Positions 1 through 64,000 of a stretch of DNA of 64,000 nucleotides are shown here, piece by piece (within the stretch, counting starts at the first letter, position 1; each line of letters starts with the position of its first letter). Source of the DNA: Nitrospirota bacterium. GTDB taxonomy: Bacteria; Nitrospirota; Thermodesulfovibrionia; Thermodesulfovibrionales; JdFR-88. Made by a program: the position numbers and the translations under genes. The stretch lies in NCBI GenBank assembly GCA_014874185.1, contig JACWAF010000029.1, positions 1-64,000 of the forward strand, in the 5' to 3' direction. The notes under the pieces were generated by a model. It saw only the letters and a list, made by a program, of their open reading frames with translations, ran no database searches and had not been told where the DNA came from.

Positions 1-95
1 AGACGGTGGTCCTGTTGTACATCCCGCAGGCGGGCAGGGGAGGATACCCCTCCTTGGTGTGCCCGCCTGCGGGATGTACAACAGGACCACCGTCT
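1..95. repeat. Perfect 35-bp inverted repeat (arms 1-35 and 61-95, 25-nt spacer) at the window edge, upstream of modA
   Basis: The arm at 61-95 is the exact reverse complement of 1-35, as read directly from the sequence. The repeat may extend beyond the window. Confidence 0.8.
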
Positions 96-222
96 TCGAC
101 CTCGTCCTGCCACGGGTGCTCGCCGGGGAAACTATCGGCAGAAGGGAGCTTGCGGAACTCGGGCACGGCGGGTTGTGCCTCCAGTGCGAGGCCTGCAATT
201 ACCCCGTCTGCCCGTTCGGAAA

Positions 223-1032
223 ATGAACATGATGCCCTGCGCAATGAAGAGAACCATAACCAGGGGAACATCCCTGCTTGCCGCATTCATGCTGGTCGCG
301 CTGTTTTTGAGCGCACGGGCCGACGCCCGTGGACCGGCAAACAGCATTACGGTCTCGGCGGCCATAAGCCTGAAGGACGCCTTTCTGGAGATAGGCAGGG
401 CCTTTGAGGCCGAAAACAGGGGAGTAAAGGTTTTTTTCAACTTCGGGGCCTCGGGCGACCTGGCCCAGCAGATCGAGGAAGGCGCGCCCGTGGACGTCTT
501 CGCCTCCGCCGATAAAAAAGACATGGACGAAATCGAAAAAGCGGGGTTTGTCCTGCCCGGTTCGAGAGGCGTCTTCGCGAAAAATATAGTGGTCCTTATC
601 GTGCCCTCAGGCACAAATACCGGCATCGGATCATTTAAAGGTCTTGCGGCCGGCCGGGCCGGGAAGATAGCCATCGGAGACCCAAGGACCGTGCCGGCCG
701 GAAGGTACGCTAAAGAGGTTTTCCAGTATTACGGGATATTTGACGCCCTGAGAAACAAACTCGTTTTTGCCGCAAACGTCAGGCAGGTGCTGGACTACGT
801 GGCGCGTGGAGAGGTTGACGCGGGTGTGGTCTATCTGACCGATGCCGACATAGAGGCCAAGGACGTGAAAGTCATTGCCAGGGCGCCCGAGGCCAGCCAC
901 AAGCCCATGACATATCCGATAGCCGTGGTGAAGGGGACGAAAAATGAGGCATTGGCCGGGGCATTCGTGTCGGCGGTCAGGTCAGGTGAGGGCAGGAGAA
1001 TACTTGAGAGATACGGGTTCATAACGAGATAG
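223..1032 (+). CDS. modA: Molybdate/tungstate ABC transporter, periplasmic substrate-binding protein (ModA family)
   Basis: Signal-peptide-like N-terminus (MNMMPCAMKRTITRGTSLLAAFMLVALFLSARA). Motifs typical of ModA are present (FNFGASGDLAQQIEEGAPVDVFASAD, GDPRTVPAGRYAKE). The gene sits first in a modABC arrangement. Confidence 0.85.
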   Translation: MNMMPCAMKRTITRGTSLLAAFMLVALFLSARADARGPANSITVSAAISLKDAFLEIGRAFEAENRGVKVFFNFGASGDLAQQIEEGAPVDVFASADKKDMDEIEKAGFVLPGSRGVFAKNIVVLIVPSGTNTGIGSFKGLAAGRAGKIAIGDPRTVPAGRYAKEVFQYYGIFDALRNKLVFAANVRQVLDYVARGEVDAGVVYLTDADIEAKDVKVIARAPEASHKPMTYPIAVVKGTKNEALAGAFVSAVRSGEGRRILERYGFITR

Positions 1033-1041
1033 GCGGCGCGT

Positions 1042-1707
1042 ATGGATAATTCAGCAATTTTCCCGATTGTGCTCTCGTTTCAGGTGGCCCTTGTGGTGAC
1101 TGTTTTCATCCTGCTTGCGGGTATCCCGGCCGCGTATGTCCTGGCAAGAAAAGAGTTCCGGGGCAAGGAGCTTCTAGACGTTCTTTTCACCCTGCCCCTG
1201 GTGCTTCCGCCAACGGTCACGGGCTATTACCTCATAGTCCTTTTGGGCCGGAACGGCCTCTTGGGCAGGTATATTTACGGCCTCACCGGCTGGACGATGA
1301 TGTTTACATGGTATGCCGCCGCGTTCGCCTCTTTCGTGGTGTCCGTCCCGCTCATGATACGGGCCTCCCGCGCGGCCATCGAATCGGTTGACCGGAACCT
1401 GATAAACGCCTCCTACACGCTGGGGCATGGAGAGTTCAAGACCGCTGTGAAGGTCATTCTGCCCCTGGCCAAAAAAGGGATAATCGCGGGAGCGGTGCTC
1501 TCGTTCGCGAGGGCGATAGGCGAGTTCGGCGCAACGCTGATGTTCGCCGGAGACATCCCGGGGAAGACCGAGACCATGCCGCTTGCCATCTACGGGTTTC
1601 TATCGAGCGGCGATTGGGCGAAGGCACATGGCATGGTCATCGTGCTGACCCTCTTGTCCGGGGCGATCATGTATCTGGCAAACAGATTGAGCAAACGGGC
1701 GTTCTGA
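1042..1707 (+). CDS. modB: Molybdate ABC transporter permease
   Basis: Polytopic membrane protein carrying an ABC permease EAA-like loop (SFARAIGEFGATLMFAGDIPGKT). It lies immediately downstream of modA. Confidence 0.85.
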   Translation: MDNSAIFPIVLSFQVALVVTVFILLAGIPAAYVLARKEFRGKELLDVLFTLPLVLPPTVTGYYLIVLLGRNGLLGRYIYGLTGWTMMFTWYAAAFASFVVSVPLMIRASRAAIESVDRNLINASYTLGHGEFKTAVKVILPLAKKGIIAGAVLSFARAIGEFGATLMFAGDIPGKTETMPLAIYGFLSSGDWAKAHGMVIVLTLLSGAIMYLANRLSKRAF

Positions 1708-2432
1708 TGCTGTCGGTCAGCGTCCGGAAAAGGCTTAACGGGTTCTATCTGGATGTCCGGTGGCGGATAGAAAAGGAGGTCGCCGTTCTCTTCGGGCATT
1801 CAGGCTCCGGGAAGTCCCTGACCCTTCAGTTGATCGCGGGGCTTGTAAAGCCCGATGAGGGGACGGTCCTCTGCGGCGGCAGGACTGTTTTCGACAGCTC
1901 ATCAAACATCAATATCCCGCCGCAGGGCCGCCGGTTCGGCTACGTCTTCCAGGACCTTGCCCTCTTCCCGCATATGACCGTAGCGGAGAACATAGCATAC
2001 GGCGTGAAAAAAAACGGGAATCAGCAGTTAAAAGACCAGGTAAGGCAAATGGTTGATGTTTTTCATCTTGAGGGGCTGGAGGCCAGGTACCCCTCCGGGA
2101 TATCCGGTGGGCAGAGGCAAAGGGTGGCTTTTGCGCGCGCCCTGATCGGCAGGCCGGACGCGCTTTTATTGGACGAGCCGTTCTCCGCCCTGGATGCCCC
2201 GCTTAGAAATGAAATGGGAAGGTTTCTAACCGTGATAAGGCGCCAATTTGATATCCCGGTCATTCTGGTTACGCATGATCCGGCTGAGGCATGCCTGCTG
2301 GCTGACAGCATGATCGTTTACTCCGCCGGAAAGGTCGTGCGGAAAGGCAGACCGGCCGAGATCGTCAAGCATCCGGCACATCCGGAGATGCCCCCCCTGG
2401 GAAGTGAGATATTTATCACCCCGCAAAGCTGA
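1707..2432 (+). CDS. modC: Molybdate ABC transporter ATP-binding protein, short form without an obvious C-terminal TOBE domain
   Basis: Walker A (GHSGSGKSLT), ABC signature (LSGGQRQRVAFARAL) and Walker B (LLLDEPFSALD) are all present. The start overlaps the modB stop. Confidence 0.85.
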   Translation: MLSVSVRKRLNGFYLDVRWRIEKEVAVLFGHSGSGKSLTLQLIAGLVKPDEGTVLCGGRTVFDSSSNINIPPQGRRFGYVFQDLALFPHMTVAENIAYGVKKNGNQQLKDQVRQMVDVFHLEGLEARYPSGISGGQRQRVAFARALIGRPDALLLDEPFSALDAPLRNEMGRFLTVIRRQFDIPVILVTHDPAEACLLADSMIVYSAGKVVRKGRPAEIVKHPAHPEMPPLGSEIFITPQS

Positions 2433-2455
2433 AAACCCTAAAGCTGCGAAGCCGA

Positions 2456-5209
2456 TTAATTCTGCAGCTTCTCTATCCTCACGGCGCAGGCCTTGTATTC
2501 GGGCGTCCCGGTGATCGGGTCCCTGTGCTCCGATGTGAGGACATTCGTGAGGGCGTCCTGGTGATGAAAGGCAAGAAAGACGTTCCCCTCCTGAGAGCGG
2601 GTGGTTACCTTTGTCTTCACCTCGATCTCCCCCCTGCGGGAGAGTACCTTTACCCTCTCCCCGTCCTTTATTTTCAGCCTTTCGGCGTCCGCTGGGCTTA
2701 ATTCCAGAAGCTCTTCCGGGAACAGCTCCATGATCCCCCTGACGCGCCTCGTCATGGAGCCGTTATTGTAATGCTCCCGCCTGCGCCCGGTGATGAGCAC
2801 CAGCGGGAAACTGCTGTCAGCCGCCTCCGCCGGGCCTTTGTGCTCCAGGGCGATAAAGCGCGCGCGGCCCCCCGGCCTCGAGAACATCTCCTGGTACAAT
2901 GTGGCCGTGCCCGGATGGTCTTTGGTGGGGCAGGGCCACTGGATCCCCCCGTCCTCAAGCCGCCTGTAGCTTATGCCCCTGTAAATCGTGGCGAGGCTTG
3001 CTATCTCGTCCATTATTTCAGAGGGGTGGTCATATTTCATCTTATGGCCCATGCGCGAAGACAACTCGCAAAGCACCTGCCATTCGGCCATGCCTGAAAG
3101 CGGCTCTATGGCCTTCCGTATCCTCTGCACACGCCTCTCCCCGTTTGTGAAGGTGCCGTCCTTTTCCGCAAAGCTTGCCCCTGGCAGTATCACGTGGGCG
3201 AAACGGGTGGTCTCAGTGGGGAAGATGTCCTGCACGACCAGAAACTCCAGTGAGCCTAGCGCCTCTCTTACATGGCGAAGGTCGGGGTCCGTCTGCGCGG
3301 GGTCCTCACCCAGGATGAAAAGCCCCTTGAAAGCGCCGTCCTTCGCCTCATCCAGCATCTCGACTGATTTGAGCCCCGGTTTGGCCGGAAGCTTCACGCC
3401 CCATGACTTTTCAAATTTCTCCCGCACGTTTGGGTCGGTTACGGACTGGTAGCCGGTGAATGTGGCGGGCAGCGGCCCCATGTCAGATGCCCCCTGGACG
3501 TTATTTTGCCCCCTCAGGGCCATTATGCCGGTCGCGGGCCTTCCTATCTGGCCGCAGACCAGGGCAAGGTTCGCGATGGCCATGGCGTTTTCGGTGCCGG
3601 TCTGGTGCTCGGTAACCCCGAGGCCGTAGAGTATCATGGCGTTTTGGGCGCCCGCGTAAATGCGCGCGGCCTTGATGAGCTTCTTCGGGGAGACGCCGGT
3701 TATCTTCTCCACCCGGTCAGGCGAATACGCCTCCACCGCCGCCCTCAGTTCTTCGAAACCCTCCGTCCTTTTCCTGATGAAATCCCTGTTGTCCAGGTCC
3801 TCTTTAAGGATGATGTGTATAAGGCCGTTCAGGAGTGCTATATTGGAGCCTGGCCGCAGGTTGAGCCATACCTCCGCATGCCTCACAAGCTCTATCTCGC
3901 GGGGGTCGGCAACGATTATCCGCGCCCCGTTTCTAATGGCCCTGTTCACATGGATGGAGACCACCGGATGCCCTTCGGTGGTGTTCGAGCCGAAGATGAA
4001 CAGCGTATCCGCATCCCCTATCTGGTTGAATGAATTGCTTGCGGCCCCCGCCCCCAGAGAAGTGGCCAGACCGGCCACGGTGGGGGCGTGTCAAACCCTG
4101 GCGCAGTTGTCTACGTTGTTGCTGCCCAGGGCGGCCCTCACCCATTTCGAGATAAGATAATTCTCCTCGTTGGTGCAGCGCGATGATGAAAAGGCGCCGA
4201 CCGCCTCAGGGCCGTATTTTTCCTTTAATTCATTAAAGCGGCTTGCCACGAGGTCCAGCGCCTCATCCCAGGAGGCCTCGCGGAAGCCCTCCCCCTCGCG
4301 GATGAGCGGGGTGGTGAGCCTGTCCGGATGGTGTATGAACTCGTAGCCGAACCGCCCCTTGATGCAGAGGCTGCCCCTGTTCACCGGGGCCTCGTAATCG
4401 GAGGTGACCTTTACCACCCTGCCCCCTTTTACATTTAAATAGAAATTGCAGCCCGTGCCGCAATAGGAGCATGTGGTCCTTATCCTGCGCAGTGAGTGAT
4501 TTCTGCCCTTTCCGATTGACTGCTTCTCGATAAGGGCCCCTGTCGGGCAGGCCGAGACGCACTGCCCGCAAAAAAGGCAGGTTTCGGGCGTAAGCGGCCT
4601 TCCGAAGGCGGTATCGGGCCTGGAGTTGAAACCCCTGCCCGTCATGGCGATTGCGCCTTTCAGCATAAGGTTCTTGCAGATATTGACGCATCTGCCGCAC
4701 AGGATGCACTTGTTCGGGTCGAAGGATATGAAGGGGTTGTCGTCCTTTACCGGAAGGTTCCACCGCTCGCCGTCGTATTTGCCGGGGGTGACTTCATACT
4801 GATATGCCAGCTCCTGAAGAGAGCAGTCCCCGGCCTTCTCGCAGCACATGCAGTCGTCGGGGTGATTGGAGAGGATCAGGGAGAGCATGGTCTTTCTCAG
4901 TTCCGTAAGGTTCGGGCTCTCGGTCGTGATCTCCATCCCGTTCTGGATGGGCGTGGTGCAGGAAGAAAGGGGCCGGTTGATGCCCTTCACCTCAACAAGG
5001 CAAAGCCTGCAACCGCCATAAGCTTCCAGGCGCTCATCGAAGCACAGGGTGGGGATGTAAATCCCCGCTTCCCTGCACGCCTCAAGGACCGTCCTGCCTT
5101 CTTCGCTGATTATTTCCCTGCCGTTTATGACCGCCTTTACCGGTTTTTTCACAATCTGCTCTCCTTCCGCTTGGACCTGACAGGGAAAGGGCCGAATTGC
5201 CCCGGTCAA
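2456..5209 (-). CDS. fdhA: Selenocysteine-containing formate dehydrogenase alpha subunit (FdhA/FdsA-like, with N-terminal 2Fe-2S and 4Fe-4S domains). The ORF track splits it at an in-frame TGA at 4091-4093.
   Basis: The upstream ORF ends in SNNVDNCARV followed by TGA. The downstream ORF continues HAPTVAGL.... This matches the E. coli FdhF selenocysteine motif NNVDCCARV-U-HGPSVAGL. The C-terminal molybdopterin oxidoreductase domains are conserved. The N-terminal start is uncertain. Confidence 0.85.
4062..4078 (-). promoter_or_regulatory. Putative bacterial SECIS hairpin (GUGGCC-GGUCU-GGCCAC) starting 12 nt 3' of the recoded UGA in fdhA
   Basis: Read from the minus-strand mRNA: UGA CAC GCC CCC ACC GUGGCCGGUCUGGCCAC. 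The apical loop GGUCU resembles the E. coli fdhF SECIS loop. Confidence 0.55.
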
Positions 5210-5459
5210 TCCCGCGAAAAATAATATAGCATAGAAAAAACCTGGCCTTCAAATTGGTTATGGCTAAACAGTCTTCCTGATTCGATGAGGAAGTTCAACA
5301 TAACTTATATGTTTTGCAACCTGAGGCTTCAATATATTCCAAGGCGGCAAATGCGCCCCTTTTTTGGCTGGCTTGGCTGGCATTGAAAAGTTCAGTTATT
5401 GCCTAAAGATATACACGATATAGACAGATTATATAAATAAAAGTCCGTGCAACCTACAA

Positions 5460-5475
5460 TGGAATTCTGCTTGCG
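5460..5475 (+). promoter_or_regulatory. Candidate sigma-54 (-24/-12) promoter TGGAATTCTGCTTGCG, about 105 nt upstream of gvpA
   Basis: The GG-N10-GC spacing matches the TGGCAC-N5-TTGC consensus. It lies in an AT-rich 370-bp divergent intergenic region. A sigma-54 activator gene is present at 22233. Confidence 0.45.
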
Positions 5476-5581
5476 TAAAAAATTTCCTCTGATAAAATTT
5501 CAATCATGAGTGGAAGAGTTTCACCGCTCAAGCGGGACTTGAGCCCGTTCCCAATCACGCAAAGGAAGGGAGGTGAACGAA

Positions 5582-5794
5582 ATGGCGGTTGAAAAGGCGA
5601 TAGGGTCCAACAGTCTCGTCGAGGTAATCGACCGGATACTCGACAAGGGCGTCGTGATAGACGCCTGGGTGAGGGTCTCTCTCGTCGGAATCGAACTGCT
5701 CGCCATTGAAGCGCGAGCCGTTGTTGCTTCCGTCGAGACCTATCTGAAATATGCCGAAGCCATCGGCCTTACGGCGACGGCTGCAGCGGCATAG
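5582..5794 (+). CDS. gvpA: Gas vesicle structural protein GvpA
   Basis: [63 protein letters not shown] is the canonical GvpA sequence. A GGAGG-like RBS lies upstream of the ATG at 5582. The ORF track started this gene at the GTG at 5573. Confidence 0.95.
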
Positions 5795-5926
5795 CTTTGA
5801 ACACGGGATGAGCTGATAAACTCTTGCCAGGTTGCCCTCGAGGGGTCCCCGAAAAGCCGGCAGGCTTTTTGGGGCAGGCCTGAGCGTGACCAGCCAAGAT
5901 TTCATTAAACCGGAGCGGAAACAGAG

Positions 5927-6553
5927 ATGGATATCCAGTTGCACGAACTTAGACAACTCGCATTGTTGACGGTATCGTCTCATGAATCCAGGATACTTGC
6001 GGCAAGCAGGATCCTTGACATGATCCACGACGGCCTTGAGAACGTGAGAAGTTTAAGGGACGAGATGAACAACGAAATTAAGGAGGCGCTGGCCGCCACG
6101 GAATCCCTGAGGCGCAAGGACTTCAACTCCATGATAAGAGAGGTGTTTGCCGGACAGGATGAAAGAGAACGGCAGATAAGGATTCTTTTCAAGACCTACA
6201 TGGAAAAGCAAAAAGAGGCGGTCGCGTTGGTGAAAAGGATGTTTTCCGAAAGGGATTCGATAGTGCCTGACGAATTCAAAAAAACCATCCTTCACATCCA
6301 GCTGGCCCATAAGGAAATAGAGGAGGAAATATGCAAACTGCTGAAGGACTTCCAGGGCGAGCAAACGGACATTGTGAAGTCGATTCGCGGTTTGTTCAAT
6401 AAACCTGAGGGCAGGCTGCCGGATTTCAAAGAGATGCTGAAAAGCATACAGGCGAAGCAGAAAGACGGCATCCAAAGGGCAAAAAAAATAACTGAAAAAG
6501 CCAAAAAGGAAAGGTTCGAATCAGACATCCCGTTGGCAGAGGCGTGCTTGTAG
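5927..6553 (+). CDS. Hydrophilic coiled-coil protein, paralogous to the next ORF, in the position of gvpC. Candidate gas-vesicle accessory or scaffold protein.
   Basis: No family recognised. It shares aligned motifs with the 6620 ORF (KDFNSMIREVFAG.. against EDFKSLQKEIAAG..). It lies between gvpA and gvpN. Confidence 0.5.
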   Translation: MDIQLHELRQLALLTVSSHESRILAASRILDMIHDGLENVRSLRDEMNNEIKEALAATESLRRKDFNSMIREVFAGQDERERQIRILFKTYMEKQKEAVALVKRMFSERDSIVPDEFKKTILHIQLAHKEIEEEICKLLKDFQGEQTDIVKSIRGLFNKPEGRLPDFKEMLKSIQAKQKDGIQRAKKITEKAKKERFESDIPLAEACL

Positions 6554-6619
6554 AGAGATGCCGGAGCGGGCTTGCATCGCCCCGGCTTTCCTTAATTAAA
6601 AGGGAAGGAGGCAAATTCC

Positions 6620-7042
6620 ATGCCGATAACAGCCGACATGAAAAGGCTGGCTGAGGACATCGAGGGATCTTTTGATGCCAGGGTGAGCGATATAGCCGGC
6701 TTGAAAGAAAACATCCACAGGATGCTCCCTGAACTCGAAAGGAGCAGGATGGAGGATTTCAAATCCTTGCAAAAGGAGATAGCTGCAGGTGTCAAGGAGA
6801 TGCAATCGGAAGTGGGCTCGATGATCGATTCATTCCACAAATGGAATGTCGATACCGCAAAGTCCCTCAGCAACATGCTGAAGGAGGACAGGGTCGCCAG
6901 GGAAAAAGAAGTGGCCGGTTTTCTCGGCGAGATAGGGGCGGACCTGAGGGATGCATCCGACACCTGGAACCGGCTGACCCTGGACATGTCCCGCAAGAGA
7001 AGCGGGAAGACAGCGCCGGCAAAACAGAAGACAAGCAAGTAG
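6620..7042 (+). CDS. Hydrophilic alpha-helical protein, paralogous to the preceding ORF. Candidate gas-vesicle accessory protein.
   Basis: A strong RBS (GGAAGGAGG) precedes it. It shares motifs with the 5927 ORF and has the composition of a GvpC-like surface protein, but lacks canonical GvpC repeats. Confidence 0.5.
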   Translation: MPITADMKRLAEDIEGSFDARVSDIAGLKENIHRMLPELERSRMEDFKSLQKEIAAGVKEMQSEVGSMIDSFHKWNVDTAKSLSNMLKEDRVAREKEVAGFLGEIGADLRDASDTWNRLTLDMSRKRSGKTAPAKQKTSK

Positions 7043-7059
7043 GGAGGCAGAGCAGATAG

Positions 7060-7977
7060 ATGGACTTCGAAGAGCTAACCACGGTTCTGGAGCCTGCGCC
7101 GTTTAAGGATTTCGTGGAAACACAGTACATCAGGGGCGTCACGGACAGGGCGCTCACCTATATCGAGGCAGGTTTCCCGATCCACTTCAGGGGTGTTTCG
7201 GGGACGGGCAAGACGACGCTGGCGCTGCATGTTGCCGGCAAGATAGGGAGGCCCGTGGTGATGCTCCACGGTAACGAGGAATCAACGGGCTCAGACCTTG
7301 TGGGCGGAGCGTATGGCTACCGGTTTAAAAAGGTGGTCGACCGCTTTGTCGCCAAGGTGTTCAAGATGGAGGAGGATATGGTCAGGCGATGGGTCGACAG
7401 CCGCCTGACCATTGCCTGCAAACACGGGTTCACGCTCCTGTATGACGAATTCACGCGTTCGAGGCCCGAGGCCAATAACGTCCTGCTGTCGGTCCTCGGG
7501 GAAAAGGTCCTCGACTTCCCGGGCGGACAGGGATCTTCGGAACAGTACCTCAAGGTCAACCCCGATTTCACCGCCATATTCACGAGCAACCCCGAAGAAT
7601 ACGCGGGTGTGTACAGGTCCCAGGACGCGCTCAGGGACAGGATGATAACGATGGACCTCGATCACTTCGACCTTGAGACGGAGGTGGCCATAACCCAGGC
7701 AAAAGCGGGCCTGCCAAAGGACGAGTGCGAGAGGATAGCAAGCGTGGTCAGGGGCTTGCGGGAATCTGGCCAGTGCGAATTTGCCCCCACCGTGCGGGCA
7801 TCCGTAATGATAGCGAAGACGCTGAGAGTGCAGAACCGCTCACCCAAAAAATCGGATGCCCTTTTCGTGCAGATATGCAGGGACATACTGGCCTCGGAGA
7901 CCAGCAGGGTCGGCTCGAAGACAAACCAGGAGAGAGTGAAAAAAACGGTGGCCGGCCTGATCGATACCTATTGCTGA
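7060..7977 (+). CDS. gvpN: Gas vesicle protein GvpN (AAA+ ATPase of the CbbQ/NirQ/MoxR family)
   Basis: Walker A (GVSGTGKTTLA) and Walker B (LLYDEFTRSRPEANN) are present. The length and context are typical of GvpN. Confidence 0.9.
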   Translation: MDFEELTTVLEPAPFKDFVETQYIRGVTDRALTYIEAGFPIHFRGVSGTGKTTLALHVAGKIGRPVVMLHGNEESTGSDLVGGAYGYRFKKVVDRFVAKVFKMEEDMVRRWVDSRLTIACKHGFTLLYDEFTRSRPEANNVLLSVLGEKVLDFPGGQGSSEQYLKVNPDFTAIFTSNPEEYAGVYRSQDALRDRMITMDLDHFDLETEVAITQAKAGLPKDECERIASVVRGLRESGQCEFAPTVRASVMIAKTLRVQNRSPKKSDALFVQICRDILASETSRVGSKTNQERVKKTVAGLIDTYC

Positions 7978-7993
7978 TCGGCCTGGAGGGAAA

Positions 7994-8317
7994 ATGATAA
8001 AGAGCGCACGCGCATTGTCCGGAGGAATAAAGGGCCCGCGGGATATAAAGGGGATTTCAAGGGAGGCGAGGCGGCCGAAAACCCAGACCGCTGTCCCTTA
8101 CGGCACGGAATTCTTCATCCTGGGGAAGTGGAAGGAAAGACTTGAGCTGGAGAATGCCTTTCTGGAGAGGCGCATGGCGGCAAACTGCAAAAAGCTCGAC
8201 GCGATAAAGGAGAAGATCGCAAGGTTTGGGGGAGCGATGCGGGCAGTGGAGGGTCCAAAAGATGAGACAGCGGAGACGAGCGGGATGAAATACAAAAAAA
8301 TGACCCTGGGATACTGA
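7994..8317 (+). CDS. Small hypothetical protein within the gvp operon
   Basis: ORF only. It is tightly spaced between gvpN and the Hsp20 gene. No family recognised. Confidence 0.4.
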   Translation: MIKSARALSGGIKGPRDIKGISREARRPKTQTAVPYGTEFFILGKWKERLELENAFLERRMAANCKKLDAIKEKIARFGGAMRAVEGPKDETAETSGMKYKKMTLGY

Positions 8318-8340
8318 TTCCGAACGGGAAGGAGACCTCG

Positions 8341-8868
8341 ATGGCAAGAAAAGAGAAAAGCAAAGAAGGCATAGATATAGACCTGGGGGTTGTCAAGCTG
8401 AGCGCGGGAGGACTGTTCAAGGGGCTTGAAAAGCTCGTGGACCTCGCGGCCAAGCTCCAGGAAGCGGGCGGACAGATAAGCAAAGAGCAGGAGATAGACC
8501 TCAGCCAACTCAAGAAGGGGATGAAGGCGGTATACGGGGTTTCAATCAGGACAGCCGTGGGCGGCGAGCCGGTGGTGGAGACCTTCGGCAATATCAAAAA
8601 GACGGAGAAAGGGCCGCTTGCGGAGGAGGAAAGGGAGCCCCTGACGGATGTTTTTGACGAAAAGGAGGAAATCCTGGTTCTGGCCGAAATCCCCGGCGTG
8701 AATGAAGAGGGGATAAAGGTCGGGATCGAAGGCGGTCAGATAGTCATATCGGCGGCGGGGACAAACCGGAAATACAGGAAAGAGATAGAAATCCCTTCAG
8801 GCGCAAAGCCGGAAACGATGACCACCAGCTATAGGAACGGAATCCTGGAGATCAGGATTAAAAAGTGA
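8341..8868 (+). CDS. Hsp20/alpha-crystallin domain protein (GvpH-like small heat-shock protein)
   Basis: The C-terminal half is ACD-like (EILVLAEIPGVNEEGIKVGIEGGQIVISAAG...ETMTTSYRNGILEIRI). The N-terminus is charged and lysine-rich. Confidence 0.7.
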   Translation: MARKEKSKEGIDIDLGVVKLSAGGLFKGLEKLVDLAAKLQEAGGQISKEQEIDLSQLKKGMKAVYGVSIRTAVGGEPVVETFGNIKKTEKGPLAEEEREPLTDVFDEKEEILVLAEIPGVNEEGIKVGIEGGQIVISAAGTNRKYRKEIEIPSGAKPETMTTSYRNGILEIRIKK

Positions 8869-9824
8869 ACGCCGTTTGCGGACTCCTCGACCCGCCGCTA
8901 AAGTTGATCCTGTTCGGCGGCAAGGGGGGTGTGGGGAAGACAACTCTTGCTTCAAGCGCCGGGGTTTATCTGGCCGAAAGGGGGAAAAGGACGCTTCTTG
9001 TCTCAACCGACCCGGCTCATTCCCTTTCGGACAGCCTGGGGATCGAGATAGGCAGTGAGACAAGAAATACGGAAATCGAGGGCTTGCATGCCCTGGAGAT
9101 AAATGCCGAAAAAGAGTTTGCGTCCTTTAAGGAACAATACGACAAGGAGCTGAGGAGCATCTTTGACACGGGCAGCTATCTGGATAAGGACGATGTGGAT
9201 TCGATACTTGCATTGCAGATGCCCGGCATTGACGAGGTAATGGGCCTCAAACAGATTATCGAGCTTGTAAGGGAAGGAAAATACGATAAATACGTACTGG
9301 ACACCGCCCCGACCGGGCATGCGCTAAGGCTTCTGCATCTTCCCGAACTCCTGGACCAGTGGATAAAGGTCGTCTCAAAGATGAGATGGAAATACAGATA
9401 CATGGTGGAAAGATTTTCGGGAGGATACAGGCCGGACGCGGTTGATGAGCTTCTTGTCACCATGAAAAAATCGGTCAAGCATATAGGAGACATTCTAAAG
9501 GACCAGAAGGCATGCGAGTTTATCGCGGTCACCATACCTGAAGATATGGCGATCAGGGAGACAGGGAGACTTATGGATTCTCTGAAGAGATATGGGATAA
9601 GGGTGCGGCAATTGATAATCAATAATGTCATCTGTCCTTCAAGCACATGCCCTTTCTGCATGGAAAGAAGAAAGGGACAGGAAAAATACATCAAGTCCGC
9701 AAGAGAGCAGTTCGGCAATCTGAATATCGTTGAGATACCGCTTCAGCAACACGAGGTAAAGGGGATCAGGGATCTTCAGAGGATGACGGGCCTTGCATTC
9801 GCGGATACGTGCCCTGCAACCTGA
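8865..9824 (+). CDS. ArsA/GET3-family anion-transporting ATPase homolog (single domain) embedded in the gvp cluster
   Basis: P-loop (LFGGKGGVGKTTLAS), STDPAHSL and the DTAPTGHALRLL signature are present. There is a C-terminal CPSSTCPFC cysteine motif. The start overlaps the Hsp20 stop. Confidence 0.85.
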   Translation: MNAVCGLLDPPLKLILFGGKGGVGKTTLASSAGVYLAERGKRTLLVSTDPAHSLSDSLGIEIGSETRNTEIEGLHALEINAEKEFASFKEQYDKELRSIFDTGSYLDKDDVDSILALQMPGIDEVMGLKQIIELVREGKYDKYVLDTAPTGHALRLLHLPELLDQWIKVVSKMRWKYRYMVERFSGGYRPDAVDELLVTMKKSVKHIGDILKDQKACEFIAVTIPEDMAIRETGRLMDSLKRYGIRVRQLIINNVICPSSTCPFCMERRKGQEKYIKSAREQFGNLNIVEIPLQQHEVKGIRDLQRMTGLAFADTCPAT

Positions 9825-9836
9825 AAAAGAGGCGGC

Positions 9837-11978
9837 TTGAACATGAACACTCAAGGTGAAGGCATATCGTTGAAGGTGAAGGAGGCGCTGCCGAAGGACG
9901 TGGGCAGGGCCATAGCCAGAATGGACCCTGAGGACATGAAGCGGCTCGGTGCTGAAGTAGGCGACATCATTGAGATCGCCGGGAAAAGGAGAGCGGCGGC
10001 AAAGGTGATGCCCTGCTATCCCGAGGAAAGGAATAAAGGGATTGTGCAGATTGACGGCATAATGCGGGAGAACTCCCAGACGGGGCTGGATGAGAAGGTG
10101 AACATAAGGAGGGCGGCCGCGGTTGCGGCGCGCAAGCTGACCCTTTCGCCCATGACCCGGATCCATCCTCTCCACAAGCTAAAGGACATGAAGTACCTGG
10201 GCTCTCTTCTGGAGGGGATGCCGCTCATCAATGGGGACAGGCTCAGGGTCAGCTTTTTCGGCGCCAGGGCGTACGATTTCAGGGCCACAGGCGTGCTTCC
10301 GCAGGGAATCGTTTTTGTAACCCCGTCGACCACGATAAACCTTGAGGCGGAAGTCCCCGAGAAGCCAAAGCACCTGAAGATATCATACGAGGACATAGGG
10401 GGGCTTCAATCCCAGATCAGAAAGATAAGAGAGATGATAGAGCTGCCTCTGAAGTATCCGCAAATATTTGAAAGGCTGGGGATTGAGCCGCCCAAGGGGG
10501 TCTTTCTTTACGGACCGCCTGGCACCGGAAAGACTCTTATTGCAAGGGCTGTTGCAAACGAGACCGAGGCCTATTTCACCCATATAAGCGGCCCCGAGAT
10601 AATGGGCAAATTCTACGGGGAAAGCGAGGCCCGCCTGAGGAGCATATTTGAAGAGGCCGAAAAAAAAGCCCCCTCCATAATCTTCATCGACGAGATCGAC
10701 GCCATAGCGCCAAAGAGGGAGGAGATGGGCGGGGAGAAACAGGTCGAAAGGAGGGTCGTGGCACAACTCCTTGCCCTTATGGACGGCCTGGAATCGAGGG
10801 GCGACGTGATAGTCATAGCCGCGACTAACCTTCCCAACCTGATAGACCCCGCGCTCAGGCGCCCGGGCAGGTTTGACAGGGAGATCCCAATCGATATCCC
10901 CGACCGGAAAGGGCGGCTTCAGATCCTCAACATCCATACCCGGGGGATGCCTCTGTCAGAGGACGTCAATACGGATAAGATTGCCGAGATCACGCATGGT
11001 TTTGTTGGCGCCGACCTGGAAGCCCTGGCGAGAGAGGCGGCCATGTCGGCCCTCAGAAAAATACTTCCGGAGATCGATTTCCAGATGGAGGAGATCCCCT
11101 ATGAGACCCTGATGCAGCTTCAGGTGACGATGGCCGATTTTCTGGAGGCGATGAAAGAGGTGGAGCCGTCCGCCATAAGAGAAGTCTTCGTCGAGGTGCC
11201 CGATGTAAGGTGGTCTGACGTGGGGGGCCTGGATGATATAAAGCAGGAGTTGCAGGAAGCGATAGAATGGCCCCTGAAATATCCCGAACTGTTCGGAAGG
11301 GCCGGCACGAGGCCTCCGAAGGGGATACTCCTTCACGGGGCCCCAGGGACCGGGAAGACCCTCATAGCCAAGGCCCTTGCCAACGAGAGCGGCGTAAATT
11401 TCATATCGGTCAAAGGCCCGAGCCTGATCTCAAAATTCGTCGGAGAGAGCGAAAAGGCCCTCAGGGACATATTCAAGAAGGCCAAGCAGGCCTCTCCTAC
11501 GATCCTGTTCTTTGACGAGATAGACAGCCTCGTCCCGAAACGGGACGGAGGAGGAGAAGCCCACGTGACGGAGAGAGTGGTGAGCCAGTTTCTGACCGAA
11601 ATGGACGGCATCGAGGAGCTGAGGGGCGTGGTGGTCCTGGCGGCCACGAACAGGCCGGACTTGATTGACCCGGCCCTGTTGAGAGGCGGCAGGTTTGATG
11701 TCCAGATGATTCTTCCTCTTCCCGATGAACGGACGCGGCTTAAGATCTTTGAAATCCATACAAGGGGCAAGCCCCTGGCTGGCGATGTCGATCTGCCCGA
11801 ACTGGCAAGACGGACTGAAGGCAGGGCGGGTTCAGATATTGAATTGATCTGCCGCAAGGCTTCCCTTCTTTCCATAAGGGAATACATCGGCCAGGAAATG
11901 AAGGCCGGGTTAGAGATTTCAAAGCGGCATTTTGAGGAAGCCCTGACGCTTCTCGAAAAGCGGGTTGCGGGGTATTAG
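9837..11978 (+). CDS. CDC48/VCP-like AAA+ ATPase with two AAA domains (N-domain, D1 and D2)
   Basis: The N-terminal double-psi-barrel-like region is present. There are two Walker A motifs (GPPGTGKT and GAPGTGKT), two DEID Walker B motifs and SRH motifs. Confidence 0.9.
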
Positions 11979-11981
11979 CGC

Positions 11982-13040
11982 ATGGAAGGTAAATATGCAT
12001 TCGGCGTCATTGAAGCACCTGAGGCAAAACTTCCCCTGCCGGAAGCGGTCTACACTGTCCCATACCGGGATATTTCGGCCGTAGTAATGGATTCAGCCAT
12101 GGTCGATTTTGCAGCCATGACCAAGGAGGCCGGGGCAAGATATCTTCTCAGGCATCAGCAGGTGCTGGAGAAGGCAATGGTTTCGCACCCAGTGATACCC
12201 CTGAAGCTCGGCACTTATGTTTCCAGTCATGCAGAGGTGATCGACGTCTTGTCATTTGGATACCGTGATTTCAAGGAGACCTTCCGCGAAATAGAAGGCA
12301 AAGTGGAAATCAATGTCGCCGCGACATGGTCTGACAAGGATTCCATTATCAGGCAGACGGCGGAGGAGAGTGAAGAGGTACGGGAGTATAAAAAGAAGCT
12401 CTTGTCGAAACCCGGGGGCGTAAACATGGAAGACCAGATGAACGCCGGACGCCTGGTCAGGAAAGCCATGGAAAAGAGGAACAGGAAAACGGCTTCCGGA
12501 ATAACAAGCGCCCTTTCGGAGATTGCGCTGGCACAGAGGACGCATGATCTCATGGACGACGGCATGATCCTGAATGCGGCCTTTCTGGTTGAACACAGGA
12601 AAATAAAAAGATTTGATTACGTCCTGAATAGATTGGACGAGGCCTATCATGGGCGAATAAATTTCAGGTGCATAGGCCCTTTACCTACATACAGCTTCTA
12701 CACCGCCGAGATAAAAAAGGTTTGTTCCGGCGAACTGGACAAGGCTAGGAAAATGCTCGGGCTCCGGGATTACCCGGTATGCAAGGACGAAATAGAAAAG
12801 GCATACCGGCAGCGCGCCCGCATGTGTCATCCCGATGTGATCGGGCATTGCATTGAAACGGGGGAGAAACGGGCCAGGAAAAAAGGACAGCCCTGTGCCA
12901 GTCCGGAAGTTGAAAGCACGGAAGAGTTCACCGAGATAAACAGGGCTTACAAGCTGCTTATGGACTGCAGCGCATCCGAAGCCTGTCGCAGAGAGGATGG
13001 AAGCGTTCTCATCGTCAGAGTAATGAGGATAAGGGGATAA
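11982..13040 (+). CDS. GvpL/GvpF-family gas vesicle protein fused to a C-terminal J-domain (DnaJ-like, HPD motif)
   Basis: The N-terminus is GvpF/L-like (YAFGVIEA...YRDISAVV...GPLPTYSFY). The C-terminus reads EIEKAYRQRARMCHPDV...EEFTEINRAYKLL, which are J-domain helices II and III with an HPD motif. Confidence 0.75.
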   Translation: MEGKYAFGVIEAPEAKLPLPEAVYTVPYRDISAVVMDSAMVDFAAMTKEAGARYLLRHQQVLEKAMVSHPVIPLKLGTYVSSHAEVIDVLSFGYRDFKETFREIEGKVEINVAATWSDKDSIIRQTAEESEEVREYKKKLLSKPGGVNMEDQMNAGRLVRKAMEKRNRKTASGITSALSEIALAQRTHDLMDDGMILNAAFLVEHRKIKRFDYVLNRLDEAYHGRINFRCIGPLPTYSFYTAEIKKVCSGELDKARKMLGLRDYPVCKDEIEKAYRQRARMCHPDVIGHCIETGEKRARKKGQPCASPEVESTEEFTEINRAYKLLMDCSASEACRREDGSVLIVRVMRIRG

Positions 13041-13041
13041 G

Positions 13042-13818
13042 GTGGAAAAATCGGGCAAATACATTTACTGCGTGATAAGGACAGAGCAGGAAAGGAATTT
13101 CGGCAATATCGGAATGGGCGGGGGCATGGGCGGGGGAGACAACGAAGTGACAACGGTCGGCCTTGGCGATCTGAGCATGGTTGTGAGCAATTCGCCTGTG
13201 AGCAAGTATCCGGTAAGCAGGGAAAATCTTCTCGTCCACCAGAAGGTGGTCGAGGAGGTGATGAAAGAGTTTACCGTCCTGCCGGTTCGGTTTTGCACGA
13301 TCGCTCCCGCCGCCGGCAAGATCCGGAACCTCATCGAAAGAAGAGGGAAGGAATTCAAGACCCTGCTCCGTCAGATGGAATTCAAAATAGAATTGGGAGT
13401 AAAGGCGATCTGGAGAGATATGGACAGGGTATTCAGGGAGATCGTGGAAGAGGACAAGCAGATTGCTGCTCTCAGGCGGAAAATCTCCGGAGACGGCAGA
13501 ACCAGCGTCCAGACAAAAATGGAGCTGGGCAGGATGGTCGAGCGTGCTCTGGCGGAAAAAAAGGAAACGGAATCCGGTGCAATCATGTCTACCTTGAAGA
13601 GAGCGGCATTCGACTGGAAGCCCGGCCGGACCTCCGATGACAAGATGATCATGAACGCCTCTTTTCTGGTTGACAAGGCCAGGGAGAAGGAGTTCGACAA
13701 CATCGTGGAGGATTTCAGCGAGAACTACAAGGAAAGAATAAAGTTCATGTATGCCGGCCCCCTGCCCCCATATAATTTTGTGAGCGTGGTAATCCATCCC
13801 GAGGAATGGGAACTATAG
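13042..13818 (+). CDS. GvpF/GvpL-family gas vesicle protein (second copy)
   Basis: YIYCVIRT...GDLSMVVSNSPV...AGPLPPYNFVSV. The architecture is typical of GvpF/L. Confidence 0.8.
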   Translation: MEKSGKYIYCVIRTEQERNFGNIGMGGGMGGGDNEVTTVGLGDLSMVVSNSPVSKYPVSRENLLVHQKVVEEVMKEFTVLPVRFCTIAPAAGKIRNLIERRGKEFKTLLRQMEFKIELGVKAIWRDMDRVFREIVEEDKQIAALRRKISGDGRTSVQTKMELGRMVERALAEKKETESGAIMSTLKRAAFDWKPGRTSDDKMIMNASFLVDKAREKEFDNIVEDFSENYKERIKFMYAGPLPPYNFVSVVIHPEEWEL

Positions 13819-13828
13819 GGGGAAACGG

Positions 13829-14059
13829 ATGCTCCTGATAGACGACCTTCTGCTGTTGCCGCTTAGGGGTGTTATCGGGATATTTAAAAAGATAAACGAA
13901 ATGGCGGAAACGGAATTATCGGACGCGGACCGCATACGGGAAAAGTTGATGGAAGCCAGACTCAAATTCGAGCTGGATGAGATGAGCGAGGAAGAATATG
14001 AGGAGCTGGAGACAGAGCTTCTGGCCCGTCTGGATTCCCTGAGGGAAAGCCAGTCATAA
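13829..14059 (+). CDS. gvpG: Gas vesicle protein GvpG
   Basis: MLLIDDLLLLPLRGVIGIF... This N-terminal motif and the acidic coiled-coil C-terminus are typical of GvpG. Confidence 0.75.
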   Translation: MLLIDDLLLLPLRGVIGIFKKINEMAETELSDADRIREKLMEARLKFELDEMSEEEYEELETELLARLDSLRESQS

Positions 14060-14069
14060 AAGAGGAGGC

Positions 14070-14348
14070 ATGGACATGTCAACGATAATCGAAGAGGCGG
14101 ACAAGATAGTCATCGACTTCCTGAAAAGAATACTTCACTCTGACGAGGGCAAGATAAAGATCATCAAAACCGCTAAAACCGACGTGGGATGGAGCGCGGA
14201 AGCGGAGGTCTTCGAAGAGAGTGGTTTCATAAAAAGCCTGGGCCTCCCAACCAGGGTGCAGGACAGAAATGTATATAAGGTAATGCTCGATAACAACCTC
14301 GATGTCATGTCCTATGAACAGGTGGACAGGGAGGACGGTAGAGAGTGA
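14070..14348 (+). CDS. GvpO-like gas vesicle protein
   Basis: The C-terminal pattern GWSAEAEVFEE...VQDRNVYKVMLDNNLDVMSYEQVDRED resembles the GvpO core GW..V.VEV....Y.I.LD..G.V..Y...R. Confidence 0.55.
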   Translation: MDMSTIIEEADKIVIDFLKRILHSDEGKIKIIKTAKTDVGWSAEAEVFEESGFIKSLGLPTRVQDRNVYKVMLDNNLDVMSYEQVDREDGRE

Positions 14349-15172
14349 AGATATCCGGGGAATCAACGCCTGAGCATCTGGTATATCTTTTCTGCCTGGC
14401 TGATAAAATCCCGGAAACGGGCACTGAAACAGGAAAAGCCGGCAAGGATATAACTTACTTTTTAAATAACGGCCTCTATGCGGTTACGGGCATTGTGGCA
14501 AGTGATGATTTCTGCGGGGAGAACCTGAAAAGAAACCTGAACGATTTCAAGTGGGTTGAAGAGAAGGTCAGGTTTCATGAGCGGGTCGTGGAAAAAATGA
14601 TGGCATCCTCCACCGTGATACCGTTCAAGTTCGGCTCGGTCTTCAAAACGGAAGAAAGCCTGAAGAAGATGCTCGATGAATACATCGATGCATTCATGGA
14701 GATTTTTAAAAAGCTGGAAGGGAAACGGGAATGGGGAATAAAGATCTTCTGTGACCGCAAGGCATTTGCCCGATCAATTGAAAAGGGCGGTCATTGTGAC
14801 AGGCCGGAAAAAGAGATTGATATTCTCTCCACGGGGCGGGCTTTTTTAAACAGGAAAAGACAGGACCAGCTTATGTCAGAGCTCGTGGACGTGAAAATAA
14901 ACGAGGCCAGACTCGAAATTTATGAGGTGCTGATGGGGCACAGCACTGAAGTCCGCATCAGTGGTCTTTTGCCTGCGGAAGTAACCAGCCGGAAAGAGGA
15001 CATGGTGTTCAATGCCGCTTTCCTGGTTGATAACGGCATGGCGGGCGCTTTCATCGACGAAGTGGAACTTTTTAAGGATAAATACCGCGGGTTTGAAATG
15101 GAATGCACGGGTCCATGGCCACCTTATAATTTCTGCGCCATTAAAGAGCATGAATCAGCAGATAGCAAATAG
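14345..15172 (+). CDS. GvpF/GvpL-family gas vesicle protein (third copy)
   Basis: LVYLFCLAD...LYAVTG...ends GPWPPYNFCAI, parallel to the other GvpF/L copies. Confidence 0.8.
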   Translation: MKISGESTPEHLVYLFCLADKIPETGTETGKAGKDITYFLNNGLYAVTGIVASDDFCGENLKRNLNDFKWVEEKVRFHERVVEKMMASSTVIPFKFGSVFKTEESLKKMLDEYIDAFMEIFKKLEGKREWGIKIFCDRKAFARSIEKGGHCDRPEKEIDILSTGRAFLNRKRQDQLMSELVDVKINEARLEIYEVLMGHSTEVRISGLLPAEVTSRKEDMVFNAAFLVDNGMAGAFIDEVELFKDKYRGFEMECTGPWPPYNFCAIKEHESADSK

Positions 15173-15737
15173 GAATGTCTGTCTGTCTGAAGCGATAGAC
15201 GCCGTTCTGAACAAGGGCGTTGTCGTCAGCGGAGACATAACTCTATCCGTTGCTGATGTCGATCTGGTCTTCGTGGGCCTGAGGGCGCTTCTGGCTTCGG
15301 TCGACGTGGCAAACAGGATTAGAGGGGGGCCGGGCCCGCTTGGCGCGCCGCCGTCATCGGGAAAAACCGTTCCGGGCGGAAGGCCTGATCCCGTAGAGGC
15401 CTGTTCTTCTTCATGCTCCGAAGAAAGCCGGCTCGCGGTGCTTGAAGGGGGCGTGGAAAAAGCCGCAGTCCCTCTTCCACGCATTGAGATGGAAGAATCG
15501 AAGCCCGAGCGGGGGCTTGCGAAACTGGTCCTCACCGTCGTGGACCTTGTAAGAAAGCTGATGGAAAAGCAGGCCATCCGGAGGATGGACGGCGGGAGCC
15601 TGACGGAAGAGGAGATAGAACGGCTTGGAAACACCTTCGCGAAACTGGAAGAGAGGATGGAAGACCTGAAAAGGGTCTTCGGCCTCGAAGGGGAGGAACT
15701 CGAATTGGACCTTGGTCCTTTGGGAAAACTCACATGA
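15150..15737 (+). CDS. GvpJ (GvpA-family) domain fused to a GvpK-like domain
   Basis: The N-terminus reads LSEAIDAVLNKGVVVSGDITLSVADVDLVFVGLRALLASVD (GvpJ/A fold). A Pro/Gly/Ser linker follows. The C-terminus reads GLAKLVLTVVDLVRKLMEKQAIRRMDGGSLTEEEIERLG (GvpK signature). The proposed ATG at 15150 overlaps the previous gene by 23 nt. Confidence 0.7.
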   Translation: MNQQIANRNVCLSEAIDAVLNKGVVVSGDITLSVADVDLVFVGLRALLASVDVANRIRGGPGPLGAPPSSGKTVPGGRPDPVEACSSSCSEESRLAVLEGGVEKAAVPLPRIEMEESKPERGLAKLVLTVVDLVRKLMEKQAIRRMDGGSLTEEEIERLGNTFAKLEERMEDLKRVFGLEGEELELDLGPLGKLT

Positions 15738-15783
15738 AAACCGGGGGAGAGCGAACATAAATGAAGACCAAAGGGAATAACTG

Positions 15784-16077
15784 ATGGCCGAACAGCTGGT
15801 TCATTCCATACAGGCCACAAACCTTGCCGACATATTGGAACGGGTCCTGGACAAAGGCATAGTCATTGCCGGAGATATCCGGATCAATCTCGTCGAGGTC
15901 GAGCTGCTGAACATAAAACTGAGGCTTCTCATAGCCTCTGTGGATAAGGCAATGGAAATGGGAATAAACTGGTGGCAGACGGACCCCTATCTTTCCTCTA
16001 AGGCGCAGAAGCTGGAAGACGAAAACCGGATGCTCAAGGAGCAGTTGGAACGGCTTGAAAAGAATCCGCTTGCCTGA
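15784..16077 (+). CDS. GvpA/J-family minor gas vesicle protein (GvpS/GvpM-like)
   Basis: NLADILERVLDKGIVIAGDIRINLVEVELLNIKLRLLIASVDKA. Confidence 0.8.
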   Translation: MAEQLVHSIQATNLADILERVLDKGIVIAGDIRINLVEVELLNIKLRLLIASVDKAMEMGINWWQTDPYLSSKAQKLEDENRMLKEQLERLEKNPLA

Positions 16078-16082
16078 GGCCC

Positions 16083-16772
16083 ATGCGCACCCTCCTGTAT
16101 GTGCCTATTATCCATATGAGCGCGGACCTTGGTTCGCTTGCCAAGAATTTTACAAACCGGGGCATAAAGGATCTGGGGGAGGATGTCTGGGAAGAACACA
16201 GGAAAACCGTTTCGATGTTCTGGGAGTCGATAACGGCTTTTTTTGAGGCTATGCCCGTAGCGGGATTCAAGATATACCAGGACGGAATGATCGCAAATGG
16301 CGAGATAGCTGAAAAGATAATAGAGGCAGGCGTAAGAAGCGGCAGCAAGAATTACGAGATCATAAGGAGACTCATGGGGAAAGGGGCTATTCTTATAAAA
16401 ACGGAAGATCTGGCCCTGGTAAAAGAAGAAAGAGACTGGCTGCTTCGGATAACCCAGGCCAGAACGCTCCCTGAAAAATTGAAGGCTTATCTTGGATTCA
16501 GGGGGGCAAAAAACCATCTTCTGAAAAGAAGGGACAGCTATATAGCCCAAACGATAAACAGGACCCTCGGGCAGGAGGAGACAGGGATTTTATTCATAGG
16601 GGCTTACCATGAAATAATTCCCCGGCTTGATCCGGACATCGCGGTCAAAGAAATAAAAGAAGTTCGCAAAGTGAGGGAATATCAAAAAAGGCTGCCATAC
16701 CAGGGCAGAAAAAAAGATGAGCTATTTGAAGAATTGTCCCATTATCTAATCAGACCTGTTAACAAGAAGTAA
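16083..16772 (+). CDS. Hypothetical protein, last gene of the gvp operon (6 nt after the preceding stop)
   Basis: ORF with operon-like spacing. No recognisable family. Confidence 0.45.
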   Translation: MRTLLYVPIIHMSADLGSLAKNFTNRGIKDLGEDVWEEHRKTVSMFWESITAFFEAMPVAGFKIYQDGMIANGEIAEKIIEAGVRSGSKNYEIIRRLMGKGAILIKTEDLALVKEERDWLLRITQARTLPEKLKAYLGFRGAKNHLLKRRDSYIAQTINRTLGQEETGILFIGAYHEIIPRLDPDIAVKEIKEVRKVREYQKRLPYQGRKKDELFEELSHYLIRPVNKK

Positions 16773-16843
16773 TTTACAAAAGGCCGCCTTTAATTGAGTC
16801 AGGCGGAATGCAATGGCCTATAAAAGCGAAAAGGGGCAGGCAA

Positions 16844-16908
16844 AATCTTCTACCCCCTTGTTTTTTAAAGTGAGCCGTGCAGGATTCGAACCTGCGACCC
16901 GCTGATTA
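16844..16908 (-). repeat. Direct repeat: duplicated 3' half of tRNA-Lys (about 48 nt) plus about 17 nt of 3' flank. Distal att site of the islet.
   Basis: gtgagccgtgcaggattcgaacctgcgacccgctgattaagag is identical to 21939-21981. The flank ccccttgtttt..aaa is also shared. Confidence 0.85.
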
Positions 16909-17079
16909 AGAGACGCTTTATAGGGATTATGCAAGTGCTTGAAAATACCAGAAAAAGCTTAAAAAACAGGAGGTTTATAAGCTACAAATTTGAATGACGT
17001 ACAATGATTTCTAGCGAATTCTGATATTTTTTTTTCATGTTTTTTTCACAGTGCATATAAAAACTAACAGGAGTTTACT

Positions 17080-17371
17080 ATGGAAAAATTAATGAATATT
17101 GACGAGGTGGCGGAGATGCTGGGAGTAACAAAAGGTGCCATTTATGCCTGGGTCTATAAAAAAAAAGATTCCCCATATAAAGCTCACCAAGAGGCTCCTA
17201 AAGTTCAGGGAGAAGGATATAATGGACTGGCTTTCTCAAAAATCGGTCAGCGCCGATGCGCCGGCCGCGGGCAGAAGGAGCTGGCATTATACAAGGCCGT
17301 CTTCCGGCCTGTCTGATGACAACATCGAAAGGATCATCAGGAACGCCAAAGCGGAAGTTTTTAAAAAATGA
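17080..17371 (+). pseudogene. Excisionase/AlpA-like HTH DNA-binding protein, frameshifted in an A9 run (about 17155-17164)
   Basis: Frame 1 reads MEKLMNIDEVAEMLGVTKGAIYAWVYKKK. Frame 2 continues IPHIKLTKRLLKFREKDIMDWL.... Together they reconstruct a typical HTH_17/excisionase protein. Confidence 0.6.
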
Positions 17372-17514
17372 CGCCTTTGAGAATCGACGGGGCATTCGTG
17401 TGTCTCTGCGCCTTCTCTATAGAGACCGCCACAAGTCTGCTTCCGGGGGGTTGTTGTTAATTAAAGAAAAGGATATAATTAGACTAGTCTGACTAGTAAA
17501 GAGGTGAATTTCAT

Positions 17515-17766
17515 ATGAGGACTTGGCAATTGCAGGAAGCAAAAGCGCGTTTGAGTGAGGTGATAAAGCAAGCCTCGAAGGAGGGACCCCAGACCATTAC
17601 GATGCGCGGAGAACCCACCGCTGTTGTGCTTTCAAAGGGCGAATATGAACGGCTCAAGCATCCAAAAGGAAGTTTTGTGGATTTTATGCGGAAATCGCCT
17701 CTTTACGGAGTGGATATTGACCTGAAGCGGGAGCAGACATTGACCCGGGAATCTGATATTTCATGA
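17515..17766 (+). CDS. Type II antitoxin (Phd/YefM or VapB-like)
   Basis: MRTWQLQEAKARLSEVIKQASKEGPQTITMRGEPTAVVL. The gene overlaps a PIN toxin gene. Confidence 0.75.
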   Translation: MRTWQLQEAKARLSEVIKQASKEGPQTITMRGEPTAVVLSKGEYERLKHPKGSFVDFMRKSPLYGVDIDLKREQTLTRESDIS

Positions 17767-18182
17767 GCTACCTGCTTGATACCAATGTTGTTTCAGAAAC
17801 AATACGGCGTCATCAAAATAAGGCTGTGGTCGAGTGGCTTGAACAGGTTCCGGCCGAAGCGCTCTTCATAAGCGTTTTGACGCTGGGCGAAATCCGGAAG
17901 GGCGTTGAGGCGCTTACAGATAAAAAAAGAAGGGAAAAGTTGCGCCTTTGGCTGGAGCGCGAGCTCCCGGTCTGGTTCGAGGACCGGGTGCTCCCGGTTG
18001 ACCTTGCCGTGGCCGAACGATGGGGCAGACTGCTTGCCCAAGCTGGCCGTCCGGTCCCTACCATCGACAGTCTTCTTGCCGCCACAGCATTGCATTATGA
18101 ATTGCGGCTTGTGACCCGGAATGCAAGAGATTTCGATTATCCAGGGCTTGAAGTGGTTAATCCCTGGCAGAACGCGACTTGA
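17763..18182 (+). CDS. vapC: PIN-domain toxin VapC
   Basis: MSYLLDTNVVSE...TLGEIRKG...LVTRNARDF. The fold is PIN/VapC-like. The start overlaps the antitoxin stop. Confidence 0.8.
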   Translation: MSYLLDTNVVSETIRRHQNKAVVEWLEQVPAEALFISVLTLGEIRKGVEALTDKKRREKLRLWLERELPVWFEDRVLPVDLAVAERWGRLLAQAGRPVPTIDSLLAATALHYELRLVTRNARDFDYPGLEVVNPWQNAT

Positions 18183-18206
18183 ACGTATATTGGAGGTGAG
18201 CAATGC

Positions 18207-18543
18207 TATGGTTAAAGTTCTTGCCAAGGGGCAGATTGTCATCCCGAAAGAAATAAGAGAAAAGGCCGATATCCATGTTGGAGATGAAGTTGAACTGCAA
18301 ATGACATCGAAAGGCATCATGGTCCTTAGCAATAAATTGCAAAATGGCTCACCCGCCCATACAATTAAATTAAGGGAATTAAGTTCCACTAAGCGGTTAG
18401 TCAATAGTGACGCAAATTATGAACCCGAGAAAATCAGCAAACTCAATCATCCTTACGGACTGGGGAGCGGATTGCGAGAGTCTTGGCCAGAGTCCAGAGG
18501 CCGTTCTCTACGAATTGCTGCTCCTATCTCTTCTCTACGATAA
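18207..18543 (+). CDS. AbrB/MazE/SpoVT-type antitoxin-like DNA-binding protein (extent uncertain)
   Basis: MVKVLAKGQIVIPKEIREKADIHVGDEVELQMTSKGIMVL is a swapped-hairpin barrel motif. The tail of this ORF overlaps the 18407 ORF. Confidence 0.45.
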
Positions 18544-19813
18544 CATCCTCATTCAGGACGAGGTATTCGCGCTCAGCAACAGAATGGCACGGTGGTTCCT
18601 GAAGGATGACTACCGCGAAATGCTAACAAAGTGTTTTGAACTTGGCACAGTGGTAGTACTTAGCCACCCCTTAGCTGCTTATCCAACAGATGATCTTAAG
18701 GAACTCTCACAAAAGACTCCGATTCTGGCACGTGCGGAATACATTCAGAAGTTTGGAACTAGAGGACAAGATGTTTTTAATCCGAATCAGCATCAGCTTG
18801 CATTTTATCAGATGATAGACTCCTTTCTGCTAAACCACTCAAAAGCGCAGCGCCCAGTGGGATCTCTTAAGAACGTAGACATAATGGCGACTTTCGCTAG
18901 CATCCTTAAAGACCTGCTGTGCTCACCGCGTTACTCTAAATGGCTGAAAACGGCTTTCAGAGGAATTACCGATGATATGAAGAAAGACTTTCTTCACTTC
19001 ATTGAGCAGCCCGAGTCCGTAATCGAACGTTTGAAAAGCGCCAATCGAGAGTATAAGGCGTTAATTGGGCAAGACGCTACACCAGTGTTCAATAGGTCAT
19101 TAGCCTTTCAGGCAACCAGCCTCTATCCGCCGCAACAAGCAAAGGCGATGCAGCGCCTTGTGCAGACCACTTTTGCTGCGCCTTTCAGTTGGCGAGAAGA
19201 TGCTGCCGGGCGGTATAGTCGTTCTCTACGCGAACTTCTGTGGATGCCGTCAGGCTTCGCCAGCGAAGTTGAGGAATCGGCGCACGTGGACAATATTGTT
19301 TCGGTAGAGGCGCATGTTGATACCTCTGTTGGCTTGCCAGATTTGAGGACAGACTTTGTTGAGGCTATTACTAGTGCCCGCAATTCAGAGTCTGGTAAGA
19401 AACTGCGGACGGCGGTACGTCGTGTTGGTTCCGAAGCGAGTTTCCACACACAAAAAATTGCCTGGATTGAGATGGCGAATGAGCTCGCAGGTGCTGTCAC
19501 TAAACGGAAACGAATAGATATTCGCACTGCACTGATCAAATTAGGAAAGGAAATGTTTTTGGGCTCCGTTGCGAGCGGAGTCCTTTCGTCCGCCACAGGA
19601 GAGCCCATAGCAATTCCAACTGTCCTGGCACATGCATTTTTAACTGGCTCGTTAGGGCTGCTTTTTGGCCATGGCTATGAGGTCTTGCGGTGTGACCTGG
19701 AGCACCAGGAGATTCGGTGGAAACTTGAACAGGCTGTTGAATTTAGATGCACATCAGTAGCGATGCCTCCGGTTGTCCAAACAAACCCGGCCACCTCTCG
19801 GTCTGTCTGCTGA
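18407..19813 (+). CDS. Large hypothetical protein (468 aa), low-GC islet cargo
   Basis: Long ORF with no recognisable motifs. Its AT-rich composition contrasts with the host sequence. Confidence 0.5.
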   Translation: MTQIMNPRKSANSIILTDWGADCESLGQSPEAVLYELLLLSLLYDNILIQDEVFALSNRMARWFLKDDYREMLTKCFELGTVVVLSHPLAAYPTDDLKELSQKTPILARAEYIQKFGTRGQDVFNPNQHQLAFYQMIDSFLLNHSKAQRPVGSLKNVDIMATFASILKDLLCSPRYSKWLKTAFRGITDDMKKDFLHFIEQPESVIERLKSANREYKALIGQDATPVFNRSLAFQATSLYPPQQAKAMQRLVQTTFAAPFSWREDAAGRYSRSLRELLWMPSGFASEVEESAHVDNIVSVEAHVDTSVGLPDLRTDFVEAITSARNSESGKKLRTAVRRVGSEASFHTQKIAWIEMANELAGAVTKRKRIDIRTALIKLGKEMFLGSVASGVLSSATGEPIAIPTVLAHAFLTGSLGLLFGHGYEVLRCDLEHQEIRWKLEQAVEFRCTSVAMPPVVQTNPATSRSVC

Positions 19814-19868
19814 CAATATTGAACGGATCATCAGGAATGCTAAGGAGGAAGTCCTTAAAGTCAGATAG
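19790..19868 (+). pseudogene. Remnant C-terminus of a second excisionase-like gene (…SADNIERIIRNAKEEVLKVR*)
   Basis: It matches the C-terminus of the 17080 gene (…SDDNIERIIRNAKAEVFKK*) at both the DNA and protein level. Confidence 0.5.
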
Positions 19869-20029
19869 GGGTGACAACTTCAGGATACCCTTCACGTACT
19901 TAATGAAGCTCAAGTTTGTTTTGCGGGATTCCTGCCTTCCCTGCAGAAATAGCCTCATATGGCGTTATCCGTCCATATTATGTATAATCCAATTTATACT
20001 AATTATGATTATACTATGAGGAGAGCGGA

Positions 20030-21412
20030 ATGAGATTCGTTAACAGGAAAGAGGAGCTTGAAATCCTGGAGAGATTTTACAAGGAAGACAAATTTCATTT
20101 CATCCCAATCTACGGAAGAAGAAGGATCGGAAAAACGAGACTTGTCCAGGAGTTCATCAAGGACAGGCCTGCCATATACTTTCTTGCCGACAGCGTTGCC
20201 GAACACGAGCAGTTGAGAAATCTTGGCAGGGAAGTAGGCACCTTCTTCGAAGATATCCTCGCACAGCGGGGGTTTGACGACTGGCACCAGTTTTTCGACT
20301 ATCTGAAGAGGAAAATAAAGACAAGAACGATCCTTGTCATAGACGAGTTCCCTTACCTTGTAAATTCAAACAAGGGCATTTCCTCCATCTTCCAGAAAGG
20401 AATTGATGAGTATCTTAATGACACAAAGCTCTTTCTCATACTGATGGGGTCAAGCGTGGGGATGATGGAGAAAGAAGTGCTCTTCTACAAGGCCCCGCTT
20501 TACGGAAGAAGAACAGGGTCTCTGGAAATGAAAGAAATGGCGTTTGGCTGCCTAAAAGAGTTTTTTCCGAAGAAAGGTATGGATGACCTGGTCTCGATTT
20601 TCGGAGTAACGGGAACCATCCCGGCTTATCTTGAGAAACTCGACCCCGAAAAGGATATATTCCACAATATAGAAGAACAAATACTCAGCAAAGAGACGTT
20701 CCTTTATAATGAGGTGGAATACATCCTCCGGGAGGAACTGAGGGAACCGCGGAATTATTTTGTAATCCTCAGGTCCATAGCCCAGGGGAAGCGGAAGCTC
20801 TCCGAGATCATCAATGACACGGGGTTTGAAAAGAGCCTTCTTTCCAGATACCTGGAAATTCTCCGGAGCCTCAGGTTTGTGGAAAAGGAAGTGCCGGTCA
20901 CCGAGAAATATCCCGAAAAGAGCAAGCTCGGGCTCTACAGAATTCATGACCGGTTCTTTGAATTCTGGTTCAAATATGTTTTCCCGAACAGGAGCAAACT
21001 TGAGATAGGAAAAGGCACGGAAGTGCTACGGCTGATAAAGGAGACCTTCGACCAGCATCTTTCGTTTGCATTCGAGGATATTTGCAGGCAGCACTGCCTT
21101 GAACTCATGAGGGAGGGCAGGATCCGGTTTTCCTCGATTGGCAGGTGGTGGCAGAAGAACGAGGAGATAGATATAGTCGCACTCGACGAGGAGAACAAAG
21201 AGATATATTTTGGCGAGGCCAAGTGGAGCAGGAAGCCTGTGGGAATTGACATCCTGGACGATCTGAAGAGGAAAGCGGCACTCGTGGACTGGAACAAGGG
21301 GAAACGGAAAGAGCATTTCATGCTCTTTTCCAAGTCCGGTTTTACGGAAGCCGTGCTTAAAACCGCTTCCAAAGAAGATGTCATCCTGGTTAAAGGCGAG
21401 GCGGTTTTATAG
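20030..21412 (+). CDS. AAA+ ATPase of the Arch_ATPase/DUF234 family
   Basis: FVNRKEELEILERF...IYGRRRIGKTRLV (P-loop)...VIDEFPYL. The C-terminal DUF234-like region reads YFGEAKWS. Confidence 0.75.
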   Translation: MRFVNRKEELEILERFYKEDKFHFIPIYGRRRIGKTRLVQEFIKDRPAIYFLADSVAEHEQLRNLGREVGTFFEDILAQRGFDDWHQFFDYLKRKIKTRTILVIDEFPYLVNSNKGISSIFQKGIDEYLNDTKLFLILMGSSVGMMEKEVLFYKAPLYGRRTGSLEMKEMAFGCLKEFFPKKGMDDLVSIFGVTGTIPAYLEKLDPEKDIFHNIEEQILSKETFLYNEVEYILREELREPRNYFVILRSIAQGKRKLSEIINDTGFEKSLLSRYLEILRSLRFVEKEVPVTEKYPEKSKLGLYRIHDRFFEFWFKYVFPNRSKLEIGKGTEVLRLIKETFDQHLSFAFEDICRQHCLELMREGRIRFSSIGRWWQKNEEIDIVALDEENKEIYFGEAKWSRKPVGIDILDDLKRKAALVDWNKGKRKEHFMLFSKSGFTEAVLKTASKEDVILVKGEAVL

Positions 21413-21423
21413 ATAAGGGAAAA

Positions 21424-21813
21424 TTGATCATGGCCTGGAAAAAGAAAATAGACAGCATATCACCCGAGCTTGCTCATGAATTGGGCGAGATGGTGCTTGA
21501 TGAGCTTGGCCCGGCATTTCGCGAGTTGTCCCGGAAATTTAACCTGAATATAGCAGACTTGTTTCAATTTACTCCGGTGTCGCAGCAATGTTCGGGGAAA
21601 CGACAAAAGCTTGGGCTCGACGTAAAGGAAGCGGCAAAGCAATCCGGTGTGCCGCAATACAGGATTAAGGCAATCGAGGAGGGCAGTTTTTTATATATTA
21701 CTCCTGAAGCGCTACGCACATATCTTTGTTTTTTGGGGCTCGAAAAATGGTACCGGGACTGGGCCCTTAAAAATAAAAAGCTTGTGAAAGCCAAAGGACT
21801 GCCCATTCTGTAA
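21424..21813 (+). CDS. XRE-family helix-turn-helix protein
   Basis: KLGLDVKEAAKQSGVPQYRIKAIEEGSF. Confidence 0.5.
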   Translation: MIMAWKKKIDSISPELAHELGEMVLDELGPAFRELSRKFNLNIADLFQFTPVSQQCSGKRQKLGLDVKEAAKQSGVPQYRIKAIEEGSFLYITPEALRTYLCFLGLEKWYRDWALKNKKLVKAKGLPIL

Positions 21814-21938
21814 TTACCCGCCTGTCTAATAAATTTGTACGGATTTTCACGTTTTCTTCACAGCAGGTAATAGTCAGCGGGTCAAAAAAAGAAAAAGGGG
21901 AAGACATTAAACCGCCTAACCCCTTGTTTTAATTAAAG

Positions 21939-22011
<73 letters not shown>

Positions 22012-22232
22012 GCTTACATAAGAGTATATTATAAAACTCACCATGAAATCATTGCAAGATATCTCTCTCCGGGCCAGCCGGGAAGGATGCCGAAAAAAAC
22101 CCCTGACGTGAGCCGCACCGAATTCAAACAGAGCAGCCGGAAATGGCCGAGGTCGGGTCGAGCTATTTTTGCTTCTTGACAATGGCATGCCGGAAATGAT
22201 AAAAATTCCCGTCCACAATTCCTGGGGGGAAA

Positions 22233-23543
22233 TTGCAGAAAAGCTTTCTTCTTATTACGCCTGACGAAGCGGTTGCTTCCTATTACAAGACCGTTCTGGA
22301 GCCTTCGGGTTTCGGGATAGAGTGGAAAAAGACCCCGCCAGCCAATGCGCGCGGGATAAACATCGGAAGCCGCCCTGTTGTCTTCGATCTCCAGCTACCG
22401 GATGCCCTGACAGGGGTCGCGGACCTGAAGGCCTATCATCCGGAAGCACAACTTATAGTTATACCTAACGGTGACCCCGAAAAGACCAGGGAATCCGTCA
22501 ATAAAGGGGCAAGTTTCACTTTGCCCGAGAGAATGCCCGATGCCGGGAATCTGAAAGAGGTCTTCAGAAAGGCCTATTCAGTAGTGGCCTCCCGTGATGA
22601 GCTTGAGCGGCTGCGCGCCCTGACCGAGGACGTGGTGATCGCAAAGAGCGCGCCCATGAAAAAGGTGGTAAAAGAGATGGAGGCCCTGGCGCGAAGCGAT
22701 CAGCCCCTGGTGCTTTGCGGAGAACCCGGCACCGGAAGGGGGCTTGCCGCCCGCAGGATTCATCAGGGGGGCGAAAGGGCCGGGATGCCGTTTTTAAAGA
22801 TTGCCAGACTGGAAGACCTGACCGATAAGGTGGGCAAGGCACGCGGGGGCACGCTCTATATAAAAGATTTTGGCCAGTTCACCGCTGAAGGGGTTGAGGC
22901 CGTTGGCAGGCTGATAAAAGACCGTGAGTTCACCCTTGCGGGGGCAGGGCCTTTCCAGGCGGACGTCAGGATAATGGCCGGGGTGGGCCGCCCCGAAGAG
23001 ACGGCATTATTGGCCGGCATCGAATTCAGGCTCCTCAATCTGCCGCCATTGAGAGAACGCAGGGAGGACATCCTGCCGCTTGCCGAATGCTTCCTTGAGG
23101 AACTCTCCCGTTTTCTTAAAAAAGGCCGGAAGCATTTCACAAAAAAGGCCAGGGAGGCGCTCCTTGAAAGGGACTTTGAAAAGGGCAACGCCGGCGAGCT
23201 TAAAGAGCTTGTGCACCGGGCATGTTTTCTTACAAAAGGCATAGGGATAGGAGAGAAAGACCTCTTCGGCTCCGAGTTCCTGGGCAAGTGCTCCTTTAAA
23301 AATTTTCTGGAAGAGAGGCTTAAAGGCTATCTCCGGAAGATGGCCCAGATAGAGCGTTCGAGCCTGTTCGATACAGTGGTCCAGGAAGTGGAGAGGTCTT
23401 TGATAGAGCTTGCCCTGGCCGAGACCAAAGGCAACAAGCTGCGCGCCGCAAAGGCCCTTGGGATGAACCGGAACACCCTGCGCGCCAAGATAAAACAGCT
23501 CAGGATAAAAGACTTTAAAGACGGGTCTCCCGCAGGGCCGTAG
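22233..23543 (+). CDS. Sigma-54-dependent transcriptional activator (NtrC family: receiver-like N-terminus, AAA+ domain, Fis-type HTH)
   Basis: GEPGTGRGLAARRIH (Walker A), RFLLNLPPLRERREDILPLAECF and a C-terminal ETKGNKLRAAKALGMNRNTLRAKIK HTH. The receiver has a DLQLPD-like acidic pocket. Confidence 0.8.
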   Translation: MQKSFLLITPDEAVASYYKTVLEPSGFGIEWKKTPPANARGINIGSRPVVFDLQLPDALTGVADLKAYHPEAQLIVIPNGDPEKTRESVNKGASFTLPERMPDAGNLKEVFRKAYSVVASRDELERLRALTEDVVIAKSAPMKKVVKEMEALARSDQPLVLCGEPGTGRGLAARRIHQGGERAGMPFLKIARLEDLTDKVGKARGGTLYIKDFGQFTAEGVEAVGRLIKDREFTLAGAGPFQADVRIMAGVGRPEETALLAGIEFRLLNLPPLRERREDILPLAECFLEELSRFLKKGRKHFTKKAREALLERDFEKGNAGELKELVHRACFLTKGIGIGEKDLFGSEFLGKCSFKNFLEERLKGYLRKMAQIERSSLFDTVVQEVERSLIELALAETKGNKLRAAKALGMNRNTLRAKIKQLRIKDFKDGSPAGP

Positions 23544-24318
23544 CGCACGGACAGGCCCTCCGGGAGGGGATATTCCCCAGGGCGGCCCTGATTATCTCCT
23601 TCACCCGGCCGCTTGCCTTCCCCATCGCCTCAACTACTTCCGTGGTGGTAAGCCTTTTGCCGTTCAGGCCCGCGGCATGGTTTGTGACCACGGCCAGGAC
23701 AGAGTAGCATATCTCAAGCTCGCGGGCCAGAACGGCCTCAGGCATACCGGTCATGCCCACAATGTGCCCGCCCGCCGCGGCGAAGAATTTTATCTCGGCC
23801 GGGGTCTCAAGCCTGGGCCCGTTCACGCATACGTACGTGCCTTCGGGTATCAGGTCTGCCCCGGTCCTTCGGGCCGCCTGCTGAAGCACACCCCGCAACT
23901 CAGGGCAATAGGGTTCCGTAAAATCTATGTGCAGGACGTCATCGGCCTCGAAGAAGGTGGACGGCCTCGCCCCGCCCGTAAAATCCACAATCTGGTCGGG
24001 CAGGGCAATCCTCCCGGGTGTGTAGGAAGGGCCTATTCCCCCGGTTGCGTTCACAGCGATTATCCTCTCCACCCCGAGGCGCTTCATCCCCCACAGGTTG
24101 GCCCTGTAGTTTATCCGGTGGGGGGCTATGGCGTGCCCTCTGCCGTGGCGGGGCAGAAAGGCCACCTCCATGCCTTCAGCTTCCAGGATCATGTAGGCAT
24201 CCGAGGGGTCGCCGTAAGGAGTGGTGATTTTTTCTTCCCGGGTGGGCCTGAAGCCGGGGATTTCGTAGAGCCCGCTTCCACCTATGAGCCCTATTTTCAG
24301 CATGTTATAATCTAACAT
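23515..24318 (-). CDS. mtnP: S-methyl-5'-thioadenosine phosphorylase / purine nucleoside phosphorylase
   Basis: IGLIGGSGLY...LPRHGRGH...PNP_UDP_1 fold motifs...VGMTGMPEAVLARE. Confidence 0.85.
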   Translation of the reverse strand: MLDYNMLKIGLIGGSGLYEIPGFRPTREEKITTPYGDPSDAYMILEAEGMEVAFLPRHGRGHAIAPHRINYRANLWGMKRLGVERIIAVNATGGIGPSYTPGRIALPDQIVDFTGGARPSTFFEADDVLHIDFTEPYCPELRGVLQQAARRTGADLIPEGTYVCVNGPRLETPAEIKFFAAAGGHIVGMTGMPEAVLARELEICYSVLAVVTNHAAGLNGKRLTTTEVVEAMGKASGRVKEIIRAALGNIPSRRACPCATALRETRL

Positions 24319-24373
24319 ATATGTTTTAGGGAGGGGCTATGCCCTGTGAGGGAAGAATGTCCGGGAAAAGGCG

Positions 24374-25756
24374 ATGATAGACCGTGAATTGCTCAAAGAG
24401 GCCCTTGGCAGCGCGCTTTCGGAGAAGACCGAATACGCCGACCTTTATATAGAGTCCACCAGATCCACTACCGTACAGATAGAAGACAGCAAGCTGGAAA
24501 AGCTTTTGGAAGGGGTGGACAGCGGGGCCGGCCTCCGGGTCCTGTTCGGGGGCAAGACGGCCTATGCCTATACCAATGAGATAAAAAAAGAATCTTTTCT
24601 GGATATGGCCTCTTCGCTCCGGAGCGCGGTCGGCAACGGCTCCGGCGAGCGCGACATAGACCTTACCACGAAGGCCCCGCGCGTGGATTTCAAGATAGAG
24701 ATACCCCCGGGCGACGTGCCCCTCGAAGAGAAGATAAGCCTTTTCATGAATGCCGAGCGGGCGGCAAGAGGATACGACAAATCCATCAGGCAGGTCACGG
24801 TCACCTACAGGGAAGTCTTGCAGAGGGTGCAGATAGCCTGCTCGGACGGCTCGATAGCGGAGGACGAGCGGCTTCAGACCATATTTCTGGTGAACGTGGT
24901 GGCCGCGGAAGACGGGGTAATACAGACGGGCTACGAGCCCATCGGCGGGTTCGTTGGGTTCGAGCTTTTCAAGGAAAAGAGCCCCGAGGAGGTCGCGCTG
25001 AAGGCGGCCCGCAAGGCCGTTATGATGCTGAAGGCAAGAAGGGCGCCGGGGGGCAGGATGCCCGTAGTGCTCTCCTCCGAGGCGGGGGGCACGATGATAC
25101 ATGAGGCCGTGGGCCACGGCCTGGAGGGGGACCTTGCCGGACAAGGCCTTTCGGTCTACGCCGGGAAGATGGGGCAGGAGATCGCCTCGAAAATAGTAAC
25201 AGTCCTGGACGACTCGACCATTCCAGGCAAAAGGGGCTCGTTCAGGTTTGACGACGAGGGTGTGCTGTCTCAGAAAACAGTGCTGGTGGATTCCGGCGTG
25301 CTCCGCAGTTTCATGCTGGACAGGCTTTCGGCAATGAAAATGGGGCTGGAGTCTACAGGCAACGGGAGGAGACAGTCCTACAGGTTCAGGCCCATCCCAC
25401 GGATGTCGAATACGCTGATAGCGCCCGGGAAGACCCCGCCGGATGAGATACTTAAAAGCACCCCCAACGGGCTTTTCGTCAAAAAGATGGGGGGCGGGCA
25501 GGTGAATACCCTTACCGGCGAGTTCGTCTTCGAGGTGCAGGAGGCCTATCTGATAGAAAACGGCGCGGCAGGGGACCTTGTAAGGGGCGCAACCCTCGCC
25601 GGAAGCGGCCCCCAAATCCTCAAGACCATAGACATGGTAGGCTCCGACCTGGGGTTTTCAATAGGCACCTGCGGGAAGGATGCCCAGGGCGTGCCGGTAT
25701 CCGATGCACAACCCACTTTGCGCATACCTGAAGCCATTGTGGGCGGAGAAGTGTAG
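24374..25756 (+). CDS. tldD: TldD/PmbA-family metalloprotease
   Basis: ADLYIESTRSTTVQIEDSK... and HEAVGHGLEGD are typical of TldD. Confidence 0.85.
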   Translation: MIDRELLKEALGSALSEKTEYADLYIESTRSTTVQIEDSKLEKLLEGVDSGAGLRVLFGGKTAYAYTNEIKKESFLDMASSLRSAVGNGSGERDIDLTTKAPRVDFKIEIPPGDVPLEEKISLFMNAERAARGYDKSIRQVTVTYREVLQRVQIACSDGSIAEDERLQTIFLVNVVAAEDGVIQTGYEPIGGFVGFELFKEKSPEEVALKAARKAVMMLKARRAPGGRMPVVLSSEAGGTMIHEAVGHGLEGDLAGQGLSVYAGKMGQEIASKIVTVLDDSTIPGKRGSFRFDDEGVLSQKTVLVDSGVLRSFMLDRLSAMKMGLESTGNGRRQSYRFRPIPRMSNTLIAPGKTPPDEILKSTPNGLFVKKMGGGQVNTLTGEFVFEVQEAYLIENGAAGDLVRGATLAGSGPQILKTIDMVGSDLGFSIGTCGKDAQGVPVSDAQPTLRIPEAIVGGEV

Positions 25757-25859
25757 CAAATTTTCAACACCTGAGGATTCCAGGCAATATATGCATAAGC
25801 AAACCCCCTTTATTTACAGGCTTTTTCATCTGGCATGCCAATTGCAATACCTGCACTCC

Positions 25860-26747
25860 ATGAGAACTCAACGCACTCTGGGACGAGAGGTAAAGCTGGA
25901 GGGGATAGGGCTTCATACCGGGGAGCATTCCGCCATGAGGCTGAAACCGGCCCCGCAGGACAGCGGCATAGTCTTCTATCGCAAGGACAAGGACGCCTAT
26001 ATAAAAGCCAGCCTTAACTCGGTCTGCGAGACCACTTATGCGACCACATTGGGGACGAACGGCACAAATGTAAAGACAGTCGAGCACCTGCTTGCCGCCC
26101 TCTCCGGGCTTGGCATAGACAACCTGGAAATACGGCTGGACGGCCCCGAAATCCCCATAATGGACGGAAGCTCCAAAAAATTTGCGGACTCGATAGCCGA
26201 GGCGGGCATTGCCGACCAGACCTCCCGGAGAGAGCACATGAGGATAATAAGGCCTTTCACTTTCCGTGACGGGGAGGCCGAGTTCACCGCGCTGCCATAC
26301 CAGGGAAGGCTTATTACATATCAGATATCCTATGCCCACAAGCTGCTGGGCACTCAGCAGATGACCTTCGAGATGGAAGAGGACGCCTTCAGACATCAGA
26401 TAGCCCCGGCCCGCACGTTTGGCTTTTTGAAAGACGTGCAGTACCTTCGGGCTAACGGGCTTGCGAAGGGCGGCTCGCTCGAGAACGCGGTCCTTCTAAG
26501 CGAGACCGGGATCGTGAACTCCACCGGCCTCAGGTTCAGGGACGAGTTTTTAAGGCACAAGCTCCTGGATTTCATAGGCGACCTCTCGCTTATAGGCTTC
26601 CCGGTAATAGGCCATCTTATCGCCAGAAAGAGCGGCCATTCCAGCAACCTGAAGTTCGCAAAGGCGCTCCTGGCCGCCTCTGATTGCTGGGAGATAAGCT
26701 CCGACGGGTTCATCGAAGGCGCCAAGGCCAATTTCAAATACGCCTGA
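25860..26747 (+). CDS. lpxC: UDP-3-O-acyl-N-acetylglucosamine deacetylase
   Basis: RTLGREVKLEGIGLHTGEHSAMRLKPA...TTLGTNGTNVKTVEHLLAAL...MDGSS. These are LpxC motifs. Confidence 0.9.
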   Translation: MRTQRTLGREVKLEGIGLHTGEHSAMRLKPAPQDSGIVFYRKDKDAYIKASLNSVCETTYATTLGTNGTNVKTVEHLLAALSGLGIDNLEIRLDGPEIPIMDGSSKKFADSIAEAGIADQTSRREHMRIIRPFTFRDGEAEFTALPYQGRLITYQISYAHKLLGTQQMTFEMEEDAFRHQIAPARTFGFLKDVQYLRANGLAKGGSLENAVLLSETGIVNSTGLRFRDEFLRHKLLDFIGDLSLIGFPVIGHLIARKSGHSSNLKFAKALLAASDCWEISSDGFIEGAKANFKYA

Positions 26748-26799
26748 GCAGCACGGCGCAACTGCTTCCTTTCTACTAATAAGCGTAAATAAAGGTATC

Positions 26800-27215
26800 C
26801 CGGCTCACTACTGTCCGGTTAGGAAGTGAATAGAAAACTGATTTTGGTTTTCCAGCATGTTTGCTTCTTCTCTCGGGCGGGTTCAAGTTTACAACCACAC
26901 CTGTCCAAAATAAATATCTTGGACAGCATTTCAAATAAGAGAAAAAAGCGAAAATGGTTCGTCATTTCGTGGGAGTCACCCGCCCACGGGTGACCCGATC
27001 CGCTTTGGAACAGAAAGGTCCTTTTCAGATTATCTTGGACAGTAGTGGTTTGCAAACCTGAACCAGCATAGAAAATAGTTCGTCATTCCCGCAGGTCTTA
27101 AGCGGGAATCCAGTTTATTGACCTTTTTAAAAGCATTTTTGAACCTGGATTCCCGCTTTCGCGGGAATGACTGCCGCTTTTTATCTTTTTCAGGGGAGTA
27201 TGAGGGGGTTGCCCC
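26800..27215. repeat. Repeat- and hairpin-rich intergenic region containing several small palindromic elements
   Basis: An 11-bp inverted repeat cactactgtcc/ggacagtagtg occurs at about 26806 and 27038. gaaaatRgttcgtcatt occurs twice. Hairpins include attcccgc..gcgggaat (twice), ctgtccaa..ttggacag and gggttcaagtttacaacc. Confidence 0.7.
26968..26996. repeat. 29-nt element cgtgNgagtcacccgcccacgggtgaccc (palindrome GTCACCC-N6-GGGTGAC), copy 1
   Basis: Near-identical copy at 35691-35719. Confidence 0.75.
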
Positions 27216-27224
27216 TCATACAGG

Positions 27225-27407
27225 TTAAGCCTGTAAGAGCCCGAAGACAAAAGAAGGCTGGGAGATCATTCGAACCTCCCAGCCCGAAAGCTGGAATGCT
27301 ATTTCTTTTTCGCTGGAGCCTTTTTTGCCGGGGCCTTTTTTGCCGGGGCCGCTTTCTTCGCAGTCGTCGTCTTCTTTGCCGTGGTCTTCTTTGCTGTTGC
27401 CAAGCAA
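27225..27407 (-). CDS. Possible small lysine- and acid-rich protein (TTG start after an AGGAGGTG RBS). Coding status uncertain.
   Basis: A strong RBS precedes it. It contains a tandem GPGKKGPGKKG. The region is also densely hairpinned and could be a structured RNA instead. Confidence 0.25.
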   Translation of the reverse strand: MLGNSKEDHGKEDDDCEESGPGKKGPGKKGSSEKEIAFQLSGWEVRMISQPSFVFGLLQA

Positions 27408-27450
27408 ATCACCTCCTTTCGTTTCCCGCCCGTCGCCGGGCGGGTGGCGG

Positions 27451-27996
27451 TCAAACTCTCCCCAAAAGAGGAATTCTCCTGTCTTGGAGAATCTTCAGGA
27501 GCTCTCTGTCCCTTTTCTTCCTTTTGAGCCTGTATTCGGACTCGTCCATCTGCACCAGGCTGATCCTGTGGCCGAAGTTCCTGGCAACCTCCCTCAGGGC
27601 CTTCTGGTCCACCGGGTTGTCGCCCGCCACAAAGAGATGGACTGTCTTCACTTCCTCGCCCGCCGCATATGGGCCATATATGAAAGCCGTTTTTGCCCCG
27701 TGTGTGCGGAGCAGGGCCTTCAGGTTCCCCGCAAGGCCGAGGGACTTGGTGATAAGGTTTTTGAGTTCCTCAAACAGGGGTGAGTTATGGTCCGCCTGAA
27801 AGTACTTGAGGTTCGCCACTTTCTCGCTTGTCACGATGCCCATCTTCTCAAGGCTGTCCAGCTCCCGCTTCACCGCAGAGGGGTTTTTTTCGAGGAGCTT
27901 GGCTATCTCCCTGACGTAGAACCTGTCGTCAGGGCTGTTCAGGAGGAGCGATAAGACCTCCGCTCGCACAGCCGATGAGAAAAGTTTTTTGAGCAT
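27451..27996 (-). CDS. Winged-helix transcriptional regulator with a C-terminal nucleotidyltransferase-like domain
   Basis: N-terminal ArsR/MarR-like HTH (RAEVLSLLLNSPDDRFYVREIAKLLEKNPSAVKRELDSLEKMGIV). C-terminal degenerate NTase motif (IYGPYAAGEE..HLFVAGD). Confidence 0.6.
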   Translation of the reverse strand: MLKKLFSSAVRAEVLSLLLNSPDDRFYVREIAKLLEKNPSAVKRELDSLEKMGIVTSEKVANLKYFQADHNSPLFEELKNLITKSLGLAGNLKALLRTHGAKTAFIYGPYAAGEEVKTVHLFVAGDNPVDQKALREVARNFGHRISLVQMDESEYRLKRKKRDRELLKILQDRRIPLLGRV

Positions 27997-28282
27997 CCTG
28001 GCTAATATATAACAACACCATTTTTAAATTGTCAACAAAAAAATCAGAAATAAGAACATTTGATGCTTTAAAGTGAACGATTACTCAAAAGGAACGTTCG
28101 TTGACTGAAGAGGGATGTTCAGGATTTGTGAACGCTTGTGCGCTGAATCGAATATACAACCAAACAGCTTGGCGAATGCATATAATTACAAGCAATCCCT
28201 CCTGACCTCCCCTCCCTTTGCCAAAGGGAGGAATTTACCCTTCTTTGACAAAGGGGGGTCAGGGGAGATTTTTCATCAAATT

Positions 28283-29116
28283 TCATCTGGTTCCCGCCAG
28301 CAGTTTCCTCACGGTTTCCAGGTTCCGGCGGTCGTCCCCGGGGTTGTCCTTTGGGGTCTCCAGTATCAGCGGGACATCTGAAAAAGGCTTGAAGGCGAGA
28401 AACTCCCTCATCCCCTCAAGCCCTATCTTCCCCTTTCCTATATGGTCGTGCCGGTCCCAGCCGGACCCTATAGTGCCCCTGGAATCATTCAGATGTATAA
28501 CCCGCACCCGCTTTAGGTCCCATGCCGCGCCGATCTCCTTTTTTAAAAGGGCAAGCCCCTCCGGGGCGCCCACGTCGTAGCCCGCGGCCCAGGCGTGGCA
28601 GGTGTCCAGGCAGATGCCGGCCGTGCCGGCCTCTTTCGCTATGCGCGCCACCTCGCCCACCGAGACCCCCGCCGTGTTCTCTATCAGGAGCCCCGTGTCG
28701 CCCCTGCGCCCGGCAAGCGCCGTCTTTATGGCCTTTATCAGCACAGGCCGGGCCCCGCCCTCTTCCCTGCCTATTTGATAGCCGGCGTGCAGGACGACGT
28801 AATCCGCCCCGATAGCGTCCCCGCGCGCGAGTTCTTCCTTCAGCATCCTGATCGATTTTTCCCTTATCTCCCCTTCCGCGCTGGTGAGGTTCACCAGATA
28901 TGAGGCATGGATCACGACGGGGCGGATGCCCAGTTCCCGTTTTAGCCTTCTGAACTCCCCTGCTTCGGCATCGGAGAGCGCCCGCATGGCCCAGCCCCTG
29001 GGGTTATGGGAGAACATCTGCATGGCGGTCGCGCCAAGCTCGCGCGCCCGCCTGAGGCTCTCCGGCAGGCCGCCTGATATGGATGTATGCACGCCAAGCC
29101 TTCTCATTTTTACCAT
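28283..29116 (-). CDS. nfo: Endonuclease IV (AP endonuclease, xylose-isomerase-like TIM barrel)
   Basis: LGVHTSISGGL...MQMFSHNPRGW...VVIHASYLVNL...HLND. Confidence 0.85.
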   Translation of the reverse strand: MVKMRRLGVHTSISGGLPESLRRARELGATAMQMFSHNPRGWAMRALSDAEAGEFRRLKRELGIRPVVIHASYLVNLTSAEGEIREKSIRMLKEELARGDAIGADYVVLHAGYQIGREEGGARPVLIKAIKTALAGRRGDTGLLIENTAGVSVGEVARIAKEAGTAGICLDTCHAWAAGYDVGAPEGLALLKKEIGAAWDLKRVRVIHLNDSRGTIGSGWDRHDHIGKGKIGLEGMREFLAFKPFSDVPLILETPKDNPGDDRRNLETVRKLLAGTR

Positions 29117-29167
29117 CCGGAATGTTATTATTAGGAAAATTTTAACCTATATGGCCCCGGATGGGAA

Positions 29168-30550
29168 TTGACGATAGGAACTGAAATGGTGACAGCACTT
29201 TTAATATTGATAGCCCTTCTGGCTGCGGCAAATATCTGGCTCACTCTGAAATCTATTAAAAAGGACGATTCGCGCGGGCTGGAGGAGATAAAAAACCTCA
29301 TCGGCTATTTCGAGCGGAACACGCGCGAGGAGTTCGCGAGGAGCCGCGAGGAATCCGGCAAAAGCTCCAGGGAGGCGCGTGAGGAGCTTTCAAACTCGCT
29401 CAAGTCCCTTACAGACTCCGTGCTGGCCCGGATGAGCGAGGCAGGCCAGATGCAGAAGAACCAGATGGACACCTTCTCCGCCCAGCTTGCCCTGCTCACA
29501 AAGACCAATGCCGACCAGCTTGAGAAGATGACCCTCAGACAGTCCGAGCTTACCGGCGCTATAGAGCAGCGGCTGGAGCGGATGCGCGAGACCGTGGAGG
29601 CGAAGCTAAAGTCCATACAGGACGACACGAACCTGAAACTGGAGAAGATGCGCGAGACGGTGGACGAGAAACTCCATAAGACTTTGGAACAGAGGCTTGG
29701 CGAATCATTCAGGCTGGTGAGCGAGCGGCTTGAGCTTGTCCACAAAGGGCTTGGCGATATGCAGAACCTTGCGGTGGGCGTGGGCGACCTGAAGCGGATG
29801 CTCTCCAACGTGAAGACGCGCGGCATCCACGGCGAGATACAGCTTGGCAACATACTGGAGCAGATACTCTCGCCGGAGCAGTACGAGCGGAACGTCATAA
29901 CCAAGAAGGGCACGCGCGACAACGTGGAGTTCGCCATCAAGCTCCCTGGCAGGGATGCAGATGGCAGCGTGGTCTATCTGCCCATAGACTCCAAGTTCCC
30001 GCTGGAGGCCTACTATGCCGTGGCGGAGGCCTCTGAGCAAGGCAACCCTGCCCTGGTGGAGGAGGCCTCGAAGCTCCTGGAAGGGGCCATCAAGAAAAGC
30101 GCCAAGGACATCAGGGACAAGTATCTGGACCCGCCCGGGACGACCGATTTCGGGATAATGTTCCTTCCGGTAGAGGGGCTTTACGCGGAGGTGCTGAGAA
30201 GGCCCGGCCTCTTCGAAACGCTCCAGCGCGATTACAAGATCAATATTACGGGGCCGACTACGCTTGCGGCGTTCCTGAACAGCCTGCAGATGGGCTTCCG
30301 CACGCTGGCGATAGAGAAGCGCTCCAGCGAGGTCTGGAAGATACTGGGCGGCGTGAAGACCGAGTTCGACCGCTTCGGCGAGGTGTTGAAACGGGCACAG
30401 GACAGGCTCACCCAGACCAGCAAGGAGATAGACACACTGGTCGGGGTAAGGACCAGGCAGATACAGGTGAAACTCAGAAAAATCCAGGAGCTGCCCGAGG
30501 AGAAAGGCCTGTTCCTTGAACCGGGCGGCACGGAAGAGGAAGAGAGCTGA
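29168..30550 (+). CDS. rmuC: DNA recombination protein RmuC
   Basis: N-terminal transmembrane anchor, long coiled coil and a C-terminal RmuC-like nuclease domain (YLPIDSKFPLEAY...GIMFLPVEGLY). Confidence 0.8.
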   Translation: MTIGTEMVTALLILIALLAAANIWLTLKSIKKDDSRGLEEIKNLIGYFERNTREEFARSREESGKSSREAREELSNSLKSLTDSVLARMSEAGQMQKNQMDTFSAQLALLTKTNADQLEKMTLRQSELTGAIEQRLERMRETVEAKLKSIQDDTNLKLEKMRETVDEKLHKTLEQRLGESFRLVSERLELVHKGLGDMQNLAVGVGDLKRMLSNVKTRGIHGEIQLGNILEQILSPEQYERNVITKKGTRDNVEFAIKLPGRDADGSVVYLPIDSKFPLEAYYAVAEASEQGNPALVEEASKLLEGAIKKSAKDIRDKYLDPPGTTDFGIMFLPVEGLYAEVLRRPGLFETLQRDYKINITGPTTLAAFLNSLQMGFRTLAIEKRSSEVWKILGGVKTEFDRFGEVLKRAQDRLTQTSKEIDTLVGVRTRQIQVKLRKIQELPEEKGLFLEPGGTEEEES

Positions 30551-31566
30551 TGGATAAGAAGATAAGAGAGCAAGCGGCGGGGATAAGAAGGCTTTGGAGC
30601 GCGTTCTGGCAGGCGAGGCCGGTGCTTACGGCGGTCAATTTCAATATCTTCGAGCATACTAAAAACAGCGCTTCGGCGCAGGACGTGGCCAGAAAAATAA
30701 AAGCAGACCCCAGGGCGGCGGAGATACTGCTGGATGCGCTTGCCGGGCTTGGCCTCCTTAAGAAATCCAGGGGCGCTTACCGGAACTCGAAAGAGGCGGA
30801 GCTTTTTCTTGTGAAGGACTCCCCATATTACCAAGGCGCCATAGCAAGGCATGCCGATAACCTGTGGAACAGCTGGTCGCACCTGGACGAGGTGCTCCGC
30901 ACCGGAAAACCAGCGCCGCGGGACGGGGACCGCTTCGATCTTGAGGCCTTCATAATGGGTATGCACAACCTGGCGATACTGAAGGCAGGGGACATTATAA
31001 AGGCCATCGGCATGAAAGGCGTCCATAGCGCGCTGGACCTGGGCGGGGGCCCCGGCACGTACTCTATGGAGATGGCCAGGGCCGGGGTGGAGAGCGTTAC
31101 GATCTTCGACCAGCCGGACGTGATAAAAATCGCTCAAAAGAACACCAGAAGGCATGGCATTCGGGCTGTGAAGTTCATGAAGGGCAATTTCAATAAAGAC
31201 GGTTTCGGCGCTGGCTACGACCTCGTCTTCATGAGCAACATACTGCATTCCAACTCTTACGGGGAATGCCAAAGCTTGCTGAAGAGGGCGAAGGCCGCCC
31301 TGAACCCAGGCGGGCGCGCCGTGATAAACGAGTTCTATCTGAAAAACGGCCGCACGGAACCCCTTGGGGGCGCGCTATTTTCCATAAACATGCTTGTCAA
31401 CACCCAGGGCGGGCGCGCCTATACCGGGGGGGAGCTTAAGGGCTTTCTGAGGAAGGCCGGGTTCCGGGACATTAAAGCAAAAATCCTCTTCGGCGATACG
31501 ATTGTGGTCATGGGGCGTGCCTCCACCCCGAAAAGCCCTCGGCTTTTCGGGGACCCCGGTGCCTGA
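30550..31566 (+). CDS. Class I SAM-dependent O-methyltransferase (Methyltransf_2/COMT-like)
   Basis: N-terminal winged-helix dimerisation region. SAM motif ALDLGGGPGTYSMEMAR. The ATGA overlap with rmuC indicates translational coupling. Confidence 0.75.
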   Translation: MDKKIREQAAGIRRLWSAFWQARPVLTAVNFNIFEHTKNSASAQDVARKIKADPRAAEILLDALAGLGLLKKSRGAYRNSKEAELFLVKDSPYYQGAIARHADNLWNSWSHLDEVLRTGKPAPRDGDRFDLEAFIMGMHNLAILKAGDIIKAIGMKGVHSALDLGGGPGTYSMEMARAGVESVTIFDQPDVIKIAQKNTRRHGIRAVKFMKGNFNKDGFGAGYDLVFMSNILHSNSYGECQSLLKRAKAALNPGGRAVINEFYLKNGRTEPLGGALFSINMLVNTQGGRAYTGGELKGFLRKAGFRDIKAKILFGDTIVVMGRASTPKSPRLFGDPGA

Positions 31567-31846
31567 AATAAAAATTCCGTTTCAGAAAACAGCGGCCGGG
31601 ATACGTTTCAAGGTGAAGGTGGAGCCCCGCTCCTCAAAGCGATGCATAGCCGGTGTGCACGGCGATGCCCTGAAGGTGAAGCTCACCTCCCCGCCCGTCG
31701 AGGGAAAGGCCAACGAGGACCTGATAGAGTTTTTAGCCGATGTGCTTGGCGTGAGAAAATCCAGCATCAAAATCGTCCAGGGGCAAAGCTCGAAGCAGAA
31801 GGTTGTGGAAGTGGACGGGATTAGCGATCTGAAAATGGAAGGCTGA
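31559..31846 (+). CDS. DUF167 (YggU) family protein
   Basis: IRFKVKVEPRSSKRCIAGVHGDALKVKLTSPPVEGKANEDLIEFLADVLGV. The start is approximate. Confidence 0.65.
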   Translation: MPEIKIPFQKTAAGIRFKVKVEPRSSKRCIAGVHGDALKVKLTSPPVEGKANEDLIEFLADVLGVRKSSIKIVQGQSSKQKVVEVDGISDLKMEG

Positions 31847-31939
31847 GGTCCGCTCAAGGACTTTTCTCCAGGATCTGCGCGCCTGGATAAAAATGGACCG
31901 CTCTCATGGGTTTGCCTGAGAGCGGTCCATTATGGCTGG

Positions 31940-32308
31940 TTAAGCCTTCGTTGTCTTAACGGTTCCGGGCGCCAGCATGCCTGCCGTCTGACCCAGAACC
32001 CATCCTGCGGCTGCCCCGCCGGCTATGAACATCAGGGCCGAAACCAGAACCCCCAACAGCATGAAAACCGCAACGAGCACCCTGGGCAGAAGCCCGGCCG
32101 CAACCGGGAATCCCGTAAGGAACCCCGCCAGGTTCAGCCCTATGACCCCGCCTATAAACGAGCCCGGCAAAATGCCGAATACCGCCATCAGGACCAATCC
32201 CGCACCCGCACCTATCAATGCCGTTTTAGCTGCCAGAGTCTGTCTCATCTTCTTTTCCCCCTTTTTTCTTTCTTGCCCTTCAATATGCATATCGCGTGCC
32301 ATTTGCAA
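31940..32308 (-). CDS. Small Gly-rich membrane protein (likely start at MRQTLAAK, about 32248)
   Basis: Three glycine-zipper-rich transmembrane helices. Confidence 0.5.
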   Translation of the reverse strand: MQMARDMHIEGQERKKGEKKMRQTLAAKTALIGAGAGLVLMAVFGILPGSFIGGVIGLNLAGFLTGFPVAAGLLPRVLVAVFMLLGVLVSALMFIAGGAAAGWVLGQTAGMLAPGTVKTTKA

Positions 32309-32434
32309 CCTGCTGTTTTTTCTGGTTTCCCGGAAACAGGCCCTTGCAGGCCTGCAAAAAGGGTTTCAGAAATGCAAAGGGCCGCCAAAATTGGACGCTG
32401 TGATAGAATTTATCTGAGGCAGGTTGTTGCCCGC

Positions 32435-34549
32435 ATGAAGAAGACAGACGCCAGGAAAAATATCCCCCTCATAATAAGTATTATTTACGCCGGCGCGGGA
32501 CTTGTCTGGGTCCTTATCGCCAACGCCCTTTTGTACGAATATATAAAAGGAGTGCGGGTATTCGCGGAATCCGAGGTCCTGAAGGGCTGGATATTCGTAC
32601 TGCTCACATCGGTCCTGATATATTTTCTGGCCCGCAGATATATCAGGACTTTCCAGAAATCCGAACGGGTGCTGAGGGAAAGCGAAGAGCGGTTCCAGAC
32701 ACTGGTCGAACGCACATCCTCGGCGATCTTCATCTACAGACAGAATATGCTTTTTGCAAACAGCACGATGGAGGCGCTGACCGGCTACAGCCGGGAAGAG
32801 CTGACCCGGATGAGCTTCGGCGACCTTATCGATCCCGAATTCCGGGCGGAAGTCATGCAAAAATGCGAGGCCTTCCTGAAGGGCTTTCAGAAGCCTGAGA
32901 AGTGCGAGTTCAAGATAATCCGGAAGGACGGGCAGCTCCGGTGGATAGATTTCACCACAAGCCTCATAAATTATTACGGCGCCCCGGCCGGGCTTGGCAC
33001 CGCCTTCGACATAACCGGGCAGAAAGAGGCATATGAGGCCCTCAGGAAGAGCGAAGAGAGATACAGGCTGGTCGTGCAGAGCGTGAGCGACTACGAGATA
33101 TTCGTGCTGGACACGGAGGGGTGCATCGTTGCCTGGAACCTCGGCGCGGAAAAGGGCAAGGGCTACGTCCTTGAAGAGGTGATAGGGGAACCGCATTCGA
33201 TCTTCTTCACGCAAAAGGACATGGAGGCCGGCCTTCCCCAGAAAGAGCTTGACATCGCACGCCGCGACGGGCACTTCGAAGACGAGGGGTGGCGGGTGAG
33301 GAAGGACGGCTCCCTGTTCTGGGCAAACGTGGTGACCACGGCCATGAGGGACGAAAAAGGCGAACTGAAAGGCTTTTCCAAAGTGATCAGGGACATCACC
33401 CGGCGCAAGGCGGCCGAGGACCTCCTCCGCGAAAGCGAAGAGCGCTACAGGATAATCCTGGAGACCGCCTCCGATGCCGTCATAACGATCGACGAAGACA
33501 GCAGGGCCGTTCTTGTCAACAGGGCAGTGGAAAAGATATTCGGGTACAAGGAGGAAGAGGTCCTGGGCAGGGTTATAACCATTCTGATGCCGGAGCGCTA
33601 CAAGGCGGCCCACCTTGCGGCGATAAAAAGGTATATTGAAACGGGAAAGGCCGTGGTCAATTGGGAATACCGCGAGATCGAAGGGCTGCGGAAAGATGGC
33701 ACGGAGGTCCCCCTTGAAATCTCTTACGGGGTCTTCAGAAAGGACGGGAAGTTCTTCTTTACGGGGATAGCGCGTGACCGCACGGAGCGGCAGCAGGCCG
33801 AGAAGGAGAAAAAGTACAAGGACATGCTGGAGCGCTTTAATGAAGAGCTTGAGACCGTAGTGGCCGAACGGACGCTCAGCCTGATGGCCCTGAGGCTTGC
33901 CGACCAGGTGCGCGGCCCCGCCTCGATAATAGGGCTTGCGGGCAGGAAACTGGAGCAGGTGAAAGGGATCTCGCCGGACCTGAGGGAAAACATCTCCATG
34001 ATAATGGAGGAGGGGCAGAAGCTGGAGGCCATGGTGAGGGACTTCCAGTCCCTTCTGAAGGCCAGGCAGCCGGTCTTCACCTACCAGGATATAAACGGAA
34101 TAATAAGGGGCGTGCTGGAGGTGGTAAAGAGGGAAGCCGAGGCAAAGAGGGTGGAGATAACAGACCGCCTGCCCGGCATCCCCCTCAGGATAAACGCCCA
34201 GCGCGAGCTGCTGAGGATGGCCGTCTTCAGTCTGCTGAGGAATGCCGTAGAGGCAACCCCCGAAGGGGGCAGGGTGATTATCTCGGCCTATGCGGAGAAA
34301 GGGAACGTTGTCTTTTCGGTCTCGGACGGCGGCCCCGGCATGCCAAAGGAGGCCGTTGAGAAGCTCTTCGACCCGTTTTACAGCGCGCGGGTCTATCGGT
34401 TCGGCATGGGCCTGCCGCTTATAAAACAGATCATAGCCGAGCACCTTGGCCAGATAGAGGTGGACAGCGCTCCCGGAGCGGGCACCACTTTCAAAATAAT
34501 CCTTCCGGTCAGGTGGATGCAGAAGGCGCTGAGGGCGGGTTCCGTTTGA
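32435..34549 (+). CDS. Multi-PAS sensor histidine kinase
   Basis: N-terminal transmembrane segments. Several PAS/PAC repeats (…GWRVRKDGSLFWANVV..; ..RKDGTEVPLEIS..). C-terminal HATPase_c (VSDGGPGMPKE...GMGLPLIKQI...GAGTTFKIILP). Confidence 0.85.
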   Translation: MKKTDARKNIPLIISIIYAGAGLVWVLIANALLYEYIKGVRVFAESEVLKGWIFVLLTSVLIYFLARRYIRTFQKSERVLRESEERFQTLVERTSSAIFIYRQNMLFANSTMEALTGYSREELTRMSFGDLIDPEFRAEVMQKCEAFLKGFQKPEKCEFKIIRKDGQLRWIDFTTSLINYYGAPAGLGTAFDITGQKEAYEALRKSEERYRLVVQSVSDYEIFVLDTEGCIVAWNLGAEKGKGYVLEEVIGEPHSIFFTQKDMEAGLPQKELDIARRDGHFEDEGWRVRKDGSLFWANVVTTAMRDEKGELKGFSKVIRDITRRKAAEDLLRESEERYRIILETASDAVITIDEDSRAVLVNRAVEKIFGYKEEEVLGRVITILMPERYKAAHLAAIKRYIETGKAVVNWEYREIEGLRKDGTEVPLEISYGVFRKDGKFFFTGIARDRTERQQAEKEKKYKDMLERFNEELETVVAERTLSLMALRLADQVRGPASIIGLAGRKLEQVKGISPDLRENISMIMEEGQKLEAMVRDFQSLLKARQPVFTYQDINGIIRGVLEVVKREAEAKRVEITDRLPGIPLRINAQRELLRMAVFSLLRNAVEATPEGGRVIISAYAEKGNVVFSVSDGGPGMPKEAVEKLFDPFYSARVYRFGMGLPLIKQIIAEHLGQIEVDSAPGAGTTFKIILPVRWMQKALRAGSV

Positions 34550-34622
34550 CAGCGCCCGCTTCTAATGAGATTCTTTAACCAGGAGCAATCCTTTCAATAA
34601 ACCATCCCGGAGGAAACAAAAA

Positions 34623-34787
34623 TGTTCGGAAGAAAAAAAGGGCTGAAAAAATTCATGTCCAGAAGGAGGGCCCTGATAGGCAATATCGCGTCCGTGGTCA
34701 CGGCCGCCGTGGTCATAGGCGGTGTCTATCGCAGGATGAAGCACCGGAAGGCGAGGAGGATGGGAATCCTCGGGAGGCTTGCCTGAG
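34623..34787 (+). CDS. Possible 54-aa basic protein with one transmembrane helix (MFGRKKGLKKFMSRRRALIGNIASVVTAAVVIGGVY...)
   Basis: A GGAGGA RBS lies 7 nt upstream. The ORF is below the ORF-track cut-off. Confidence 0.3.
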
Positions 34788-34792
34788 GCTTA

Positions 34793-35167
34793 TCATCCAG
34801 GCTTTAACCCCGGTTTGAAATTAACCAGTATGATGCAGGCGGCCAAGGCAAGGCCATAGAAAGTGGCCCTGTCCGCCGCGATGAGATAGGCTGTCAGGCC
34901 GAAGAGGGCTATGCACTCGGCAAGCGCCCAGGTGATAAGCGACGCCCGCCTGTAGGCCGGCAGCTCAAACCCGCGTGCCTTTCTGAATATCCTCTTCCTT
35001 GTCTCCGGGATTATCAGAAATACTATCAGCACGGAGAGGGCAAAAAAGACGTAATAAAAATTTTTTATGGCATAACCCCGGCGGAAAGGGCCTATTGCCC
35101 TCCCGATGAGGAGCAGGGCGGCAACCCCCGTCAGCATCATCCACCAGAGTCTGTCCAGCGCCTTCAT
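34793..35167 (-). CDS. Small integral membrane protein
   Basis: Four predicted transmembrane segments. Confidence 0.5.
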   Translation of the reverse strand: MKALDRLWWMMLTGVAALLLIGRAIGPFRRGYAIKNFYYVFFALSVLIVFLIIPETRKRIFRKARGFELPAYRRASLITWALAECIALFGLTAYLIAADRATFYGLALAACIILVNFKPGLKPG

Positions 35168-35559
35168 TTAAGCGGTCTTGGTTTTGATTCAATAAACGGC
35201 CCCGGCATGGGCTGCATCTCCTCCTGCAGCGGATAAAGGCCTTTTGGCAGCCGGTACCAGGGGCCCGTCCTGCTCCTGCTGAAATACCAGAAGGCTTTTC
35301 CGGCCCTGTAATAATATACCTGATCGAACAAATAGATATTTCTCCCCTGTATAAGGAGGACGGGTGGAAGCCCGGAGACCCTTTCCAGCATCTCCGGCGA
35401 GGGGTCTTTTATGTCCCTCGGAAGGGGCGGCTCCAGCCCGGCGGAGAGCGGCTGCAGCCACTTTGATTCGTAATAAACCGGGCGCGGGGTTGCCACATAC
35501 AGCCCGCATCCCGCCATCATAAGGGCCATCAGGAAAAACCCCGCCGCTGCATTCCGCAT
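35164..35559 (-). CDS. Putative lipoprotein
   Basis: Lipobox-like sequence (LMALMMAGCG). The start overlaps the downstream gene. Confidence 0.5.
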   Translation of the reverse strand: MRNAAAGFFLMALMMAGCGLYVATPRPVYYESKWLQPLSAGLEPPLPRDIKDPSPEMLERVSGLPPVLLIQGRNIYLFDQVYYYRAGKAFWYFSRSRTGPWYRLPKGLYPLQEEMQPMPGPFIESKPRPLK

Positions 35560-35690
35560 AGAACAATTTTAGCACCGAAGGAGACCGGAGTGAGATATTT
35601 TTAAAATCCGAGGGCTGCCGGAAACTGAACTGCTCCTGAGTTTATGTTTTCTAGGTCAGAGCCACCTGTAACCTTTATCGAGGAATTCAC

Positions 35691-35719
35691 GTGCGAGTCA
35701 CCCGCCCACGGGTGACCCA
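35691..35719. repeat. 29-nt GTCACCC-N6-GGGTGAC element, copy 2, in a divergent promoter region upstream of rarA
   Basis: Near-identical copy at 26968-26996. Confidence 0.75.
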
Positions 35720-35779
35720 CTTTAAATTCCTTCTTTCGCCCACCCGGCGGAGGCGCGCGGAATTGTTGTAAACTTATGT

Positions 35780-37012
35780 ATGGAGCTGTTTTCCAGGGAC
35801 GAGCCGCTTGCCTACCGCATGAGCCCCCGCACGCTTTCGGAATACACCGGGCAGGAACACATAATAGGCGAAGGGAAACTCCTGCGCCGCGCCATCGAGG
35901 CCGACAGGATTACATCCATCATCCTATTCGGCCCGCCCGGCACCGGAAAGACCGCCCTGGCACGGGTGATAGCCAACCACACAAAGGCCCGCTTCGAGTG
36001 GCTGAACGCCGCCACCGTTGGGCTCCCGGAGCTTCGAAAGGCCATCGCGGAGGCCAGGAAGTACAGGAAGGCCGGGCAGAAGACGCTGCTCTTCCTGGAC
36101 GAGATACACCGCTTCAACAAGCTTCAGCAGGACGCCCTTCTTCCAGACGTTGAGGACGGCAACGTGGTGCTCATAGCGGCCACCGTGGAGAACCCGTTTT
36201 TCTACGTGAACTCCGCCCTGCTCTCCAGAAGCCAGATATTCGAGCTGAAACCCCTGAAGAGGGAAGACCTCGTCCTGGTCCTCAAACACGCCCTCTCGGA
36301 CAAGGAGCGCGGGCTGGGCGGCATGAGCATCAAAGCGGATCCCGACGCGCTTACTCACCTGGCCAAGGTGGCCGACGGTGACGCGAGACGCGCACTTTCC
36401 GCCCTGGAAGTGGCGGCCCTCACCACGCCCGCCGGGCCGGACGGCGCAGTCCACATCACCATGCAGGTGGCCGAGGAGTCCATCCAGAAAAAGGCCGTGG
36501 TCTACGACAAGGCCGGCGACCAGCACTATGACACCATTAGCGCGTTCATAAAGAGCATGCGCGGCTCCGACCCGGACGCGGCCATCTACTACCTTGCCAA
36601 GATGATCTACGCCGGCGAGGACCCGCGCTTCATCGCCCGAAGAATAGTCATCTTCTGCGCCGAGGACATCGGCAACAAGGACCCGATGGCACTGGTGCTG
36701 GCCACATCCGCCCTGCGTGCGGTGGAGTTCGTGGGCATGCCCGAGGGCAGAATCCCCCTCGCCCAGGCCGTCCTCTACGCCGCAAAGGCCCCCAAGGGCA
36801 ACGCCTCCATAACCGCCATAGACAAGGCCCTTAAAGACGTGGCCAGCGAGGAGACCCTTGAAGTCCCCGACCACCTCAAGGACACCCACTACAAGGGGGC
36901 CGAAAAACTGGGCCACGGCAAGGACTATAAATACCCCCACAACTACCCCGACTCCAAGGTGGAACAGGAATATTTAAAGGAAAAGAAGAAGTACTACGAG
37001 GAAGAAGAGTAA
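35780..37012 (+). CDS. rarA: Replication-associated recombination protein A (AAA+ ATPase)
   Basis: RMSPRTLSEYTGQEHIIGEGKLLRRAIE...[17 protein letters not shown]...LFLDEIHRFNKLQQDALL. The C-terminal MgsA domain is present. Confidence 0.9.
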   Translation: MELFSRDEPLAYRMSPRTLSEYTGQEHIIGEGKLLRRAIEADRITSIILFGPPGTGKTALARVIANHTKARFEWLNAATVGLPELRKAIAEARKYRKAGQKTLLFLDEIHRFNKLQQDALLPDVEDGNVVLIAATVENPFFYVNSALLSRSQIFELKPLKREDLVLVLKHALSDKERGLGGMSIKADPDALTHLAKVADGDARRALSALEVAALTTPAGPDGAVHITMQVAEESIQKKAVVYDKAGDQHYDTISAFIKSMRGSDPDAAIYYLAKMIYAGEDPRFIARRIVIFCAEDIGNKDPMALVLATSALRAVEFVGMPEGRIPLAQAVLYAAKAPKGNASITAIDKALKDVASEETLEVPDHLKDTHYKGAEKLGHGKDYKYPHNYPDSKVEQEYLKEKKKYYEEEE

Positions 37013-37016
37013 AGGC

Positions 37017-37141
37017 CTACTTCTCTTTTTTGTAAAAAAGAGAAGTAGCAAGAGAAAAAATTTTTGCATTTTTTCCTGCTTACTTCAGCGGGAAAAAATC
37101 TAAAAATTCTCTTTGCTACTTTCTCTTATAAGAGAAAGTAG
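37017..37141. repeat. Composite hairpin element A: perfect palindromes at 37017-37048 and 37116-37141 flanking inverted tail motifs
   Basis: ctacttctcttttttgtaaaaaagagaagtag ... rc(caaagagaatttttagattttt) ctactttctcttataagagaaagtag. Confidence 0.85.
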
Positions 37142-37146
37142 AATCT

Positions 37147-38364
37147 TTAAAATACTTCGATAGTTTTTCTCAGCGAGGGGACAGGGCCGGGGGTGGTTCT
37201 GGGTTGGAGGCCGGCGGAGAACTCGGGTGCCCCGATAAAGAGGCTTTTGAGGCCGGGAGCCATCAGGTGATTTCGCGCCTGTTCGAGTGTTTCCGGAAGG
37301 CAAGGCCTGTTCTCTTCAAGAAGATAAAGCCCGTGCCAGTTCTGCATGCCGTCCATGAATATGAAAGGGTGGCGCGAGAGGAACCGGACCGCCGCGGGGG
37401 ACTGATAACCCGGGCTTACCCAAACGCCTTCATAGCACTGTTTTTCCCTGGAGAGCACGGCGCCCCATTTTTTCTTGAAGCAGAAGACCCCGTCATCAAG
37501 GAACGGGCGGGACTTGCCAAGGTCCAGCAGGGAGAACCCGGCCTCCCGGGCGTGGTTGATCATATAGAAATAGGCTATCGTGGGGAGCGCCTTTTTGACA
37601 TCAAGGTCGACATCAACGGCTCCTCCCGTAACGGAAAAGCAGCATGAATTGCCGCGCTTATAGCAAAAATGCGCGTATACCGGCTTCCCGTCGTACAGCA
37701 CTTCAAGCAGCCAGCCTTTCCTGAAAAACTGCCAGTAACGGTTTATGTCGCCTATTACGGCCATATCCTTATGCCGCTCTTTCATAAGCGGCAGGTGCAG
37801 GTCGTAGAAAAATCTTTCAAAACGGGCGGGATCAGAACTCACCCTGCAGGTGATGCCGTGTTTCTTTATCTTGGCCAGACGCCCTCTGATCTCGTTTCTC
37901 CTGAAGGCGGCATCCGCCGGACCGTTTTTTTTCAGGTCGAGCACCTGCGGCACCCAGGGCAGGGTCAGAAAACCGCCCTGGCCGGAAATCTTCAGAAGGA
38001 AGGGGAAAGGCATCTCCACAAAGACGAGGTCGTATGTTTTGCGGAGCTGTAAAACCGCCTCTTTAAGGCGGGATAGAGGAGTATGCCCCAGGATTTCCGC
38101 CGGAGGGACAGTTTCGAAAGCGAGTTTGCTTAAATAATCAAGGCTCCTGAAGAAACCGAGGTAGGCTATCCGCATGGGACCGTGGGGGCCATCGCCGCTT
38201 AAACTTTTTATGGGGAGACGAATCATCCTGTATTTGGCTACCGCCGCCCTTGCCGCAAAAAGCAGGGGATCGGTCAGCGGATAGGCGGGCTCCGGCAAAG
38301 AAAGCTCAATCCTTGCGATTATGCTTTTCAGGCCCTGGCTCAGGTTCATTTTTGCTCTTTTCAC
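37147..38364 (-). CDS. FemAB/GNAT-fold acetyltransferase-like protein (BioF2/CelD-like peptidoglycan-bridge family)
   Basis: About 400 aa. Motifs typical of the family (HFCYKRGNSCCFSVTGG...AGFSLLDLGKS). Confidence 0.5.
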   Translation of the reverse strand: MKRAKMNLSQGLKSIIARIELSLPEPAYPLTDPLLFAARAAVAKYRMIRLPIKSLSGDGPHGPMRIAYLGFFRSLDYLSKLAFETVPPAEILGHTPLSRLKEAVLQLRKTYDLVFVEMPFPFLLKISGQGGFLTLPWVPQVLDLKKNGPADAAFRRNEIRGRLAKIKKHGITCRVSSDPARFERFFYDLHLPLMKERHKDMAVIGDINRYWQFFRKGWLLEVLYDGKPVYAHFCYKRGNSCCFSVTGGAVDVDLDVKKALPTIAYFYMINHAREAGFSLLDLGKSRPFLDDGVFCFKKKWGAVLSREKQCYEGVWVSPGYQSPAAVRFLSRHPFIFMDGMQNWHGLYLLEENRPCLPETLEQARNHLMAPGLKSLFIGAPEFSAGLQPRTTPGPVPSLRKTIEVF

Positions 38365-38473
38365 CGGGAATTTTTTTTGTGAGCTTCTTCAGGGAAAGTA
38401 GATGATGATTGGAATGTTAGTTCATTTCATTGCCATTGGCAACAGGAAAAAGCCAGAAAAAGGCGAAGATTCT

Positions 38474-38576
38474 CTACTTTTCTTTTTTATAAAAAAGAAA
38501 AGTAGCAAAAGAAAAAATTTTTACCGAAAAGCGTCCAAAAGTTCTTTTTGCTGCTTTTTCTTACAAGAAAAAGCAG
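38474..38576. repeat. Composite hairpin element B (palindromes at 38474-38505 and 38551-38576)
   Basis: ctacttttcttttttataaaaaagaaaagtag caaaagaaaaaatttttacc ... ctgctttttcttacaagaaaaagcag. Confidence 0.85.
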
Positions 38577-38587
38577 GTCCTTTGTCT

Positions 38588-39892
38588 TTACGGTCTTCCC
38601 ACGGAGTAGTATTTAAACCCGGCGGCGCGCATTTTTTCGGGGTCGTAGATATTGCGGAGGTCGAAGAAGAAGGGCTGGTTCAGGAGTTTCATTATCTGGC
38701 CCAGATCGAGGTTGCGAAACTCGTTCCACTCGGTGACTATGACCAGGGCGTCGGCCCCTTTTGCGGCCTCGTAGGGGTCTTTGGAGTATTTCACGGTATT
38801 TGGCAGCAGCTTTTTTGCCACGGGGACGGCGGCCGGGTCATAGGCCTTTATAACCGCTCCCTTTTTTGAAAGGGCATTTATGATGTCTATTGCCGGGGCC
38901 TCGCGAACGTCGTCGGTATTGGGTTTGAAGGAGAGCCCGAGGATGGCGAGGGTCTTCCCCTCAAGCGGGTTCAGGGCGTCCTTTATCCTCTCCACCATGG
39001 AGCGCTTCTGGGACTCGTTCACCTCGATGGCGGCCTTGATTATTTTAAGTTCGGTACCCGTCTCCTCGGCAAGGCTCACCAGTGCCCTGGTGTCCTTGGG
39101 GAAGCATGAGCCGCCGAAGCCCGGGCCGGGGTGGAGGAACTTGGGGCCTATGCGCTTGTCCAGCCCTATCCCTTTGGCCACCATGTGCACGTCCGCGCCG
39201 AGGCGCTCGCAGAGCTGGGCCATCTCGTTTATGAATGATATCTTTGTGGCCAGGAAGGAGTTGGAGGCGTACTTGATAAGTTCGGCCGTTTCAATGTCGG
39301 TTGTAACGAACGGGGTCTCCAGGAGGTAGAGCGGCCTGTAGAGGTCCTGCAGGATGGCGGAGGCCTGCGGGCTCTCGGAGCCGATGACCACGCGGTTCGG
39401 GCGCATGAAATCCTCTATGGCCGCGCCCTCGCGGAGGAACTCGGGGTTTGAGGCCACATCGAAGTGGGTATTGTTCTTCCGGTTTTCCTCTATTATCTTT
39501 TTAATGCGCTTTCCCGTGCCTACGGGGACGGTGCTCTTGGTGACGATCACTTTATAGCCGTCCAGGTGGTTGGCTATCTCCTTTGCCACCTCCTCCACGT
39601 AAGAGAGGTCGCAGGAGCCGTCGCCGCGCGGGGGCGTGCCCACGGCTATGAAGATGACCAGGTTTGAATTTACCGCCTCGCCCACCTTGCTTGTGAAGGC
39701 GAGCCTGCCCTGCTTGAAATTCTTTTCCACAAGGGCCTGGAGGCCCGGTTCGTAAAAGGGGATCCTGCCTCTTTTAAGGGCGTTTATCTTCTCTTCATCG
39801 CGGTCGGCGCAGGTGACGTGTATGCCGAACTCCGCGAAACACGCCCCGGTGACCAGCCCTACATAGCCAGTTCCTATTATTCCTATATGCAT
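38588..39892 (-). CDS. ugd: UDP-glucose 6-dehydrogenase
   Basis: MHIGIIGTGYVGLVTGACFAE (Rossmann fold) and the catalytic GGSCFPKD. A true start at MHIG is preferred over the upstream ORF-track start. Confidence 0.9.
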   Translation of the reverse strand: MHIGIIGTGYVGLVTGACFAEFGIHVTCADRDEEKINALKRGRIPFYEPGLQALVEKNFKQGRLAFTSKVGEAVNSNLVIFIAVGTPPRGDGSCDLSYVEEVAKEIANHLDGYKVIVTKSTVPVGTGKRIKKIIEENRKNNTHFDVASNPEFLREGAAIEDFMRPNRVVIGSESPQASAILQDLYRPLYLLETPFVTTDIETAELIKYASNSFLATKISFINEMAQLCERLGADVHMVAKGIGLDKRIGPKFLHPGPGFGGSCFPKDTRALVSLAEETGTELKIIKAAIEVNESQKRSMVERIKDALNPLEGKTLAILGLSFKPNTDDVREAPAIDIINALSKKGAVIKAYDPAAVPVAKKLLPNTVKYSKDPYEAAKGADALVIVTEWNEFRNLDLGQIMKLLNQPFFFDLRNIYDPEKMRAAGFKYYSVGRP

Positions 39893-39914
39893 TCTACCGG
39901 ATTTCCTTTTTCCC

Positions 39915-40070
39915 CCTTCTTTCTCTTGTAAGAGAAAGAAGGGAAAGAGAATTTTTAGATTTTTTTGCCCCGAACGGGGCAAAAAAATGCAAAACCCAAG
40001 GGGCCTTAGCCCCGTATCTAATGTTTCTCTTCTTTTGCTACTTTTCTTTTTTACAAAAAAAGAAAAGTAG
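39915..40070. repeat. Composite hairpin element C (palindromes at 39915-39942 and 40038-40070, with an internal GC terminator-like hairpin at 39968-39985)
   Basis: ccttctttctcttgtaagagaaagaagg gaaagagaatttttagatttttttg ccccgaacgggg caaaaaaa ... ctacttttcttttttacaaaaaaagaaaagtag. Confidence 0.85.
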
Positions 40071-40160
40071 GTCTTCCCTATTTAAAAAACAGGTACGTTG
40101 ATAATTTATATGTATTTGGCAAACTTGTCAAAACGGGAAGCCGGTTGATATGCTAAAAGG

Positions 40161-42596
40161 ATGCGTTTTTATTCGGCTTTTGAGCGGCCCTCCAGATATA
40201 TAAACCGCGAACTGAACGCCATATACAAGGACGCCCCTCTGAAGGCGGCCCTCGCCTTTCCGGACACCTATGAGGTGGGGATGAGCCACCTGGGCCTGAA
40301 GATATTGTACAAGATAATCAACGACCTCCCCTATGCGCAGGCCGAGAGGGTTTTTCACCCATGGATAGACCTTGAAGCGGAGATGAGGGCCAAAGGCATG
40401 CCGCTTTGCTCGCTGGAGGGCAAACGGCCCTTAAGCGGGTTCGACATAGTGGGTTTCAGCCTTCAGTACGAGCTTTCATATACATCGGTCCTCAATATGC
40501 TGGAACTGGGCGGCATACCTGTTTTTTCAGCCGAGCGGAAGGACTCGCATCCCCTGATCATTGCGGGAGGCCCTTGCGCCGTGAACCCGGCGCCGCTTTC
40601 GCCCTTTATAGACGCCTTCCTCATCGGGGACGGCGAGGAGGCGGTCGTTGAGATCTTCGAGAAATTTTATCAGTGGAAAAAATCGGGCGATGGGCGAAGA
40701 GAAACCGCCCTGCGGATGCTGTCGGAGATTCCCGGCCTGTATGTGCCTGGTCTTTATAAAGCCGTTCCTATTAAAAGGAGAATTATAGAATCTTTGGAGG
40801 ACGCGCCGTATCCGGTGAAACCCGTCCTCCCCTATGCCCAGGTTGTGCACGACAGGGTGAACGTGGAGGTCTCGAGGGGATGCACGATGGGGTGCAGGTT
40901 CTGCCAGGCGGGGATGGTCTACAGGCCCTTGCGGGAGCGCTCGCCCCGGAAGGTGCTGGAGCTTGCCGAGGCCGCCCTGCGCGCCACCGGATACGAGGAA
41001 GTGGCCTTCACATCGCTGTCCGCCGGGGACTATTCCTGCCTGGTGCCGCTTCTAAGGGAGTTCAACAGGCGGTTTTCGGGGCGCATGGTCTCGCTATCTC
41101 TCCCATCACTGAGGGTGAAGGCGGTGAACGCTGAGGTCCTGAACGAGATAAAGTCCGTCCGGAAGACGGGCTTCACGATAGCCCCGGAGGCGGGCACAGA
41201 CAGGCTCCGTGCCGTGATAAACAAGGATTTCTCAAACGAGGATTATCTTAGGGCCCTGGACACCCTTTTTAAGGAGGGCTGGCAGCATATAAAGCTCTAT
41301 TACATGATCGGTCTGCCCACGGAGACCGAAGAGGACATCGAGGCCATCCCAAGGATGGCGGCCCTTGCCGCGCGCGCAGCAAGGAAGTACACCCGCAAAT
41401 TCACGATGAACGTGGGCGTCTCCCCGTTCGTCCCGAAGCCCCATACCCCGTTCATGTGGGAGGGACAGATGGACATGGAGGAGATCAAAAACCGGAAATT
41501 CCACATCCTCCGTTCGCTTAGAAAGGTGGCGCACAAGCTAAAGAGCCATGACGAGCGGATGAGCCTTCTGGAGGCGGCATTCTCGCGCGGGGACTCTGAG
41601 AAGATGCCCGCATTGCTCTATGCCGCATGGCGCAAGGGCGCGCGGCTGGACGGCTGGAGCGAGGGCTTCAACTGGGATGCCTGGCAGGCCGCGATGGAAG
41701 AGACCGGGGTGGACGCCAGGGAATTCGCAATGAGGCGCTACGGCCTGGACGAGCCGCTCCCCTGGGAGATGGTGGATGCCGGAGTGGGCAGGAAATTCCT
41801 GGAAAAAGAATACAGGCTGGCCCTCTCGGGCCGCATCACCCCCGATTGCAGAGGCGTCTGCGCCGGGTGCGCCCTGAAGTGCGGCACTAACCCACCCCTG
41901 CACCCCTCCCAAGAGGGGATTTTAGAGGAAAAGATAAAAAATATCCCGCAAGTCCCGTTCTCAATGCGGGTAGAGTTCTCGAAGACCAGGCCCCTTTCCC
42001 TCCTCTCGCACAGAGAGGTCTATACCGCCATCATCAGGGCGGCAAGGCGGGCGGGCATGCCCCTGGAGTTCACTAAAGGCTTTCACCCCGCGCCAAAACT
42101 CTCCTTCGGCCCGCCTCTTGGCGTGGGCGTGGAGGGGCTTGCCGAGTGCTTCGACATCACCCTCGCCTCGTTCATCCCGCCCGAGGGCTTCAAGACGGCA
42201 ATGAACCTGGAGCTTCCGGAAGGGCTCCGGATAAAGGACGCGCTGGCCCTGCCCCAAAACGGTGTAGCCTCCCTGCAAGCCTTTATATCCATCTACAATT
42301 ATGAGATAATAGGCATCGGGCCTGAAAAGGCCGAAGAATTCATGCAATTGGGCGAGTTCCGGGTGGAACGGGATTCAGGCAGCATAGATATACGTAAAAT
42401 GATCACCAGGGCGGAGACGAGCGGGCCGGATTCCGTCCGGTTCTCCCTGGCCGATACCGAAGAGGCAAAGGTGCGGCTGGAAGAGATACTGAACGCCGTC
42501 TTCGGCAAGGGCCTCCGCGAAGTAACGGCAAGGCGAATAGCCATCCTGGGCAGAAAGAATGATAATTGGCTCTCGCCAATGGAAATACTGAAATGA
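40161..42596 (+). CDS. Radical SAM protein (B12-binding-like N-terminus, CxxxCxxC radical SAM core, C-terminal DUF2344/TIGR03936-like domain)
   Basis: VSRGCTMGCRFCQAG. It is a large multidomain protein of the TIGR03960-like type. Confidence 0.7.
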   Translation: MRFYSAFERPSRYINRELNAIYKDAPLKAALAFPDTYEVGMSHLGLKILYKIINDLPYAQAERVFHPWIDLEAEMRAKGMPLCSLEGKRPLSGFDIVGFSLQYELSYTSVLNMLELGGIPVFSAERKDSHPLIIAGGPCAVNPAPLSPFIDAFLIGDGEEAVVEIFEKFYQWKKSGDGRRETALRMLSEIPGLYVPGLYKAVPIKRRIIESLEDAPYPVKPVLPYAQVVHDRVNVEVSRGCTMGCRFCQAGMVYRPLRERSPRKVLELAEAALRATGYEEVAFTSLSAGDYSCLVPLLREFNRRFSGRMVSLSLPSLRVKAVNAEVLNEIKSVRKTGFTIAPEAGTDRLRAVINKDFSNEDYLRALDTLFKEGWQHIKLYYMIGLPTETEEDIEAIPRMAALAARAARKYTRKFTMNVGVSPFVPKPHTPFMWEGQMDMEEIKNRKFHILRSLRKVAHKLKSHDERMSLLEAAFSRGDSEKMPALLYAAWRKGARLDGWSEGFNWDAWQAAMEETGVDAREFAMRRYGLDEPLPWEMVDAGVGRKFLEKEYRLALSGRITPDCRGVCAGCALKCGTNPPLHPSQEGILEEKIKNIPQVPFSMRVEFSKTRPLSLLSHREVYTAIIRAARRAGMPLEFTKGFHPAPKLSFGPPLGVGVEGLAECFDITLASFIPPEGFKTAMNLELPEGLRIKDALALPQNGVASLQAFISIYNYEIIGIGPEKAEEFMQLGEFRVERDSGSIDIRKMITRAETSGPDSVRFSLADTEEAKVRLEEILNAVFGKGLREVTARRIAILGRKNDNWLSPMEILK

Positions 42597-42719
42597 CTTC
42601 TTTCTCTTATAAGAGAAAGAAGCAAAGAGAATTTTTAGATTTTTCTGCTCTTCCAGAGCAGAGAAGTAGTAAGAATTTTTTCTCTTGCTACTTCTCTTTT
42701 TTGCAAAAAAGAGAAGTAG
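42597..42719. repeat. Composite hairpin element D (palindromes at 42597-42622 and 42688-42719, with an internal ctgctcttccagagcag hairpin)
   Basis: cttctttctcttataagagaaagaag caaagagaatttttagatttttctg ... ctacttctcttttttgcaaaaaagagaagtag. Confidence 0.85.
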
Positions 42720-42729
42720 GTAATCCTTT

Positions 42730-44250
42730 ATGAACTTATCAAGCACGATACTGGTGAATGTGACCGGGCAGGAGCACCGGGTTGCCCTCATTGAGGGGGG
42801 GCAGGTGGTGGAGGTCTATGTCGAGCGCAGGAAGACGGCCAGCCTGGTGGGCAACATTTATAAAGGCAAGGTGCTGCGGATATTGCCTGGGATGCGTTCG
42901 GCCTTTGTGGACATGGGGCTTGAGAAGGCTGCGTTCCTGTACGTGGCGGACATCCGGACGGACATAGTGGATGATTACGCGATGATGTTCGAGGACGAGA
43001 ACCCCGCCTATGGCGGGACCACTCTGGATTTTCTGCACAAGGGCAGGCACGAGTTTCTGATAGATGAATTGCTGCACGAGGGGCAGGAGATACTGGTGCA
43101 GGTCTCGAAGAACCCCATCGGCAGCAAGGGGGCGAGGGTCACTTCTTATATTACCCTTCCAGGCAGATATATCGTGCTGATGCCGAACCTGGAGCATATC
43201 GGGATATCCAGAAGGATAGGTGATGAGGAAGAGCGGATACGGCTTCGGGGGATAGTTGAGGAGATAAAGCCCAAGGGGTTCGGGCTGATCGTGCGGACGG
43301 CCAGTGAAGGGGCCAGCCGGGATGAGCTTCAGAGGGACCTCGAATTCCTGGTCCACCTCTGGGAGAGCGTGATGAAAAAGAACGAGCACTCCGGTGCGCC
43401 GAGCCTTATACACAGCGACCTTGACCTTGTGCTCCGCAGCGTACGCGACCTGATGAGCCAGAACGTGGACCAGATGGTGCTGGACAACGAAGAGGCCTAC
43501 CAGAAGGTGAACGAGTTCGTAAAGAGCTATTTCCCCAAGCTTCTGAACAGGATAGAGCTTTATGACAGGGACGAGCCGATATTCGATTATTACGGGATAG
43601 AGGTGGACATATCTAGGGCCCTGGGGCGCAGAATATGGCTGAAATCCGGGGGCTACATCGTGATAGACCAGACGGAGGCCATGACGGTAATAGACGTGAA
43701 CACGGGCAAGTACGTGGGAAAGGAAGACCTCGAAGACACCATCCTGCGCACGAACCTTGAGGCCGTAAAGGAGATAGCGTACCAGATAAGGCTCAGGAAC
43801 CTGGGGGGCATCATAATAATAGACTTTATAGACATGGAAGAGATGGAGAACAGGCAGAAGGTCTTCAGCGCCCTGCAGGAGGCGATGAAAAAGGACAGGA
43901 CTAAGAGCACCATCTCCCAGATCACGGAGCTTGGGCTTATCCAGATGACCAGGAAACGGGTGCGCGAGAGCCTGGTGCGCACGCTGCTTGAGCCCTGCCC
44001 CTATTGCGAGGGGAAGGGTTATGTGAAATCCATAATCACCCTCTGCTACGAGATATTCAGGAAGATAGACAAGATGGCGAAACACGGGATGAAGCGGCTT
44101 GTGATCACGGCGCACCCGTATGTGGCGGAGCTGTTGATGGACGAAGAACGGCAGAGGATAGAGGAGATAGAGAACGCCTACGGGATGAAGATAATAGTGA
44201 ATGAAGACCCGGCCCTTCACCAGGAGAATTACGAAATCACCGCATTATGA
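42730..44250 (+). CDS. rng: Ribonuclease G/E family endoribonuclease
   Basis: S1 domain at the N-terminus (ILVNVTGQEHRVALIEGGQVVEVYVE...GNIYKGKV), an RNase E/G catalytic core and a CPYCEGKG zinc link. Confidence 0.85.
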   Translation: MNLSSTILVNVTGQEHRVALIEGGQVVEVYVERRKTASLVGNIYKGKVLRILPGMRSAFVDMGLEKAAFLYVADIRTDIVDDYAMMFEDENPAYGGTTLDFLHKGRHEFLIDELLHEGQEILVQVSKNPIGSKGARVTSYITLPGRYIVLMPNLEHIGISRRIGDEEERIRLRGIVEEIKPKGFGLIVRTASEGASRDELQRDLEFLVHLWESVMKKNEHSGAPSLIHSDLDLVLRSVRDLMSQNVDQMVLDNEEAYQKVNEFVKSYFPKLLNRIELYDRDEPIFDYYGIEVDISRALGRRIWLKSGGYIVIDQTEAMTVIDVNTGKYVGKEDLEDTILRTNLEAVKEIAYQIRLRNLGGIIIIDFIDMEEMENRQKVFSALQEAMKKDRTKSTISQITELGLIQMTRKRVRESLVRTLLEPCPYCEGKGYVKSIITLCYEIFRKIDKMAKHGMKRLVITAHPYVAELLMDEERQRIEEIENAYGMKIIVNEDPALHQENYEITAL

Positions 44251-45044
44251 GAGGGGACTTAAGCCGCCTTATCGAAGCGCTCCGGAAACTGGATAGCGCC
44301 GTTATAGCGTTCTCCGGGGGGGCGGACAGCACGCTCCTTCTGAAGGCGGTGAAGCTGGCGGGCATCAGGGCTCTCGCCGTCACCGGGACTTCCTGGAGCA
44401 CCCCGCCCTGGGACATCGAAGACGCGCTCAGTTCGGCCCTGGAGATAGGCGTGGAGCACAGGATAGTAAACACGTCCGAACTGGAAAATCCCCTTTATAC
44501 AAAAAACGAAAAAGACCGCTGTTTCCACTGCAAGGACGGGCTTTACGCGCACCTGCGGGAGATAGCCGAAGCCGGGGGATACGCGCACGTCCTGGACGGC
44601 AACACGCTTGATGACCTGAGGGATTACAGGCCGGGAATGGCGGCCAGGCACCGGCACGGGGTGATAAGCCCTCTGATGGAGGCCGGGCTGAAGAAGAAGG
44701 ACGTGCGGGAGATATCCAGGGAGCTTGGGCTTTCGACCTGGGACAAGCCCTCCTCTCCCTGCCTTGCCTCACGGATGCCTTACGGCATGAGGATAAGCGC
44801 CCCTGAGCTTGAAAAAATATCCCGGGCTGAATCCGCCATGCGCGCCTTCGGGTTCAGGGAATTCAGGGTGAGAAACCACGGCGATGTGGCAAGGCTTGAG
44901 ATCGCCGAGCATGAATTCAGGAGGGCCGTGGAGACGAGGGCCAGGCTGGCCGATGCCATCAGGGCGGCGGGCTTCAAGTTCGTCTCGCTGGACCTGGAGG
45001 GGTTCAAGAGCGGCAACCTGAACAGGCTCCTTCTGGATGAATAA
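44247..45044 (+). CDS. PP-loop ATP pyrophosphatase (LarE-like, TIGR00268 family)
   Basis: AFSGGADSTLL PP-loop and ..CFHCK. ATGA overlap with rng. Confidence 0.75.
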   Translation: MRGDLSRLIEALRKLDSAVIAFSGGADSTLLLKAVKLAGIRALAVTGTSWSTPPWDIEDALSSALEIGVEHRIVNTSELENPLYTKNEKDRCFHCKDGLYAHLREIAEAGGYAHVLDGNTLDDLRDYRPGMAARHRHGVISPLMEAGLKKKDVREISRELGLSTWDKPSSPCLASRMPYGMRISAPELEKISRAESAMRAFGFREFRVRNHGDVARLEIAEHEFRRAVETRARLADAIRAAGFKFVSLDLEGFKSGNLNRLLLDE

Positions 45045-46140
45045 GAGGACCCTTGAAGACTGCGCCCGGTGCGGAAGCTGCAAGGCGCGCTGCCCGGTTT
45101 ACGAGCTGACACTGAACGAGTCCCTCTCGCCAAGGGGCAGGCTGATGCTTCTGAAGGGCCTCGGGGAGGGCGCGATAAAGCCCGGCAGGCGGGTGGTGGA
45201 ACGTCTTATGAACTGCTCCCTCTGCGGGCTTTGTGATATCTCCTGCCCGGTCGGGCTGAAACCCACTGAGTTCATCTACCGGGGGAGGGCATCGCTTAGA
45301 AGTTCGGACAGGAAAAGGCTGCTCGTCCGAACGGCGATGAGGGCGGGGCTCCGCTATCCCGCCCTCGGCATGAAAGCGGCCAGACTCTTCGGAGGCGTCC
45401 AGATACTTTCCCCTTTCAAATTAAAAATTCCGCCGCACCCCTTGAGGGACGAGTTGCAGGTCATAAAGCCCGAAAGGCCGGTGGGAAGGGTGGGTGTATT
45501 CGCCGGGTGCAGCACGAATTACCTGATGCCCCAGACGGGAGAGAGCCTTATAAACATGCTGGTGAGCATGGGATACGAGGTGGTCCTTCCGCGCGGCGAG
45601 GCCTGCTGCGGCGTGCCCCTGAGGGGCCTTGGCCTGCACGAGGAGGCAGTGAGGTTCGCGGAGAAAAATTACGAGCTGTTTGGAAAATTGAACGCGGAGG
45701 CCGTGCTCTCCCCCTGCCCAAGCTGCGTGCTTGCGCTCAGGGAGCATTATAAAGTCCTGATTGGGAAGTCGATAAACGCCGTGAACGCGGTAAGGTTCCT
45801 TTCTGAAAAGCTCGCCTCCAGAGAGGTTAAAAAGCGCACCGGTCTGGTCTGGCACGAGCCCTGCCATGAACGCTACGGGCTTGGCGAATCGCCGGACAGG
45901 TTTCTGGAGATGTTCGGCATTGAAAGGCGCGAACCCGGCTGCTGCGGCTTCGGCCTGGACCTGGCCGATAAAGGGCTTGCACGGGAGTTCCTCGCAAAAA
46001 GGGCCGTGGCGTACAAGGGCGCGGAGGCCGTGGTCACCTCCTGCCCGGCCTGCCTCGTGCAGCTTGAAAGCGGCGGCATGAAGGCCATGCACCTTATCGA
46101 ATTGATAGAAGAGGCCCTTTTCCTGGAATCCGCGGAATAG
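45037..46140 (+). CDS. (Fe-S)-binding protein with 4Fe-4S motifs and two CCG domains (GlcF/LutA/HdrD-like)
   Basis: CARCGSCKARCP and CSLCGLCDISCP. Cys-rich CCG repeats (CCGVPL, CCGFGLD). Confidence 0.75.
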   Translation: MNKRTLEDCARCGSCKARCPVYELTLNESLSPRGRLMLLKGLGEGAIKPGRRVVERLMNCSLCGLCDISCPVGLKPTEFIYRGRASLRSSDRKRLLVRTAMRAGLRYPALGMKAARLFGGVQILSPFKLKIPPHPLRDELQVIKPERPVGRVGVFAGCSTNYLMPQTGESLINMLVSMGYEVVLPRGEACCGVPLRGLGLHEEAVRFAEKNYELFGKLNAEAVLSPCPSCVLALREHYKVLIGKSINAVNAVRFLSEKLASREVKKRTGLVWHEPCHERYGLGESPDRFLEMFGIERREPGCCGFGLDLADKGLAREFLAKRAVAYKGAEAVVTSCPACLVQLESGGMKAMHLIELIEEALFLESAE

Positions 46141-46219
46141 ACCCCCGCACCGGCAGAATATCACAGCCGAAAATCCGTTATAATAGGCGCGAAGTCCATT
46201 CCTTGCAGAAGGGGGCGTT

Positions 46220-46870
46220 ATGAAGATATTTATCGATACGGCGAATATAGAAGAGATTAAGAAGGCATACAGCCTGGGGGTGGTGGACGGAGTAACCACC
46301 AATCCGTCCCTGCTGGCAAAAGAAAAGAGAGACCCCGTTGGCCTCTTGAAAGAGATATGCTCGGTTGTGGACGGCCCCGTAAGCGCCGAGGCCGTGAGCA
46401 TGGATTCAAAAGAGATGGTCCCCGAAGGCGAAAAACTGGCCCAAATCCACGAGAACATAGTGGTGAAGATCCCCATGACCGAAGAGGGGCTGAAAGCGGT
46501 AAAAATCCTCTCCGGCAAGGGCATAAAAACAAACGTTACGCTCGTCTTCTCCCCTTCGCAGGCCCTCCTGGCCGCAAAGGCGGGGGCCACCTATGTAAGC
46601 CCCTTCGTTGGCAGACTGGACGATATAAGCCAGACCGGCATGGACCTGATAGGCGACATACTTGCCATTTACGACAATTACGGGTTCGAGACCGAGATAA
46701 TCGTGGCAAGCATCCGGAACCCCATGCACGTGGTGGAGGCCGCCAGGATGGGCGCCGACGTGGCCACCATCCCCTATTCCGTCATCCGGCAGCTTACGAA
46801 GCACCCCCTCACGGACATAGGGATAGAAAAGTTCCTTAAAGACTGGGAGAAGCTGCAGAAGGGCTTGTAA
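46220..46870 (+). CDS. tal: Transaldolase / fructose-6-phosphate aldolase (short MipB/TalC type)
   Basis: [15 protein letters not shown]...DGVTTNPSL...IVVKIP...TNVTLVFS. Confidence 0.9.
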
Positions 46871-46908
46871 TCAAGTTTTTTTATCAGGGGCTCTGCCCCT
46901 GAAACCCC

Positions 46909-46956
46909 GGTTCTTTCTCTTGTAAGAGAAAGAACCGAAGAGAACTTTTAATGCGC
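46909..46956. repeat. Solo hairpin element E (ggttctttctcttgtaagagaaagaacc plus tail gaagagaacttttaatgc)
   Basis: Same family as elements A to D. A GC hairpin (caggggctctgcccctg) precedes it. Confidence 0.8.
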
Positions 46957-47005
46957 ACGCCGGCACGTCTTTATTTCCTCCCGGCAAACCCGTTATAATA
47001 ATGCC

Positions 47006-47230
47006 ATGCCGATTTACGAATACAAATGCGGCAAATGCGGGGCGGAGTTCGAAAAACTGGTCTTCGGCTCCACAAAAATAACCTGCTCCAAATGCGGGTC
47101 TGAAGAAGTGCGGAAGAAACTCTCGGTCTGCGGTTTCAGCGGGCTTGCGAAGCCCTGGGACAACGGTCCTTCTTCATCATCCTCGGGCTGCTCCTCTTGC
47201 AGCAAGTCTTCCTGCTCGGGCTGCCACTAA
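47006..47230 (+). CDS. FmdB-family zinc-ribbon protein
   Basis: MPIYEYKCGKCGAEFE...CSKCGSEE. Confidence 0.8.
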   Translation: MPIYEYKCGKCGAEFEKLVFGSTKITCSKCGSEEVRKKLSVCGFSGLAKPWDNGPSSSSSGCSSCSKSSCSGCH

Positions 47231-47316
47231 AAAATTCAGAATTGGCGGGAAGCAGGTCTTGAGTCCGGATCCTTCCTGGTTTCCTGAATTCCTTCCGTTT
47301 ATGTTTAAATAGACTA

Positions 47317-49245
47317 ATGTTTAAAAAAGACGGCCCCGAAAAAGGGGCCGGGATTATCAAAAACCGGCTCTTTCAGCTGGTCCTGCTGGCGCAATTTGTC
47401 CTGGTGATATCCTTTCTGGGCTACAGGGACTGGCGGAACTCGGACGTGGAGTGCGTAAGGTGCCACTCGGACAAGGCAAAACTCCAGAGGCTGGGCTATC
47501 CGGATTTTTACGTCACCCCCCAACTGGTGGAGAAAGAATCAAAGCACAAGAACCTCTCCTGCCTCGATTGCCATCTTGGAAACGGAAGGGCCGCTGACAG
47601 GCACGAGGCCCATAAGGGGATGCTCAGGGCCATGTTCATAAACGAAGGGGGACAGGTCGTGAACAGGCTTCAGGTATGGCGGGGGCCGCTTGTGCCCAGG
47701 GACAAAAGCATAAGGGCGCTTCTGCCCAGGGACAATTACGATGTCAGGAACCTTCTCTGGCAGGACAGAAACCCCAAAACGTTCAATTTCGACCCTGATA
47801 TCGCCAAAAAGACCTGCGCCAAGCCCTCCTGCCATCCCGAGGAGCTTAAACAGTTCCGCAACAGCCACATGGGGGCCAACTTCCGCCAGCGCACGATGAA
47901 GACCTGGCTTACACCTTACGGCCCGCATAATTGCGGCCCATCCTTTGCCGACCTCCAACCCACCGGCCACCTGGACGGCGCGGGGTTCGACTTCAAGAAC
48001 ACGGCAAGGATACAGAAAGAGGTCAACGTCAAATTCACCCGGCAGCAGGCCATTGCCAAGCAGAAATTCTGCAACGTATGCCACGCGGGCTGCCTGGACT
48101 GCCACTATGCCCCGGATGCCAGAAAAGGCGTGCACAACTTCGAGAAGGTCCCGCTGGCCCGGTCATGCTCGGGCTATGGCCGGGGCACAAGCATCTGCCA
48201 TCCCGGCGCGATGCAGAGCCGCCGCGGCGAGACCTACATAGGCGGGAGCTATTCCATTCCTGAGGGGATGACCCCCGACGTGCACTACACGAAGGGGCTG
48301 AAATGCGTGGACTGCCACATCACCGGCCCCAAGGGGATGGGCGACATCGTGCGCAACGCCGTCTGCCAGGACTGCCATATCGAGGCCGAGGACAACCTGG
48401 CAAAAAGCGTCCATAAGGACCTGGACTGCGCCACTTGCCATATCTCCGAGCTTCGAGGTTATCAGCTCACCATGTGGGGGAAGGGCTATGTGGAGGAAAA
48501 GCCAAACCCGTTCAATAAATTCTCGCTCTATTACGGCATTCAGAAGCCGCCCATAATCATAAAAGACCAGAAGGGGCGATGGATGCCCGTGAAGATATGG
48601 CCCCACAGCCTGGAGGACTTCGCCAGGGTAGTGCCGCCCTCGCCCCATATAATGTTCAGGTGGCCTGACGGCCAGACCAGGGACGCCTATTACATAGTGG
48701 GCACCATCACGAACGCCCCGGCCGGAAACAACTACCTGCTCTGGCTGGAGATAGAGCAGGCCGCCCACCCTTACGGGAAGGCGCGCCCCTGCGCCTCCTG
48801 CCACAACGGCGGACGGGGGCAGGTGGCCACCTCCACCTGGCAGTTCATGGACGACCAGGGTTCTTTGCCTTTTAATGGCACGCATAAGGTAGTTGCCGAC
48901 AAGAACGGCATCCGCATAGAGGGGCTAAGGAATACCACGCCCATAAAGGTGCTGGAAGGAAGCTCCATTGCGGACTTCGCCTCGTGGGTTTATTTTAGAA
49001 ACGCCTGGAAGATGCCGGGGGACTTCGCCATAACGGAAGACCCGGTAAAGTATAAAAAAGAGCTGGCCCTCACGATGAAGGCCGAAAGAGAGATCAAGGA
49101 AATCGAAAGGCATTCGGCAGGCTTCGACAAGAAGAAGCGGATAGAGTTCAAGCGGCTCAAGGAAGCCGTGTTTCACAACGGCGAGGCCGCCCAAGGCCTG
49201 ATAAAGGCCTTCGAAGCCGGGAAACAGGCCTCTCCTGCCTATTGA
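47317..49245 (+). CDS. Multiheme c-type cytochrome (8 CXXCH motifs plus one CX4CH), N-terminal signal anchor
   Basis: CVRCH, CLDCH, CAKPSCH, CNVCH, CLDCH, CVDCH, CQDCH, CATCH and CASCH. The N-terminus is hydrophobic. Confidence 0.8.
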   Translation: MFKKDGPEKGAGIIKNRLFQLVLLAQFVLVISFLGYRDWRNSDVECVRCHSDKAKLQRLGYPDFYVTPQLVEKESKHKNLSCLDCHLGNGRAADRHEAHKGMLRAMFINEGGQVVNRLQVWRGPLVPRDKSIRALLPRDNYDVRNLLWQDRNPKTFNFDPDIAKKTCAKPSCHPEELKQFRNSHMGANFRQRTMKTWLTPYGPHNCGPSFADLQPTGHLDGAGFDFKNTARIQKEVNVKFTRQQAIAKQKFCNVCHAGCLDCHYAPDARKGVHNFEKVPLARSCSGYGRGTSICHPGAMQSRRGETYIGGSYSIPEGMTPDVHYTKGLKCVDCHITGPKGMGDIVRNAVCQDCHIEAEDNLAKSVHKDLDCATCHISELRGYQLTMWGKGYVEEKPNPFNKFSLYYGIQKPPIIIKDQKGRWMPVKIWPHSLEDFARVVPPSPHIMFRWPDGQTRDAYYIVGTITNAPAGNNYLLWLEIEQAAHPYGKARPCASCHNGGRGQVATSTWQFMDDQGSLPFNGTHKVVADKNGIRIEGLRNTTPIKVLEGSSIADFASWVYFRNAWKMPGDFAITEDPVKYKKELALTMKAEREIKEIERHSAGFDKKKRIEFKRLKEAVFHNGEAAQGLIKAFEAGKQASPAY

Positions 49246-49278
49246 CTCTCCGCCTGCTTAAAGGCCAAAATATCCGTT

Positions 49279-49602
49279 ATGGAAATATCGGGACTCAAAT
49301 TCGACGAGAAGGGCCTGATCCCGGCAATCGTGCAGGAGGCGGACACGGGGGAAGTCCTCATGATGGCCTACATGAACCGGGACTCTATCAAAATGACCAT
49401 GGAGAGCGGCTATACGCATTTCTGGTCGCGTTCCAGGCAGAAGTTCTGGAAGAAGGGCGAGACCTCCGGCTGCGTCCAGGAGGTTAAAGAGGTCCTCTAT
49501 GACTGTGACAAGGACACCCTGCTCGTAAAAGTGAAACAGCGCGGCGCGGGGGCCTGCCACACCGGCGAGCGCACCTGTTTCTTCCGCAGACTTTCGGACT
49601 GA
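49279..49602 (+). CDS. hisI: Phosphoribosyl-AMP cyclohydrolase
   Basis: [26 protein letters not shown]...[10 protein letters not shown]...DCDKDTLL...[10 protein letters not shown]. Confidence 0.9.
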
Positions 49603-49604
49603 GA

Positions 49605-49949
49605 ATGACAGACTGCCTCTTCTGCCGGATAGCGGAAAGGGGGATCCCGGCGAAAATCCTCTACGAGGACGAGCTTTCCCTGGCCTTTGAGGACGTCAAC
49701 CCCCAGGCCCCAACCCATGTCCTTGTTATACCCAGGAAGCACATACCCACGGCCCTGGATATAAGGGAAGAGGACAAGGGGCTTATCGGCCATCTCTATA
49801 TTGTGGCCTCCAAAATCGCCCGCGAGAAGGGCATAGCCCAGCCCGGCTTCCGCCTGGTCATGAACTGCAACCGCGACGCGGGGCAGGCCGTCTATCACAT
49901 CCACCTGCACGTCCTTGGGGGCCGCCGCATGCACTGGCCGCCCGGATAG
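49605..49949 (+). CDS. HIT-family hydrolase (Hint-like)
   Basis: CLFCRI...HVLVIPRKH...HIHLHVLGG histidine triad. Confidence 0.9.
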   Translation: MTDCLFCRIAERGIPAKILYEDELSLAFEDVNPQAPTHVLVIPRKHIPTALDIREEDKGLIGHLYIVASKIAREKGIAQPGFRLVMNCNRDAGQAVYHIHLHVLGGRRMHWPPG

Positions 49950-50004
49950 GCACGGAAATTACATTCCGAAGCCCCCTTTTTTGCGGGACAGAGCCCCGCA
50001 AAAA

Positions 50005-50047
50005 ACCAAGAGTTCTTTTTGGTTCTTTTTCTTGCAAGAAAAAGAAC
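50005..50047. repeat. Solo hairpin element F (gttctttttcttgcaagaaaaagaac) next to a bidirectional terminator-like GC hairpin at 49984-50007
   Basis: Same core family. It lies between convergent genes. Confidence 0.75.
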
Positions 50048-50069
50048 AATAAACAATCTTTATCTTTTT

Positions 50070-50723
50070 TTACGCCGCTTCGGCTGAGGGCAAAGCTTTT
50101 TCTTTTTTCCTGTTAAAGAACCATATCACGGCCTTGCCGCACAAAAGGCCCAGGATGATCCCCGCGCCGATGTCTGAAGTGAAGTGGGCCATCTTCTCCA
50201 CCCTGGAGAGGGCCACCATTACCGCATAGCCGTAAAACAAAACCCTGTACCGGGGGAAATAGAACGAAAGCATACAGGCGAAGCAGAAGGCCTCCGTGGT
50301 ATGGCCCGAGGGGAAGGAGTCGTACCCGTGCTTTATATTCGGGCCGATGAAGGCGAGGCCCTTATCAAGTGACGGCCTTGCACGTCCGATGAGGTGTTTC
50401 AGTATCTGCACGGCCGCCCCGGAGAAGAGGAAACCGGCCACTATGCTTCTGCCAAGCCTGGGGGATTCGATCTTTAGAAGCCTGGCCGCCGCGAAAAGGA
50501 GGACGGCCGCGCCCAAAAAGACCTCCTCCTGCGAAAGGAACCTCATGCCCGATGTGACAAACTCCAGGGCCGGCCGCACGGCCTCCAGTTTGTGCAGGGC
50601 GGTTACCCAGCTCTCCACTTGCCCGTCCATGAGAAAAAGAAACAGCGTTATGGCCGAAAGGCCCAGGTAAAGCAGGGCCTCTCCGTTTTTATTTTTCGAG
50701 TAGTGCATAGGTTTTGTCTTCAC
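50070..50723 (-). CDS. PAP2-family phosphatase (membrane)
   Basis: KHLIGRARP...SFPSGHT...SRVEKMAHFTSD. These are PAP2 motifs. Confidence 0.8.
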   Translation of the reverse strand: MKTKPMHYSKNKNGEALLYLGLSAITLFLFLMDGQVESWVTALHKLEAVRPALEFVTSGMRFLSQEEVFLGAAVLLFAAARLLKIESPRLGRSIVAGFLFSGAAVQILKHLIGRARPSLDKGLAFIGPNIKHGYDSFPSGHTTEAFCFACMLSFYFPRYRVLFYGYAVMVALSRVEKMAHFTSDIGAGIILGLLCGKAVIWFFNRKKEKALPSAEAA

Positions 50724-52215
50724 TTACTATGTGCATCCCCTGTTCTTCCAAATCCGCGGCGTCTTTCCTGCTGGATATGGCGACGGCCCTGTTTGCGCTC
50801 TGCAGAAAGGGGCGCAGGTTGTCGCCGGGCCCCAGACGGAGGGCCATGTGCCCGGAATAGAAGACCACGCTTGGGTTATTTATCCCATAGGTTATCACTG
50901 GCTCGCCATAGGGCAATTTCTCTTTGGCGTATGTGCTATAGCGGTAGAGGTCGCCTTGCAGGCGTTCGCTGGCCAGGGGAAGCGCCTGCAGGGCCAAAAC
51001 GCATAAAGCGGCGGCGGAGAGCGCCGGGACGGCCCAGTATGCCTTCTTCCGCCAGATGCCGGGGATGAAACTCGCCCCGCAGGCGGAAAGAAAAAGAAAG
51101 GCCGCCACGCCAAAGCGGGGCCAGAGCCCGGCCTGAATGCCCATTGCCGATAAATATTTATCCGAGAACAAGAGTGCGATCCCCAGGACCGCCGAGGCCA
51201 GGGCGACGAAATAGAAGCCGAAGCCCCGCTTTGCCATGGGACTGATGCCGAGCGCTATCAGCATGGCCGCCGCGGGCACCGCTGGCAGTATATAGTTTGG
51301 CAGCTTGGTCGTGGAGAACGTGAAAAAGACGAATATGAAAGAGGACCATATCAGGGCAAAAAGCCCGAACCCGTCTGTTTTTCTCTCTTTTAGGGCCCTT
51401 TTTATTCCCGCGGGCAGGAACCCCGCCCAGGGGAAGAGACCGGCAGCGAGCATCGGCAGATAATACCAGAGCGGCCCCTTATGCCCGGATATCACGCCAA
51501 GGTACCGCTCGAGGTGGTGTTTGATTATGAACTGGTCTATGAACTCCCGGCCGTTTATGGCCAATTGGGCGCCGTACCACGGGCCTGAGACGAGCAGGAA
51601 CAGGGCCATCCCCGGAAGGCTCATCAGCTCCCTCAGCTTCCGGCCCGAAAGAAGGAGGTAAACCCCGCCTATGGTAAAGGGGAAAATTATTCCGATAAGC
51701 CCTTTCGTGAGGAATGCAAGCGCTGAAAAGAGATAAAAACCATATATATAGGCCTTTTTATCGTGAAAAGAGATATACAGCGACATTAGCGAGAGCCCGA
51801 TAAACAGGGTGAGCGCCATATCGGTTACGGCGGCATGGGAGTAGACCAGGTAATAGACCGAGAGCACCATCGCCCCCGCGGCATAAAAGGCCTCCTCCTC
51901 TCCCCGGAAACGCCTTACGAAGAAAAAGGTTGCCAGGACGAGCAGGAATCCCGACAGGGCCGAGGGGAACCTGGCGCCGAACTCGTCTATGCCGAAGAGC
52001 TTGTAGGAGGCGGCCATCATCCAGTAAAAGAACACGGGCTTGTCGAACCGGTTCTCGCCGTCATAATGGGGCGTTATGTAGTCGCCCCCCCGCACCATCT
52101 CCCTGGTGGCCTCGGCGAAGACCGCCTCGTCCACGTCGAAGAGGGTTACGGAAGCGAGCCGGGAGAACGAGATAAAGAGCGCCAGGGCGGCTATGGCGAT
52201 AAATAGTGGTCTCAT
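50689..52215 (-). CDS. GT39/GT83-family glycosyltransferase (ArnT/PMT-like dolichyl- or undecaprenyl-phosphate sugar transferase)
   Basis: LFDVDEAVFAEATREMVRGGDYITPHYDGENRFDKPVFFYWMMA. The protein is polytopic. A true start at MRPLF is preferred. Confidence 0.8.
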   Translation of the reverse strand: MRPLFIAIAALALFISFSRLASVTLFDVDEAVFAEATREMVRGGDYITPHYDGENRFDKPVFFYWMMAASYKLFGIDEFGARFPSALSGFLLVLATFFFVRRFRGEEEAFYAAGAMVLSVYYLVYSHAAVTDMALTLFIGLSLMSLYISFHDKKAYIYGFYLFSALAFLTKGLIGIIFPFTIGGVYLLLSGRKLRELMSLPGMALFLLVSGPWYGAQLAINGREFIDQFIIKHHLERYLGVISGHKGPLWYYLPMLAAGLFPWAGFLPAGIKRALKERKTDGFGLFALIWSSFIFVFFTFSTTKLPNYILPAVPAAAMLIALGISPMAKRGFGFYFVALASAVLGIALLFSDKYLSAMGIQAGLWPRFGVAAFLFLSACGASFIPGIWRKKAYWAVPALSAAALCVLALQALPLASERLQGDLYRYSTYAKEKLPYGEPVITYGINNPSVVFYSGHMALRLGPGDNLRPFLQSANRAVAISSRKDAADLEEQGMHIVSEDKTYALLEK

Positions 52216-52301
52216 CACGCCTTTCGAAAAAGTGCTGATTGCAGACTTTATTGTACACGAGAGCGCTTGGTCTTTCCAACCGCAACCTGTATAATTGCCT
52301 G

Positions 52302-52733
52302 ATGAAACCTGATCTTCCCGCGAACCAGAAGGAGGCCAGGAAGAACTCGGCCCGGGAGATACTGCACCGCCGGGTGCACATGGCAAACGAGCGCACGCTG
52401 CTTGCCTGGATACGGACCTCCATATCCATAATGGCCTTCGGCTTCGTGGTGGAGAAATTCGCGATCTTTTTAAGGCAGTTCGCCATCACGGAAGGTGTTA
52501 TCGGGCTCCGTCCGGCTGTGCCCCCGGGCAGGGGCTATTCGAGCGTATTCGGGGCTGTGCTGGTCGGGATCGGGGCGCTCCTCGGCCTGCTGTCATTCGT
52601 CAGGTATCTGAAGGTGCAGAAGCAGATAGACAAGGGCGTCTATTACCCTTCGTTTATACTGGATGTCATGCTGGTGATTTCGGTGGTGGCGATAGCCGTC
52701 TTCCTGCTCTTCTACCTGGTGCACAGCGTTTAG
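52302..52733 (+). CDS. DUF202 (YidH) family membrane protein
   Basis: ANERTLLAWIRTSISIMAFGFVV. Confidence 0.7.
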   Translation: MKPDLPANQKEARKNSAREILHRRVHMANERTLLAWIRTSISIMAFGFVVEKFAIFLRQFAITEGVIGLRPAVPPGRGYSSVFGAVLVGIGALLGLLSFVRYLKVQKQIDKGVYYPSFILDVMLVISVVAIAVFLLFYLVHSV

Positions 52734-52902
52734 TTTTTAGAATTTTATAACTTATTCACCCGTTCAAGCCTTTCCGGCCGTCTGGAGCCGCAAGCTATTA
52801 ACAAAGCAGTGGCGAGTCAAGCCGGCCTTAACAGGGCAGCGCTGTAAAAACCTTGCTTTCTTCCCCTTAAAAATTTTATAAAATCCGATGCAGGAGAAAT
52901 TC

Positions 52903-53619
52903 ATGTCTTCAAAAAACATCCCGGTAAGAGAGCGCCTGATATTCGCCCTTGATGTAGCAAGTCATTCGGAGGCAAAGGCCCTGGTTGAAAAGCTTGGCGA
53001 CTCGGTCCTTTTCTATAAACTGGGGCTTGAGATATTCATGGCGGGCGACTACTACGGGCTGATTGAATGGCTGCTGCAAAGGGGCAAAAAAATCTTTGCC
53101 GACCTCAAGTTCTTCGACGTGCCGCAGACCGTGGCCTCCGCCGTGCGCCAGCTCAGGGGCAGGGGCATATCTTTCTGCACGGTCCACGGGAACGGGCGCA
53201 TTCTGGAGGCGGCGGTCAGGGAAAAAGGCGATTTGAAGATCCTTGCCGTAACCGTCCTTACCAGCCTGGACCAGCGGGACATCGAGGACCTTGGCTTCAA
53301 GGTGGATATAAAAAACCTCGTCCTCTCCAGGGCAAGAAGGGCGCTGGAAGCGGGCTGTGACGGGGTTATCTCATCGGGACTGGAAGCGCCGGAGCTTAGA
53401 AAAGAACTGGGCCGGAAATTCCTGGTGGTGACCCCCGGGATAAGGCCGGTTGAAAACAGGCCCGCTGACGACCAGAAGCGCACCGTGGACGTGCGCGAGG
53501 CATTCAGAAACGGCGCGGACTACATAGTGATAGGGAGGCCCATAAAAAACGCCCCGGACCCGAAGAAGGCCGCGGAAGAGGTGCAGGAGACTATCGCCTC
53601 CGTCTTCCGGGAAGGCTGA
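52903..53619 (+). CDS. pyrF: Orotidine 5'-phosphate decarboxylase
   Basis: LIFALDV...FYKLGLEIF...KIFADLKFFDVPQTVA...TVHG. RBS AGGAGAAA. Confidence 0.9.
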   Translation: MSSKNIPVRERLIFALDVASHSEAKALVEKLGDSVLFYKLGLEIFMAGDYYGLIEWLLQRGKKIFADLKFFDVPQTVASAVRQLRGRGISFCTVHGNGRILEAAVREKGDLKILAVTVLTSLDQRDIEDLGFKVDIKNLVLSRARRALEAGCDGVISSGLEAPELRKELGRKFLVVTPGIRPVENRPADDQKRTVDVREAFRNGADYIVIGRPIKNAPDPKKAAEEVQETIASVFREG

Positions 53620-53699
53620 TCCAGCCATTCCCTCTTGCCCCCGCCCCGCTCGCCCGCAAAAATAGCCTTCAGGACCCATGTTCTGCTATATTAGGGAAA

Positions 53700-54302
53700 A
53701 TGGGTGATTACTGCCTCTATCAGCCGCTCACGAAGACCGATAAGATAACTGTAGTCCTCTACAGGGCGGGTATTGTCCTGTCTGCTTCGGTTATCGCGAC
53801 AATGGCCGCGATGCTTTTCGTCTCGCCGGATAACATGGGCCTTGCGCCCGCTGAGGGGTTCAATATTCTTCTTATGCTGCTCTATTTTTCGGTGGGGCTG
53901 AGCGTCTTTTTTATCCATCTTTACATGGGCAATTACAAGCGGAACCTGCGAAAACTGTATTTTATCGCCATTGCGGCCCTGGTTTTTATTTTTTTCAGCG
54001 GCGGGGGCGATGCCCTTCTGTATTTGACGACAAGCCGTCTTGCGCCTCTTTTGATGCTGCCCATAGCGGGCTGCCTGGGGTTTATCACGGCAAAAGAGGC
54101 CTTCTGCTTCAAGCTCATCGAGGGCTACCTTCTTGCTCTCATTATGCCGTTTTACCTTCTCCTTTTCGCCTCCGGGCTCCTGCCCGCCACCGGGATAAGA
54201 CTGGGCCTTTCCCTTATCGCGGCAATGCTTGTGGTCTTTACGCTAAGAAAGGTCTTTATGCCAATCCACTGCGATATAGGGGACAAGTCGGCCTACCGGT
54301 AA
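53700..54302 (+). CDS. Hypothetical polytopic membrane protein upstream of atpB (possible AtpI/AtpZ-like)
   Basis: About six transmembrane helices. No clear family. Its position resembles that of atpI. Confidence 0.4.
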   Translation: MGDYCLYQPLTKTDKITVVLYRAGIVLSASVIATMAAMLFVSPDNMGLAPAEGFNILLMLLYFSVGLSVFFIHLYMGNYKRNLRKLYFIAIAALVFIFFSGGGDALLYLTTSRLAPLLMLPIAGCLGFITAKEAFCFKLIEGYLLALIMPFYLLLFASGLLPATGIRLGLSLIAAMLVVFTLRKVFMPIHCDIGDKSAYR

Positions 54303-54315
54303 GACCTGAAACCCC

Positions 54316-54366
54316 GTACTTTCTCTTGTAAGAGAAAGTACCAAAGAGAATTTTTACCAAAACGGG
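54316..54366. repeat. Solo hairpin element G (gtactttctcttgtaagagaaagtac plus tail caaagagaatttttacc)
   Basis: Same family. Confidence 0.8.
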
Positions 54367-54534
54367 TCATCCCGTTCCATAAGACAAGTTTTTTGACTGC
54401 CTCAACTTACAGTTATTAAATTTATTTATTAAGGCTTATGCCGTCTTGACTAGGCGTTCATTTCTCAAGTAACATAAACAGGATTTTCGCCGAATCCGGC
54501 ATTTTAGCCAAGAAACCAGGAGGATTCCGCCGGG

Positions 54535-55206
54535 ATGAATGAAGTAACCCTGTTGAGTTTTATACCAATTCCCGATTTTGTCTCTTTTTCCTTTTTGGCC
54601 ACGCTTATACTGATTACTGTGGCCCTTGTAATAAGGAGTTCAATAAAGCTTGTTCCGACGGGCATTCAGAACGTGCTCGAGACGATAACCGAAGCGATGC
54701 TGAACCTCTCCGAAGAGAACGTAGGCCCCCATTTCGGCGAGACCTTTTTCCCCTTCATAGCGACCATATTCGTTTATATCCTGGTCTGCAATTTCATGGG
54801 CCTGATACCGGGGTTCGTCTCGCCCACAAGCAACATAAACATGACCGCATCCATGGCCCTGCCGGTCTTCTTCGCCACGCATTATTACGGTATAAAGGTG
54901 CACGGGTTCAAGTACCTGAAGCACTTCCTGGGGCCCATGCGCTCCATATATGCGCTCCCGCTGATGATACTGATGTTCTTAATCGAGTTCATAGGGCATC
55001 TGGCGAGGCCGATAACCCTCTCGGTGAGGCTTTTCGGCAACATGCTTGCCAAGCATCTTCTTTTGATAGTCCTCGGCATACTGGTGCCGGCCATAATTCC
55101 GATGGCCATACTTGGCCTGGGAGTTCTCATAAGCGTTGTACAGGCGTTCGTTTTTGCGCTGCTCACCACCCTGTATCTTGCAGGGGCTGTTGAGGAAGCA
55201 CATTAA
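54535..55206 (+). CDS. atpB: F0F1 ATP synthase subunit a
   Basis: The C-terminus …LRLFGNMLAKHLLL…LTTLYLAGAVEEAH is typical of F0 subunit a. Confidence 0.9.
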   Translation: MNEVTLLSFIPIPDFVSFSFLATLILITVALVIRSSIKLVPTGIQNVLETITEAMLNLSEENVGPHFGETFFPFIATIFVYILVCNFMGLIPGFVSPTSNINMTASMALPVFFATHYYGIKVHGFKYLKHFLGPMRSIYALPLMILMFLIEFIGHLARPITLSVRLFGNMLAKHLLLIVLGILVPAIIPMAILGLGVLISVVQAFVFALLTTLYLAGAVEEAH

Positions 55207-55233
55207 TATCATAAGGAAAGGAGGAAGATTGTC

Positions 55234-55596
55234 ATGAAAAGAATCATATCCATCATCCTGCTTGCCTCCATGGTGCTGCTTTTAGCGGCATCGTTTGCCT
55301 TCGCTGCTGATCAGGCCGCGGCCACTACCGCTGCCGCGGCTGGCGGAAGCAAGATCAGTTATTACGCCATGGCCGTCCTTGGATGCGCCATAGGCATAGG
55401 TCTTGCGGCTTTGGGCACCGGCATCGGCCAGGGTATCGGCCTCGGCGGCGCCTGCGAAGGTGTGGCAAGGAATCCCGGCGCTTCGGGAAAGATCACCACG
55501 ACTCTGATCATCGGTCTGGCGATGATAGAATCCCTGGCCATCTATGCCCTGGTCGTGGTCCTGATAGTGTTCTTTGTTAATCCGTTCAAGCTTTAA
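55234..55596 (+). CDS. atpE: F0F1 ATP synthase subunit c with a signal-peptide-like N-terminal extension of about 35 aa
   Basis: GIGQGIGLG...ARNPGA...[26 protein letters not shown]. No other atp genes follow, so this is a split atpBE operon. Confidence 0.9.
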
Positions 55597-56502
55597 TATC
55601 CTTAATAGCTTAAAGGGGGGCCGCAAGGCCCCTTTTTTTTTATCCGCTCTTCTTTTTGCCATGAAAATCCGCTCCATTCCGGCGTAGTCCTTGAGTACGG
55701 CCTCGAACCGGAGGCCGGACGTTTCGGCGAGACCTTTCAATATCTCCGGGTCCGTGCCCCCGGCTATCTCGATGAGGAGAGGGGCGCCGGGCATGAGGTA
55801 ATCCCGCGCGGAGGCGATTATTTTTTCTATGATCTCCAGCCCTTCCGGGCCGGGGGTGAGGGCCACTTCGGGTTCCCAATCTTTTATCTCCGGGGCCAGT
55901 TCTTTCATAACCGTGCCTTTTATATAGGGCGGGTTGGCCGTAATGAGGTCAAAGCGTATGCCCTTTACAGGGGCGAAGAGGTCGCCTTTCAGAAACCGCG
56001 CGTTTTCAATCCCGTTTAAAACCCTGTTCTTTTCGGCCCAGGAGAGGGCGGCTTCTGATATGTCCACTCCGGTGACATCGGAGCCGGGGAGGTTTTTGGC
56101 CAGGGCCAGGGCGATTGCCCCCGTGCCGGTGCAGAGGTCAAGAATTTTGGGGTTAGCCTTTTTTATCTTCTTCAGGGCCTCATGGACCAGGAGTTCGGTC
56201 TCAGGCCTGGGGATGAGCACGCCGGGGCCGACCAGTATCTTTAATCCATAAAAACTTACATGTCCGATTATGTACTGTATCGGCTCGCGGTATTTTCTCC
56301 TTTTCAGTGCGTCTTTCAATTGTCGGGTCTGCTCTGCGGAGAGTTTCGGGTTATCGCGGTAAAGCCGGACGGGGTCTATCAGGAGGAGTTCTTTGAAGAT
56401 AAGTTCGGCCTCTTTCTCCGGGCCGGGGATGCCAATTTTTCTTAATGCGTGGATGGTCTCCCTGAAGGCCTCTATTGCTTTAACAGGGCGCTTATAAACC
56501 AT
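55282..56502 (-). CDS. prmC: Release-factor glutamine N5-methyltransferase PrmC (HemK). The ORF as read has no stop until 55282 and runs antisense through atpE. The true C-terminus is probably near 55600-55640.
   Basis: [13 protein letters not shown]...[12 protein letters not shown]...ITANPPYI (NPPY motif). The homologous region is about 290 aa. An A9 run lies at about 55632-55640 within the terminator. Confidence 0.8.
55611..55640 (+). terminator. Rho-independent terminator after atpE (GGGGGCCGCAAGGCCCC followed by T9)
   Basis: A GC stem-loop followed by a T run. It is palindromic and so may also terminate the convergent prmC transcript. Confidence 0.75.
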
Positions 56503-56504
56503 TT

Positions 56505-56640
56505 TTACCTCACCCCCGCCCTCTCCCCCAAGGGGAGAGGGTTGAACATATTAGCCCCTCGAGCAGACCGCGACCGGCGCTTCGGAGTCCTGGCACCCCC
56601 AAGGGGAGAGGGTTGAACAATATTAGACCCTCCCTTCTGC
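56505..56640. repeat. Tandem direct repeat of about 75 bp (2 units), each carrying ccccaaggggagagggttgaacaWtattagMccc. Unit 1 contains a perfect 10-bp hairpin CCCTCTCCCC-AA-GGGGAGAGGG.
   Basis: Read directly from the sequence. It lies in the unusual 365-bp prfA-prmC spacer. Confidence 0.75.
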
Positions 56641-56729
56641 CCCGGAAAACCTCCGGTTTTTCGGGGGCCCCCTGAATCGTGGAGGGGTAGGGGAGGGTGC
56701 ATTTAAGAATTTTTTCAGCAGCTTGCTCA

Positions 56730-56869
56730 TGCTGGTTCAAGTTTGCAACTTGAACCCATAGTTAGTTTTCAGAACACGAATTTTCGGGTTCAGGTTACAA
56801 ACCTGAACCCGCCAAGAGTTCTTTCTTTTGCTACTTTTCTTTCTTGCAAGAAAGAAAAGTAGATCATTA
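56730..56869. repeat. Two GGTTCARGTTTGYAACYTGAACC-type palindromes (about 56735-56757 and 56777-56803) plus solo hairpin element H (56838-56869) that overlaps the prfA stop codon
   Basis: ggttcaagtttgcaacttgaacc, gggttcaggttacaaacctgaaccc and ctacttttctttcttgcaagaaagaaaagtag. Confidence 0.8.
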
Positions 56870-57952
56870 GGCCCCTTCCAAAGCCGATACTTCCTTCAGC
56901 TTCTCGGTCTGGAAGTGCGCGATGAGGGCGTCTATCATCTCGTCCAGATCACCCTCCAGAAAGCGGTCAAGCTTGTATAAAGTTAGACCTATGCGGTGGT
57001 CCGAGACCCTGTTCTGGGGGAAGTTGTATGTCCTGATGCGCTGGCTGCGGTCGCCCGTGCCTATCTGGGACTTGCGCTCCTGGGCGCGCTCGCGCTCCAG
57101 CCGCTCCTGCTCCAGTTCATAAAGTTTCGCGCGCAAGACCTTCATGGCCTTGTCCTTGTTCTTTATCTGCGAGCGCTCGTCCTGGCACTGCACCATGATG
57201 CCCGTTGGGATATGCACGATGCGCACCGCGGAGTAGGTCGTGTTCACGCCCTGTCCACCGGGCCCCGATGCGCAAAACGTGTCCACGCGCAGGTCTTTTT
57301 CCTCCACCTTGATGTCCACGTCCTCGGCCTCGGGTAATACCGCCACGGTTGCCGCAGATGTATGTATCCTGCCCGATGCCTCGGTGAGGGGCACGCGTTG
57401 CACCCTGTGCACGCCGCTTTCGTATTTCAGGCGGCTGAAGGCCCCGCGCCCCTGTATGGAGGCGATCACCTCTTTTATCCCCCCGATGCCGGTTGCGTTT
57501 ATGTCTATCACTTCAACCTTCCAGCGGCGGCTCTCGGCGTATTTGGTGTACATGCGGAAGAGGTCCGCCCCGAAGAGGGCCGCCTCGTCTCCGCCCGTGC
57601 CCGCCCGGATTTCAAGGATCACGTTCCGTTCATCACGCTTGTCCTTGGGGATGAGCATCAGGGTAAGCTCTTTTTCCATTTCGGGCCGCTCTTTTTTAAG
57701 CTCCTCCAGTTCGGCCTCGGCCAGTTTGCGAAGCTCCTCGTCACCGGCCTCCAGAAGGTCTTCCGCGTCCTGCATCTCGGTGAGGAGCTTTTTGTATTTT
57801 CTTATCTCCTCCACGATGGGATACAGCTCTGCCTGCTCTCGCGAAATCTTTAAAAACACCTCGCGGTTTGAGATGATGTCCGGCCTGGAGAGGTCGGCCG
57901 TGAGTTCCTCGTATTTATCTTCCAGGGTTTTCAGGTTATCAAGAAACGCCAA
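56867..57952 (-). CDS. prfA: Peptide chain release factor 1
   Basis: PxT-type RF1 motifs and the GGQ motif ([24 protein letters not shown]). Confidence 0.95.
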
Positions 57953-57957
57953 ACTTT

Positions 57958-58815
57958 TTACTCCTCCAGTGCTATTACGCTTTCAAATGCCTTCAGGGCA
58001 ACCTCAATCTGGCTCGCGTCCGGCTCGCGGGTGGTGAGCCTCTGCAGGGCAAGCCCTGGCGTCAGTATAAATCCCAGCGCCGATCCGGCCTTCACCCTTG
58101 CGCTTGCCTTAAGCGTCTCGTAGGATATCCCGGCTATAAGCGGGATGAGGATTACCCTTGAAAGGAATTTATACAGTATGGGCCAGCCATGCGGGATAAG
58201 CGAAAATACCAGTATGCTTATCACCATCACTATCAGTAAAAAACTGGTGCCGCAGCGCGGGTGCTGCGGGCTGCACGCCACGATGCGGGTCTGCGACATG
58301 TCCCCGGCCTCGTAGGCGTGTATCACTTTATGTTCCGCCCCGTGATACTCGAATACCCGCCGCATCTCCTTCCAGAGGCCGATTATCCAGATATAGGCCA
58401 AAAACAGCCCCACCCTTATAAGCCCGTCAACAAGGTTGAAGACAAGGCCGCTTTTTGCGATAAGCGGGAAGAGATGCCCCAGGAGTTTTGTGGCATAAAG
58501 GGGCAGGAAAAGAAACAGCCCTATGCCTATGGCGAAAGAGCTTATAAGTGTGACCCCCATCACAAAGGGGTTTATGGGCTTTTCTTCATCGGCGCTCACC
58601 TGGGCGGAGTACTCCAGGGCCTTCATACCCAGTATGAGAGTATGGAAGAGGATTATGAACCCGCGCACCAGGAAGACTTTTTCTATCTTCCGGGATTTAA
58701 GGGGCTCCTGCTTTATGCGTATCCCGCCCTTCGGGTCGCGCACGGCAACTGCCCAACCCTTGCGGCTTTTGAACATCACGCCCTCGATTACTGCCTGTCC
58801 GCCTATCGCCTGCAT
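57958..58815 (-). CDS. DUF1385 (YqhQ-like) membrane protein
   Basis: Its position upstream of prfA is conserved. [13 protein letters not shown]...[10 protein letters not shown]... Confidence 0.7.
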
Positions 58816-58888
58816 AAAAAATTATTCATATATTCTGGGCGCAAAAAGGCCGCCTTGGCTGAAACGGACAAGACGGCCTTTTATGTAT

Positions 58889-59099
58889 CTAGCTTTCTTT
58901 GGTCTTTTTTTCGTATTTCTTCCTGAACTTCTCGACGCGGCCCTCGGCGTCCACGATCTTCTGCTTGCCGGTGAAGAACGGATGGCACTTGGAGCAGATG
59001 TCAACGCGGATCTCCGGGACGGTCGAGCGGGTCGTGAAGACTTCCCCGCAGGCGCAGACCACCTTCGCCTCTTTATAGTCCGGATGTATACCTTGCTTC
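58889..59099 (-). CDS. rpmE: 50S ribosomal protein L31 (zinc-binding type). TTG start after a GGAGGAG RBS.
   Basis: [47 protein letters not shown]. Confidence 0.85.
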
Positions 59100-59345
59100 A
59101 AAGCCGTACTCCTCCCTTTGGTGTTTATCGATATATTGTAATGGAAATGACGGGTGAAAGGCAAGGGGAGGGTAATTGGTAGTGATAAACTTGAAATTTA
59201 ATAAAGATTATGAATAGGACTAACAATTAATAATATAATAAATGTTTTATTCCGAAGCTGAAATTCCTTTGCTCTTCGCGGACTTCTTGTAATAAATAAG
59301 TATTTCGGTTATTCTAGAGAAAACAACTTCTCTAGCGGAGGATCT

Positions 59346-59669
59346 ATGTTCAGCATTACAGAAACAGCGGCTGACAAGGCCAAAGAACTCCTGAAAGCCG
59401 AGGGAAAGGAAGATTGCGGCCTCAGGGTTTACATGATGCAAAGCGGCGGTTGAGGGTGCGGCCCTTCCTATGGAATAGGAATAGAAGAAAAAGGCTCGTC
59501 GGGGGACAATATAATAGAAAAGAACGGGCTTAAGGTTTACCTGGACACTAACGCCTCCGAGAAACTGAAGGACATGGAGATGGATTACGTCGAGGACACG
59601 GGCGGCTCCGGTTTCGTGCTGAAGGGCGGGCAACCCTCATCCAGCGACTGCGGAAGCTGCGGCCACTGA
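59346..59669 (+). CDS. HesB/IscA-like small selenoprotein candidate with an in-frame TGA at 59451-59453. Not present in the ORF track.
   Basis: Reading through the TGA from a GGAGG RBS and ATG gives [50 protein letters not shown]...[18 protein letters not shown]. The IscA-like architecture is kept, with Sec at the first conserved Cys position and a C-terminal CGSCG. A hairpin UUCCUAU-GGA-AUAGGAA starts 12 nt after the UGA. Confidence 0.55.
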
Positions 59670-59670
59670 G

Positions 59671-60642
59671 ATGTTTCCCATCGAGAGACCGCGCAGGCTT
59701 AGAAAAAACGAAACGATCCGGAGGATGCTGAGGGAGACCACCCTCAGCCCTTCGGATTTTATTTATCCCCTCTTCGTAACCGAGGGCAGGGGCGTCCGCA
59801 AGGAGGTCTCCTCGATGCCCGGCTGCTACCAGGAATCGATTGACGAGGCCGTAAAGAACGTAAAAGAAACCTGGTCACTGGGCGTGCCCGCGATAATCCT
59901 CTTCGGCATCCCAGAGCACAAGGACGACCTGGGCTCCGGCGCCTATGACGAAAACGGCATAATCCAGCGGGCCATAAAGGAAATAAAGAGTGCCGTCCCT
60001 GACATCTATCTGATAACCGATGTCTGCCTCTGCGAGTACACAAGCCACGGCCACTGCGGCGTGATAGAGGGCGGAGAGGTGCAGAACGACCGGACGGTGG
60101 AACTCCTTGTAAAAGAGTCCCTCTCGCATGCCAGGGCCGGTGCGGACATGGTGGCCCCTTCCGATATGATGGACGGCAGGGTGGGCGCTATAAGGGACGC
60201 CCTGGACGACGAAGGTTTTTCGAATATCCCGGTGATGAGCTACGCGGCAAAGTACGCATCGGGTTTTTACGGCCCGTTCCGCGAGGCCGCGGAATCCACC
60301 CCGCAGTTCGGCGACAGGCGCTCCTACCAGATGGACCCCCCTAACAGGCGCGAGGCCCTCAGGGAGGTGGCCCTGGACATAGAGGAAGGCGCGGACATCG
60401 TTATGGTGAAGCCCGCGCTTGCCTACCTCGATGTAATCTCAGACGTGCGCTCCGCCTTCGACGTGCCCGTTGCGGCCTACAACGTAAGCGGCGAGTACAG
60501 TCTTGTGAAGGCCGCGGGCCGCCTGGGCTGGATAGACGAGGAGCGTGTCATGATGGAATCCCTAATCTCCATAAAACGCGCCGGTGCGGACCTCATCCTT
60601 ACCTACTTCGCCAAAGACGCAGCCAAAGTCCTGAACAGATAG
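59671..60642 (+). CDS. hemB: Porphobilinogen synthase (delta-aminolevulinic acid dehydratase)
   Basis: RPRRLR...[14 protein letters not shown]...active-site lysines...VKPALAYLD. Confidence 0.95.
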
Positions 60643-60655
60643 CCTTTTAAGCGAC

Positions 60656-61204
60656 TCACTGGGCGGGAGCGGTTGCCGCGCCCGGTTTGTGGACTTTGCT
60701 CCTCTTATGGATCATCTTCCTCGAAGGCTCAAGCTGGCCCCTGATTTCTCCATTGGGGTGCGCCTTCGTGTGCACGTTCACAAACGTACCGCCTTTTTCC
60801 ATCTCTGCAACCAGGTCGGCAATGGTCTTGCCCTGCATGGGGCCGCTCAGGTCTGAGGCGTTGACTATTCCACTGGCCAGGATGCCGCTGAAGGTTCCGG
60901 TCTTCTCTGGTCCTGGGAAGAGGGTCGCCACTGGAGGGCCTTCCTTGCCCCTGGGAGCCAGATGGATATGCGCCGCCGTGATGTCTTTTATGTTTTTCAC
61001 GCGGACAACGTAGTGAAGCGTTTTGCCGTCCTTGGATTCGATTACGACCGCACTGCCCACGGCCCTCGTCTTCACCGCCGGGGTCTCCTGTTTGCCGGTC
61101 AGTTTGGCGGTGAATTTCTTCTCCGCGGCCAGGCCCGTCGCGACCAGCGCAAGGCTTGCGAAAAGGGCCGCTAAAGCGAGCAAAATCCAATGTGTCTTTT
61201 TCAT
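60656..61204 (-). CDS. Secreted CHRD-domain protein
   Basis: Signal peptide. F.A.L.G..E.P...GSA......ITAAHIHLAPRG..GP are CHRD motifs. Confidence 0.7.
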   Translation of the reverse strand: MKKTHWILLALAALFASLALVATGLAAEKKFTAKLTGKQETPAVKTRAVGSAVVIESKDGKTLHYVVRVKNIKDITAAHIHLAPRGKEGPPVATLFPGPEKTGTFSGILASGIVNASDLSGPMQGKTIADLVAEMEKGGTFVNVHTKAHPNGEIRGQLEPSRKMIHKRSKVHKPGAATAPAQ

Positions 61205-61395
61205 TTTGTCCTCCTTTTCGGGATTGTGATTCCTGGATGGAGACTGCCGGATGGATTTCCCTGTTTACTAAATGTTTAGTATAGATGCGAAGGGCTGTCA
61301 AGCAGGGTCTAAAGCCCTACTTATGACCTTGGTGCCGGACTTTACGCTTTTTTATCAGCCACATGATCTCAAGGCCGTCCATGTTGGGACATCTT

Positions 61396-63051
61396 TCACC
61401 CTGTTTTGACCGGCTGGCATGGAAGCTTTATCGAGAAGCTGGTGCCCTTGCCAAACTGGCTCTTAACTATGATCTCGCCGCCGTGGCGCTTTATAATGCC
61501 GTAGCTTACCGAGAGCCCAAGGCCGGTGCCCTTGCCCACGGGCTTTGTTGTGAAGAAGGGCTCGAAGACCTTGCCCATGTGGGCCTCGGGTATGCCGGGG
61601 CCGGTGTCGGCGAATTCGATCTCCAGTATGTCCCTGTCCTCATTGTCTTTGTTCACGCGGGTGGCTATGGTGATCGTGCCCTTGTCGTTCATGGCGTCGG
61701 CCGCGTTTATTATCAGGTTCAGGAAGACCTGCTGGAGCTGGTTGGGGTCGGCCGTGAGGAGGGGCAGGTAGGGGGCCAGGCGCATGTCGAATTTTATGTT
61801 ATGGAACCGGGCCTGGTTTATTACCATCGAGACCGTGCTGTCCACGAGGTCGTTCATGTTCACGGCGGCTATTTCGGGGCCGGTCCTGCGGGCGAAGCCG
61901 AGGAGGCCCTTTATGATCTTCGAGCACCTGGTGGCCTGCTCTATAATCATCTCCAGGTCCTCGTGGGCCTGTTTGTCGGCCGGGTGGGTGCGCTCTTTGA
62001 GGAGGTGCGCAAAGGTGACCACGCCGGTAAGGGGGCTGTTCAGCTCGTGGGCCACCCCGGCGGCCATACGGCCCAGGGAGGCGAGCTTTTCGGCGTTCAG
62101 GAGTTCTTCCTGGGCCTTCATTATATCCTCGGTCTTCTTCTTTACCTCTTCCTCCAGTGAATGAGTGAAGTACTCCATGTGCTGCCTGTAGCGGCTTATG
62201 TCCTGCGCCATCTGGTTGAAGGTCTGGGCCAGGAGCCCCATCTCATCCTGAGTATTTATTTTTATGGGCTCGTCCAGCTCGCCTTTGGCTATTCTTTTCA
62301 TGCCCGCTTCAAGGAGGGCCACGGGTTTCGAAACGAAATTGTACAGGATGATGCAGAGGGAGAGGGAGATGGCAAAGACGAAGAGCCCTATCAAAAGGAG
62401 AGTGATAACGCGGTTCTGCTTTATGACTTTGTCCACATCGGAAGTGGAGAAGCCGGCTTCAAGGACGCCCAGCACCTTCTGTTCCGGCTTGTGGAAGTGG
62501 CAGGCCGCGCTGAAGCAGCGGGATTCGTTCATGATTGGGACCGAGTAGCTGAGGGTCCCGGTCTTTTCGGCCTCCTGAATATCCGTTGTAATGGGTATGC
62601 TGAGGTGGTTTGCCAGCTCGTCCCCGCTGTAAGGGACCTTGCCCAGCTCCCTGCGGTCGGAGGCATAGGCCACCTGGCCGGTTGAGTTCAGGACCCGTAT
62701 GAACCGGACGTTCCTTTCCGTCCCCAGCACGTCAAGGTTCTGCTGGATGGCCTCCCTCTGCGCCGTGAGCATGCCGTAATCTATCCCGCGCTTTACAAGC
62801 TGGGTGGAGGACGAGGCGAAGTTGGTCAGGTTTTTCAGAAGGAGCCGTTTCTGATAGCTTATGAAGGAATAGCCCAGCAGAAGGGTGCATATGGTCATCA
62901 GGAGACCTACTCTCAAGATCAGCTTTCCGGCGAGGGAATGGACGGATTTCCTGACTTTAACCATATTCCAGGCTATTTTATCATACCCCCGCGCGCTTAT
63001 GTAGGCCGCTTCCCATTTTATGAAGCCCGTTACATAGCGGGCGTGCCTCAA
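61396..63051 (-). CDS. Sensor histidine kinase (transmembrane sensor, HAMP, HisKA, HATPase_c)
   Basis: HAMP (LAQTFNQMAQDISRY), H-box (MAAGVAHELNSPL) and G-boxes (DTGPGIPEAHMGKVFEPFFTTK...GTGLGLSVS). Confidence 0.85.
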   Translation of the reverse strand: MRHARYVTGFIKWEAAYISARGYDKIAWNMVKVRKSVHSLAGKLILRVGLLMTICTLLLGYSFISYQKRLLLKNLTNFASSSTQLVKRGIDYGMLTAQREAIQQNLDVLGTERNVRFIRVLNSTGQVAYASDRRELGKVPYSGDELANHLSIPITTDIQEAEKTGTLSYSVPIMNESRCFSAACHFHKPEQKVLGVLEAGFSTSDVDKVIKQNRVITLLLIGLFVFAISLSLCIILYNFVSKPVALLEAGMKRIAKGELDEPIKINTQDEMGLLAQTFNQMAQDISRYRQHMEYFTHSLEEEVKKKTEDIMKAQEELLNAEKLASLGRMAAGVAHELNSPLTGVVTFAHLLKERTHPADKQAHEDLEMIIEQATRCSKIIKGLLGFARRTGPEIAAVNMNDLVDSTVSMVINQARFHNIKFDMRLAPYLPLLTADPNQLQQVFLNLIINAADAMNDKGTITIATRVNKDNEDRDILEIEFADTGPGIPEAHMGKVFEPFFTTKPVGKGTGLGLSVSYGIIKRHGGEIIVKSQFGKGTSFSIKLPCQPVKTG

Positions 63052-63116
63052 TAACGAAAGCCCGCGTTTTAATTGCTTTTTAAAACAGGCACTCCTTTTG
63101 CTTCTTTTCGCTGGTT

Positions 63117-63884
63117 ATGACTGGAAATAGTCTTCGGAAAAAGTTATGGCTTCTTCTGCCCGGCCGTCTGCGGCGGGAAGAAGGCTTTTCACTGGTAGAG
63201 ATGCTTGTGGCCATGTCCATCTTCGCCATCGGCATTCTTGGCGTGATCGGGATGCAGCTTTATGCCATAGGGGGCAATTCCTTCGCATGGAACACAAGCC
63301 TTGCGGAACAAATAGCCCAGCAGAAGATAGAGTACCTGAAGAGCCTGAATTATTACGCCATAAAAGGCATGTATTTCGGGATAGGCAATGCGGCAAACGG
63401 GGGATATCCAAGCCAGGTAAGCCTGACCGATCTGCCGCAGGTTGACAGGAAAGACCTCATTGCCGCGAACACCAACGGCACTATCGACGGATGTGTGAAC
63501 GGATGCGACCACGACAACGCTCTTTTTGTAACCGCCCCCGTTCTTCCCGGCTATGACGACGGCAACACTTTTTATGTGGACAGGGAGAATTACCAGAACG
63601 GCACGTCGATGTGCAACGCCACGTCGGGCAACGGGATACGCAGGGACCCGAACAAGACGATGTACGATGACGACGGGCAACACTGTAACGCACCGCCTTT
63701 CGACCGCTTCAGGAGGGTGACCATCATAAAGGTCATAGACGGGGTGAATGCCGAGAACAACGGCGGCGTGGATGACAATGTGGATGACTGCATGGCTATC
63801 ATAAAGGTGCTTGTCTATTGGAAGGACTCTAAAGGTGTGGAGCACAGGGTCTCCATGATGACCACGAAGGCTTTGGGAGGCTGA
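63117..63884 (+). CDS. Prepilin-type N-terminal cleavage/methylation domain protein (PilV-like minor pilin). Start uncertain.
   Basis: GFSLVEMLVAMSIFAIGILGV is a class III signal. It is followed by a Cys-rich globular domain. Confidence 0.65.
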   Translation: MTGNSLRKKLWLLLPGRLRREEGFSLVEMLVAMSIFAIGILGVIGMQLYAIGGNSFAWNTSLAEQIAQQKIEYLKSLNYYAIKGMYFGIGNAANGGYPSQVSLTDLPQVDRKDLIAANTNGTIDGCVNGCDHDNALFVTAPVLPGYDDGNTFYVDRENYQNGTSMCNATSGNGIRRDPNKTMYDDDGQHCNAPPFDRFRRVTIIKVIDGVNAENNGGVDDNVDDCMAIIKVLVYWKDSKGVEHRVSMMTTKALGG

Positions 63885-63889
63885 AACCG

Positions 63890-64000
63890 ATGCGGGGAAG
63901 AAAGGGATACACGCTGGTGGAACTGCTGGTCGCGATGGCCATATTCGTCATCGCCATCGCCCTGATATACGGCATATTCATAGCGGCAAAAAGGATCCAG
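63890..64000 (+). CDS. Prepilin-type protein (PilW/minor-pilin-like), truncated by the window end
   Basis: MRGRKGYTLVELLVAMAIFVIAIALIYG. Confidence 0.6.
   Translation, partial: MRGRKGYTLVELLVAMAIFVIAIALIYGIFIAAKRIQ

Follow-up and report, generated by a model that had tools for sequence, protein, structure and literature searches.

Results

The gvpF-J gene and its gas-vesicle cluster

The stretch of DNA analysed here (64 kb in all, hereafter the window) carries a gas-vesicle cluster with gvpA, gvpN, gvpG, gvpK, a gvpJ-like gene and three gvpF/L genes, all on the same strand (Table 1). The first of these gvpF/L genes, which we call gvpF-J, encodes a GvpF body, a J-domain and, at the C-terminus, a conserved beta-hairpin, in this order. 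The gene begins 3 nt beyond the stop codon of a gene for a Cdc48-type AAA+ ATPase, and a single nucleotide separates its end from the start of the next gvpF/L gene. The N-terminus is in register with all homologues, and M1 is conserved at a level of at least 90% in the alignment. Searches of the 64-kb window by tblastn for an Hsp70 gene or a second J-domain gene produced chance matches only. A promoter and terminator scan of positions 5200-18400 returned counts at the level of shuffled sequence (13 vs 9.9±3.1 and 16 vs 15.5±3.4) and is silent on operon boundaries.

Table 1. Features of the gas-vesicle cluster and of the gvpF-J gene. Positions refer to the window; locus counts refer to related loci.
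Feature	Position	Strand	Residues	Evidence and remarks
GvpA, major shell protein, presumed client	5573..5794	+		Canonical translation; first gene of the cluster, position conserved in relatives
GvpN-like AAA_5 ATPase	7060..7977	+		Pfam AAA_5 E=2e-16; 47/88 loci
Hsp20/GvpH-like small heat-shock protein, same operon	8341..8868	+		Pfam HSP20 E=3e-7, GvpH weak; 54/88 loci
Get3/ArsA/TRC40-family ATPase, same operon	8865..9824	+		PF02374 E=4e-82; TIGR00345 272 bits (cutoff 135); 56/88 loci
Cdc48-type double-ring AAA+ ATPase with CDC48_N	9837..11978	+		Pfam; TIGR01243 954 bits (cutoff 803); directly upstream of gvpF-J
gvpF-J gene, including stop codon	11982..13040	+	352 aa	ATG start, TAA stop; read directly from the sequence
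GvpF body, two alpha/beta domains	11988..12701	+	3-240	PF06386 E=3.7e-54; AF2 and Foldseek
J-domain	12726..12971	+	249-330	Pfam DnaJ, family profile, tail model
HPD tripeptide	12828..12836	+	H283 P284 D285	CAT CCC GAT, read directly
Clade-specific insertion between HPD and helix III	12837..12902	+	286-307	Lys/Arg-rich, two Cys
C-terminal extension	12972..13037	+	331-352	Cys pair, terminal hydrophobic/basic beta-hairpin
Second GvpF/L paralogue (GvpF-like), without J-domain	13042..13818	+		PF06386 E=4e-62; clade sister to the J-fused proteins
GvpG	13829..14059	+		PF05120 E=3e-19
Third GvpF/L paralogue (GvpL-like)	14345..15172	+		PF06386 E=2e-50; GvpL 75 vs GvpF 51 bits

A complete GvpF body

The N-terminal part of GvpF-J matches PF06386 with 184.8 bits (GA 23.6) over model positions 1-244 of 245, and it is closer to GvpF than to GvpL (88 vs 34 bits). 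The AF2 model of the full-length protein (pLDDT 92.8, pTM 0.84) reproduces the two-domain fold of GvpF, with Foldseek matches to 6L5D_B (E=3e-14, TM 0.81) and 4QSG (E=1.4e-13, TM 0.74). These crystal structures were aligned only by the N-terminal ~246 residues of the model. The fold search with the full-length protein, dominated by its larger domain, retrieved GvpF structures only, and the J-domain was seen with a separate model of the tail. The original prediction of a full-length GvpF/L protein carrying an extra domain is borne out. Its statement that such a domain is foreign to known members of the family agrees with the solved GvpF structures, which match the body alone, and with literature searches, in which no description of such a fusion was found.

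A C-terminal J-domain of class C type

Pfam DnaJ (PF00226) matched aa 268-328 with 33.1 bits in the full protein and 37.3 bits in the tail alone, above its GA of 27.8. A profile of 31 family tails matched the J-domain of E. coli DnaJ, including 5NRO_B, a chain from the DnaK-DnaJ complex, at E=1e-16, far above chance, as well as 76 distinct J-domain sequences from the PDB. The AF2 model places helix I at 249-258, helix II at 268-282 and helix III at 308-330, with helices II and III forming an antiparallel hairpin in the predicted structure. The best four structural matches of the tail model were all J-domains (4J80_A, rmsd 1.6 A; 5NRO_B, TM 0.76; 2QSA; and HscB, 4IT5), at modest Foldseek E-values (0.012-0.5) and a probability of 1.0. 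J-domain hallmarks had been assigned to the C-terminal 70 residues; the two strings then quoted, EIEKAYRQRARMCHPDV (aa 270-286) and EEFTEINRAYKLL (aa 314-326), are indeed present, but the domain spans approximately aa 249-330 and the last residues of the protein belong to the hairpin that follows it.

The HPD motif is the element of J-domains that contacts Hsp70. Helix II, which precedes it, reads KDEIEKAYRQRARMC and holds five basic and three acidic residues. In an alignment with E. coli DnaJ, the equivalents of Y25 and K26 are retained (Y275 and R276) and those of R22 and R27 are E272 and Q277 in the protein of the window; the family consensus for this helix ('eeikkAYrkla') is more canonical. 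The insertion of ~20 aa after HPD is missing from most family members and is modelled with low confidence (pLDDT 61-68 when the whole protein is modelled, <50 for the tail alone). Judging from the sequence, either the Glu and Gln at the R22/R27 equivalents or this insertion could weaken the binding of DnaK. The C-terminal hairpin (strands 334-336 and 342-349, 'VLIVRVMRIRG') was confident in both the full and the tail models, and its extension follows a family-wide motif, '...C..F.E.EF..NAIIVKVRE'. With a conserved and confidently modelled element on its C-terminal side, the J-domain seems to be an embedded part of the protein and not simply appended to it.

The hallmarks of class A and B DnaJ (G/F linker, CXXCXGXG zinc finger and DnaJ C-terminal domains) were absent from GvpF-J, and the J-domain was the sole DnaJ part in the Pfam scan. 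The NCBIfam DnaJ equivalogs scored 17-24 bits vs cutoffs of 377-619. No CXXCXGXG motif occurs in gvpF-J or elsewhere in the gvp cluster of the window; the only one in the window, at 43996, lies within an unrelated 508-aa ORF. DnaJ proper was consequently rejected as an identity for GvpF-J, which is instead a class C J-protein.

Conservation and spread of the fusion

Loci carrying gvpF-J were retrieved by a genome scan with an 11-sequence alignment as query. The fusion is encoded by one continuous ORF in all 84 genome and metagenome loci, and HPD is present in each of them. It is likewise invariant in the 56 aligned sequences, where only 12 columns show no variation and HPD makes up 3 of them, and was found in 120 of 122 further family representatives. 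One family member has no HPD (P0086) and another has QPD (P0163). Such invariance across diverse members is a sign of purifying selection on the motif that contacts Hsp70. The family comprises at least 150 clusters at 50% identity, and in a tree the GvpF bodies fused to a J-domain form one clade, with 41 J-less paralogues outside it. Carriers were found in Nitrospirota, Planctomycetota, Omnitrophota, Ignavibacteria, Elusimicrobia and other phyla. All are MAGs or single-cell genomes, in which gas vesicles are known from genes alone; the closest named relative of the protein in the window comes from a Nitrospiraceae/Nitrospirae MAG (66% identity).

The fusion of GvpF to a J-domain is therefore widespread in uncultivated bacteria and apparently undescribed. 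Searches of the literature on gas vesicles in connection with J-domains, DnaJ, Hsp70 or other chaperones, DnaK and Cdc48 found no GvpF-J fusion and no gvp cluster described as containing a Cdc48 or DnaK gene. The sole mention of DnaJ found in a gas-vesicle paper was an unsupported comment on GvpC similarity (PMC2270826). Sequence databases already contain many proteins of this architecture, one JGI record being named 'GvpL/GvpF/DnaJ domain'.

Hsp70 genes in related gas-vesicle clusters

One related gvp cluster (L005) encodes within it, after its last gvpA-like gene, a 616-aa DnaK-type Hsp70 (NF001413, 714 bits, cutoff 648), and in four others (L023, L040, L051 and L071) an Hsp70 gene lies on the same strand downstream of the last gvp gene. 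The nearest relatives of the L005 protein constitute a family of short DnaKs; all four sampled members (87-67% identity) are encoded directly 3' of a gvpA-like gene in gvp clusters, with GvpF-J upstream in three of the four. The DnaKs of gvp clusters retain the R-I-I-N-E-P-T segment and the VLLDVTPLSLG linker, which we take to be the elements of E. coli DnaK that contact the J-domain (structure 5NRO). The clusters with a DnaK paralogue often also encode Hsp20 and zinc-finger proteins of DnaJ type (CXXCXGXG), and a second J-protein occurs among them. No Hsp70 gene was found within +-10 kb in ~20 clusters with full flanks and the layout of the window, so that the partner is assumed, not seen, for clusters of this type. 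An Hsp70 partner in the genome of the window must have its gene beyond the 64 kb analysed. The link from gas vesicles to Hsp70 originally proposed for this protein nevertheless gains support from the invariant HPD, the modelled J fold and the DnaK paralogues of related clusters.

Discussion

A proposed role for GvpF-J

A standing question of gas-vesicle biology is how cells keep the extremely hydrophobic GvpA in solution and insert it into the gas-filled shell as this grows, and what GvpF/L and other accessory proteins do has been defined mostly from interaction maps. Among the accessory proteins of haloarchaea, GvpF alone binds GvpA, which it is proposed to keep soluble; it also binds other accessory Gvp proteins and is required for vesicle formation (PMC7688916). 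Given the architecture and its conservation, the identity and modelled fold of the J-domain and the genomic linkage to DnaK, all shown above, GvpF-J is probably a specialised class C (type III) J-domain co-chaperone that recruits DnaK to shell proteins held by GvpF. We infer that it binds GvpA and stimulates the ATPase of Hsp70, and likewise the direction in which the client moves. By analogy with haloarchaeal GvpF, the body would bind GvpA and other accessory Gvp proteins, while the J-domain would dock on ATP-bound DnaK/Hsp70 through the HPD loop and a putatively basic face of helix II. The ensuing ATP hydrolysis would make Hsp70 clamp the adjacent Gvp client, and the aggregation-prone shell protein would thus be kept soluble and passed into the growing vesicle. 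GvpF-J probably works with the Hsp20, the Get3/ArsA-like ATPase and the Cdc48-type AAA+ of the same operon, and in other lineages its partner would be the dedicated DnaK paralogue within the gvp cluster.

Instead of assembly, GvpF-J might serve recycling, targeting Hsp70, the Cdc48-type unfoldase and the small heat-shock protein to collapsed or misassembled shells, from which GvpA would be extracted and then reused or degraded by a dedicated disaggregase system comparable to DnaK-DnaJ-ClpB. The position of the Cdc48-type gene points this way, since it is found in 75 of 88 loci, usually immediately 5' of gvpF-J as in the window, and so does the presence of Hsp20 in the operon. However, gvpF-J sits among assembly genes (gvpF/L, G, J and K) and is an orthologue-like copy of a GvpA-binding assembly factor, and some clusters with GvpF-J have no Cdc48 (L068, L071 and L081). 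The two roles could coexist, and the data do not separate assembly from disassembly; on balance, we consider recycling in place of assembly unlikely.

Less probable still is a regulatory role, in which the J-domain would bring DnaK onto GvpF or the nucleation complex, so that the supply of free DnaK, a readout of proteotoxic stress, would gate vesicle initiation. The control of sigma-32 and of HspR by DnaK provides examples of such logic. Haloarchaeal GvpF acts early and at sub-stoichiometric levels (PMC7688916), the expression of gas vesicles puts heterologous hosts under proteotoxic stress (PMC12848028), and the conserved hydrophobic and basic C-terminal strand may resemble a DnaK-binding peptide, all of which would suit a regulator. 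A dedicated DnaK paralogue inside the cluster, though, would be expected of a stoichiometric folding helper more than of a stress sensor.

It is more doubtful again that the domain is a J-like relic without Hsp70 function, acting as a structural or dimerisation module or contacting some other partner. J-like domains without Hsp70 activity do exist, the clade of the window has its insertion and two non-basic substitutions in helix II, and two family members lack a canonical HPD. Yet a near-invariant HPD over many phyla is hard to explain without Hsp70 contact, and DnaK paralogues co-occur in related gvp clusters. Finally, an artefact of frameshift or misassembly that brought together gvpF and an independent gene for a small J-protein, a danger that the original prediction had itself raised, is ruled out for practical purposes, as two independent Logan assemblies encode a protein identical to that of the window, the ORF is uninterrupted in each of 84 independent loci across many phyla and in no fewer than 150 clusters, the fusion is conserved in the 56-sequence alignment, and a conserved, confidently modelled hairpin follows the J-domain.

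Implications

Beyond its probable role as a co-chaperone that brings DnaK to GvpF-held shell proteins, GvpF-J might, more tentatively, be the adaptor of a complete proteostasis machine dedicated to the organelle and encoded in the gvp operons of many uncultivated anaerobes, with shell insertion, extraction or both driven by ATP and coupled to Hsp70 and Cdc48. The machine may comprise the small heat-shock protein, the Cdc48-type unfoldase and the Get3/ArsA-like ATPase, which the analogy of tail-anchor targeting makes a candidate carrier of the hydrophobic GvpA; many lineages would add a private DnaK and zinc-finger proteins split off from DnaJ. If such a machine exists, shell formation would be more than self-assembly guided only by Gvp proteins, and the system would be the first bacterial Hsp70-Cdc48 bi-chaperone system.

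In any case, a GvpF bearing a strongly selected HPD leads to a testable hypothesis, namely that Hsp70 takes part in vesicle biogenesis or turnover with GvpF as its client adaptor, and the lineages with a private DnaK in the gvp cluster strengthen it. As acoustic reporter genes in E. coli, many gvp clusters do not work or prove toxic to the host; a J-fused GvpF and its cognate DnaK, Cdc48, Get3-like ATPase and small heat-shock protein may be the missing host factors.

Comparison with known systems

The N-terminal 240 aa of GvpF-J share the PF06386 fold with the GvpF proteins of Microcystis aeruginosa (4QSG) and Anabaena PCC 7120 (6L5D) and with haloarchaeal GvpF and GvpL, and the gene sits, as theirs do, in a gvp operon beside gvpG and further gvpF/L paralogues. 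It differs from them in belonging to a separate GvpF/L clade and in carrying ~110 additional C-terminal residues (J-domain and beta-hairpin), the solved GvpF chains having 237-244 modelled residues vs 352 aa for GvpF-J.

Class C (type III) J-proteins tether Hsp70 to a dedicated client or site, as do HscB (for the Fe-S scaffold IscU), DjlA, Sec63, auxilin and Mycoplasma TopJ. GvpF-J resembles them in joining an HPD-bearing J-domain to an unrelated, client- or site-specific module and in lacking the G/F region, the zinc finger and the C-terminal domain of DnaJ. The structural matches of its tail model include HscB, and TopJ and ActJ are among its weak NCBIfam matches. In contrast, its client module is a GvpF fold, which we found reported for no other J-protein and which makes the fusion a new client module within class C. 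Moreover, its J-domain is C-terminal and followed by the conserved hairpin, and in the clade of the window it also carries an insertion after HPD.

Like the DnaK-DnaJ-GrpE system with ClpB and small heat-shock proteins, the gvp clusters combine a small heat-shock protein with a J-domain and an AAA+ unfoldase, to which those of relatives add a DnaK. They differ in that the AAA+ protein is of Cdc48 type and not ClpB, GrpE was seen in none of the gvp clusters, and the functions of DnaJ appear to be divided among GvpF-J and separately encoded zinc-finger proteins with CXXCXGXG motifs. This chaperone set is also embedded in an operon for the biogenesis of an organelle.

GvpF-J joins a GvpF body to a J-domain

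In this purely computational analysis, the open reading frame predicted for GvpF-J was recovered with exact coordinates, encoding 352 aa from ATG to TAA. A Pfam scan assigned aa 3–240 to GvpL_GvpF (E=3.7e-54) and aa 268–328 to DnaJ (PF00226), the latter with 33.1 bits (gathering score, 27.8), a value that rose to 37.3 bits for the tail by itself. The original prediction of a J-domain at the C-terminus thus held, and both strings quoted for it are present (aa 270–286 and aa 314–326), but the domain is not confined to the last 70 aa, as it occupies approximately aa 249–330. The Hsp70-contacting HPD tripeptide corresponds to H283-P284-D285 (nt 12828–12836), and the charge of helix II is only partly canonical in the clade of the window's protein. 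Since the NCBIfam DnaJ equivalogs gave weak partial matches only, far under their cutoffs, GvpF-J carries a J-domain but is not DnaJ itself. Its membership of the GvpF/L family is supported by sequence, fold and gvp context, and that of the J-domain family by the Pfam threshold, the HPD and the predicted fold.

Cysteines were observed just before the HPD (C282, 12825–12827) and after helix III (C331 and C337, 12972–12992). Many family members read CHPD and EYC....C.F at these places. None of these cysteines is invariant in the family alignment; they could form a metal or redox site close to the J-domain.

An AlphaFold2 model of the full-length protein, built on a 56-sequence family alignment, had a mean pLDDT of 92.8 and a pTM of 0.84. 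Its N-terminal ~246 residues match both solved GvpF structures, 6L5D (E=3e-14, TM 0.81) and 4QSG. Helices are predicted in the C-terminal part at 249–258, 268–282 and 308–330, with a low-confidence loop at 286–307 and confident beta-strands at 334–336 and 342–349; the window's clade has an insertion of ~20 aa after the HPD that most relatives lack. A profile of 31 family tails matched 76 distinct PDB J-domain sequences, including that of E. coli DnaJ (1BQZ, 1XBL and 5NRO_B, the last from a DnaK complex) at E=1e-16. When the tail was modeled separately (pLDDT 77.5), its four best PDB matches were all J-domains: T. thermophilus DnaJ 4J80 (rmsd 1.6 Å), 5NRO_B (TM 0.76), C. elegans dnj-2 and HscB. 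Models and profile matches together give a layout of GvpF body, J-domain and short conserved beta-hairpin. From secondary structure and confidence values we infer that this hairpin may pack back onto the GvpF sheet.

The fusion is widespread and its HPD is conserved

A frameshift or misassembly does not account for the fusion, as an identical protein with the same neighbours is present on two independent assemblies. A search of 5.8 billion proteins returned 98 relatives, ~88 of which have both Pfam domains (30–77% identity). The 56-sequence alignment has just 12 invariant columns, and the HPD accounts for three of these. Scanning one genome per GTDB species yielded 384 relatives. The best 80 of these loci all come from MAGs or single-cell genomes, and belong to Nitrospirota, Planctomycetota, Omnitrophota, Ignavibacteria, Elusimicrobia, Latescibacter, Zixibacteria, Acidobacteria, Actinomycetota and others. 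In these uncultivated carriers, gas-vesicle production is a prediction from the genes. As to whether orthologous clusters carry the same fusion, the HPD was found in all 84 loci in which the GvpF ORF extends into a tail of 60 aa or more. When 1.84 billion cluster representatives were searched with a profile, at least 150 matched; none of those listed scores below 290 bits, nearly all are full-length, and the HPD is kept in 120 of the 122 with a recognisable tail (one reads QPD, one looks frameshifted). Two rare relatives whose motif is degenerate, P0163 with QPD and P0086 with LSYQSNVD in place of the HPD, are possibly natural loss-of-function variants and useful comparisons.

GvpF/L bodies of 21 clusters (61 sequences) were placed in a neighbour-joining tree without bootstrap. 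All 20 J-fused bodies fall into a single clade and all 41 J-less paralogues outside it, which points to one old fusion, maintained since.

Genomic context of GvpF-J

GvpF-J lies within a tightly packed gvp operon. The gene order Hsp20, ArsA, Cdc48, GvpF-J, GvpF, GvpG onwards is kept across many lineages, Nitrospirota and Syntrophorhabdaceae among them, and tblastn over 88 fetched loci detected Cdc48 in 75, ArsA in 56 and Hsp20 in 54. No paper was found in the full texts searched on Cdc48-type or Get3/ArsA-type ATPases in gvp clusters. Get3-like proteins shield hydrophobic segments, so by analogy the Get3/ArsA-family ATPase could be a GvpA carrier.

Gas-vesicle genes of the window and DnaK genes of related gvp clusters
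Sequence	Feature	Position	Strand	Remarks
Window	GvpA	5573-5794	+	
Window	Coiled-coil-looking charged ORF, 208 aa	5927-6553	+	No Pfam match; between gvpA and gvpN
Window	Coiled-coil-looking charged ORF, 140 aa	6620-7042	+	Between gvpA and gvpN
Window	GvpN-like	7060-7977	+	
Window	Hsp20/GvpH-like	8341-8868	+	
Window	Get3/ArsA/TRC40-family ATPase	8865-9824	+	
Window	Cdc48-type double AAA+ ATPase	9837-11978	+	TIGR01243, 954 bits
Window	GvpF-J	11982-13040	+	
Window	GvpF-like paralogue	13042-13818	+	
Window	GvpG	13829-14059	+	
Window	Weak GvpO-like	14070-14348	+	
Window	GvpL-like paralogue	14345-15172	+	
Window	GvpJ-like and GvpK fusion ORF	about 15150-15737	+	Gas_vesicle (GvpA/J-like) and GvpK domains
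Window	GvpA/J-like	15784-16077	+	
Window	229-aa ORF	16083-16772	+	Last of operon; no Pfam match
L005	DnaK paralogue	15488-17338		Late gvp-cluster gene
L089	Short DnaK paralogue	10001-11767		
L090	Short DnaK paralogue	10001-11779		
L091	Short DnaK paralogue	10001-11755		
L092	Short DnaK paralogue	10001-11746		

The two charged ORFs might encode GvpC-like outer-surface or other gas-vesicle proteins. The likely start of the GvpJ-like and GvpK fusion is the ATG at 15150, a 23-nt overlap with the preceding gene; such fusions also occur in the related loci L007 (197 aa) and L008 (177 aa), other relatives having two separate genes. The 229-aa ORF could be an unrecognised gvp gene; ORFs at L007 14184–14870 and L008 14973–15680, with no recorded Pfam match, resemble it in size and position.

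Outside the operon, a molybdopterin oxidoreductase/formate-dehydrogenase-like alpha subunit (2456–5209, −) is interrupted by an in-frame TGA at 4091–4093 (NVDNCARV-TGA-HAPTVAGL), which leaves two ORFs. FdhF-type enzymes have their selenocysteine at this place, and the two ORFs are probably one selenoprotein gene, not two genes. Downstream of the cluster lie an ATPase_2/DUF234/ArsR-HTH protein (20030–21412, +) and a sigma-54 activator-like protein with a Fis-type HTH (22233–23543, +). In L006 and L008, gvpA is closely preceded by sigma-54 activators and response regulators, a hint of sigma-54-dependent control of these gvp operons.

Related gvp clusters encode their own DnaK

In L005, which carries a distant family member (32% identical), a 616-aa Hsp70 directly follows the last gvpA-like gene and precedes an Hsp20-like gene. 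It scores as DnaK (NF001413, 714 bits, cutoff 648). Another cluster subtype (L023, L040, L051 and L071) has a same-strand Hsp70 after the last gvp gene, partial in each case as the 10-kb flank ends within it. A reciprocal search, with the DnaK fragment of L051 as query, turned up short DnaKs (about 580–590 aa) from many phyla, a family encoded late in gvp clusters. In each of four members sampled (87%, 82%, 73% and 67% identity), the gene immediately preceding DnaK in the gvp cluster is gvpA-like; three of these clusters (L089, L090 and L091) show GvpF-J upstream, and the L092 flank stops before that position. A private DnaK paralogue therefore co-occurs with GvpF-J in at least two cluster subtypes, which strengthens the link to Hsp70 originally proposed. 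The gvp-cluster DnaKs keep an R-I-I-N-E-P-T segment and a VLLDVTPLSLG linker. In E. coli DnaK these match the J-domain contacts R167, N170 and T173 of the 5NRO complex and the interdomain linker.

DnaK-bearing clusters also encode Hsp20s and small CXXCXGXG proteins matching the DnaJ zinc-finger region, and the L003 cluster has a second J-protein. Frequent companions are double-length ArsA proteins (650–814 aa), a radical SAM/B12 protein and TPR proteins. Downstream of the L092 cluster, at a distance of a few kb and on the same strand, is a tubulin-family (PF00091) gene (15875–17053). The window itself has neither an Hsp70 gene nor a second J-domain, and its gvp cluster has no zinc-finger protein of the DnaJ type. 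Clusters of this type, roughly 20 of them with full flanks, show no Hsp70 within ±10 kb; their partner is assumed and would be a DnaK from another part of the genome.

A model for GvpF-J and its relation to known systems

In haloarchaea, GvpF is the sole GvpA-binding accessory protein, has further contacts to GvpL, G, H and I, and was proposed to hold GvpA soluble ahead of insertion (PMC7688916). The J-fused paralogue scores as GvpF over GvpL (88 vs 34 bits). In the simplest model, which we consider likely, GvpF-J is a class C J-protein whose GvpF body would, by analogy, hold a Gvp client while its J-domain would recruit DnaK and activate it on that client. Its purpose could be assembly or recycling; the Cdc48-type unfoldase gene directly upstream argues for recycling or disaggregation, which may come on top of assembly or take its place. 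The conserved HPD and the DnaKs encoded in gvp clusters make a regulatory role of the J-domain, or an inert J-like domain, less likely.

No paper was found on a J-domain fused to GvpF/L or on DnaK genes in gvp clusters, most subscription journals being outside the coverage of the search. The claim that the fusion is not a feature of known GvpF/L proteins agrees with this search; in databases, nevertheless, the architecture is abundant, usually annotated 'GvpL/GvpF family gas vesicle protein' and in one record named 'GvpL/GvpF/DnaJ domain'. The finding makes the chaperoning of hydrophobic shell proteins accessible to direct experiments, and may account for the failure of many gvp clusters in heterologous hosts.

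We rate GvpF-J as new both in its GvpF architecture and as a class C J-protein. It lacks the G/F region, zinc finger and C-terminal domains that belong to class A/B DnaJ, and is alike in design to the class C proteins HscB, DjlA, Sec63 and TopJ, from which it differs in its client module.

Follow-up and report, generated by a model that had tools for sequence, protein, structure and literature searches.

The closest described systems are the PIT, BoxC or TMECO repeats, three names for one family found in E. coli and other Proteobacteria (Hoyne, Edwards, Viari and Maher 2000; Holder et al. 2015, PMC4666352). The intrastrand triplex (ITxF) has been defined as a pyrimidine block (Y), its complementary purine block (R) and a third block mirroring R, with stems of 6-15 nt and loops of 1-6 nt (PMC4666352). 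Single-stranded TMECO folds into a triplex in vitro, as detected by CD, NMR and melting; no triplex was seen with the duplex, nor did DMS footprinting in vivo reveal one (PMC4666352).

We analysed a 64-kb stretch of DNA (the window) that carries a family of AT-rich palindromes, each followed by a purine tail. At the sequence level, its architecture is the known intrastrand-triplex repeat layout, while the AT-richness, the isolated C/G, the clamp and the variable arm length are new. As in PIT/BoxC/TMECO, three consecutive blocks lie on one strand in the class II order (pyrimidine, purine, second purine), the copies are multiple and intergenic and also occur as inverted ('palindromic') pairs, copy number differs sharply among related genomes, and the elements are tied to local rearrangement. 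In contrast, TMECO is G/C-rich (CCCTCNCCC / GGGNGAGGG), of the purine motif, and almost invariant in sequence, its stems being 9 nt and its loops 3-6 and 3 nt long. The family described here is rich in A/T, with C or G at isolated positions, carries a 4-bp non-triplex clamp and a 1-nt linker, and is found in Nitrospirota-like, rumen and phage contigs. Its arms of 8-26 nt come in many variants and so display a three-way covariation that TMECO could not show. The TMECO consensus, 5'-CCCTCNCCC N3-6 GGGNGAGGG N3 GGGNGAGGG, fits none of the 12 AT-rich copies, and we found no match to the pattern among 189 loci searched.

The family also resembles REP/BIME/REPIN elements, which are short extragenic multi-copy palindromes, single or in inverted doublets of about 100 bp, located near stop codons and inside operons and defined by structure over sequence; extragenic palindromes, both single and as inverted doublets, are what the window contains. 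However, REPs are imperfect, usually GC-rich and without a mirror-repeat third strand. A conserved GTAG reportedly flanks the 5' foot of the REP hairpin, outside the stem, whereas here GTAG/CTAC, if present, lies within the stem and is variable: GTAG forms the 3' half of the clamp in 6 of the 12 copies, and is elsewhere replaced by GAAG, GAAC, GTAC, GCAG, GGAT, GGAG or GAAT. The cognate enzymes of REP/BIME/REPIN elements are RAYT (Y1) transposases, and neither a RAYT nor any other transposase was found among the 20 window genes scanned. Similarly, Neisseria Correia/NEMIS-type MITEs are AT-rich intergenic composites of 100-160 bp with inverted ends, which are co-transcribed with neighbouring genes and able to form long hairpins. 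MITEs, however, are bordered by target-site duplications and end in IS-derived sequence. We saw no such duplication here; a palindrome followed by a mirror tail makes up each end, and half-elements often stand alone.

Two further structures bear comparison. The purine arm, a 5-nt spacer and the tail make up a perfect homopurine mirror repeat, the sequence requirement of H-DNA, although the tracts are short (8-12 nt in the window) and an extra complementary pyrimidine arm upstream would allow a triplex within one strand, with no duplex strand borrowed. Natural RNA triple helices (U.A-U stacks of the ENE/MALAT1 type, SAM-II and preQ1-II pseudoknots) are similar in that the complementary strand, if transcribed, would give U.A-U and isolated C+.G-C triads. 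In those RNAs an A-rich tail is held by a U-rich internal loop or a pseudoknot, whereas in the putative RNA form of this element a simple hairpin would take up a 5' pyrimidine strand.

Palindromes and mirrored tails in the window

The preliminary description had listed at least 12 palindromic copies of 26-32 bp. All 12 were located by coordinates, rechecked and found to be perfect (Table 1). Nine start positions were exact, and three (39915, 46909 and 56838) were off by 1-7 nt, the actual starts being 39914, 46908 and 56831; the measured length range is 26-33 bp, with stems of 12-16 bp and loops of 0-3 nt. It was also right that the copies are AT-rich (GC 0.19-0.43 vs about 0.55 for the window), that all are intergenic (12/12), and that the outer 4 bp of the stem (the clamp) differ yet always pair, in five types: CTAC/GTAG in six copies, CTTC/GAAG and GTTC/GAAC in two each, GTAC/GTAC and CTGC/GCAG. 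Eight palindromes form four inverted pairs, for which about 100-155 bp had been given, and the remaining four are single. A search for the core with at most two mismatches returned 11 matches in the window vs 0.01 expected, and when two stem mismatches were tolerated no further copies were found in the window, positions 1-37000 being empty. The palindrome centre is a conserved CTT(R)(Y)AAG, and the stems contain essentially no G.U-type base pairs, so that both strands are equally constrained. The distance between hairpin and stop codon is 0-37 nt, that between hairpin and start codon 10-109 nt, and modules are found within conserved operons, in the radical-SAM/RNase G and prfA/prmC gene pairs. 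The copy said to overlap the prfA stop codon ends 4 nt away from it; it is hairpin 42597 that abuts a stop codon, the radical-SAM TGA. Two Logan assemblies made independently from this organism break off within the same hairpins, indicating that the hairpin sequences are not assembly artefacts.

Table 1. Modules (hairpin plus third strand) and composite pairs in the window.
Feature	Coordinates	Strand	Hairpin	Clamp, arms, layout	Third strand	Context
Module 1	37017..37060	+	37017-37048	clamp CTAC/GTAG; Y arm TTCTCTTTTTT; R arm AAAAAAGAGAA; linker C	AAGAGAAAAAA (mirror), 37050-37060	begins 4 nt past RarA stop codon
Module 2	37107..37141	-	37116-37141	arm TTTCTCTT/AAGAGAAA	AAAGAGAA (read on - strand), 37107-37114	5 nt from gene X stop codon
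Module 3	38474..38517	+	38474-38505	arm TTTTCTTTTTT	AAAAGAAAAAA, 38507-38517	
Module 4	38542..38576	-	38551-38576	clamp CTGC/GCAG; arm TTTTTCTT	AAAAAGAA, 38542-38549	UDP-glucose dehydrogenase stop codon 11 nt away
Module 5	39914..39951	+	39914-39943		AAAGAGAA, 39944-39951	21 nt upstream of UDP-glucose dehydrogenase ATG (39892-39890, - strand)
Module 6	40023..40070	-	40038-40070		degenerate: 7 perfect triads (AAAAGAA, 40030-40036), mismatches beyond	90 nt upstream of radical-SAM gene
Module 7	42597..42631	+	42597-42622	clamp CTTC/GAAG	AAAGAGAA, 42624-42631	0 nt from radical-SAM TGA stop codon
Module 8	42676..42719	-	42688-42719	arm TTCTCTTTTTT	AAGAGAAAAAA, 42676-42686	RNase G ATG 10 nt past module end
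Module 9 (single)	46908..46944	+	46908-46937	clamp extended, CGGTTC/GAACCG	AAGAGAA, 46938-46944, 7 triads	FSA/transaldolase stop codon 37 nt before; box GGGGCTCTGCCCC-TGAAACCCC precedes module
Module 10 (single)	50013..50047	-	50022-50047	clamp GTTC/GAAC; arm TTTTTCTT	AAAAAGAA, 50013-50020	PAP2 gene stop codon 22 nt away
Module 11 (single)	54316..54350	+	54316-54341	clamp GTAC/GTAC	AAAGAGAA, 54343-54350	13 nt past DUF2301 gene stop codon
Module 12 (single)	56819..56862	-	56831-56862	arm TTTTCTTTCTT	AAAAGAAAGAA, 56819-56829	prfA-prmC spacer; 4 nt from prfA stop codon
Composite pair 1	37017..37141	-	central, 37068-37099	125 bp; short module, tail, central hairpin, tail', long module		between convergent RarA gene and gene X
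Composite pair 2	38474..38576	-		103 bp; orientation as pair 1		UDP-glucose dehydrogenase / gene X spacer, genes tandem on - strand
Composite pair 3	39914..40070	+	central, 39959-39988; extra GC hairpin, 40000-40013	157 bp		between divergent UDP-glucose dehydrogenase and radical-SAM genes
Composite pair 4	42597..42719	+	central, 42639-42667	123 bp		occupies 123/133 nt of radical-SAM / RNase G spacer

A conserved tail had been described after most copies, but 'caaagagaatttttagattttt' is complete after three and partial after a fourth, and the other tails track their own stems. We found that the tail after each hairpin is a mirror repeat of the same copy's purine arm: in 12 of 12 copies, 7-12 nt of the sequence 3' of the hairpin agree with the purine arm read backwards, with an identical geometry in 10 (4 clamp bp skipped, a 1-nt linker, then the mirror tract). 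The matches of tails to their own arms total 114 nt, a value reached by none of 10,000 permutations of the tails among copies. Pyrimidine arm, purine arm and tail co-vary three ways, and purine motifs such as AAGAGAA occur three times per unit. An unbiased triplex finder (minimum 8 perfect triads, maximum loop 8 nt) returned 10 modules in the window vs none in five block-shuffled controls. The three blocks of the ITxF type, with eight or more perfect triads and with loops measuring 2 and 4-5 nt, are present in 10 of the 12 copies, while copies 40038 and 46908 have 7 matching triads only. Like intrastrand-triplex motifs in general, the copies are also multiple, above chance and intergenic. To our knowledge no polymerase copies a mirror repeat, and we know of no structure other than the triple helix that requires one. 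Because the tail mirrors each copy's own purine arm, we assigned the unit to the intrastrand-triplex motifs, and we infer from the covariation that it can fold as a hairpin plus third strand. The earlier argument for selection on structure over a linear binding site thus holds, more strongly than it was made, while the plain hairpin or cruciform proposed with it does not, since the tail mirrors the purine arm.

Occurrence elsewhere and composite pairs

Metagenomic and viral contigs were scanned with one hairpin core as the seed. Mirror identity of at least 85% at the fixed geometry (clamp 4, linker 1) was found in 31 of 128 pyrimidine/purine hairpins, which represent 22 distinct arms from unrelated metagenomic and viral contigs in a sample that is biased to related arms and whose copies are not phylogenetically independent. 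In this set of 31 hairpins, identity fell to 0.32 when the opposite flank was used and to 0.61 when a direct repeat served as control. The mirror match in the wider set was better than the direct-repeat match in 40 cases, tied in 9 and worse in none. The three-segment covariation permits T-A.A or C-G.G triads (T.A-T and C+.G-C on the other strand) here and in many unrelated contigs, these two types making up 340 of 362 triads in the wider set. Arms reach 26 nt elsewhere vs 8-11 nt in the window, and arms above 15 nt lie in other contigs. The longest perfect triad runs were 26 nt (L124), 23 and 22 nt (L098) and 19 nt (L124); in L119, 24 of the 25 arm positions are mirrored by the tail, and with a somewhat different spacing the mirror extends over 26 nt in L060, 25 nt in L077 and 23 nt in L065. 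Moreover, the GG dinucleotide is depleted (4 vs 11.5 expected, a count as low as this arising in 4 of 2,000 shuffles), and every one of the four GG falls in a single probable chance match. Taken together, these sequence comparisons indicate that an AT-rich form of the potential triplex with three co-varying strands, which is new, spans many uncultured bacteria and some phages.

In the window, the four inverted pairs align along their full length as one composite of 103-157 bp, whose inverted ends each consist of a hairpin and a tail. Folding with Watson-Crick and G-U pairs only (ViennaRNA-type) gave three hairpins per composite, with z-scores of -6.8 and -7.3. As an alternative within the pairs, the two tails can form Watson-Crick pairs with each other in the central stem, which would compete with third-strand binding. 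The miniature inverted-repeat element of the preliminary description was borne out in part: the four composites have terminal inverted repeats around a short non-coding core, and six relatives (L018, L020, L187, L188, L190 and L191) are without the family at the syntenic sites, but no direct repeat that would indicate a target-site duplication is shared by the two sides of any of the four pairs, and no transposase accompanies them among the genes scanned. All relatives compared are distant (55-84% amino-acid identity), including the closest, L185, which carries members at the same three intergenic sites with arms that differ and still mirror; G/C-rich triplex modules occupy two of these three sites in L192. 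The comparison with related genomes, which had been proposed for presence/absence polymorphism, gives a mixed picture. The three sites shared with L185 imply long retention or repeated insertion at the same site and argue against simple recent hopping; they could reflect ancient retention instead of transposition. The genes that flank the elements abut or overlap in relatives, in which the radical-SAM/RNase G gap is 0-63 nt.

Candidate functions and the proposed fold

The element might work as RNA, in that an mRNA hairpin near a stop or start codon would protect 3' ends, set processing or modulate translation in a REP/BIME-like way, and transcripts with tail' before the hairpin (class IV, upstream of genes) would form a U.A-U / C+.G-C RNA triple helix. 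Elements do lie within operons that need read-through (radical-SAM/RNase G and prfA/prmC), several stop codons are 0-13 nt and two start codons 10-21 nt from hairpins, the singles between co-directional genes (46908, 54316, 56831) are all three in sense, hairpin then tail, and the phage contigs carry the module in a conserved 690-nt noncoding gap in the same direction as the flanking genes. RNA can form pyrimidine-motif triplexes, but the sense order after stop codons is the purine motif (Y-R-R), which was reported not to form in RNA (PMC4666352). We regard the role in RNA as rather unlikely, given also that the palindromes are perfect and equally constrained on both strands, that pairs carry one module per orientation regardless of gene direction, and that the consensus fold of the phage region is similar on the two strands (-47.8 vs -46.9 kcal/mol). 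An Rfam scan of the window yielded tRNA only, with permissive matches far below the gathering threshold, and the related loci yielded nothing. Intrinsic terminators or promoters on an AT-rich cassette are scarcely credible, even though many copies follow stop codons, T-runs follow the tail, and one terminator-like match each overlaps 38551-38576 and 42660-42697. A Rho-independent terminator has a GC-rich stem and an immediate U-tract, whereas these AT-rich stems are followed by the T-run only after 9-13 nt; the central hairpins have a T-run before and an A-run after the stem, the wrong order on either strand, and the flanking genes, abutting or overlapping in relatives, must be co-transcribed. 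A promoter scan placed no sigma-70-like site in the elements, and the analogous PIT elements are without promoter or terminator activity (PMC4666352).

Perfect palindromes, co-varying clamps, mutually alignable composites with inverted ends and confinement to certain lineages would also suit a plain hairpin or cruciform MITE, in which only the palindrome would count and the tail would simply belong to the conserved transposon end; the breaks of short-read assemblies at the elements, typical of multi-copy repeats, point the same way. Such a palindrome-only element is contradicted by the tail, which varies with the arm in mirror order over 22 arm variants and up to 26 nt, a change that neither common descent of a linear sequence nor templated copying predicts; with no target-site duplication seen at the four pairs, we hold it to be improbable. 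An operator for a dimeric DNA-binding protein, with the tail as an additional half-site, could draw on the conserved palindromic centre and on the threefold AAGAGAA-like motifs, but arm length (8-26 nt) and sequence vary while complementarity and mirroring are kept, a protein cannot read a reversed sequence as the same site, and the mirror match was better than the direct repeat by 40 to 0. The sites also lie before and after unrelated housekeeping genes in every orientation, and we consider an operator most improbable.

On this evidence, the elements are quite probably a dispersed intergenic repeat family whose unit is a potential intrastrand triple helix selected for its structure. One strand starts with a mixed-sequence clamp of 4 bp and a homopyrimidine arm; an apex of 2-4 nt, the homopurine arm, the second half of the clamp, a linker of 1 nt and the mirror purine tract follow. 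Hoyne/Maher and Holder et al. call this order 'class II' (Y-R-R), and 'class IV' that of the opposite strand, which presents a Hoogsteen pyrimidine tract, a pyrimidine arm and a purine arm. Selection may keep the capacity to fold into hairpin plus third strand in single-stranded or negatively supercoiled DNA, either by cruciform-type extrusion, with each hairpin capturing the adjacent melted tail, or by folding on the lagging-strand template or the non-template strand. The AT-rich arms, with isolated C/G and no GG, fit the pyrimidine motif (T.A-T / isolated C+.G-C) better than the G-rich purine motif of TMECO. A.A-T purine-motif triads are weak and C+.G-C triads require protonation, so the stability of 8-nt arms at neutral pH is uncertain.

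We further infer a REP/MITE-like dispersed element acting in single-stranded or supercoiled DNA. Its units, single or in inverted pairs around a central GC hairpin that make a REPIN- or MITE-like composite, accumulate at gene boundaries, operon interiors included. As a non-autonomous repeat dependent on its structure, it would both spread and be retained. A likely by-product would be a very stable hairpin beside stop or start codons once transcribed, and local rearrangement; gene X is flanked on both sides by composites (pairs 1 and 2). The sole TMECO-pattern match in the window is a separate element at 56508-56541, obtained with the final G left out of the pattern.

Hairpins with mirror tails

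Judged from their sequence, the dispersed hairpins of the window belong with the intrastrand-triplex repeats known from bacteria, as a new variant that is AT-rich and co-varies, and they have a predicted three-stranded fold. We found all 12 elements that the preliminary description had listed, each a perfect palindrome of 26-33 bp with a stem of 12-16 bp, although three of its start coordinates were wrong by 1-7 nt. Allowing up to 2 mismatches, we counted 11 matches to the core motif in the window against 0.01 expected, while a search of the whole window allowing two stem mismatches gave no further copies. All 12 copies were confined to 37-57 kb, and none occurred in the remaining 44 kb. As had been described, the elements were AT-rich (GC 0.19-0.43, against about 0.55 for the window), all 12 were intergenic, the outer 4 bp of the stem varied among copies with complementarity kept in every one, and eight copies formed four inverted pairs. 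Labels from a crude ORF caller, which marked some GC-rich intergenic sites as coding, were left out. A conserved tail had also been reported, and the quoted sequence was present after only 3-4 copies; nor did any hairpin overlap the prfA stop codon as claimed, the nearest lying 4 nt off, and it was hairpin 42597 that directly adjoined a stop codon, the TGA of the radical-SAM gene. The observation itself was thus confirmed, and its interpretation partly supported.

Two independent short-read Logan assemblies (L016 and L017) of the source organism, whose proteins mark it as Nitrospirota / Thermodesulfovibrionales-like, ended exactly inside two of the hairpins, indicating that the elements are real and not assembly artefacts. 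These short contigs were the only matches to the RNase G protein, and an exact search with the radical-SAM protein gave none; reads of the organism are deposited as SRR12217121 and SRR12217123. Fragmentation of short-read metagenome assemblies at these elements is also a practical problem. No Rfam family matched the elements of the window or the related loci at gathering or permissive thresholds.

With all copies oriented hairpin then tail, we found that the tail is a mirror repeat of each copy's own purine arm, giving a three-block architecture of pyrimidine arm, purine arm and tail. The geometry was identical in 10 of the 12 modules, where 4 clamp bp are skipped, 1 linker nt follows and the mirror tract spans the full arm (8-12 nt); the other two matched over 7 nt. 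Own-tail matches totalled 114 nt, a value not reached once when tails were permuted among copies 10,000 times, indicating that the three blocks co-vary. An independent triplex finder, set to require 8 or more perfect pyrimidine/purine/mirror-purine triads with no loop longer than 8 nt, picked up 10 modules in the window, whereas block-shuffled controls gave none. We also considered mirror identity at the non-purine base next to the loop (A-T.T, G-C.C); several copies were discordant by eye, and we deemed it coincidental, since the T-run or the CTYTTG box begins there.

Positions of modules, composite pairs and neighbouring features
Feature	Contig	Position	Detail
Module 37017	window	37017	AAAAAAGAGAA-GTAG-C-AAGAGAAAAAA
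Module 38551	window	38551	AAGAAAAA-GCAG-C-AAAAAGAA
Module 56831	window	56831	AAGAAAGAAAA-GTAG-C-AAAAGAAAGAA
Composite pair 1	window	37017-37141	125 bp
Composite pair 2	window	38474-38576	103 bp
Composite pair 3	window	39914-40070	157 bp
Composite pair 4	window	42597-42719	123 bp
Hairpins at Logan contig ends	window	42688-42719; 46908-46937	
Gene X	window	37147-38364 (- strand)	GNAT-like (PF13480, weak FemAB-like match)
Box on hairpin side	window	46880-46907; 54303-54315	GGGGCTCTGCCCC-TGA(A)ACCCC
Box on hairpin side	L185	1664-1685	
TMECO-pattern match	window	56508-56541 (- strand)	CCCTCTCCCCTTGGGGGAGAGGGCGGGGGTGAGG
G/C-rich hairpin	window	56519-56541	
Direct repeat, ~40 nt	window	56526-56565; 56596-56636	CCCCCAAGGGGAGAGGGTTGAACA(A)TATTAG.CCCT
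Related GC hairpins	window	56734-56756; 56785-56811	GGTTCAAGTTTGCAACTTGAACC; CGGGTTCAGGTTACAAACCTGAACCCG
Low-GC stretch	window	16000-22000	GC 0.46-0.48
DUF234/ATPase_2/ArsR-type gene	window	20030-21412	
tRNA	window	21939-22011 (- strand)	
Site 1, pair	L185		RarA / UDP-glucose dehydrogenase spacer
Site 2, degraded pair	L185		UDP-glucose dehydrogenase / radical-SAM spacer
Site 3, single module	L185		directly upstream of RNase G
G/C-rich triplex-type modules	L192	2507-2539; 7258-7289; 9914-9939; 16095-16171; 17798-17817	

Composite pairs at gene boundaries

The four inverted pairs aligned end to end as one composite element, in the order short module (8-nt arm), tail, T-rich spacer, variable GC hairpin, tail', long module (11-nt arm). 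This agrees with the MITE-like character that had been proposed, but we saw no target-site duplications flanking any of the four. MITEs are defined by such duplications and REP/REPIN elements by a GTAG foot, for which the AT-rich family was searched with a negative result; both resemble this family in genomic behaviour but lack a third strand. When a pair was folded by Watson-Crick rules, three hairpins formed and its two tails joined to make the central stem (z-scores -6.8 and -7.3), so a tail would either bind as a third strand or pair with the other tail.

Pairs occupied convergent, tandem and divergent spacers, and singles followed stop codons. The hairpin lay 0-37 nt from the stop codon or 10-109 nt from the start codon, always on the gene side with the tail pointing away. 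Two element sites fell inside normally contiguous gene pairs, prfA/prmC and radical-SAM/RNase G (the latter genes overlap or have no gap in L018, L190 and L191, and 15-63 nt separate them in the other five relatives), so that transcription must run through the elements. Some modules carried on their hairpin side a box composed of a GC hairpin and a spacer, which suggests a longer element variant.

The genes prfA and prmC are usually adjacent. Their spacer in the window was 364 nt long and filled by repeats including the twelfth module (56831). In this same spacer we identified a G/C-rich triplex motif, an exact match to the published TMECO/BoxC pattern (tested without the final G; 0 expected by chance). 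The overlapping G/C-rich hairpin had been a candidate for a hairpin without a third strand and was rejected, as it fits the TMECO pattern on the other strand. The spacer also held a direct repeat, whose second copy is without the pyrimidine arm of the first, and two related GC hairpins that look like a different small repeat family. Elsewhere in the window, a low-GC stretch with ORFs lacking a Pfam match contained no triplex modules and may be an acquired island.

Predicted fold and relation to known triplex repeats

To our knowledge, templated synthesis yields direct or inverted repeats and never mirror repeats, and among known nucleic-acid structures only the triplex depends on a homopurine mirror repeat. 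The mirror tail therefore points to a triple helix, and the module is predicted to be an intrastrand triplex motif of class II (Y-R-R order) when one strand is read and of class IV when its complement is read. The arms were A/T-rich with G (or C) positions always isolated, and GG dinucleotides occurred 4 times against 11.5 expected, all 4 in one probable chance match. Such isolated G/C positions in A/T-rich arms are a design rule of pyrimidine-motif triplexes. In that motif, which applies to the complementary strand, the third strand runs parallel (T.A-T, C+.G-C); in the purine motif its direction is opposite to that of the purine strand in the duplex (A.A-T, G.G-C) (PMC4666352). The conserved 4-bp mixed-sequence clamp and 1-nt linker suggest to us a fixed three-dimensional constraint.

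Intrastrand-triplex repeats of bacteria (PIT/BoxC/TMECO) have been known since 2000, and their folding and function in vivo are, as far as we know, unproven, partly because the studied family is almost invariant and cannot show covariation. The AT-rich family falls within the general intrastrand-triplex definition. The known repeats are multi-copy and intergenic, sometimes in inverted pairs; their single strands form a triplex in vitro, whereas promoter or terminator activity was absent and an in vivo footprint negative, and they have been tied to local genome variability (PMC4666352). The TMECO consensus, CCCTCNCCC N3-6 GGGNGAGGG N3 GGGNGAGGG (PMC4666352), does not describe the AT-rich copies, which differ in composition (hence likely in triplex motif), in clamp and linker geometry and in arm length; the main difference is that they show covariation. 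We found no description of this AT-rich family in the literature. Its arms vary in sequence and length while the three strands stay matched, so that the evolutionary argument by which RNA secondary structures were established, covariation, is here applied to a triple helix; the family also supplies many naturally occurring 'compensatory mutants' with which triplex formation could be tested biophysically.

Selection would act on the hairpin-plus-third-strand fold, either in DNA or in RNA. We favour DNA, single-stranded or supercoiled, in which cruciform-type extrusion would let each hairpin capture its own melted tail, because both strands are equally constrained, the pairs hold both orientations and the known analogue folds as single-stranded DNA. 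A role in RNA is a serious rival: the 3' ends and 5' leaders of transcripts would contain a stable hairpin, with possibly a U.A-U/C+.G-C helix where tail' is read before the hairpin. That the three singles between co-directional genes all lie in sense orientation is weak evidence for it, but the strand symmetry of the constraint and the opposed modules of each pair argue against it. Strand-specific G.U/G.T pairs, sought in imperfect copies to separate RNA from DNA, were uninformative since the stems were essentially perfect. A terminator was rejected given the transcribed-through sites, the AT-rich stems, T-runs lying 9-13 nt past the stem and a central-hairpin T-run on the wrong side, and a promoter scan gave nothing within the elements.

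Occurrence in relatives and other contigs

The phylogenetic distribution of the family was patchy. The syntenic loci of six relatives (L018, L020, L187, L188, L190 and L191; 55-84% amino-acid identity) carried no module; the closest relative, L185, had family members at the same three spacers as the window. Their arms differ from the window's (e.g. TTTTTCTTTTT vs TTCTCTTTTTT), yet mirror their tails. A further relative, L192, carried G/C-rich triplex modules at two of the window's AT-rich sites, e.g. TCCCCTCC / GGAGGGGA / AGGGGAGG; one of its modules reads CCCTCTCCC-AA-CCCTCTCCC-TCAA-GGGAGAGGG. Either long retention with three-way compensatory change or repeated colonisation of the same gene boundaries by different triplex families may have produced this pattern, which does not distinguish the two.

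Gene X lies between composite pairs 1 and 2, which share one orientation. It was absent between RarA and UDP-glucose dehydrogenase in the five relatives covering the site, including L020, L185, L188 and L192, and L185 had a single composite there. Such bracketing is the pattern expected from recombination at repeats, and it is consistent with the suggested connection of triplex repeats to genome rearrangement.

Metagenome and viral scans were seeded with the hairpin core alone, without the tail. Alongside numerous chance poly-T/A matches they returned many true modules, whose contigs ranged in GC from 0.34 to 0.67. Of 128 pyrimidine/purine hairpins compared at the fixed clamp-4/linker-1 geometry, 31, with 22 distinct arms, had at least 85% mirror identity, compared with identities of 0.32 for the opposite flank and 0.61 for the direct-repeat control, and 340 of their 362 triads were canonical. 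The mirror match was better than the direct-repeat match 40 times, tied 9 times and never worse. The longest perfect mirrors at this geometry reached 26 and 19 nt in L124 and 23, 22 and 17 nt in L098, and L119 mirrored 24 of 25 arm positions; slightly different spacing gave mirrors of 26 nt (L060), 25 nt (L077) and 23 nt (L065). Module types identical to the window's occurred in L005, L143 and L161, and about nine phage-like contigs shared a conserved noncoding region with two modules. The module's range thus extends to uncultured Nitrospirota-like bacteria, rumen organisms and phages.

We tentatively propose, while rating it somewhat short of probable, that natural selection maintains intrastrand triple helices in vivo, and that the mirror covariation of bacterial, rumen and phage contigs, over 22 arm variants and as many as 26 triads, is the comparative-genomic evidence of this. 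The AT-rich module and its G/C-rich counterparts, of which TMECO-like examples sit in the same intergenic spacers of a relative, would then belong to a single, widely distributed class of three-stranded elements with a function at gene boundaries. If so, the elements could be the recognition structure of a mobilisation system, or a conformational switch, with tails paired together or bound as third strands, affecting operon expression.

The phage-type region was present in viral contigs L150, L155 (within a ~690-nt gap), L159, L162, L163, L174, L180 and L184 and in L070. Its first module reads CGCTTTTTCTTGTAAGAAAAAGCG-acc-AAAAAGAAC and its second GTTCTTTTCTCTGA...TCAGAGAAAAGAAC-C-AAAAGAGA, and variable hairpins also lie there. 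Rfam gave no match to this region, and consensus folding of five sequences gave equal energies in both orientations and few covarying pairs. Contigs of the Clostridia MAG Reindeer_2_mag_174 (L001-L004, L009, L012-L014) held at least 8 copies of a longer composite repeat with two pyrimidine/purine hairpins each, one of which shares its core and mirror tail with class A of the window; the repeat's clamps co-vary too (GTTC/GAAC vs CTTC/GAAG). Four archaeal contigs (L006, L008, L011 and L120) carried a single-copy 22-nt hairpin, CCTTTCTCTTGTAAGAGAAAGG, the same as a module hairpin, with a spacer of 11-19 nt; ARAGORN and Rfam reported no tRNA and no family at these loci. The hairpin was followed after ~11 nt by AAAGAGAAC in L006 and L011, a tail absent from L008 and L120, and in L011 it adjoins a tRNA-like 5' sequence.

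Follow-up and report, generated by a model that had tools for sequence, protein, structure and literature searches.

Positions 59346-59669 of the window, by which we mean the whole 64,000-nucleotide (64-kb) stretch of Nitrospirota DNA analysed here, very probably form a single gene whose product is a 107-residue, IscA/HesB-type protein of the A-type Fe-S carrier family, with the UGA at codon 36 decoded as selenocysteine (Sec). The assignment draws on the translation, on matches to PF01521, TIGR00049 and PDB sequences, and on 14 relatives that carry the same codon. From homology, we infer a function in Fe-S carriage in which Sec serves as a cluster ligand.

A HesB-like selenoprotein family was reportedly described by Kryukov and Gladyshev in 2004. 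HesB-like selenoproteins are now a recognised family (PMC1794560, PMC5029168, PMC13188914), reported by Zhang et al. in 2006 (PMC1794560) and entered under TIGR01911, with the motif UxGP, in Table 1 of PMC13188914. Of its members, that of M. maripaludis alone has been verified by 75Se (PMC11097638). The original prediction placed the present gene in this family and called it recognised but rare; the first epithet holds and the second overstates the case, the family having ranked sixth in frequency among bacterial selenoprotein families in a 2016 census (PMC5029168). The bacterial SECIS-like element is a stem-loop that lies immediately downstream of the UGA and bears a G in its small apical loop (PMC1088965).

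RESULTS

One reading frame interrupted by a single UGA

The features discussed below are as follows.

59310..59315, + strand: putative -10-like box TATTCT, proposed from its recurrence upstream of Sec loci
59337..59341, + strand: Shine-Dalgarno sequence GGAGG, read directly, 4 nt before the ATG
59346..59669, + strand: IscA/HesB-type selenoprotein gene
59451..59453, + strand: Sec codon 36, the in-frame UGA, opposite the first cluster-ligand Cys in alignments with A-type carriers
59457..59459, + strand: Cys38, which forms the U-G-C motif, from the alignment of U-G-C type genes
59465..59481, + strand: candidate bacterial SECIS mini-helix, from geometry and sequence conservation
59649..59660, + strand: C-terminal Cys pair C102-G-S-C105 (C-x-x-C), from alignments
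59671..60642, + strand: hemB, porphobilinogen synthase/ALAD, PF00490 at 1.5e-156
2456..5209, - strand: fdhA, NAD-type formate dehydrogenase alpha, from an in-frame TGA scan and the Molybdopterin domain

Read directly, the frame starts with ATG at 59346 and comprises 107 sense codons. The only TGA in frame ahead of the terminator is codon 36, and the terminator at 59667-59669 is also TGA. This layout, together with the GGAGG ribosome-binding site, had been put forward in the original prediction and is present in the sequence in every part. A GGAGG lies 4-11 nt 5' of the ATG in 14 of 14 Sec-form loci compared (the window and 13 relatives). An AT-rich intergenic region (30% GC) precedes the gene, and in most Sec loci a TATTCT, TATGCT or TATCCT box can be recognised by eye at a similar distance before the start; we regard the TATTCT box as a putative promoter element. 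A consensus scan found no full sigma-70 promoter upstream of the gene on the + strand. The only mechanically called ORF that covers the region is antisense (59247-59633, - strand, 128 aa); it has no Pfam match and had earlier been dismissed as implausible.

The protein belongs to the A-type carrier family

The similarity to IscA/HesB that had been proposed is borne out by profile searches. The read-through protein matches PF01521 (HesB/IscA) at 3.1e-13, with 50.3 bits against a cutoff of 26.3, and the part that follows the TGA passes the same cutoff alone, with 29.8 bits. On TIGR00049 (A-type Fe-S carrier) the window protein, computed with U read as C, reaches 65.8 bits against a cutoff of 58.8, and a relative of the U-S-T-S type described below reaches 81.7 bits. 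Among PDB sequences it matches 2APN (3.9e-13), 1NWB, 1S98/1R94 and 1X0G. Judged by these sequence matches, the fold is already established.

In the solved A-type carriers HI1723, Aq_1857 and E. coli IscA, the residue opposite UGA36 is the first ligand Cys, which is where Sec had been predicted. The C-terminus reads ..SDCGSCGH, and C102 and C105 are invariant columns that align with the C-G-C ligand pair of IscA. The CGSCG that had been matched to the IscA motif has the spacing C-x-x-C and not the canonical C-G-C.

The UGA is shared by relatives and replaced by Cys in orthologues

Fourteen further distinct genes, from Nitrospirota MAGs and metagenomes (NCBI MAGs; JGI, ENA and Logan assemblies), have TGA at the homologous codon, which makes 15 with the window. 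These genes come from independent projects and assemblers and have a mean nucleotide identity of 76%. They fall into two Sec subclades, a U-G-C type (12 genes) and a U-S-T-S type, and all 14 relatives lie directly upstream of hemB. The recurrence of the TGA, taken with the PF01521 score of the part that follows it, goes beyond what chance would give. Dozens of hemB-linked positional orthologues carry Cys (TGC/TGT) at codon 36, so that, as anticipated, homologues have either Cys or TGA at this position. One Cys orthologue, with GGCGCGPSY, matches GGUGCGPSY exactly apart from the U/C exchange. Because the pattern scans are biased against TGA forms, one of the two patterns spanning the Cys codon, and because counts are among the matches listed, Sec:Cys ratios are not meaningful. 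All 12 genes of the U-G-C type have Cys38, which the U-S-T-S subclade lacks; the matching Cys forms carry C-G-C or C-C.

Conservation extends across the TGA at the protein level and at synonymous sites, the latter as the original prediction had expected. Among the 12 genes, differences per site at codon positions 1, 2 and 3 are 0.13, 0.10 and 0.51 upstream of the TGA and 0.20, 0.20 and 0.48 downstream of it, a coding substitution pattern on both sides, and TGA36 is the sole in-frame stop in 12 of 12. One relative, L041, looks frameshifted. In the gene-called contigs examined, public annotation of relatives gives a 35-residue ORF plus a fragment of 43-70 residues, or the fragment alone, and the C-terminal fragments begin at differing, non-conserved positions.

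Cys orthologues annotated 'iron-sulfur cluster assembly accessory protein' precede hemB throughout the Nitrospirota. Because it is the positional orthologue of these Cys-form genes, the selenoprotein gene is, on locus and alignment, a Sec/Cys variant of a conserved housekeeping gene. In neighbor-joining (NJ) trees, drawn without bootstrap, the Sec forms make up two lineages nested among Cys forms, and in a HemB proxy tree, also NJ without bootstrap, the members of the U-G-C Sec lineage form a single clade that contains no Cys form. Such trees would accommodate either two Cys-to-Sec gains or one ancestral Sec followed by several losses.

A conserved hairpin follows the UGA

The hairpin UUCCUAU-GGA-AUAGGAA (17 nt, 7-bp stem, loop GGA) begins at the 12th nucleotide after the UGA, leaving a spacer of 11 nt, and its first loop G lies at nt +19. 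The loop offset equals that in the SECIS of the in-window fdhA. Every locus of the U-G-C type has the hairpin at one fixed offset; in Cys forms it is absent or weaker, and the weak hairpins of three Cys forms (L011, L023 and L025) may be SECIS remnants. Codons 40-47 are identical in 5 species, a run reached in 0 of 200,000 shuffles. Single-codon columns number 5 of 44 in 12 species, and all five fall within codons 40-46. Third-position divergence is 0.165 in the hairpin against about 0.5 in the flanks. As an isolated helix the hairpin has a free energy of -4.7 kcal/mol, and the stability of its region relative to shuffled sequence is not significant (z = -0.9 or worse). The hairpin of the original prediction thus exists at 59465-59481 as described, although it is no more stable than shuffled sequence. 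RNAalifold found no compensatory pairs within it, because the hairpin is nearly invariant, and Rfam SECIS families gave no match on it even at E <= 10. The U-S-T-S subclade has a different, ambiguous hairpin and does not share the helix of the U-G-C type. We therefore treat 59465-59481 as a candidate SECIS, for which geometry and sequence conservation, and not stability or covariation, provide the argument.

Probable Sec decoding in the organism

The use of Sec in fdhA, which the original prediction had cited, is indicated at 2456-5209 (- strand): the Sec codon TGA lies at 4091-4093, within the motif CARV-U-HAPT, and divides the Molybdopterin domain in two. Its strong SECIS hairpin, GUGGCC-GGUCU-GGCCAC, has z = -3.8 and a sub-threshold Rfam SECIS_3 match (26.7 bits, E = 2.7e-4). 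This gene makes it probable that UGA is read as Sec in the organism, and it is from fdhA only that we infer the machinery. In Nitrospirae, selC is reported to be embedded in selB (PMC13188914). No tRNA-Sec, selA, selB or selD occurs within the 64-kb window, in which ARAGORN finds tRNA-Lys only, as does Rfam at gathering thresholds. Placements of fdhA at the two largest candidate read-through frames were rejected: the frame 31451-34549 is a PAS/histidine kinase, and 8865-9824 and 9837-11978 encode ArsA and a CDC48-type AAA ATPase of a gas-vesicle cluster. Of the three observations that the original prediction had named as refuting it, none was made.

Linkage to hemB

hemB starts 1 nt past the stop of the selenoprotein gene, and in nearly all Nitrospirota loci sampled, Sec and Cys forms alike, it is the next gene downstream. 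Because of the 1-nt gap, the two genes are probably co-transcribed and translationally coupled. The HemB of the window carries a C-x-C-x7-C metal site, read from the sequence, and this Cys triad is the equivalent of human C122/C124/C132. A [4Fe-4S] cluster has been reported in human ALAD (PMC7725820).

DISCUSSION

A proposed course of expression and function

The gene would be translated from its own Shine-Dalgarno sequence and probably transcribed from its own promoter together with hemB, a co-transcription suggested by the 1-nt gap between the two genes, whose order is observed. At UGA36 the hairpin 11 nt downstream, with its G-containing apical loop, would recruit SelB-GTP-Sec-tRNA(Sec), and Sec would be inserted in place of termination. 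Of this step, we observe the hairpin and the constraint on its sequence and presume the binding of SelB. By alignment, the predicted product has Sec36 at the first cluster-ligand position, Cys38, and C102-x-x-C105 in place of C-G-C. By homology, it may act as a dimer that binds an Fe-S cluster and hands it on, the selenolate being one of the ligands.

Alternative readings of the UGA and of the protein

The ways in which the UGA could be something other than a Sec codon are answered largely by the comparative data, on which a pseudogene, termination at the UGA and codon reassignment were rejected. Decay of an iscA-like gene, or a sequencing error, would be easy to produce, a single transversion sufficing to turn the Cys codon TGC or TGT into TGA, and the apparently frameshifted L041 shows the look of such a gene. 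However, 15 distinct genes, which span two subclades and were obtained independently at the sequence divergence given above, share the TGA as a fixed feature, purifying selection acts on both sides of it, and no further stops or frameshifts occur, so that a pseudogene is effectively refuted. Termination at UGA36, leaving a peptide of 35 residues and perhaps a C-terminal fragment with an initiation of its own, is what automated annotation of the relatives depicts. We find it scarcely credible: the fragment starts are not conserved, no part of the gene is better conserved, in protein or in nucleotide sequence, than what lies between the TGA and these starts, neither piece holds a complete PF01521 domain, and the first ligand residue would be lost. 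Passage through the UGA without Sec, whether by near-cognate read-through with Trp or Cys, by insertion of Cys from Cys-tRNA(Sec) or by a lineage-wide reassignment of UGA, could appeal to the weak hairpin, with its lack of covariation and of an Rfam SECIS match, and to the absence of any Sec machinery gene from the 64-kb window. It is nonetheless highly improbable, given that TGA serves as an ordinary stop more often than any other codon in the window (it closes 16 of 35 long frames) and ends this gene and several orthologues, that UGA36 falls exactly on the ligand position at which orthologues have Cys, that synonymous sites are frozen just 3' of it, at the canonical SECIS distance, and that the in-window fdhA has a classic Sec context.

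If the protein is a selenoprotein, as we hold, its role may still be other than Fe-S carriage. U36-G-C38 could cycle through a selenenylsulfide in a thiol/selenol redox reaction, a possibility that we consider unlikely but far from negligible. The invariance of U-G-C in the 12 genes of that type, with C-G-C or C-C in Cys orthologues, speaks for it, as do the reviews that ascribe UxxC/CxxU-type redox motifs to most uncharacterised selenoproteins (PMC13188914) and the occurrence of UxC in a Prx-like selenoprotein (PMC1088965). What the HesB-like selenoproteins do is, moreover, unknown, and the M. maripaludis mutant has no nitrogen-fixation defect (PMC11097638). Against a redox role, the U-S-T-S subclade has Sec with no neighbouring Cys, and therefore a second Cys is not needed for Sec to be kept; the A-type carrier fold and all three ligand positions are retained, and TIGR00049 is passed. 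Redox activity would also be compatible with Fe-S carriage, the two not being mutually exclusive.

A further proposal extends the Fe-S carrier reading to its neighbour. The hemB-linked carrier could be a dedicated HemB maturation factor from which the C-x-C-x7-C site receives an Fe-S cluster, a bacterial counterpart of the human ALAD cluster. In one or two Nitrospirota lineages the first cluster ligand of the donor would then have been exchanged in situ, Sec for Cys, and the resulting carrier, with its selenolate ligation, would differ in transfer kinetics or in resistance to oxidation. The conserved adjacency, the 1-nt gap, the Cys triad of HemB and the nesting of the Sec lineages among Cys forms are compatible with this reading, which we hold to be distinctly doubtful.

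Significance

In public annotation, this Nitrospirota lineage seems to be without a conserved hemB-linked Fe-S carrier and is credited with one selenoprotein too few. The carrier appears absent because the annotated contigs examined split the gene or call a fragment of it ('hypothetical protein' or truncated 'IscA'). TIGR01911 and NF038090 would not rescue the gene, and therefore a new model or seed is warranted. The alignments would place Sec at an Fe-S ligand position in an otherwise bona fide A-type carrier. Pairs of natural orthologues, one with Sec and one with Cys, occupy the same fixed locus and offer a clean system for the contribution of selenium to HesB-like proteins, and the hemB linkage is a testable lead that joins Fe-S delivery and bacterial tetrapyrrole synthesis.

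Comparison with known systems

With the A-type Fe-S carriers (IscA/SufA/ErpA; 1R94/1S98, 1X0G, 2APN, 1NWB) the window protein shares a score above the TIGR00049 cutoff and an occupant at each of the three ligand positions, namely Sec36, Cys102 and Cys105, and it aligns end to end with the ErpA-like HI1723 (E = 3.9e-13). It differs from them in that its first ligand is Sec and not Cys, an extra Cys follows two residues later, and the C-terminal pair is C-x-x-C whereas theirs is C-G-C. It also scores under the cutoffs of all three equivalog models, IscA, SufA and ErpA.

The minimal SECIS of E. coli fdhF is said, after Liu et al. 1998 and Huttenhofer et al. 1996, to be an upper stem-loop of 17 nt that sits 11 nt past the UGA and has G23/U24 in its loop. 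The window hairpin resembles it in its 11-nt spacer, its 17-nt length and a GG in the loop at positions 22-23, numbered from the U of the UGA. In contrast, its loop is GGA (3 nt) where that of fdhF is GGUC, and its helix is without the bulged U and has a weak, A/U-rich stem.

A further comparison is with the HesB-like selenoproteins themselves. The window protein has, like them, a PF01521 domain of about 95-107 residues, one Sec at the conserved first Cys behind a Gly-rich turn (GG-U), counterparts with Cys in other organisms, a short hairpin that bears a loop G just 3' of the UGA, and a Cys-rich C-terminal tail, which several published members have, C. perfringens (..GGCSSCSSCH) and D. acetoxidans (..CGGSCGGSCG) among them; the hosts, too, are anaerobes that also have Sec-FdhA. 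However, it is only 22-34% identical to 10 published bacterial members and falls in a separate clade in an NJ tree without bootstrap. Where their motif is U-x-G-P, that of the window protein is U-G-C-G-P, one residue longer, and that of the second subclade is U-S-T-S, although Cys orthologues with C-C-G-P do fit C-x-G-P. The window protein lies below the cutoff of TIGR01911 (HesB_rel_seleno), at 34.4 bits against 66.35. When 8 published members were scored for calibration, only 1 passed this model, which is therefore narrower than the family of the literature. The window protein is likewise below the cutoff of NF038090 (IscA_HesB_Se), at 48 bits against 85, the true members from D. vulgaris and S. 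fumaroxidans scoring about 114 bits; with that subfamily it shares a full-length alignment (protein 1-104, model 1-101), the Sec position and a C-terminal Cys cluster. The window type is also set apart by its linkage to hemB and its occurrence in Nitrospirota, and the literature searched held no report of a hemB-linked HesB-like selenoprotein from that phylum. The gene thus adds a new, hemB-linked Nitrospirota member to a kind of selenoprotein already known from bacteria.

Gene structure and family assignment

The IscA/HesB-type gene of the window is a real selenoprotein gene that annotation systematically gets wrong, and an in-frame TGA very probably encodes selenocysteine (Sec) in it. The gene lies directly before hemB, which encodes porphobilinogen synthase (ALAD). 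Start, stop and ribosome-binding site were read from the sequence.

59337-59341 (+), Shine-Dalgarno sequence GGAGG
59346 (+), ATG start of the selenoprotein gene
59451-59453 (+), in-frame TGA, codon 36, the single internal stop among 107 sense codons
59465-59481 (+), 7-bp hairpin UUCCUAU-GGA-AUAGGAA, 11 nt after the UGA
59667-59669 (+), TGA terminator of the selenoprotein gene
59671-60642 (+), hemB (PF00490, E = 1.5e-156), 1-nt gap from the selenoprotein stop

This arrangement agrees with the original prediction of a GGAGG-preceded, 107-codon frame starting at 59346, interrupted only by TGA at codon 36 and followed by a 7-bp hairpin. As also predicted, the sole ORF offered over the region by the mechanical list is antisense (128 aa, 59247-59633), and it has no Pfam match. 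Upstream, rpmE, a DUF1385 gene and prfA occupy the opposite strand. GGAGG is kept in all 14 Sec loci compared (the window and 13 relatives), most of which also carry a TATTCT-like box about 30 nt upstream.

Family searches were run with U read as C. The IscA-like character claimed for the read-through product was borne out by matches to PF01521 (Fe-S_biosyn, 3.1e-13) and to the NCBIfam model TIGR00049, "iron-sulfur cluster assembly accessory protein" (65.8 bits, curated cutoff 58.8); the 71 post-TGA residues alone exceed the PF01521 cutoff (29.8 vs 26.3 bits). The protein falls below the cutoffs of NF038090, IscA_HesB_Se (48 vs 85 bits), and TIGR01911, HesB_rel_seleno (34.4 vs 66.35 bits). PDB sequences matched were HI1723/2APN (3.9e-13), Aq_1857/1NWB, E. 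coli IscA 1S98/1R94 and T. elongatus IscA 1X0G. HMMER aligns residue 36 with the conserved first Cys (GGC-S-G..Y) of these proteins, and C102 and C105 with their C-G-C near the C-terminus; the predicted placement of Sec at the first cluster-ligating Cys, and of CGSCG at the IscA CGCG motif, holds. A separate alignment to an E. coli IscA sequence gave the same placement of all three residues.

Related loci and their annotation

Three full-length Cys homologues (GGCGCGPSY) were recovered in a protein search, together with three C-terminal fragments of 64-70 residues, from Nitrospirota metagenome-assembled genomes. On the contigs of these fragments, a 35-codon ORF (34 codons in L003) is followed by an in-frame TGA, next by the fragment, and finally by ALAD; L003, which is divergent, has IAGGG-U-STSYGLDL. 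Scans of genome and metagenome collections yielded at least about 80 loci, nearly all from Nitrospirota, a count from which no meaningful Sec:Cys ratio follows, since one of the two scan patterns covers the Cys codon and is blind to TGA forms. Among the loci listed, the aligned codon is TGA in L004-L007, L062, L018 and L032, and TGC or TGT in the others, which is the Cys-or-Sec pattern expected of homologues.

Full-length Cys homologues in a profile search numbered 2,574; their usual name is "iron-sulfur cluster assembly accessory protein", and their identity to the window protein never exceeded 60%. A post-TGA profile added nine fragments of 43-65 residues (seven of them new), named "hypothetical protein" or truncated "IscA"; the contigs of the seven carry an in-frame TGA at codon 36, then ALAD. 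Sec forms drawn from NCBI, JGI, ENA and Logan assemblies comprise 12 distinct full-length genes of the U-G-C type (named by the residues from Sec onward, and including the window), one partial gene and two of the U-S-T-S type. Where genes were called in L001, L002 and L084-L092, annotation gives a 35-residue ORF and, from artificial starts that vary, a 43-70-residue fragment; L086 and L088 have the fragment alone. These fragments are named "hypothetical protein" or "Fe-S cluster assembly iron-binding protein IscA", and no source annotates a selenoprotein at these loci.

Nitrospira-type Cys homologues (L030-L081; P0001-P0003) have 120-130 residues, C-G-C or C-C where the first ligand lies, and a C-terminus extended by a long Gly/Cys-rich stretch (..SCGCG..GGCGSGGCGCS). 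The result is 7-8 Cys per protein, unusual among A-type carriers. One Nitrospira-type relative (L041, 3001-3150), not a Sec form, is frameshifted after about 32 codons, ending IFIHGSRLLRPELRHGSG before a stop; it is a pseudogene, or else its long-read assembly has an indel error.

Conservation across the TGA

The 12 U-G-C genes share a mean pairwise nucleotide identity of 76% (range 67-90%). Differences per site at codon positions 1, 2 and 3 are 0.13, 0.10 and 0.51 over codons 2-35 and 0.20, 0.20 and 0.48 over codons 48-94, such that the coding pattern continues beyond the TGA, as anticipated for a translated codon. None of the 12 has an in-frame stop besides the TGA, against 0-8 stops in the other two frames. 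Together these observations indicate that the protein is under equal purifying selection before and after the TGA, which rules out both a pseudogene and termination at codon 36. Reassignment of TGA is likewise ruled out, since, of the 35 open frames in the window with 300 codons or more, 16 end in TGA, as do the selenoprotein gene itself and three orthologues.

Selenocysteine use and the candidate SECIS

The claim that this genome uses Sec was upheld by a second gene, identified by its domains and in-frame TGA.

2456-5209 (-), Sec-containing fdhA, NAD-type formate dehydrogenase alpha subunit

The product contains 2Fe-2S, 4Fe-4S, Molybdop_Fe4S4, Molybdopterin and Molydop_binding domains; the TGA (4091-4093, motif CARV-U-HAPT) divides the Molybdopterin domain, and the ORF list breaks the gene into 372-aa and 540-aa pieces. 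Its SECIS, GUGGCC-GGUCU-GGCCAC, sits within a longer helix (z = -3.8) and scores 26.7 bits against Rfam SECIS_3 (threshold 63). No tRNA-Sec or sel genes lie within the 64-kb window.

In the selenoprotein gene, codons 40-47 (CCT TCC TAT GGA ATA GGA ATA GAA) do not vary among five species with proteins of 66-73% identity to that of the window, most other conserved residues in these species using 2-4 synonymous codons; none of 200,000 shuffles reached a run of eight. Among 44 invariant, degenerate columns of the 12-gene set, the five with a single codon (40, 41, 44, 45 and 46) all fall within the hairpin, which by our arithmetic has a hypergeometric chance of 21/1,086,008 (about 2e-5) given seven hairpin columns. 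Third-position divergence is 0.165 over codons 37-47 vs about 0.5 in the flanks. L084, the closest relative of the window, differs in the apex alone (UAU GGA to UAC GGG), and its 6-bp stem and G-rich loop remain.

The geometry (11-nt spacer, 17-nt helix, first loop G at nt +19) has a loop offset equal to that of the fdhA SECIS, which is also the offset in the minimal fdhF SECIS of E. coli. In Cys-form loci the hairpin at this offset is missing or weaker (best -3.1 vs -4.1 to -4.7 kcal/mol). The region folds no better than shuffles (z = +0.25 and -0.9), RNAalifold gives a 6-bp consensus stem with zero compensatory pairs, and no Rfam SECIS model matches. The hairpin is therefore a probable SECIS on the strength of position and sequence constraint, not of stability or covariation. 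For the U-S-T-S pair the candidate helix is another one, UGGUC-UUGACCU-GGCCG, likewise spaced 11 nt from the UGA and with G at +19; the two sequences behind it show one-sided changes.

Nucleotide conservation runs 7 nt 3' of the hairpin (59482-59488, UAGAAGA) in 11 of 12 genes, and because AUAGGA-AUAGAA is nearly a tandem repeat, the 5' strand of the stem could pair with a different 3' segment. In three Cys forms (L011, L023, L025), CUAUGGCAUGGACAUAG makes a weak hairpin (-3.1 kcal/mol) at the offset of the U-S-T-S hairpin, some 12-28 nt past the Cys codon. These could be SECIS remnants or precursors; if remnants, they resemble that reported in a D. hafniense Cys HesB-like gene (PMC1794560, Fig. 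4).

Other window features

An apparent gas-vesicle gene cluster spans about 7060-13818 (+), and an ORF with multihaem-type repeats lies further along.

7060-7977 (+), AAA_5 (GvpN-like) gene
8865-9824 (+), ArsA-type ATPase
9837-11978 (+), CDC48-type double-AAA ATPase
11982-13040 (+), GvpL/GvpF gene with DnaJ domain
13042-13818 (+), second GvpL/GvpF
47317-49245 (+), 642-aa ORF with Cytochrome_C7-type multihaem repeats (E = 3.9e-8)

Function and evolution

UGA36 would be decoded by SelB-dependent Sec insertion. The product may be a dimeric carrier, probably co-expressed with hemB, that holds an Fe-S cluster via Sec36 and C102/C105, and Cys38 could serve as the fourth ligand or as a redox partner. 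Judging from its sequence, a function as Fe-S carrier is slightly favoured. A redox role for the U-G-C motif is a live alternative, against which stands the U-S-T-S subclade without a second Cys.

In nearly every Nitrospirota locus, Sec or Cys, hemB lies directly downstream of the carrier gene, which makes the Sec genes positional orthologues of the Cys genes. A CHRD-domain gene and radC recur downstream of the hemB loci on the opposite strand. In a neighbour-joining (NJ) tree of HemB (no bootstrap), the U-G-C Sec lineage is monophyletic (11 members, zero nested Cys forms), and the U-S-T-S pair falls elsewhere, with a Cys form as its sister. Parsimony hardly separates two gains of Sec from Cys from a single ancestral Sec that was lost two or three times. 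The C122/C124/C132 triad of human ALAD is reported to hold a [4Fe-4S] cluster (PMC7725820), and the window HemB has the equivalent metal-site motif, C-L-C-x7-C; by analogy, one might speculate that a cluster at this site links the carrier to HemB.

Relation to known HesB-like selenoproteins

HesB-like proteins are, as the original prediction held, a recognised selenoprotein family. It counted 11 bacterial members in 2006 (PMC1794560); by 2016 it comprised 90 proteins from 86 organisms and ranked as the sixth commonest family (PMC5029168). The M. maripaludis member is 75Se-verified (PMC11097638), and a 2026 review places the family under TIGR01911 with the motif UxGP (PMC13188914). Of eight published members from the 2006 supplement scored on NCBIfam, C. 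perfringens alone passed TIGR01911, D. vulgaris and S. fumaroxidans passed NF038090, D. hafniense, like the window protein, passed TIGR00049 alone, and four passed no model. The literature family is thus broader than the curated models, and a protein that fails them may still belong to it in the wide sense. Identity between the window protein and the published members is just 22-34%, and the hemB-linked Nitrospirota proteins form a separate clade (NJ tree, about 105 aa, no bootstrap) with U-G-C-G-P or U-S-T-S in contrast to U-x-G-P. The system itself is not new; the window protein joins the known HesB-like/IscA selenoproteins as a hemB-linked member from Nitrospirota, nearest to A-type carriers.
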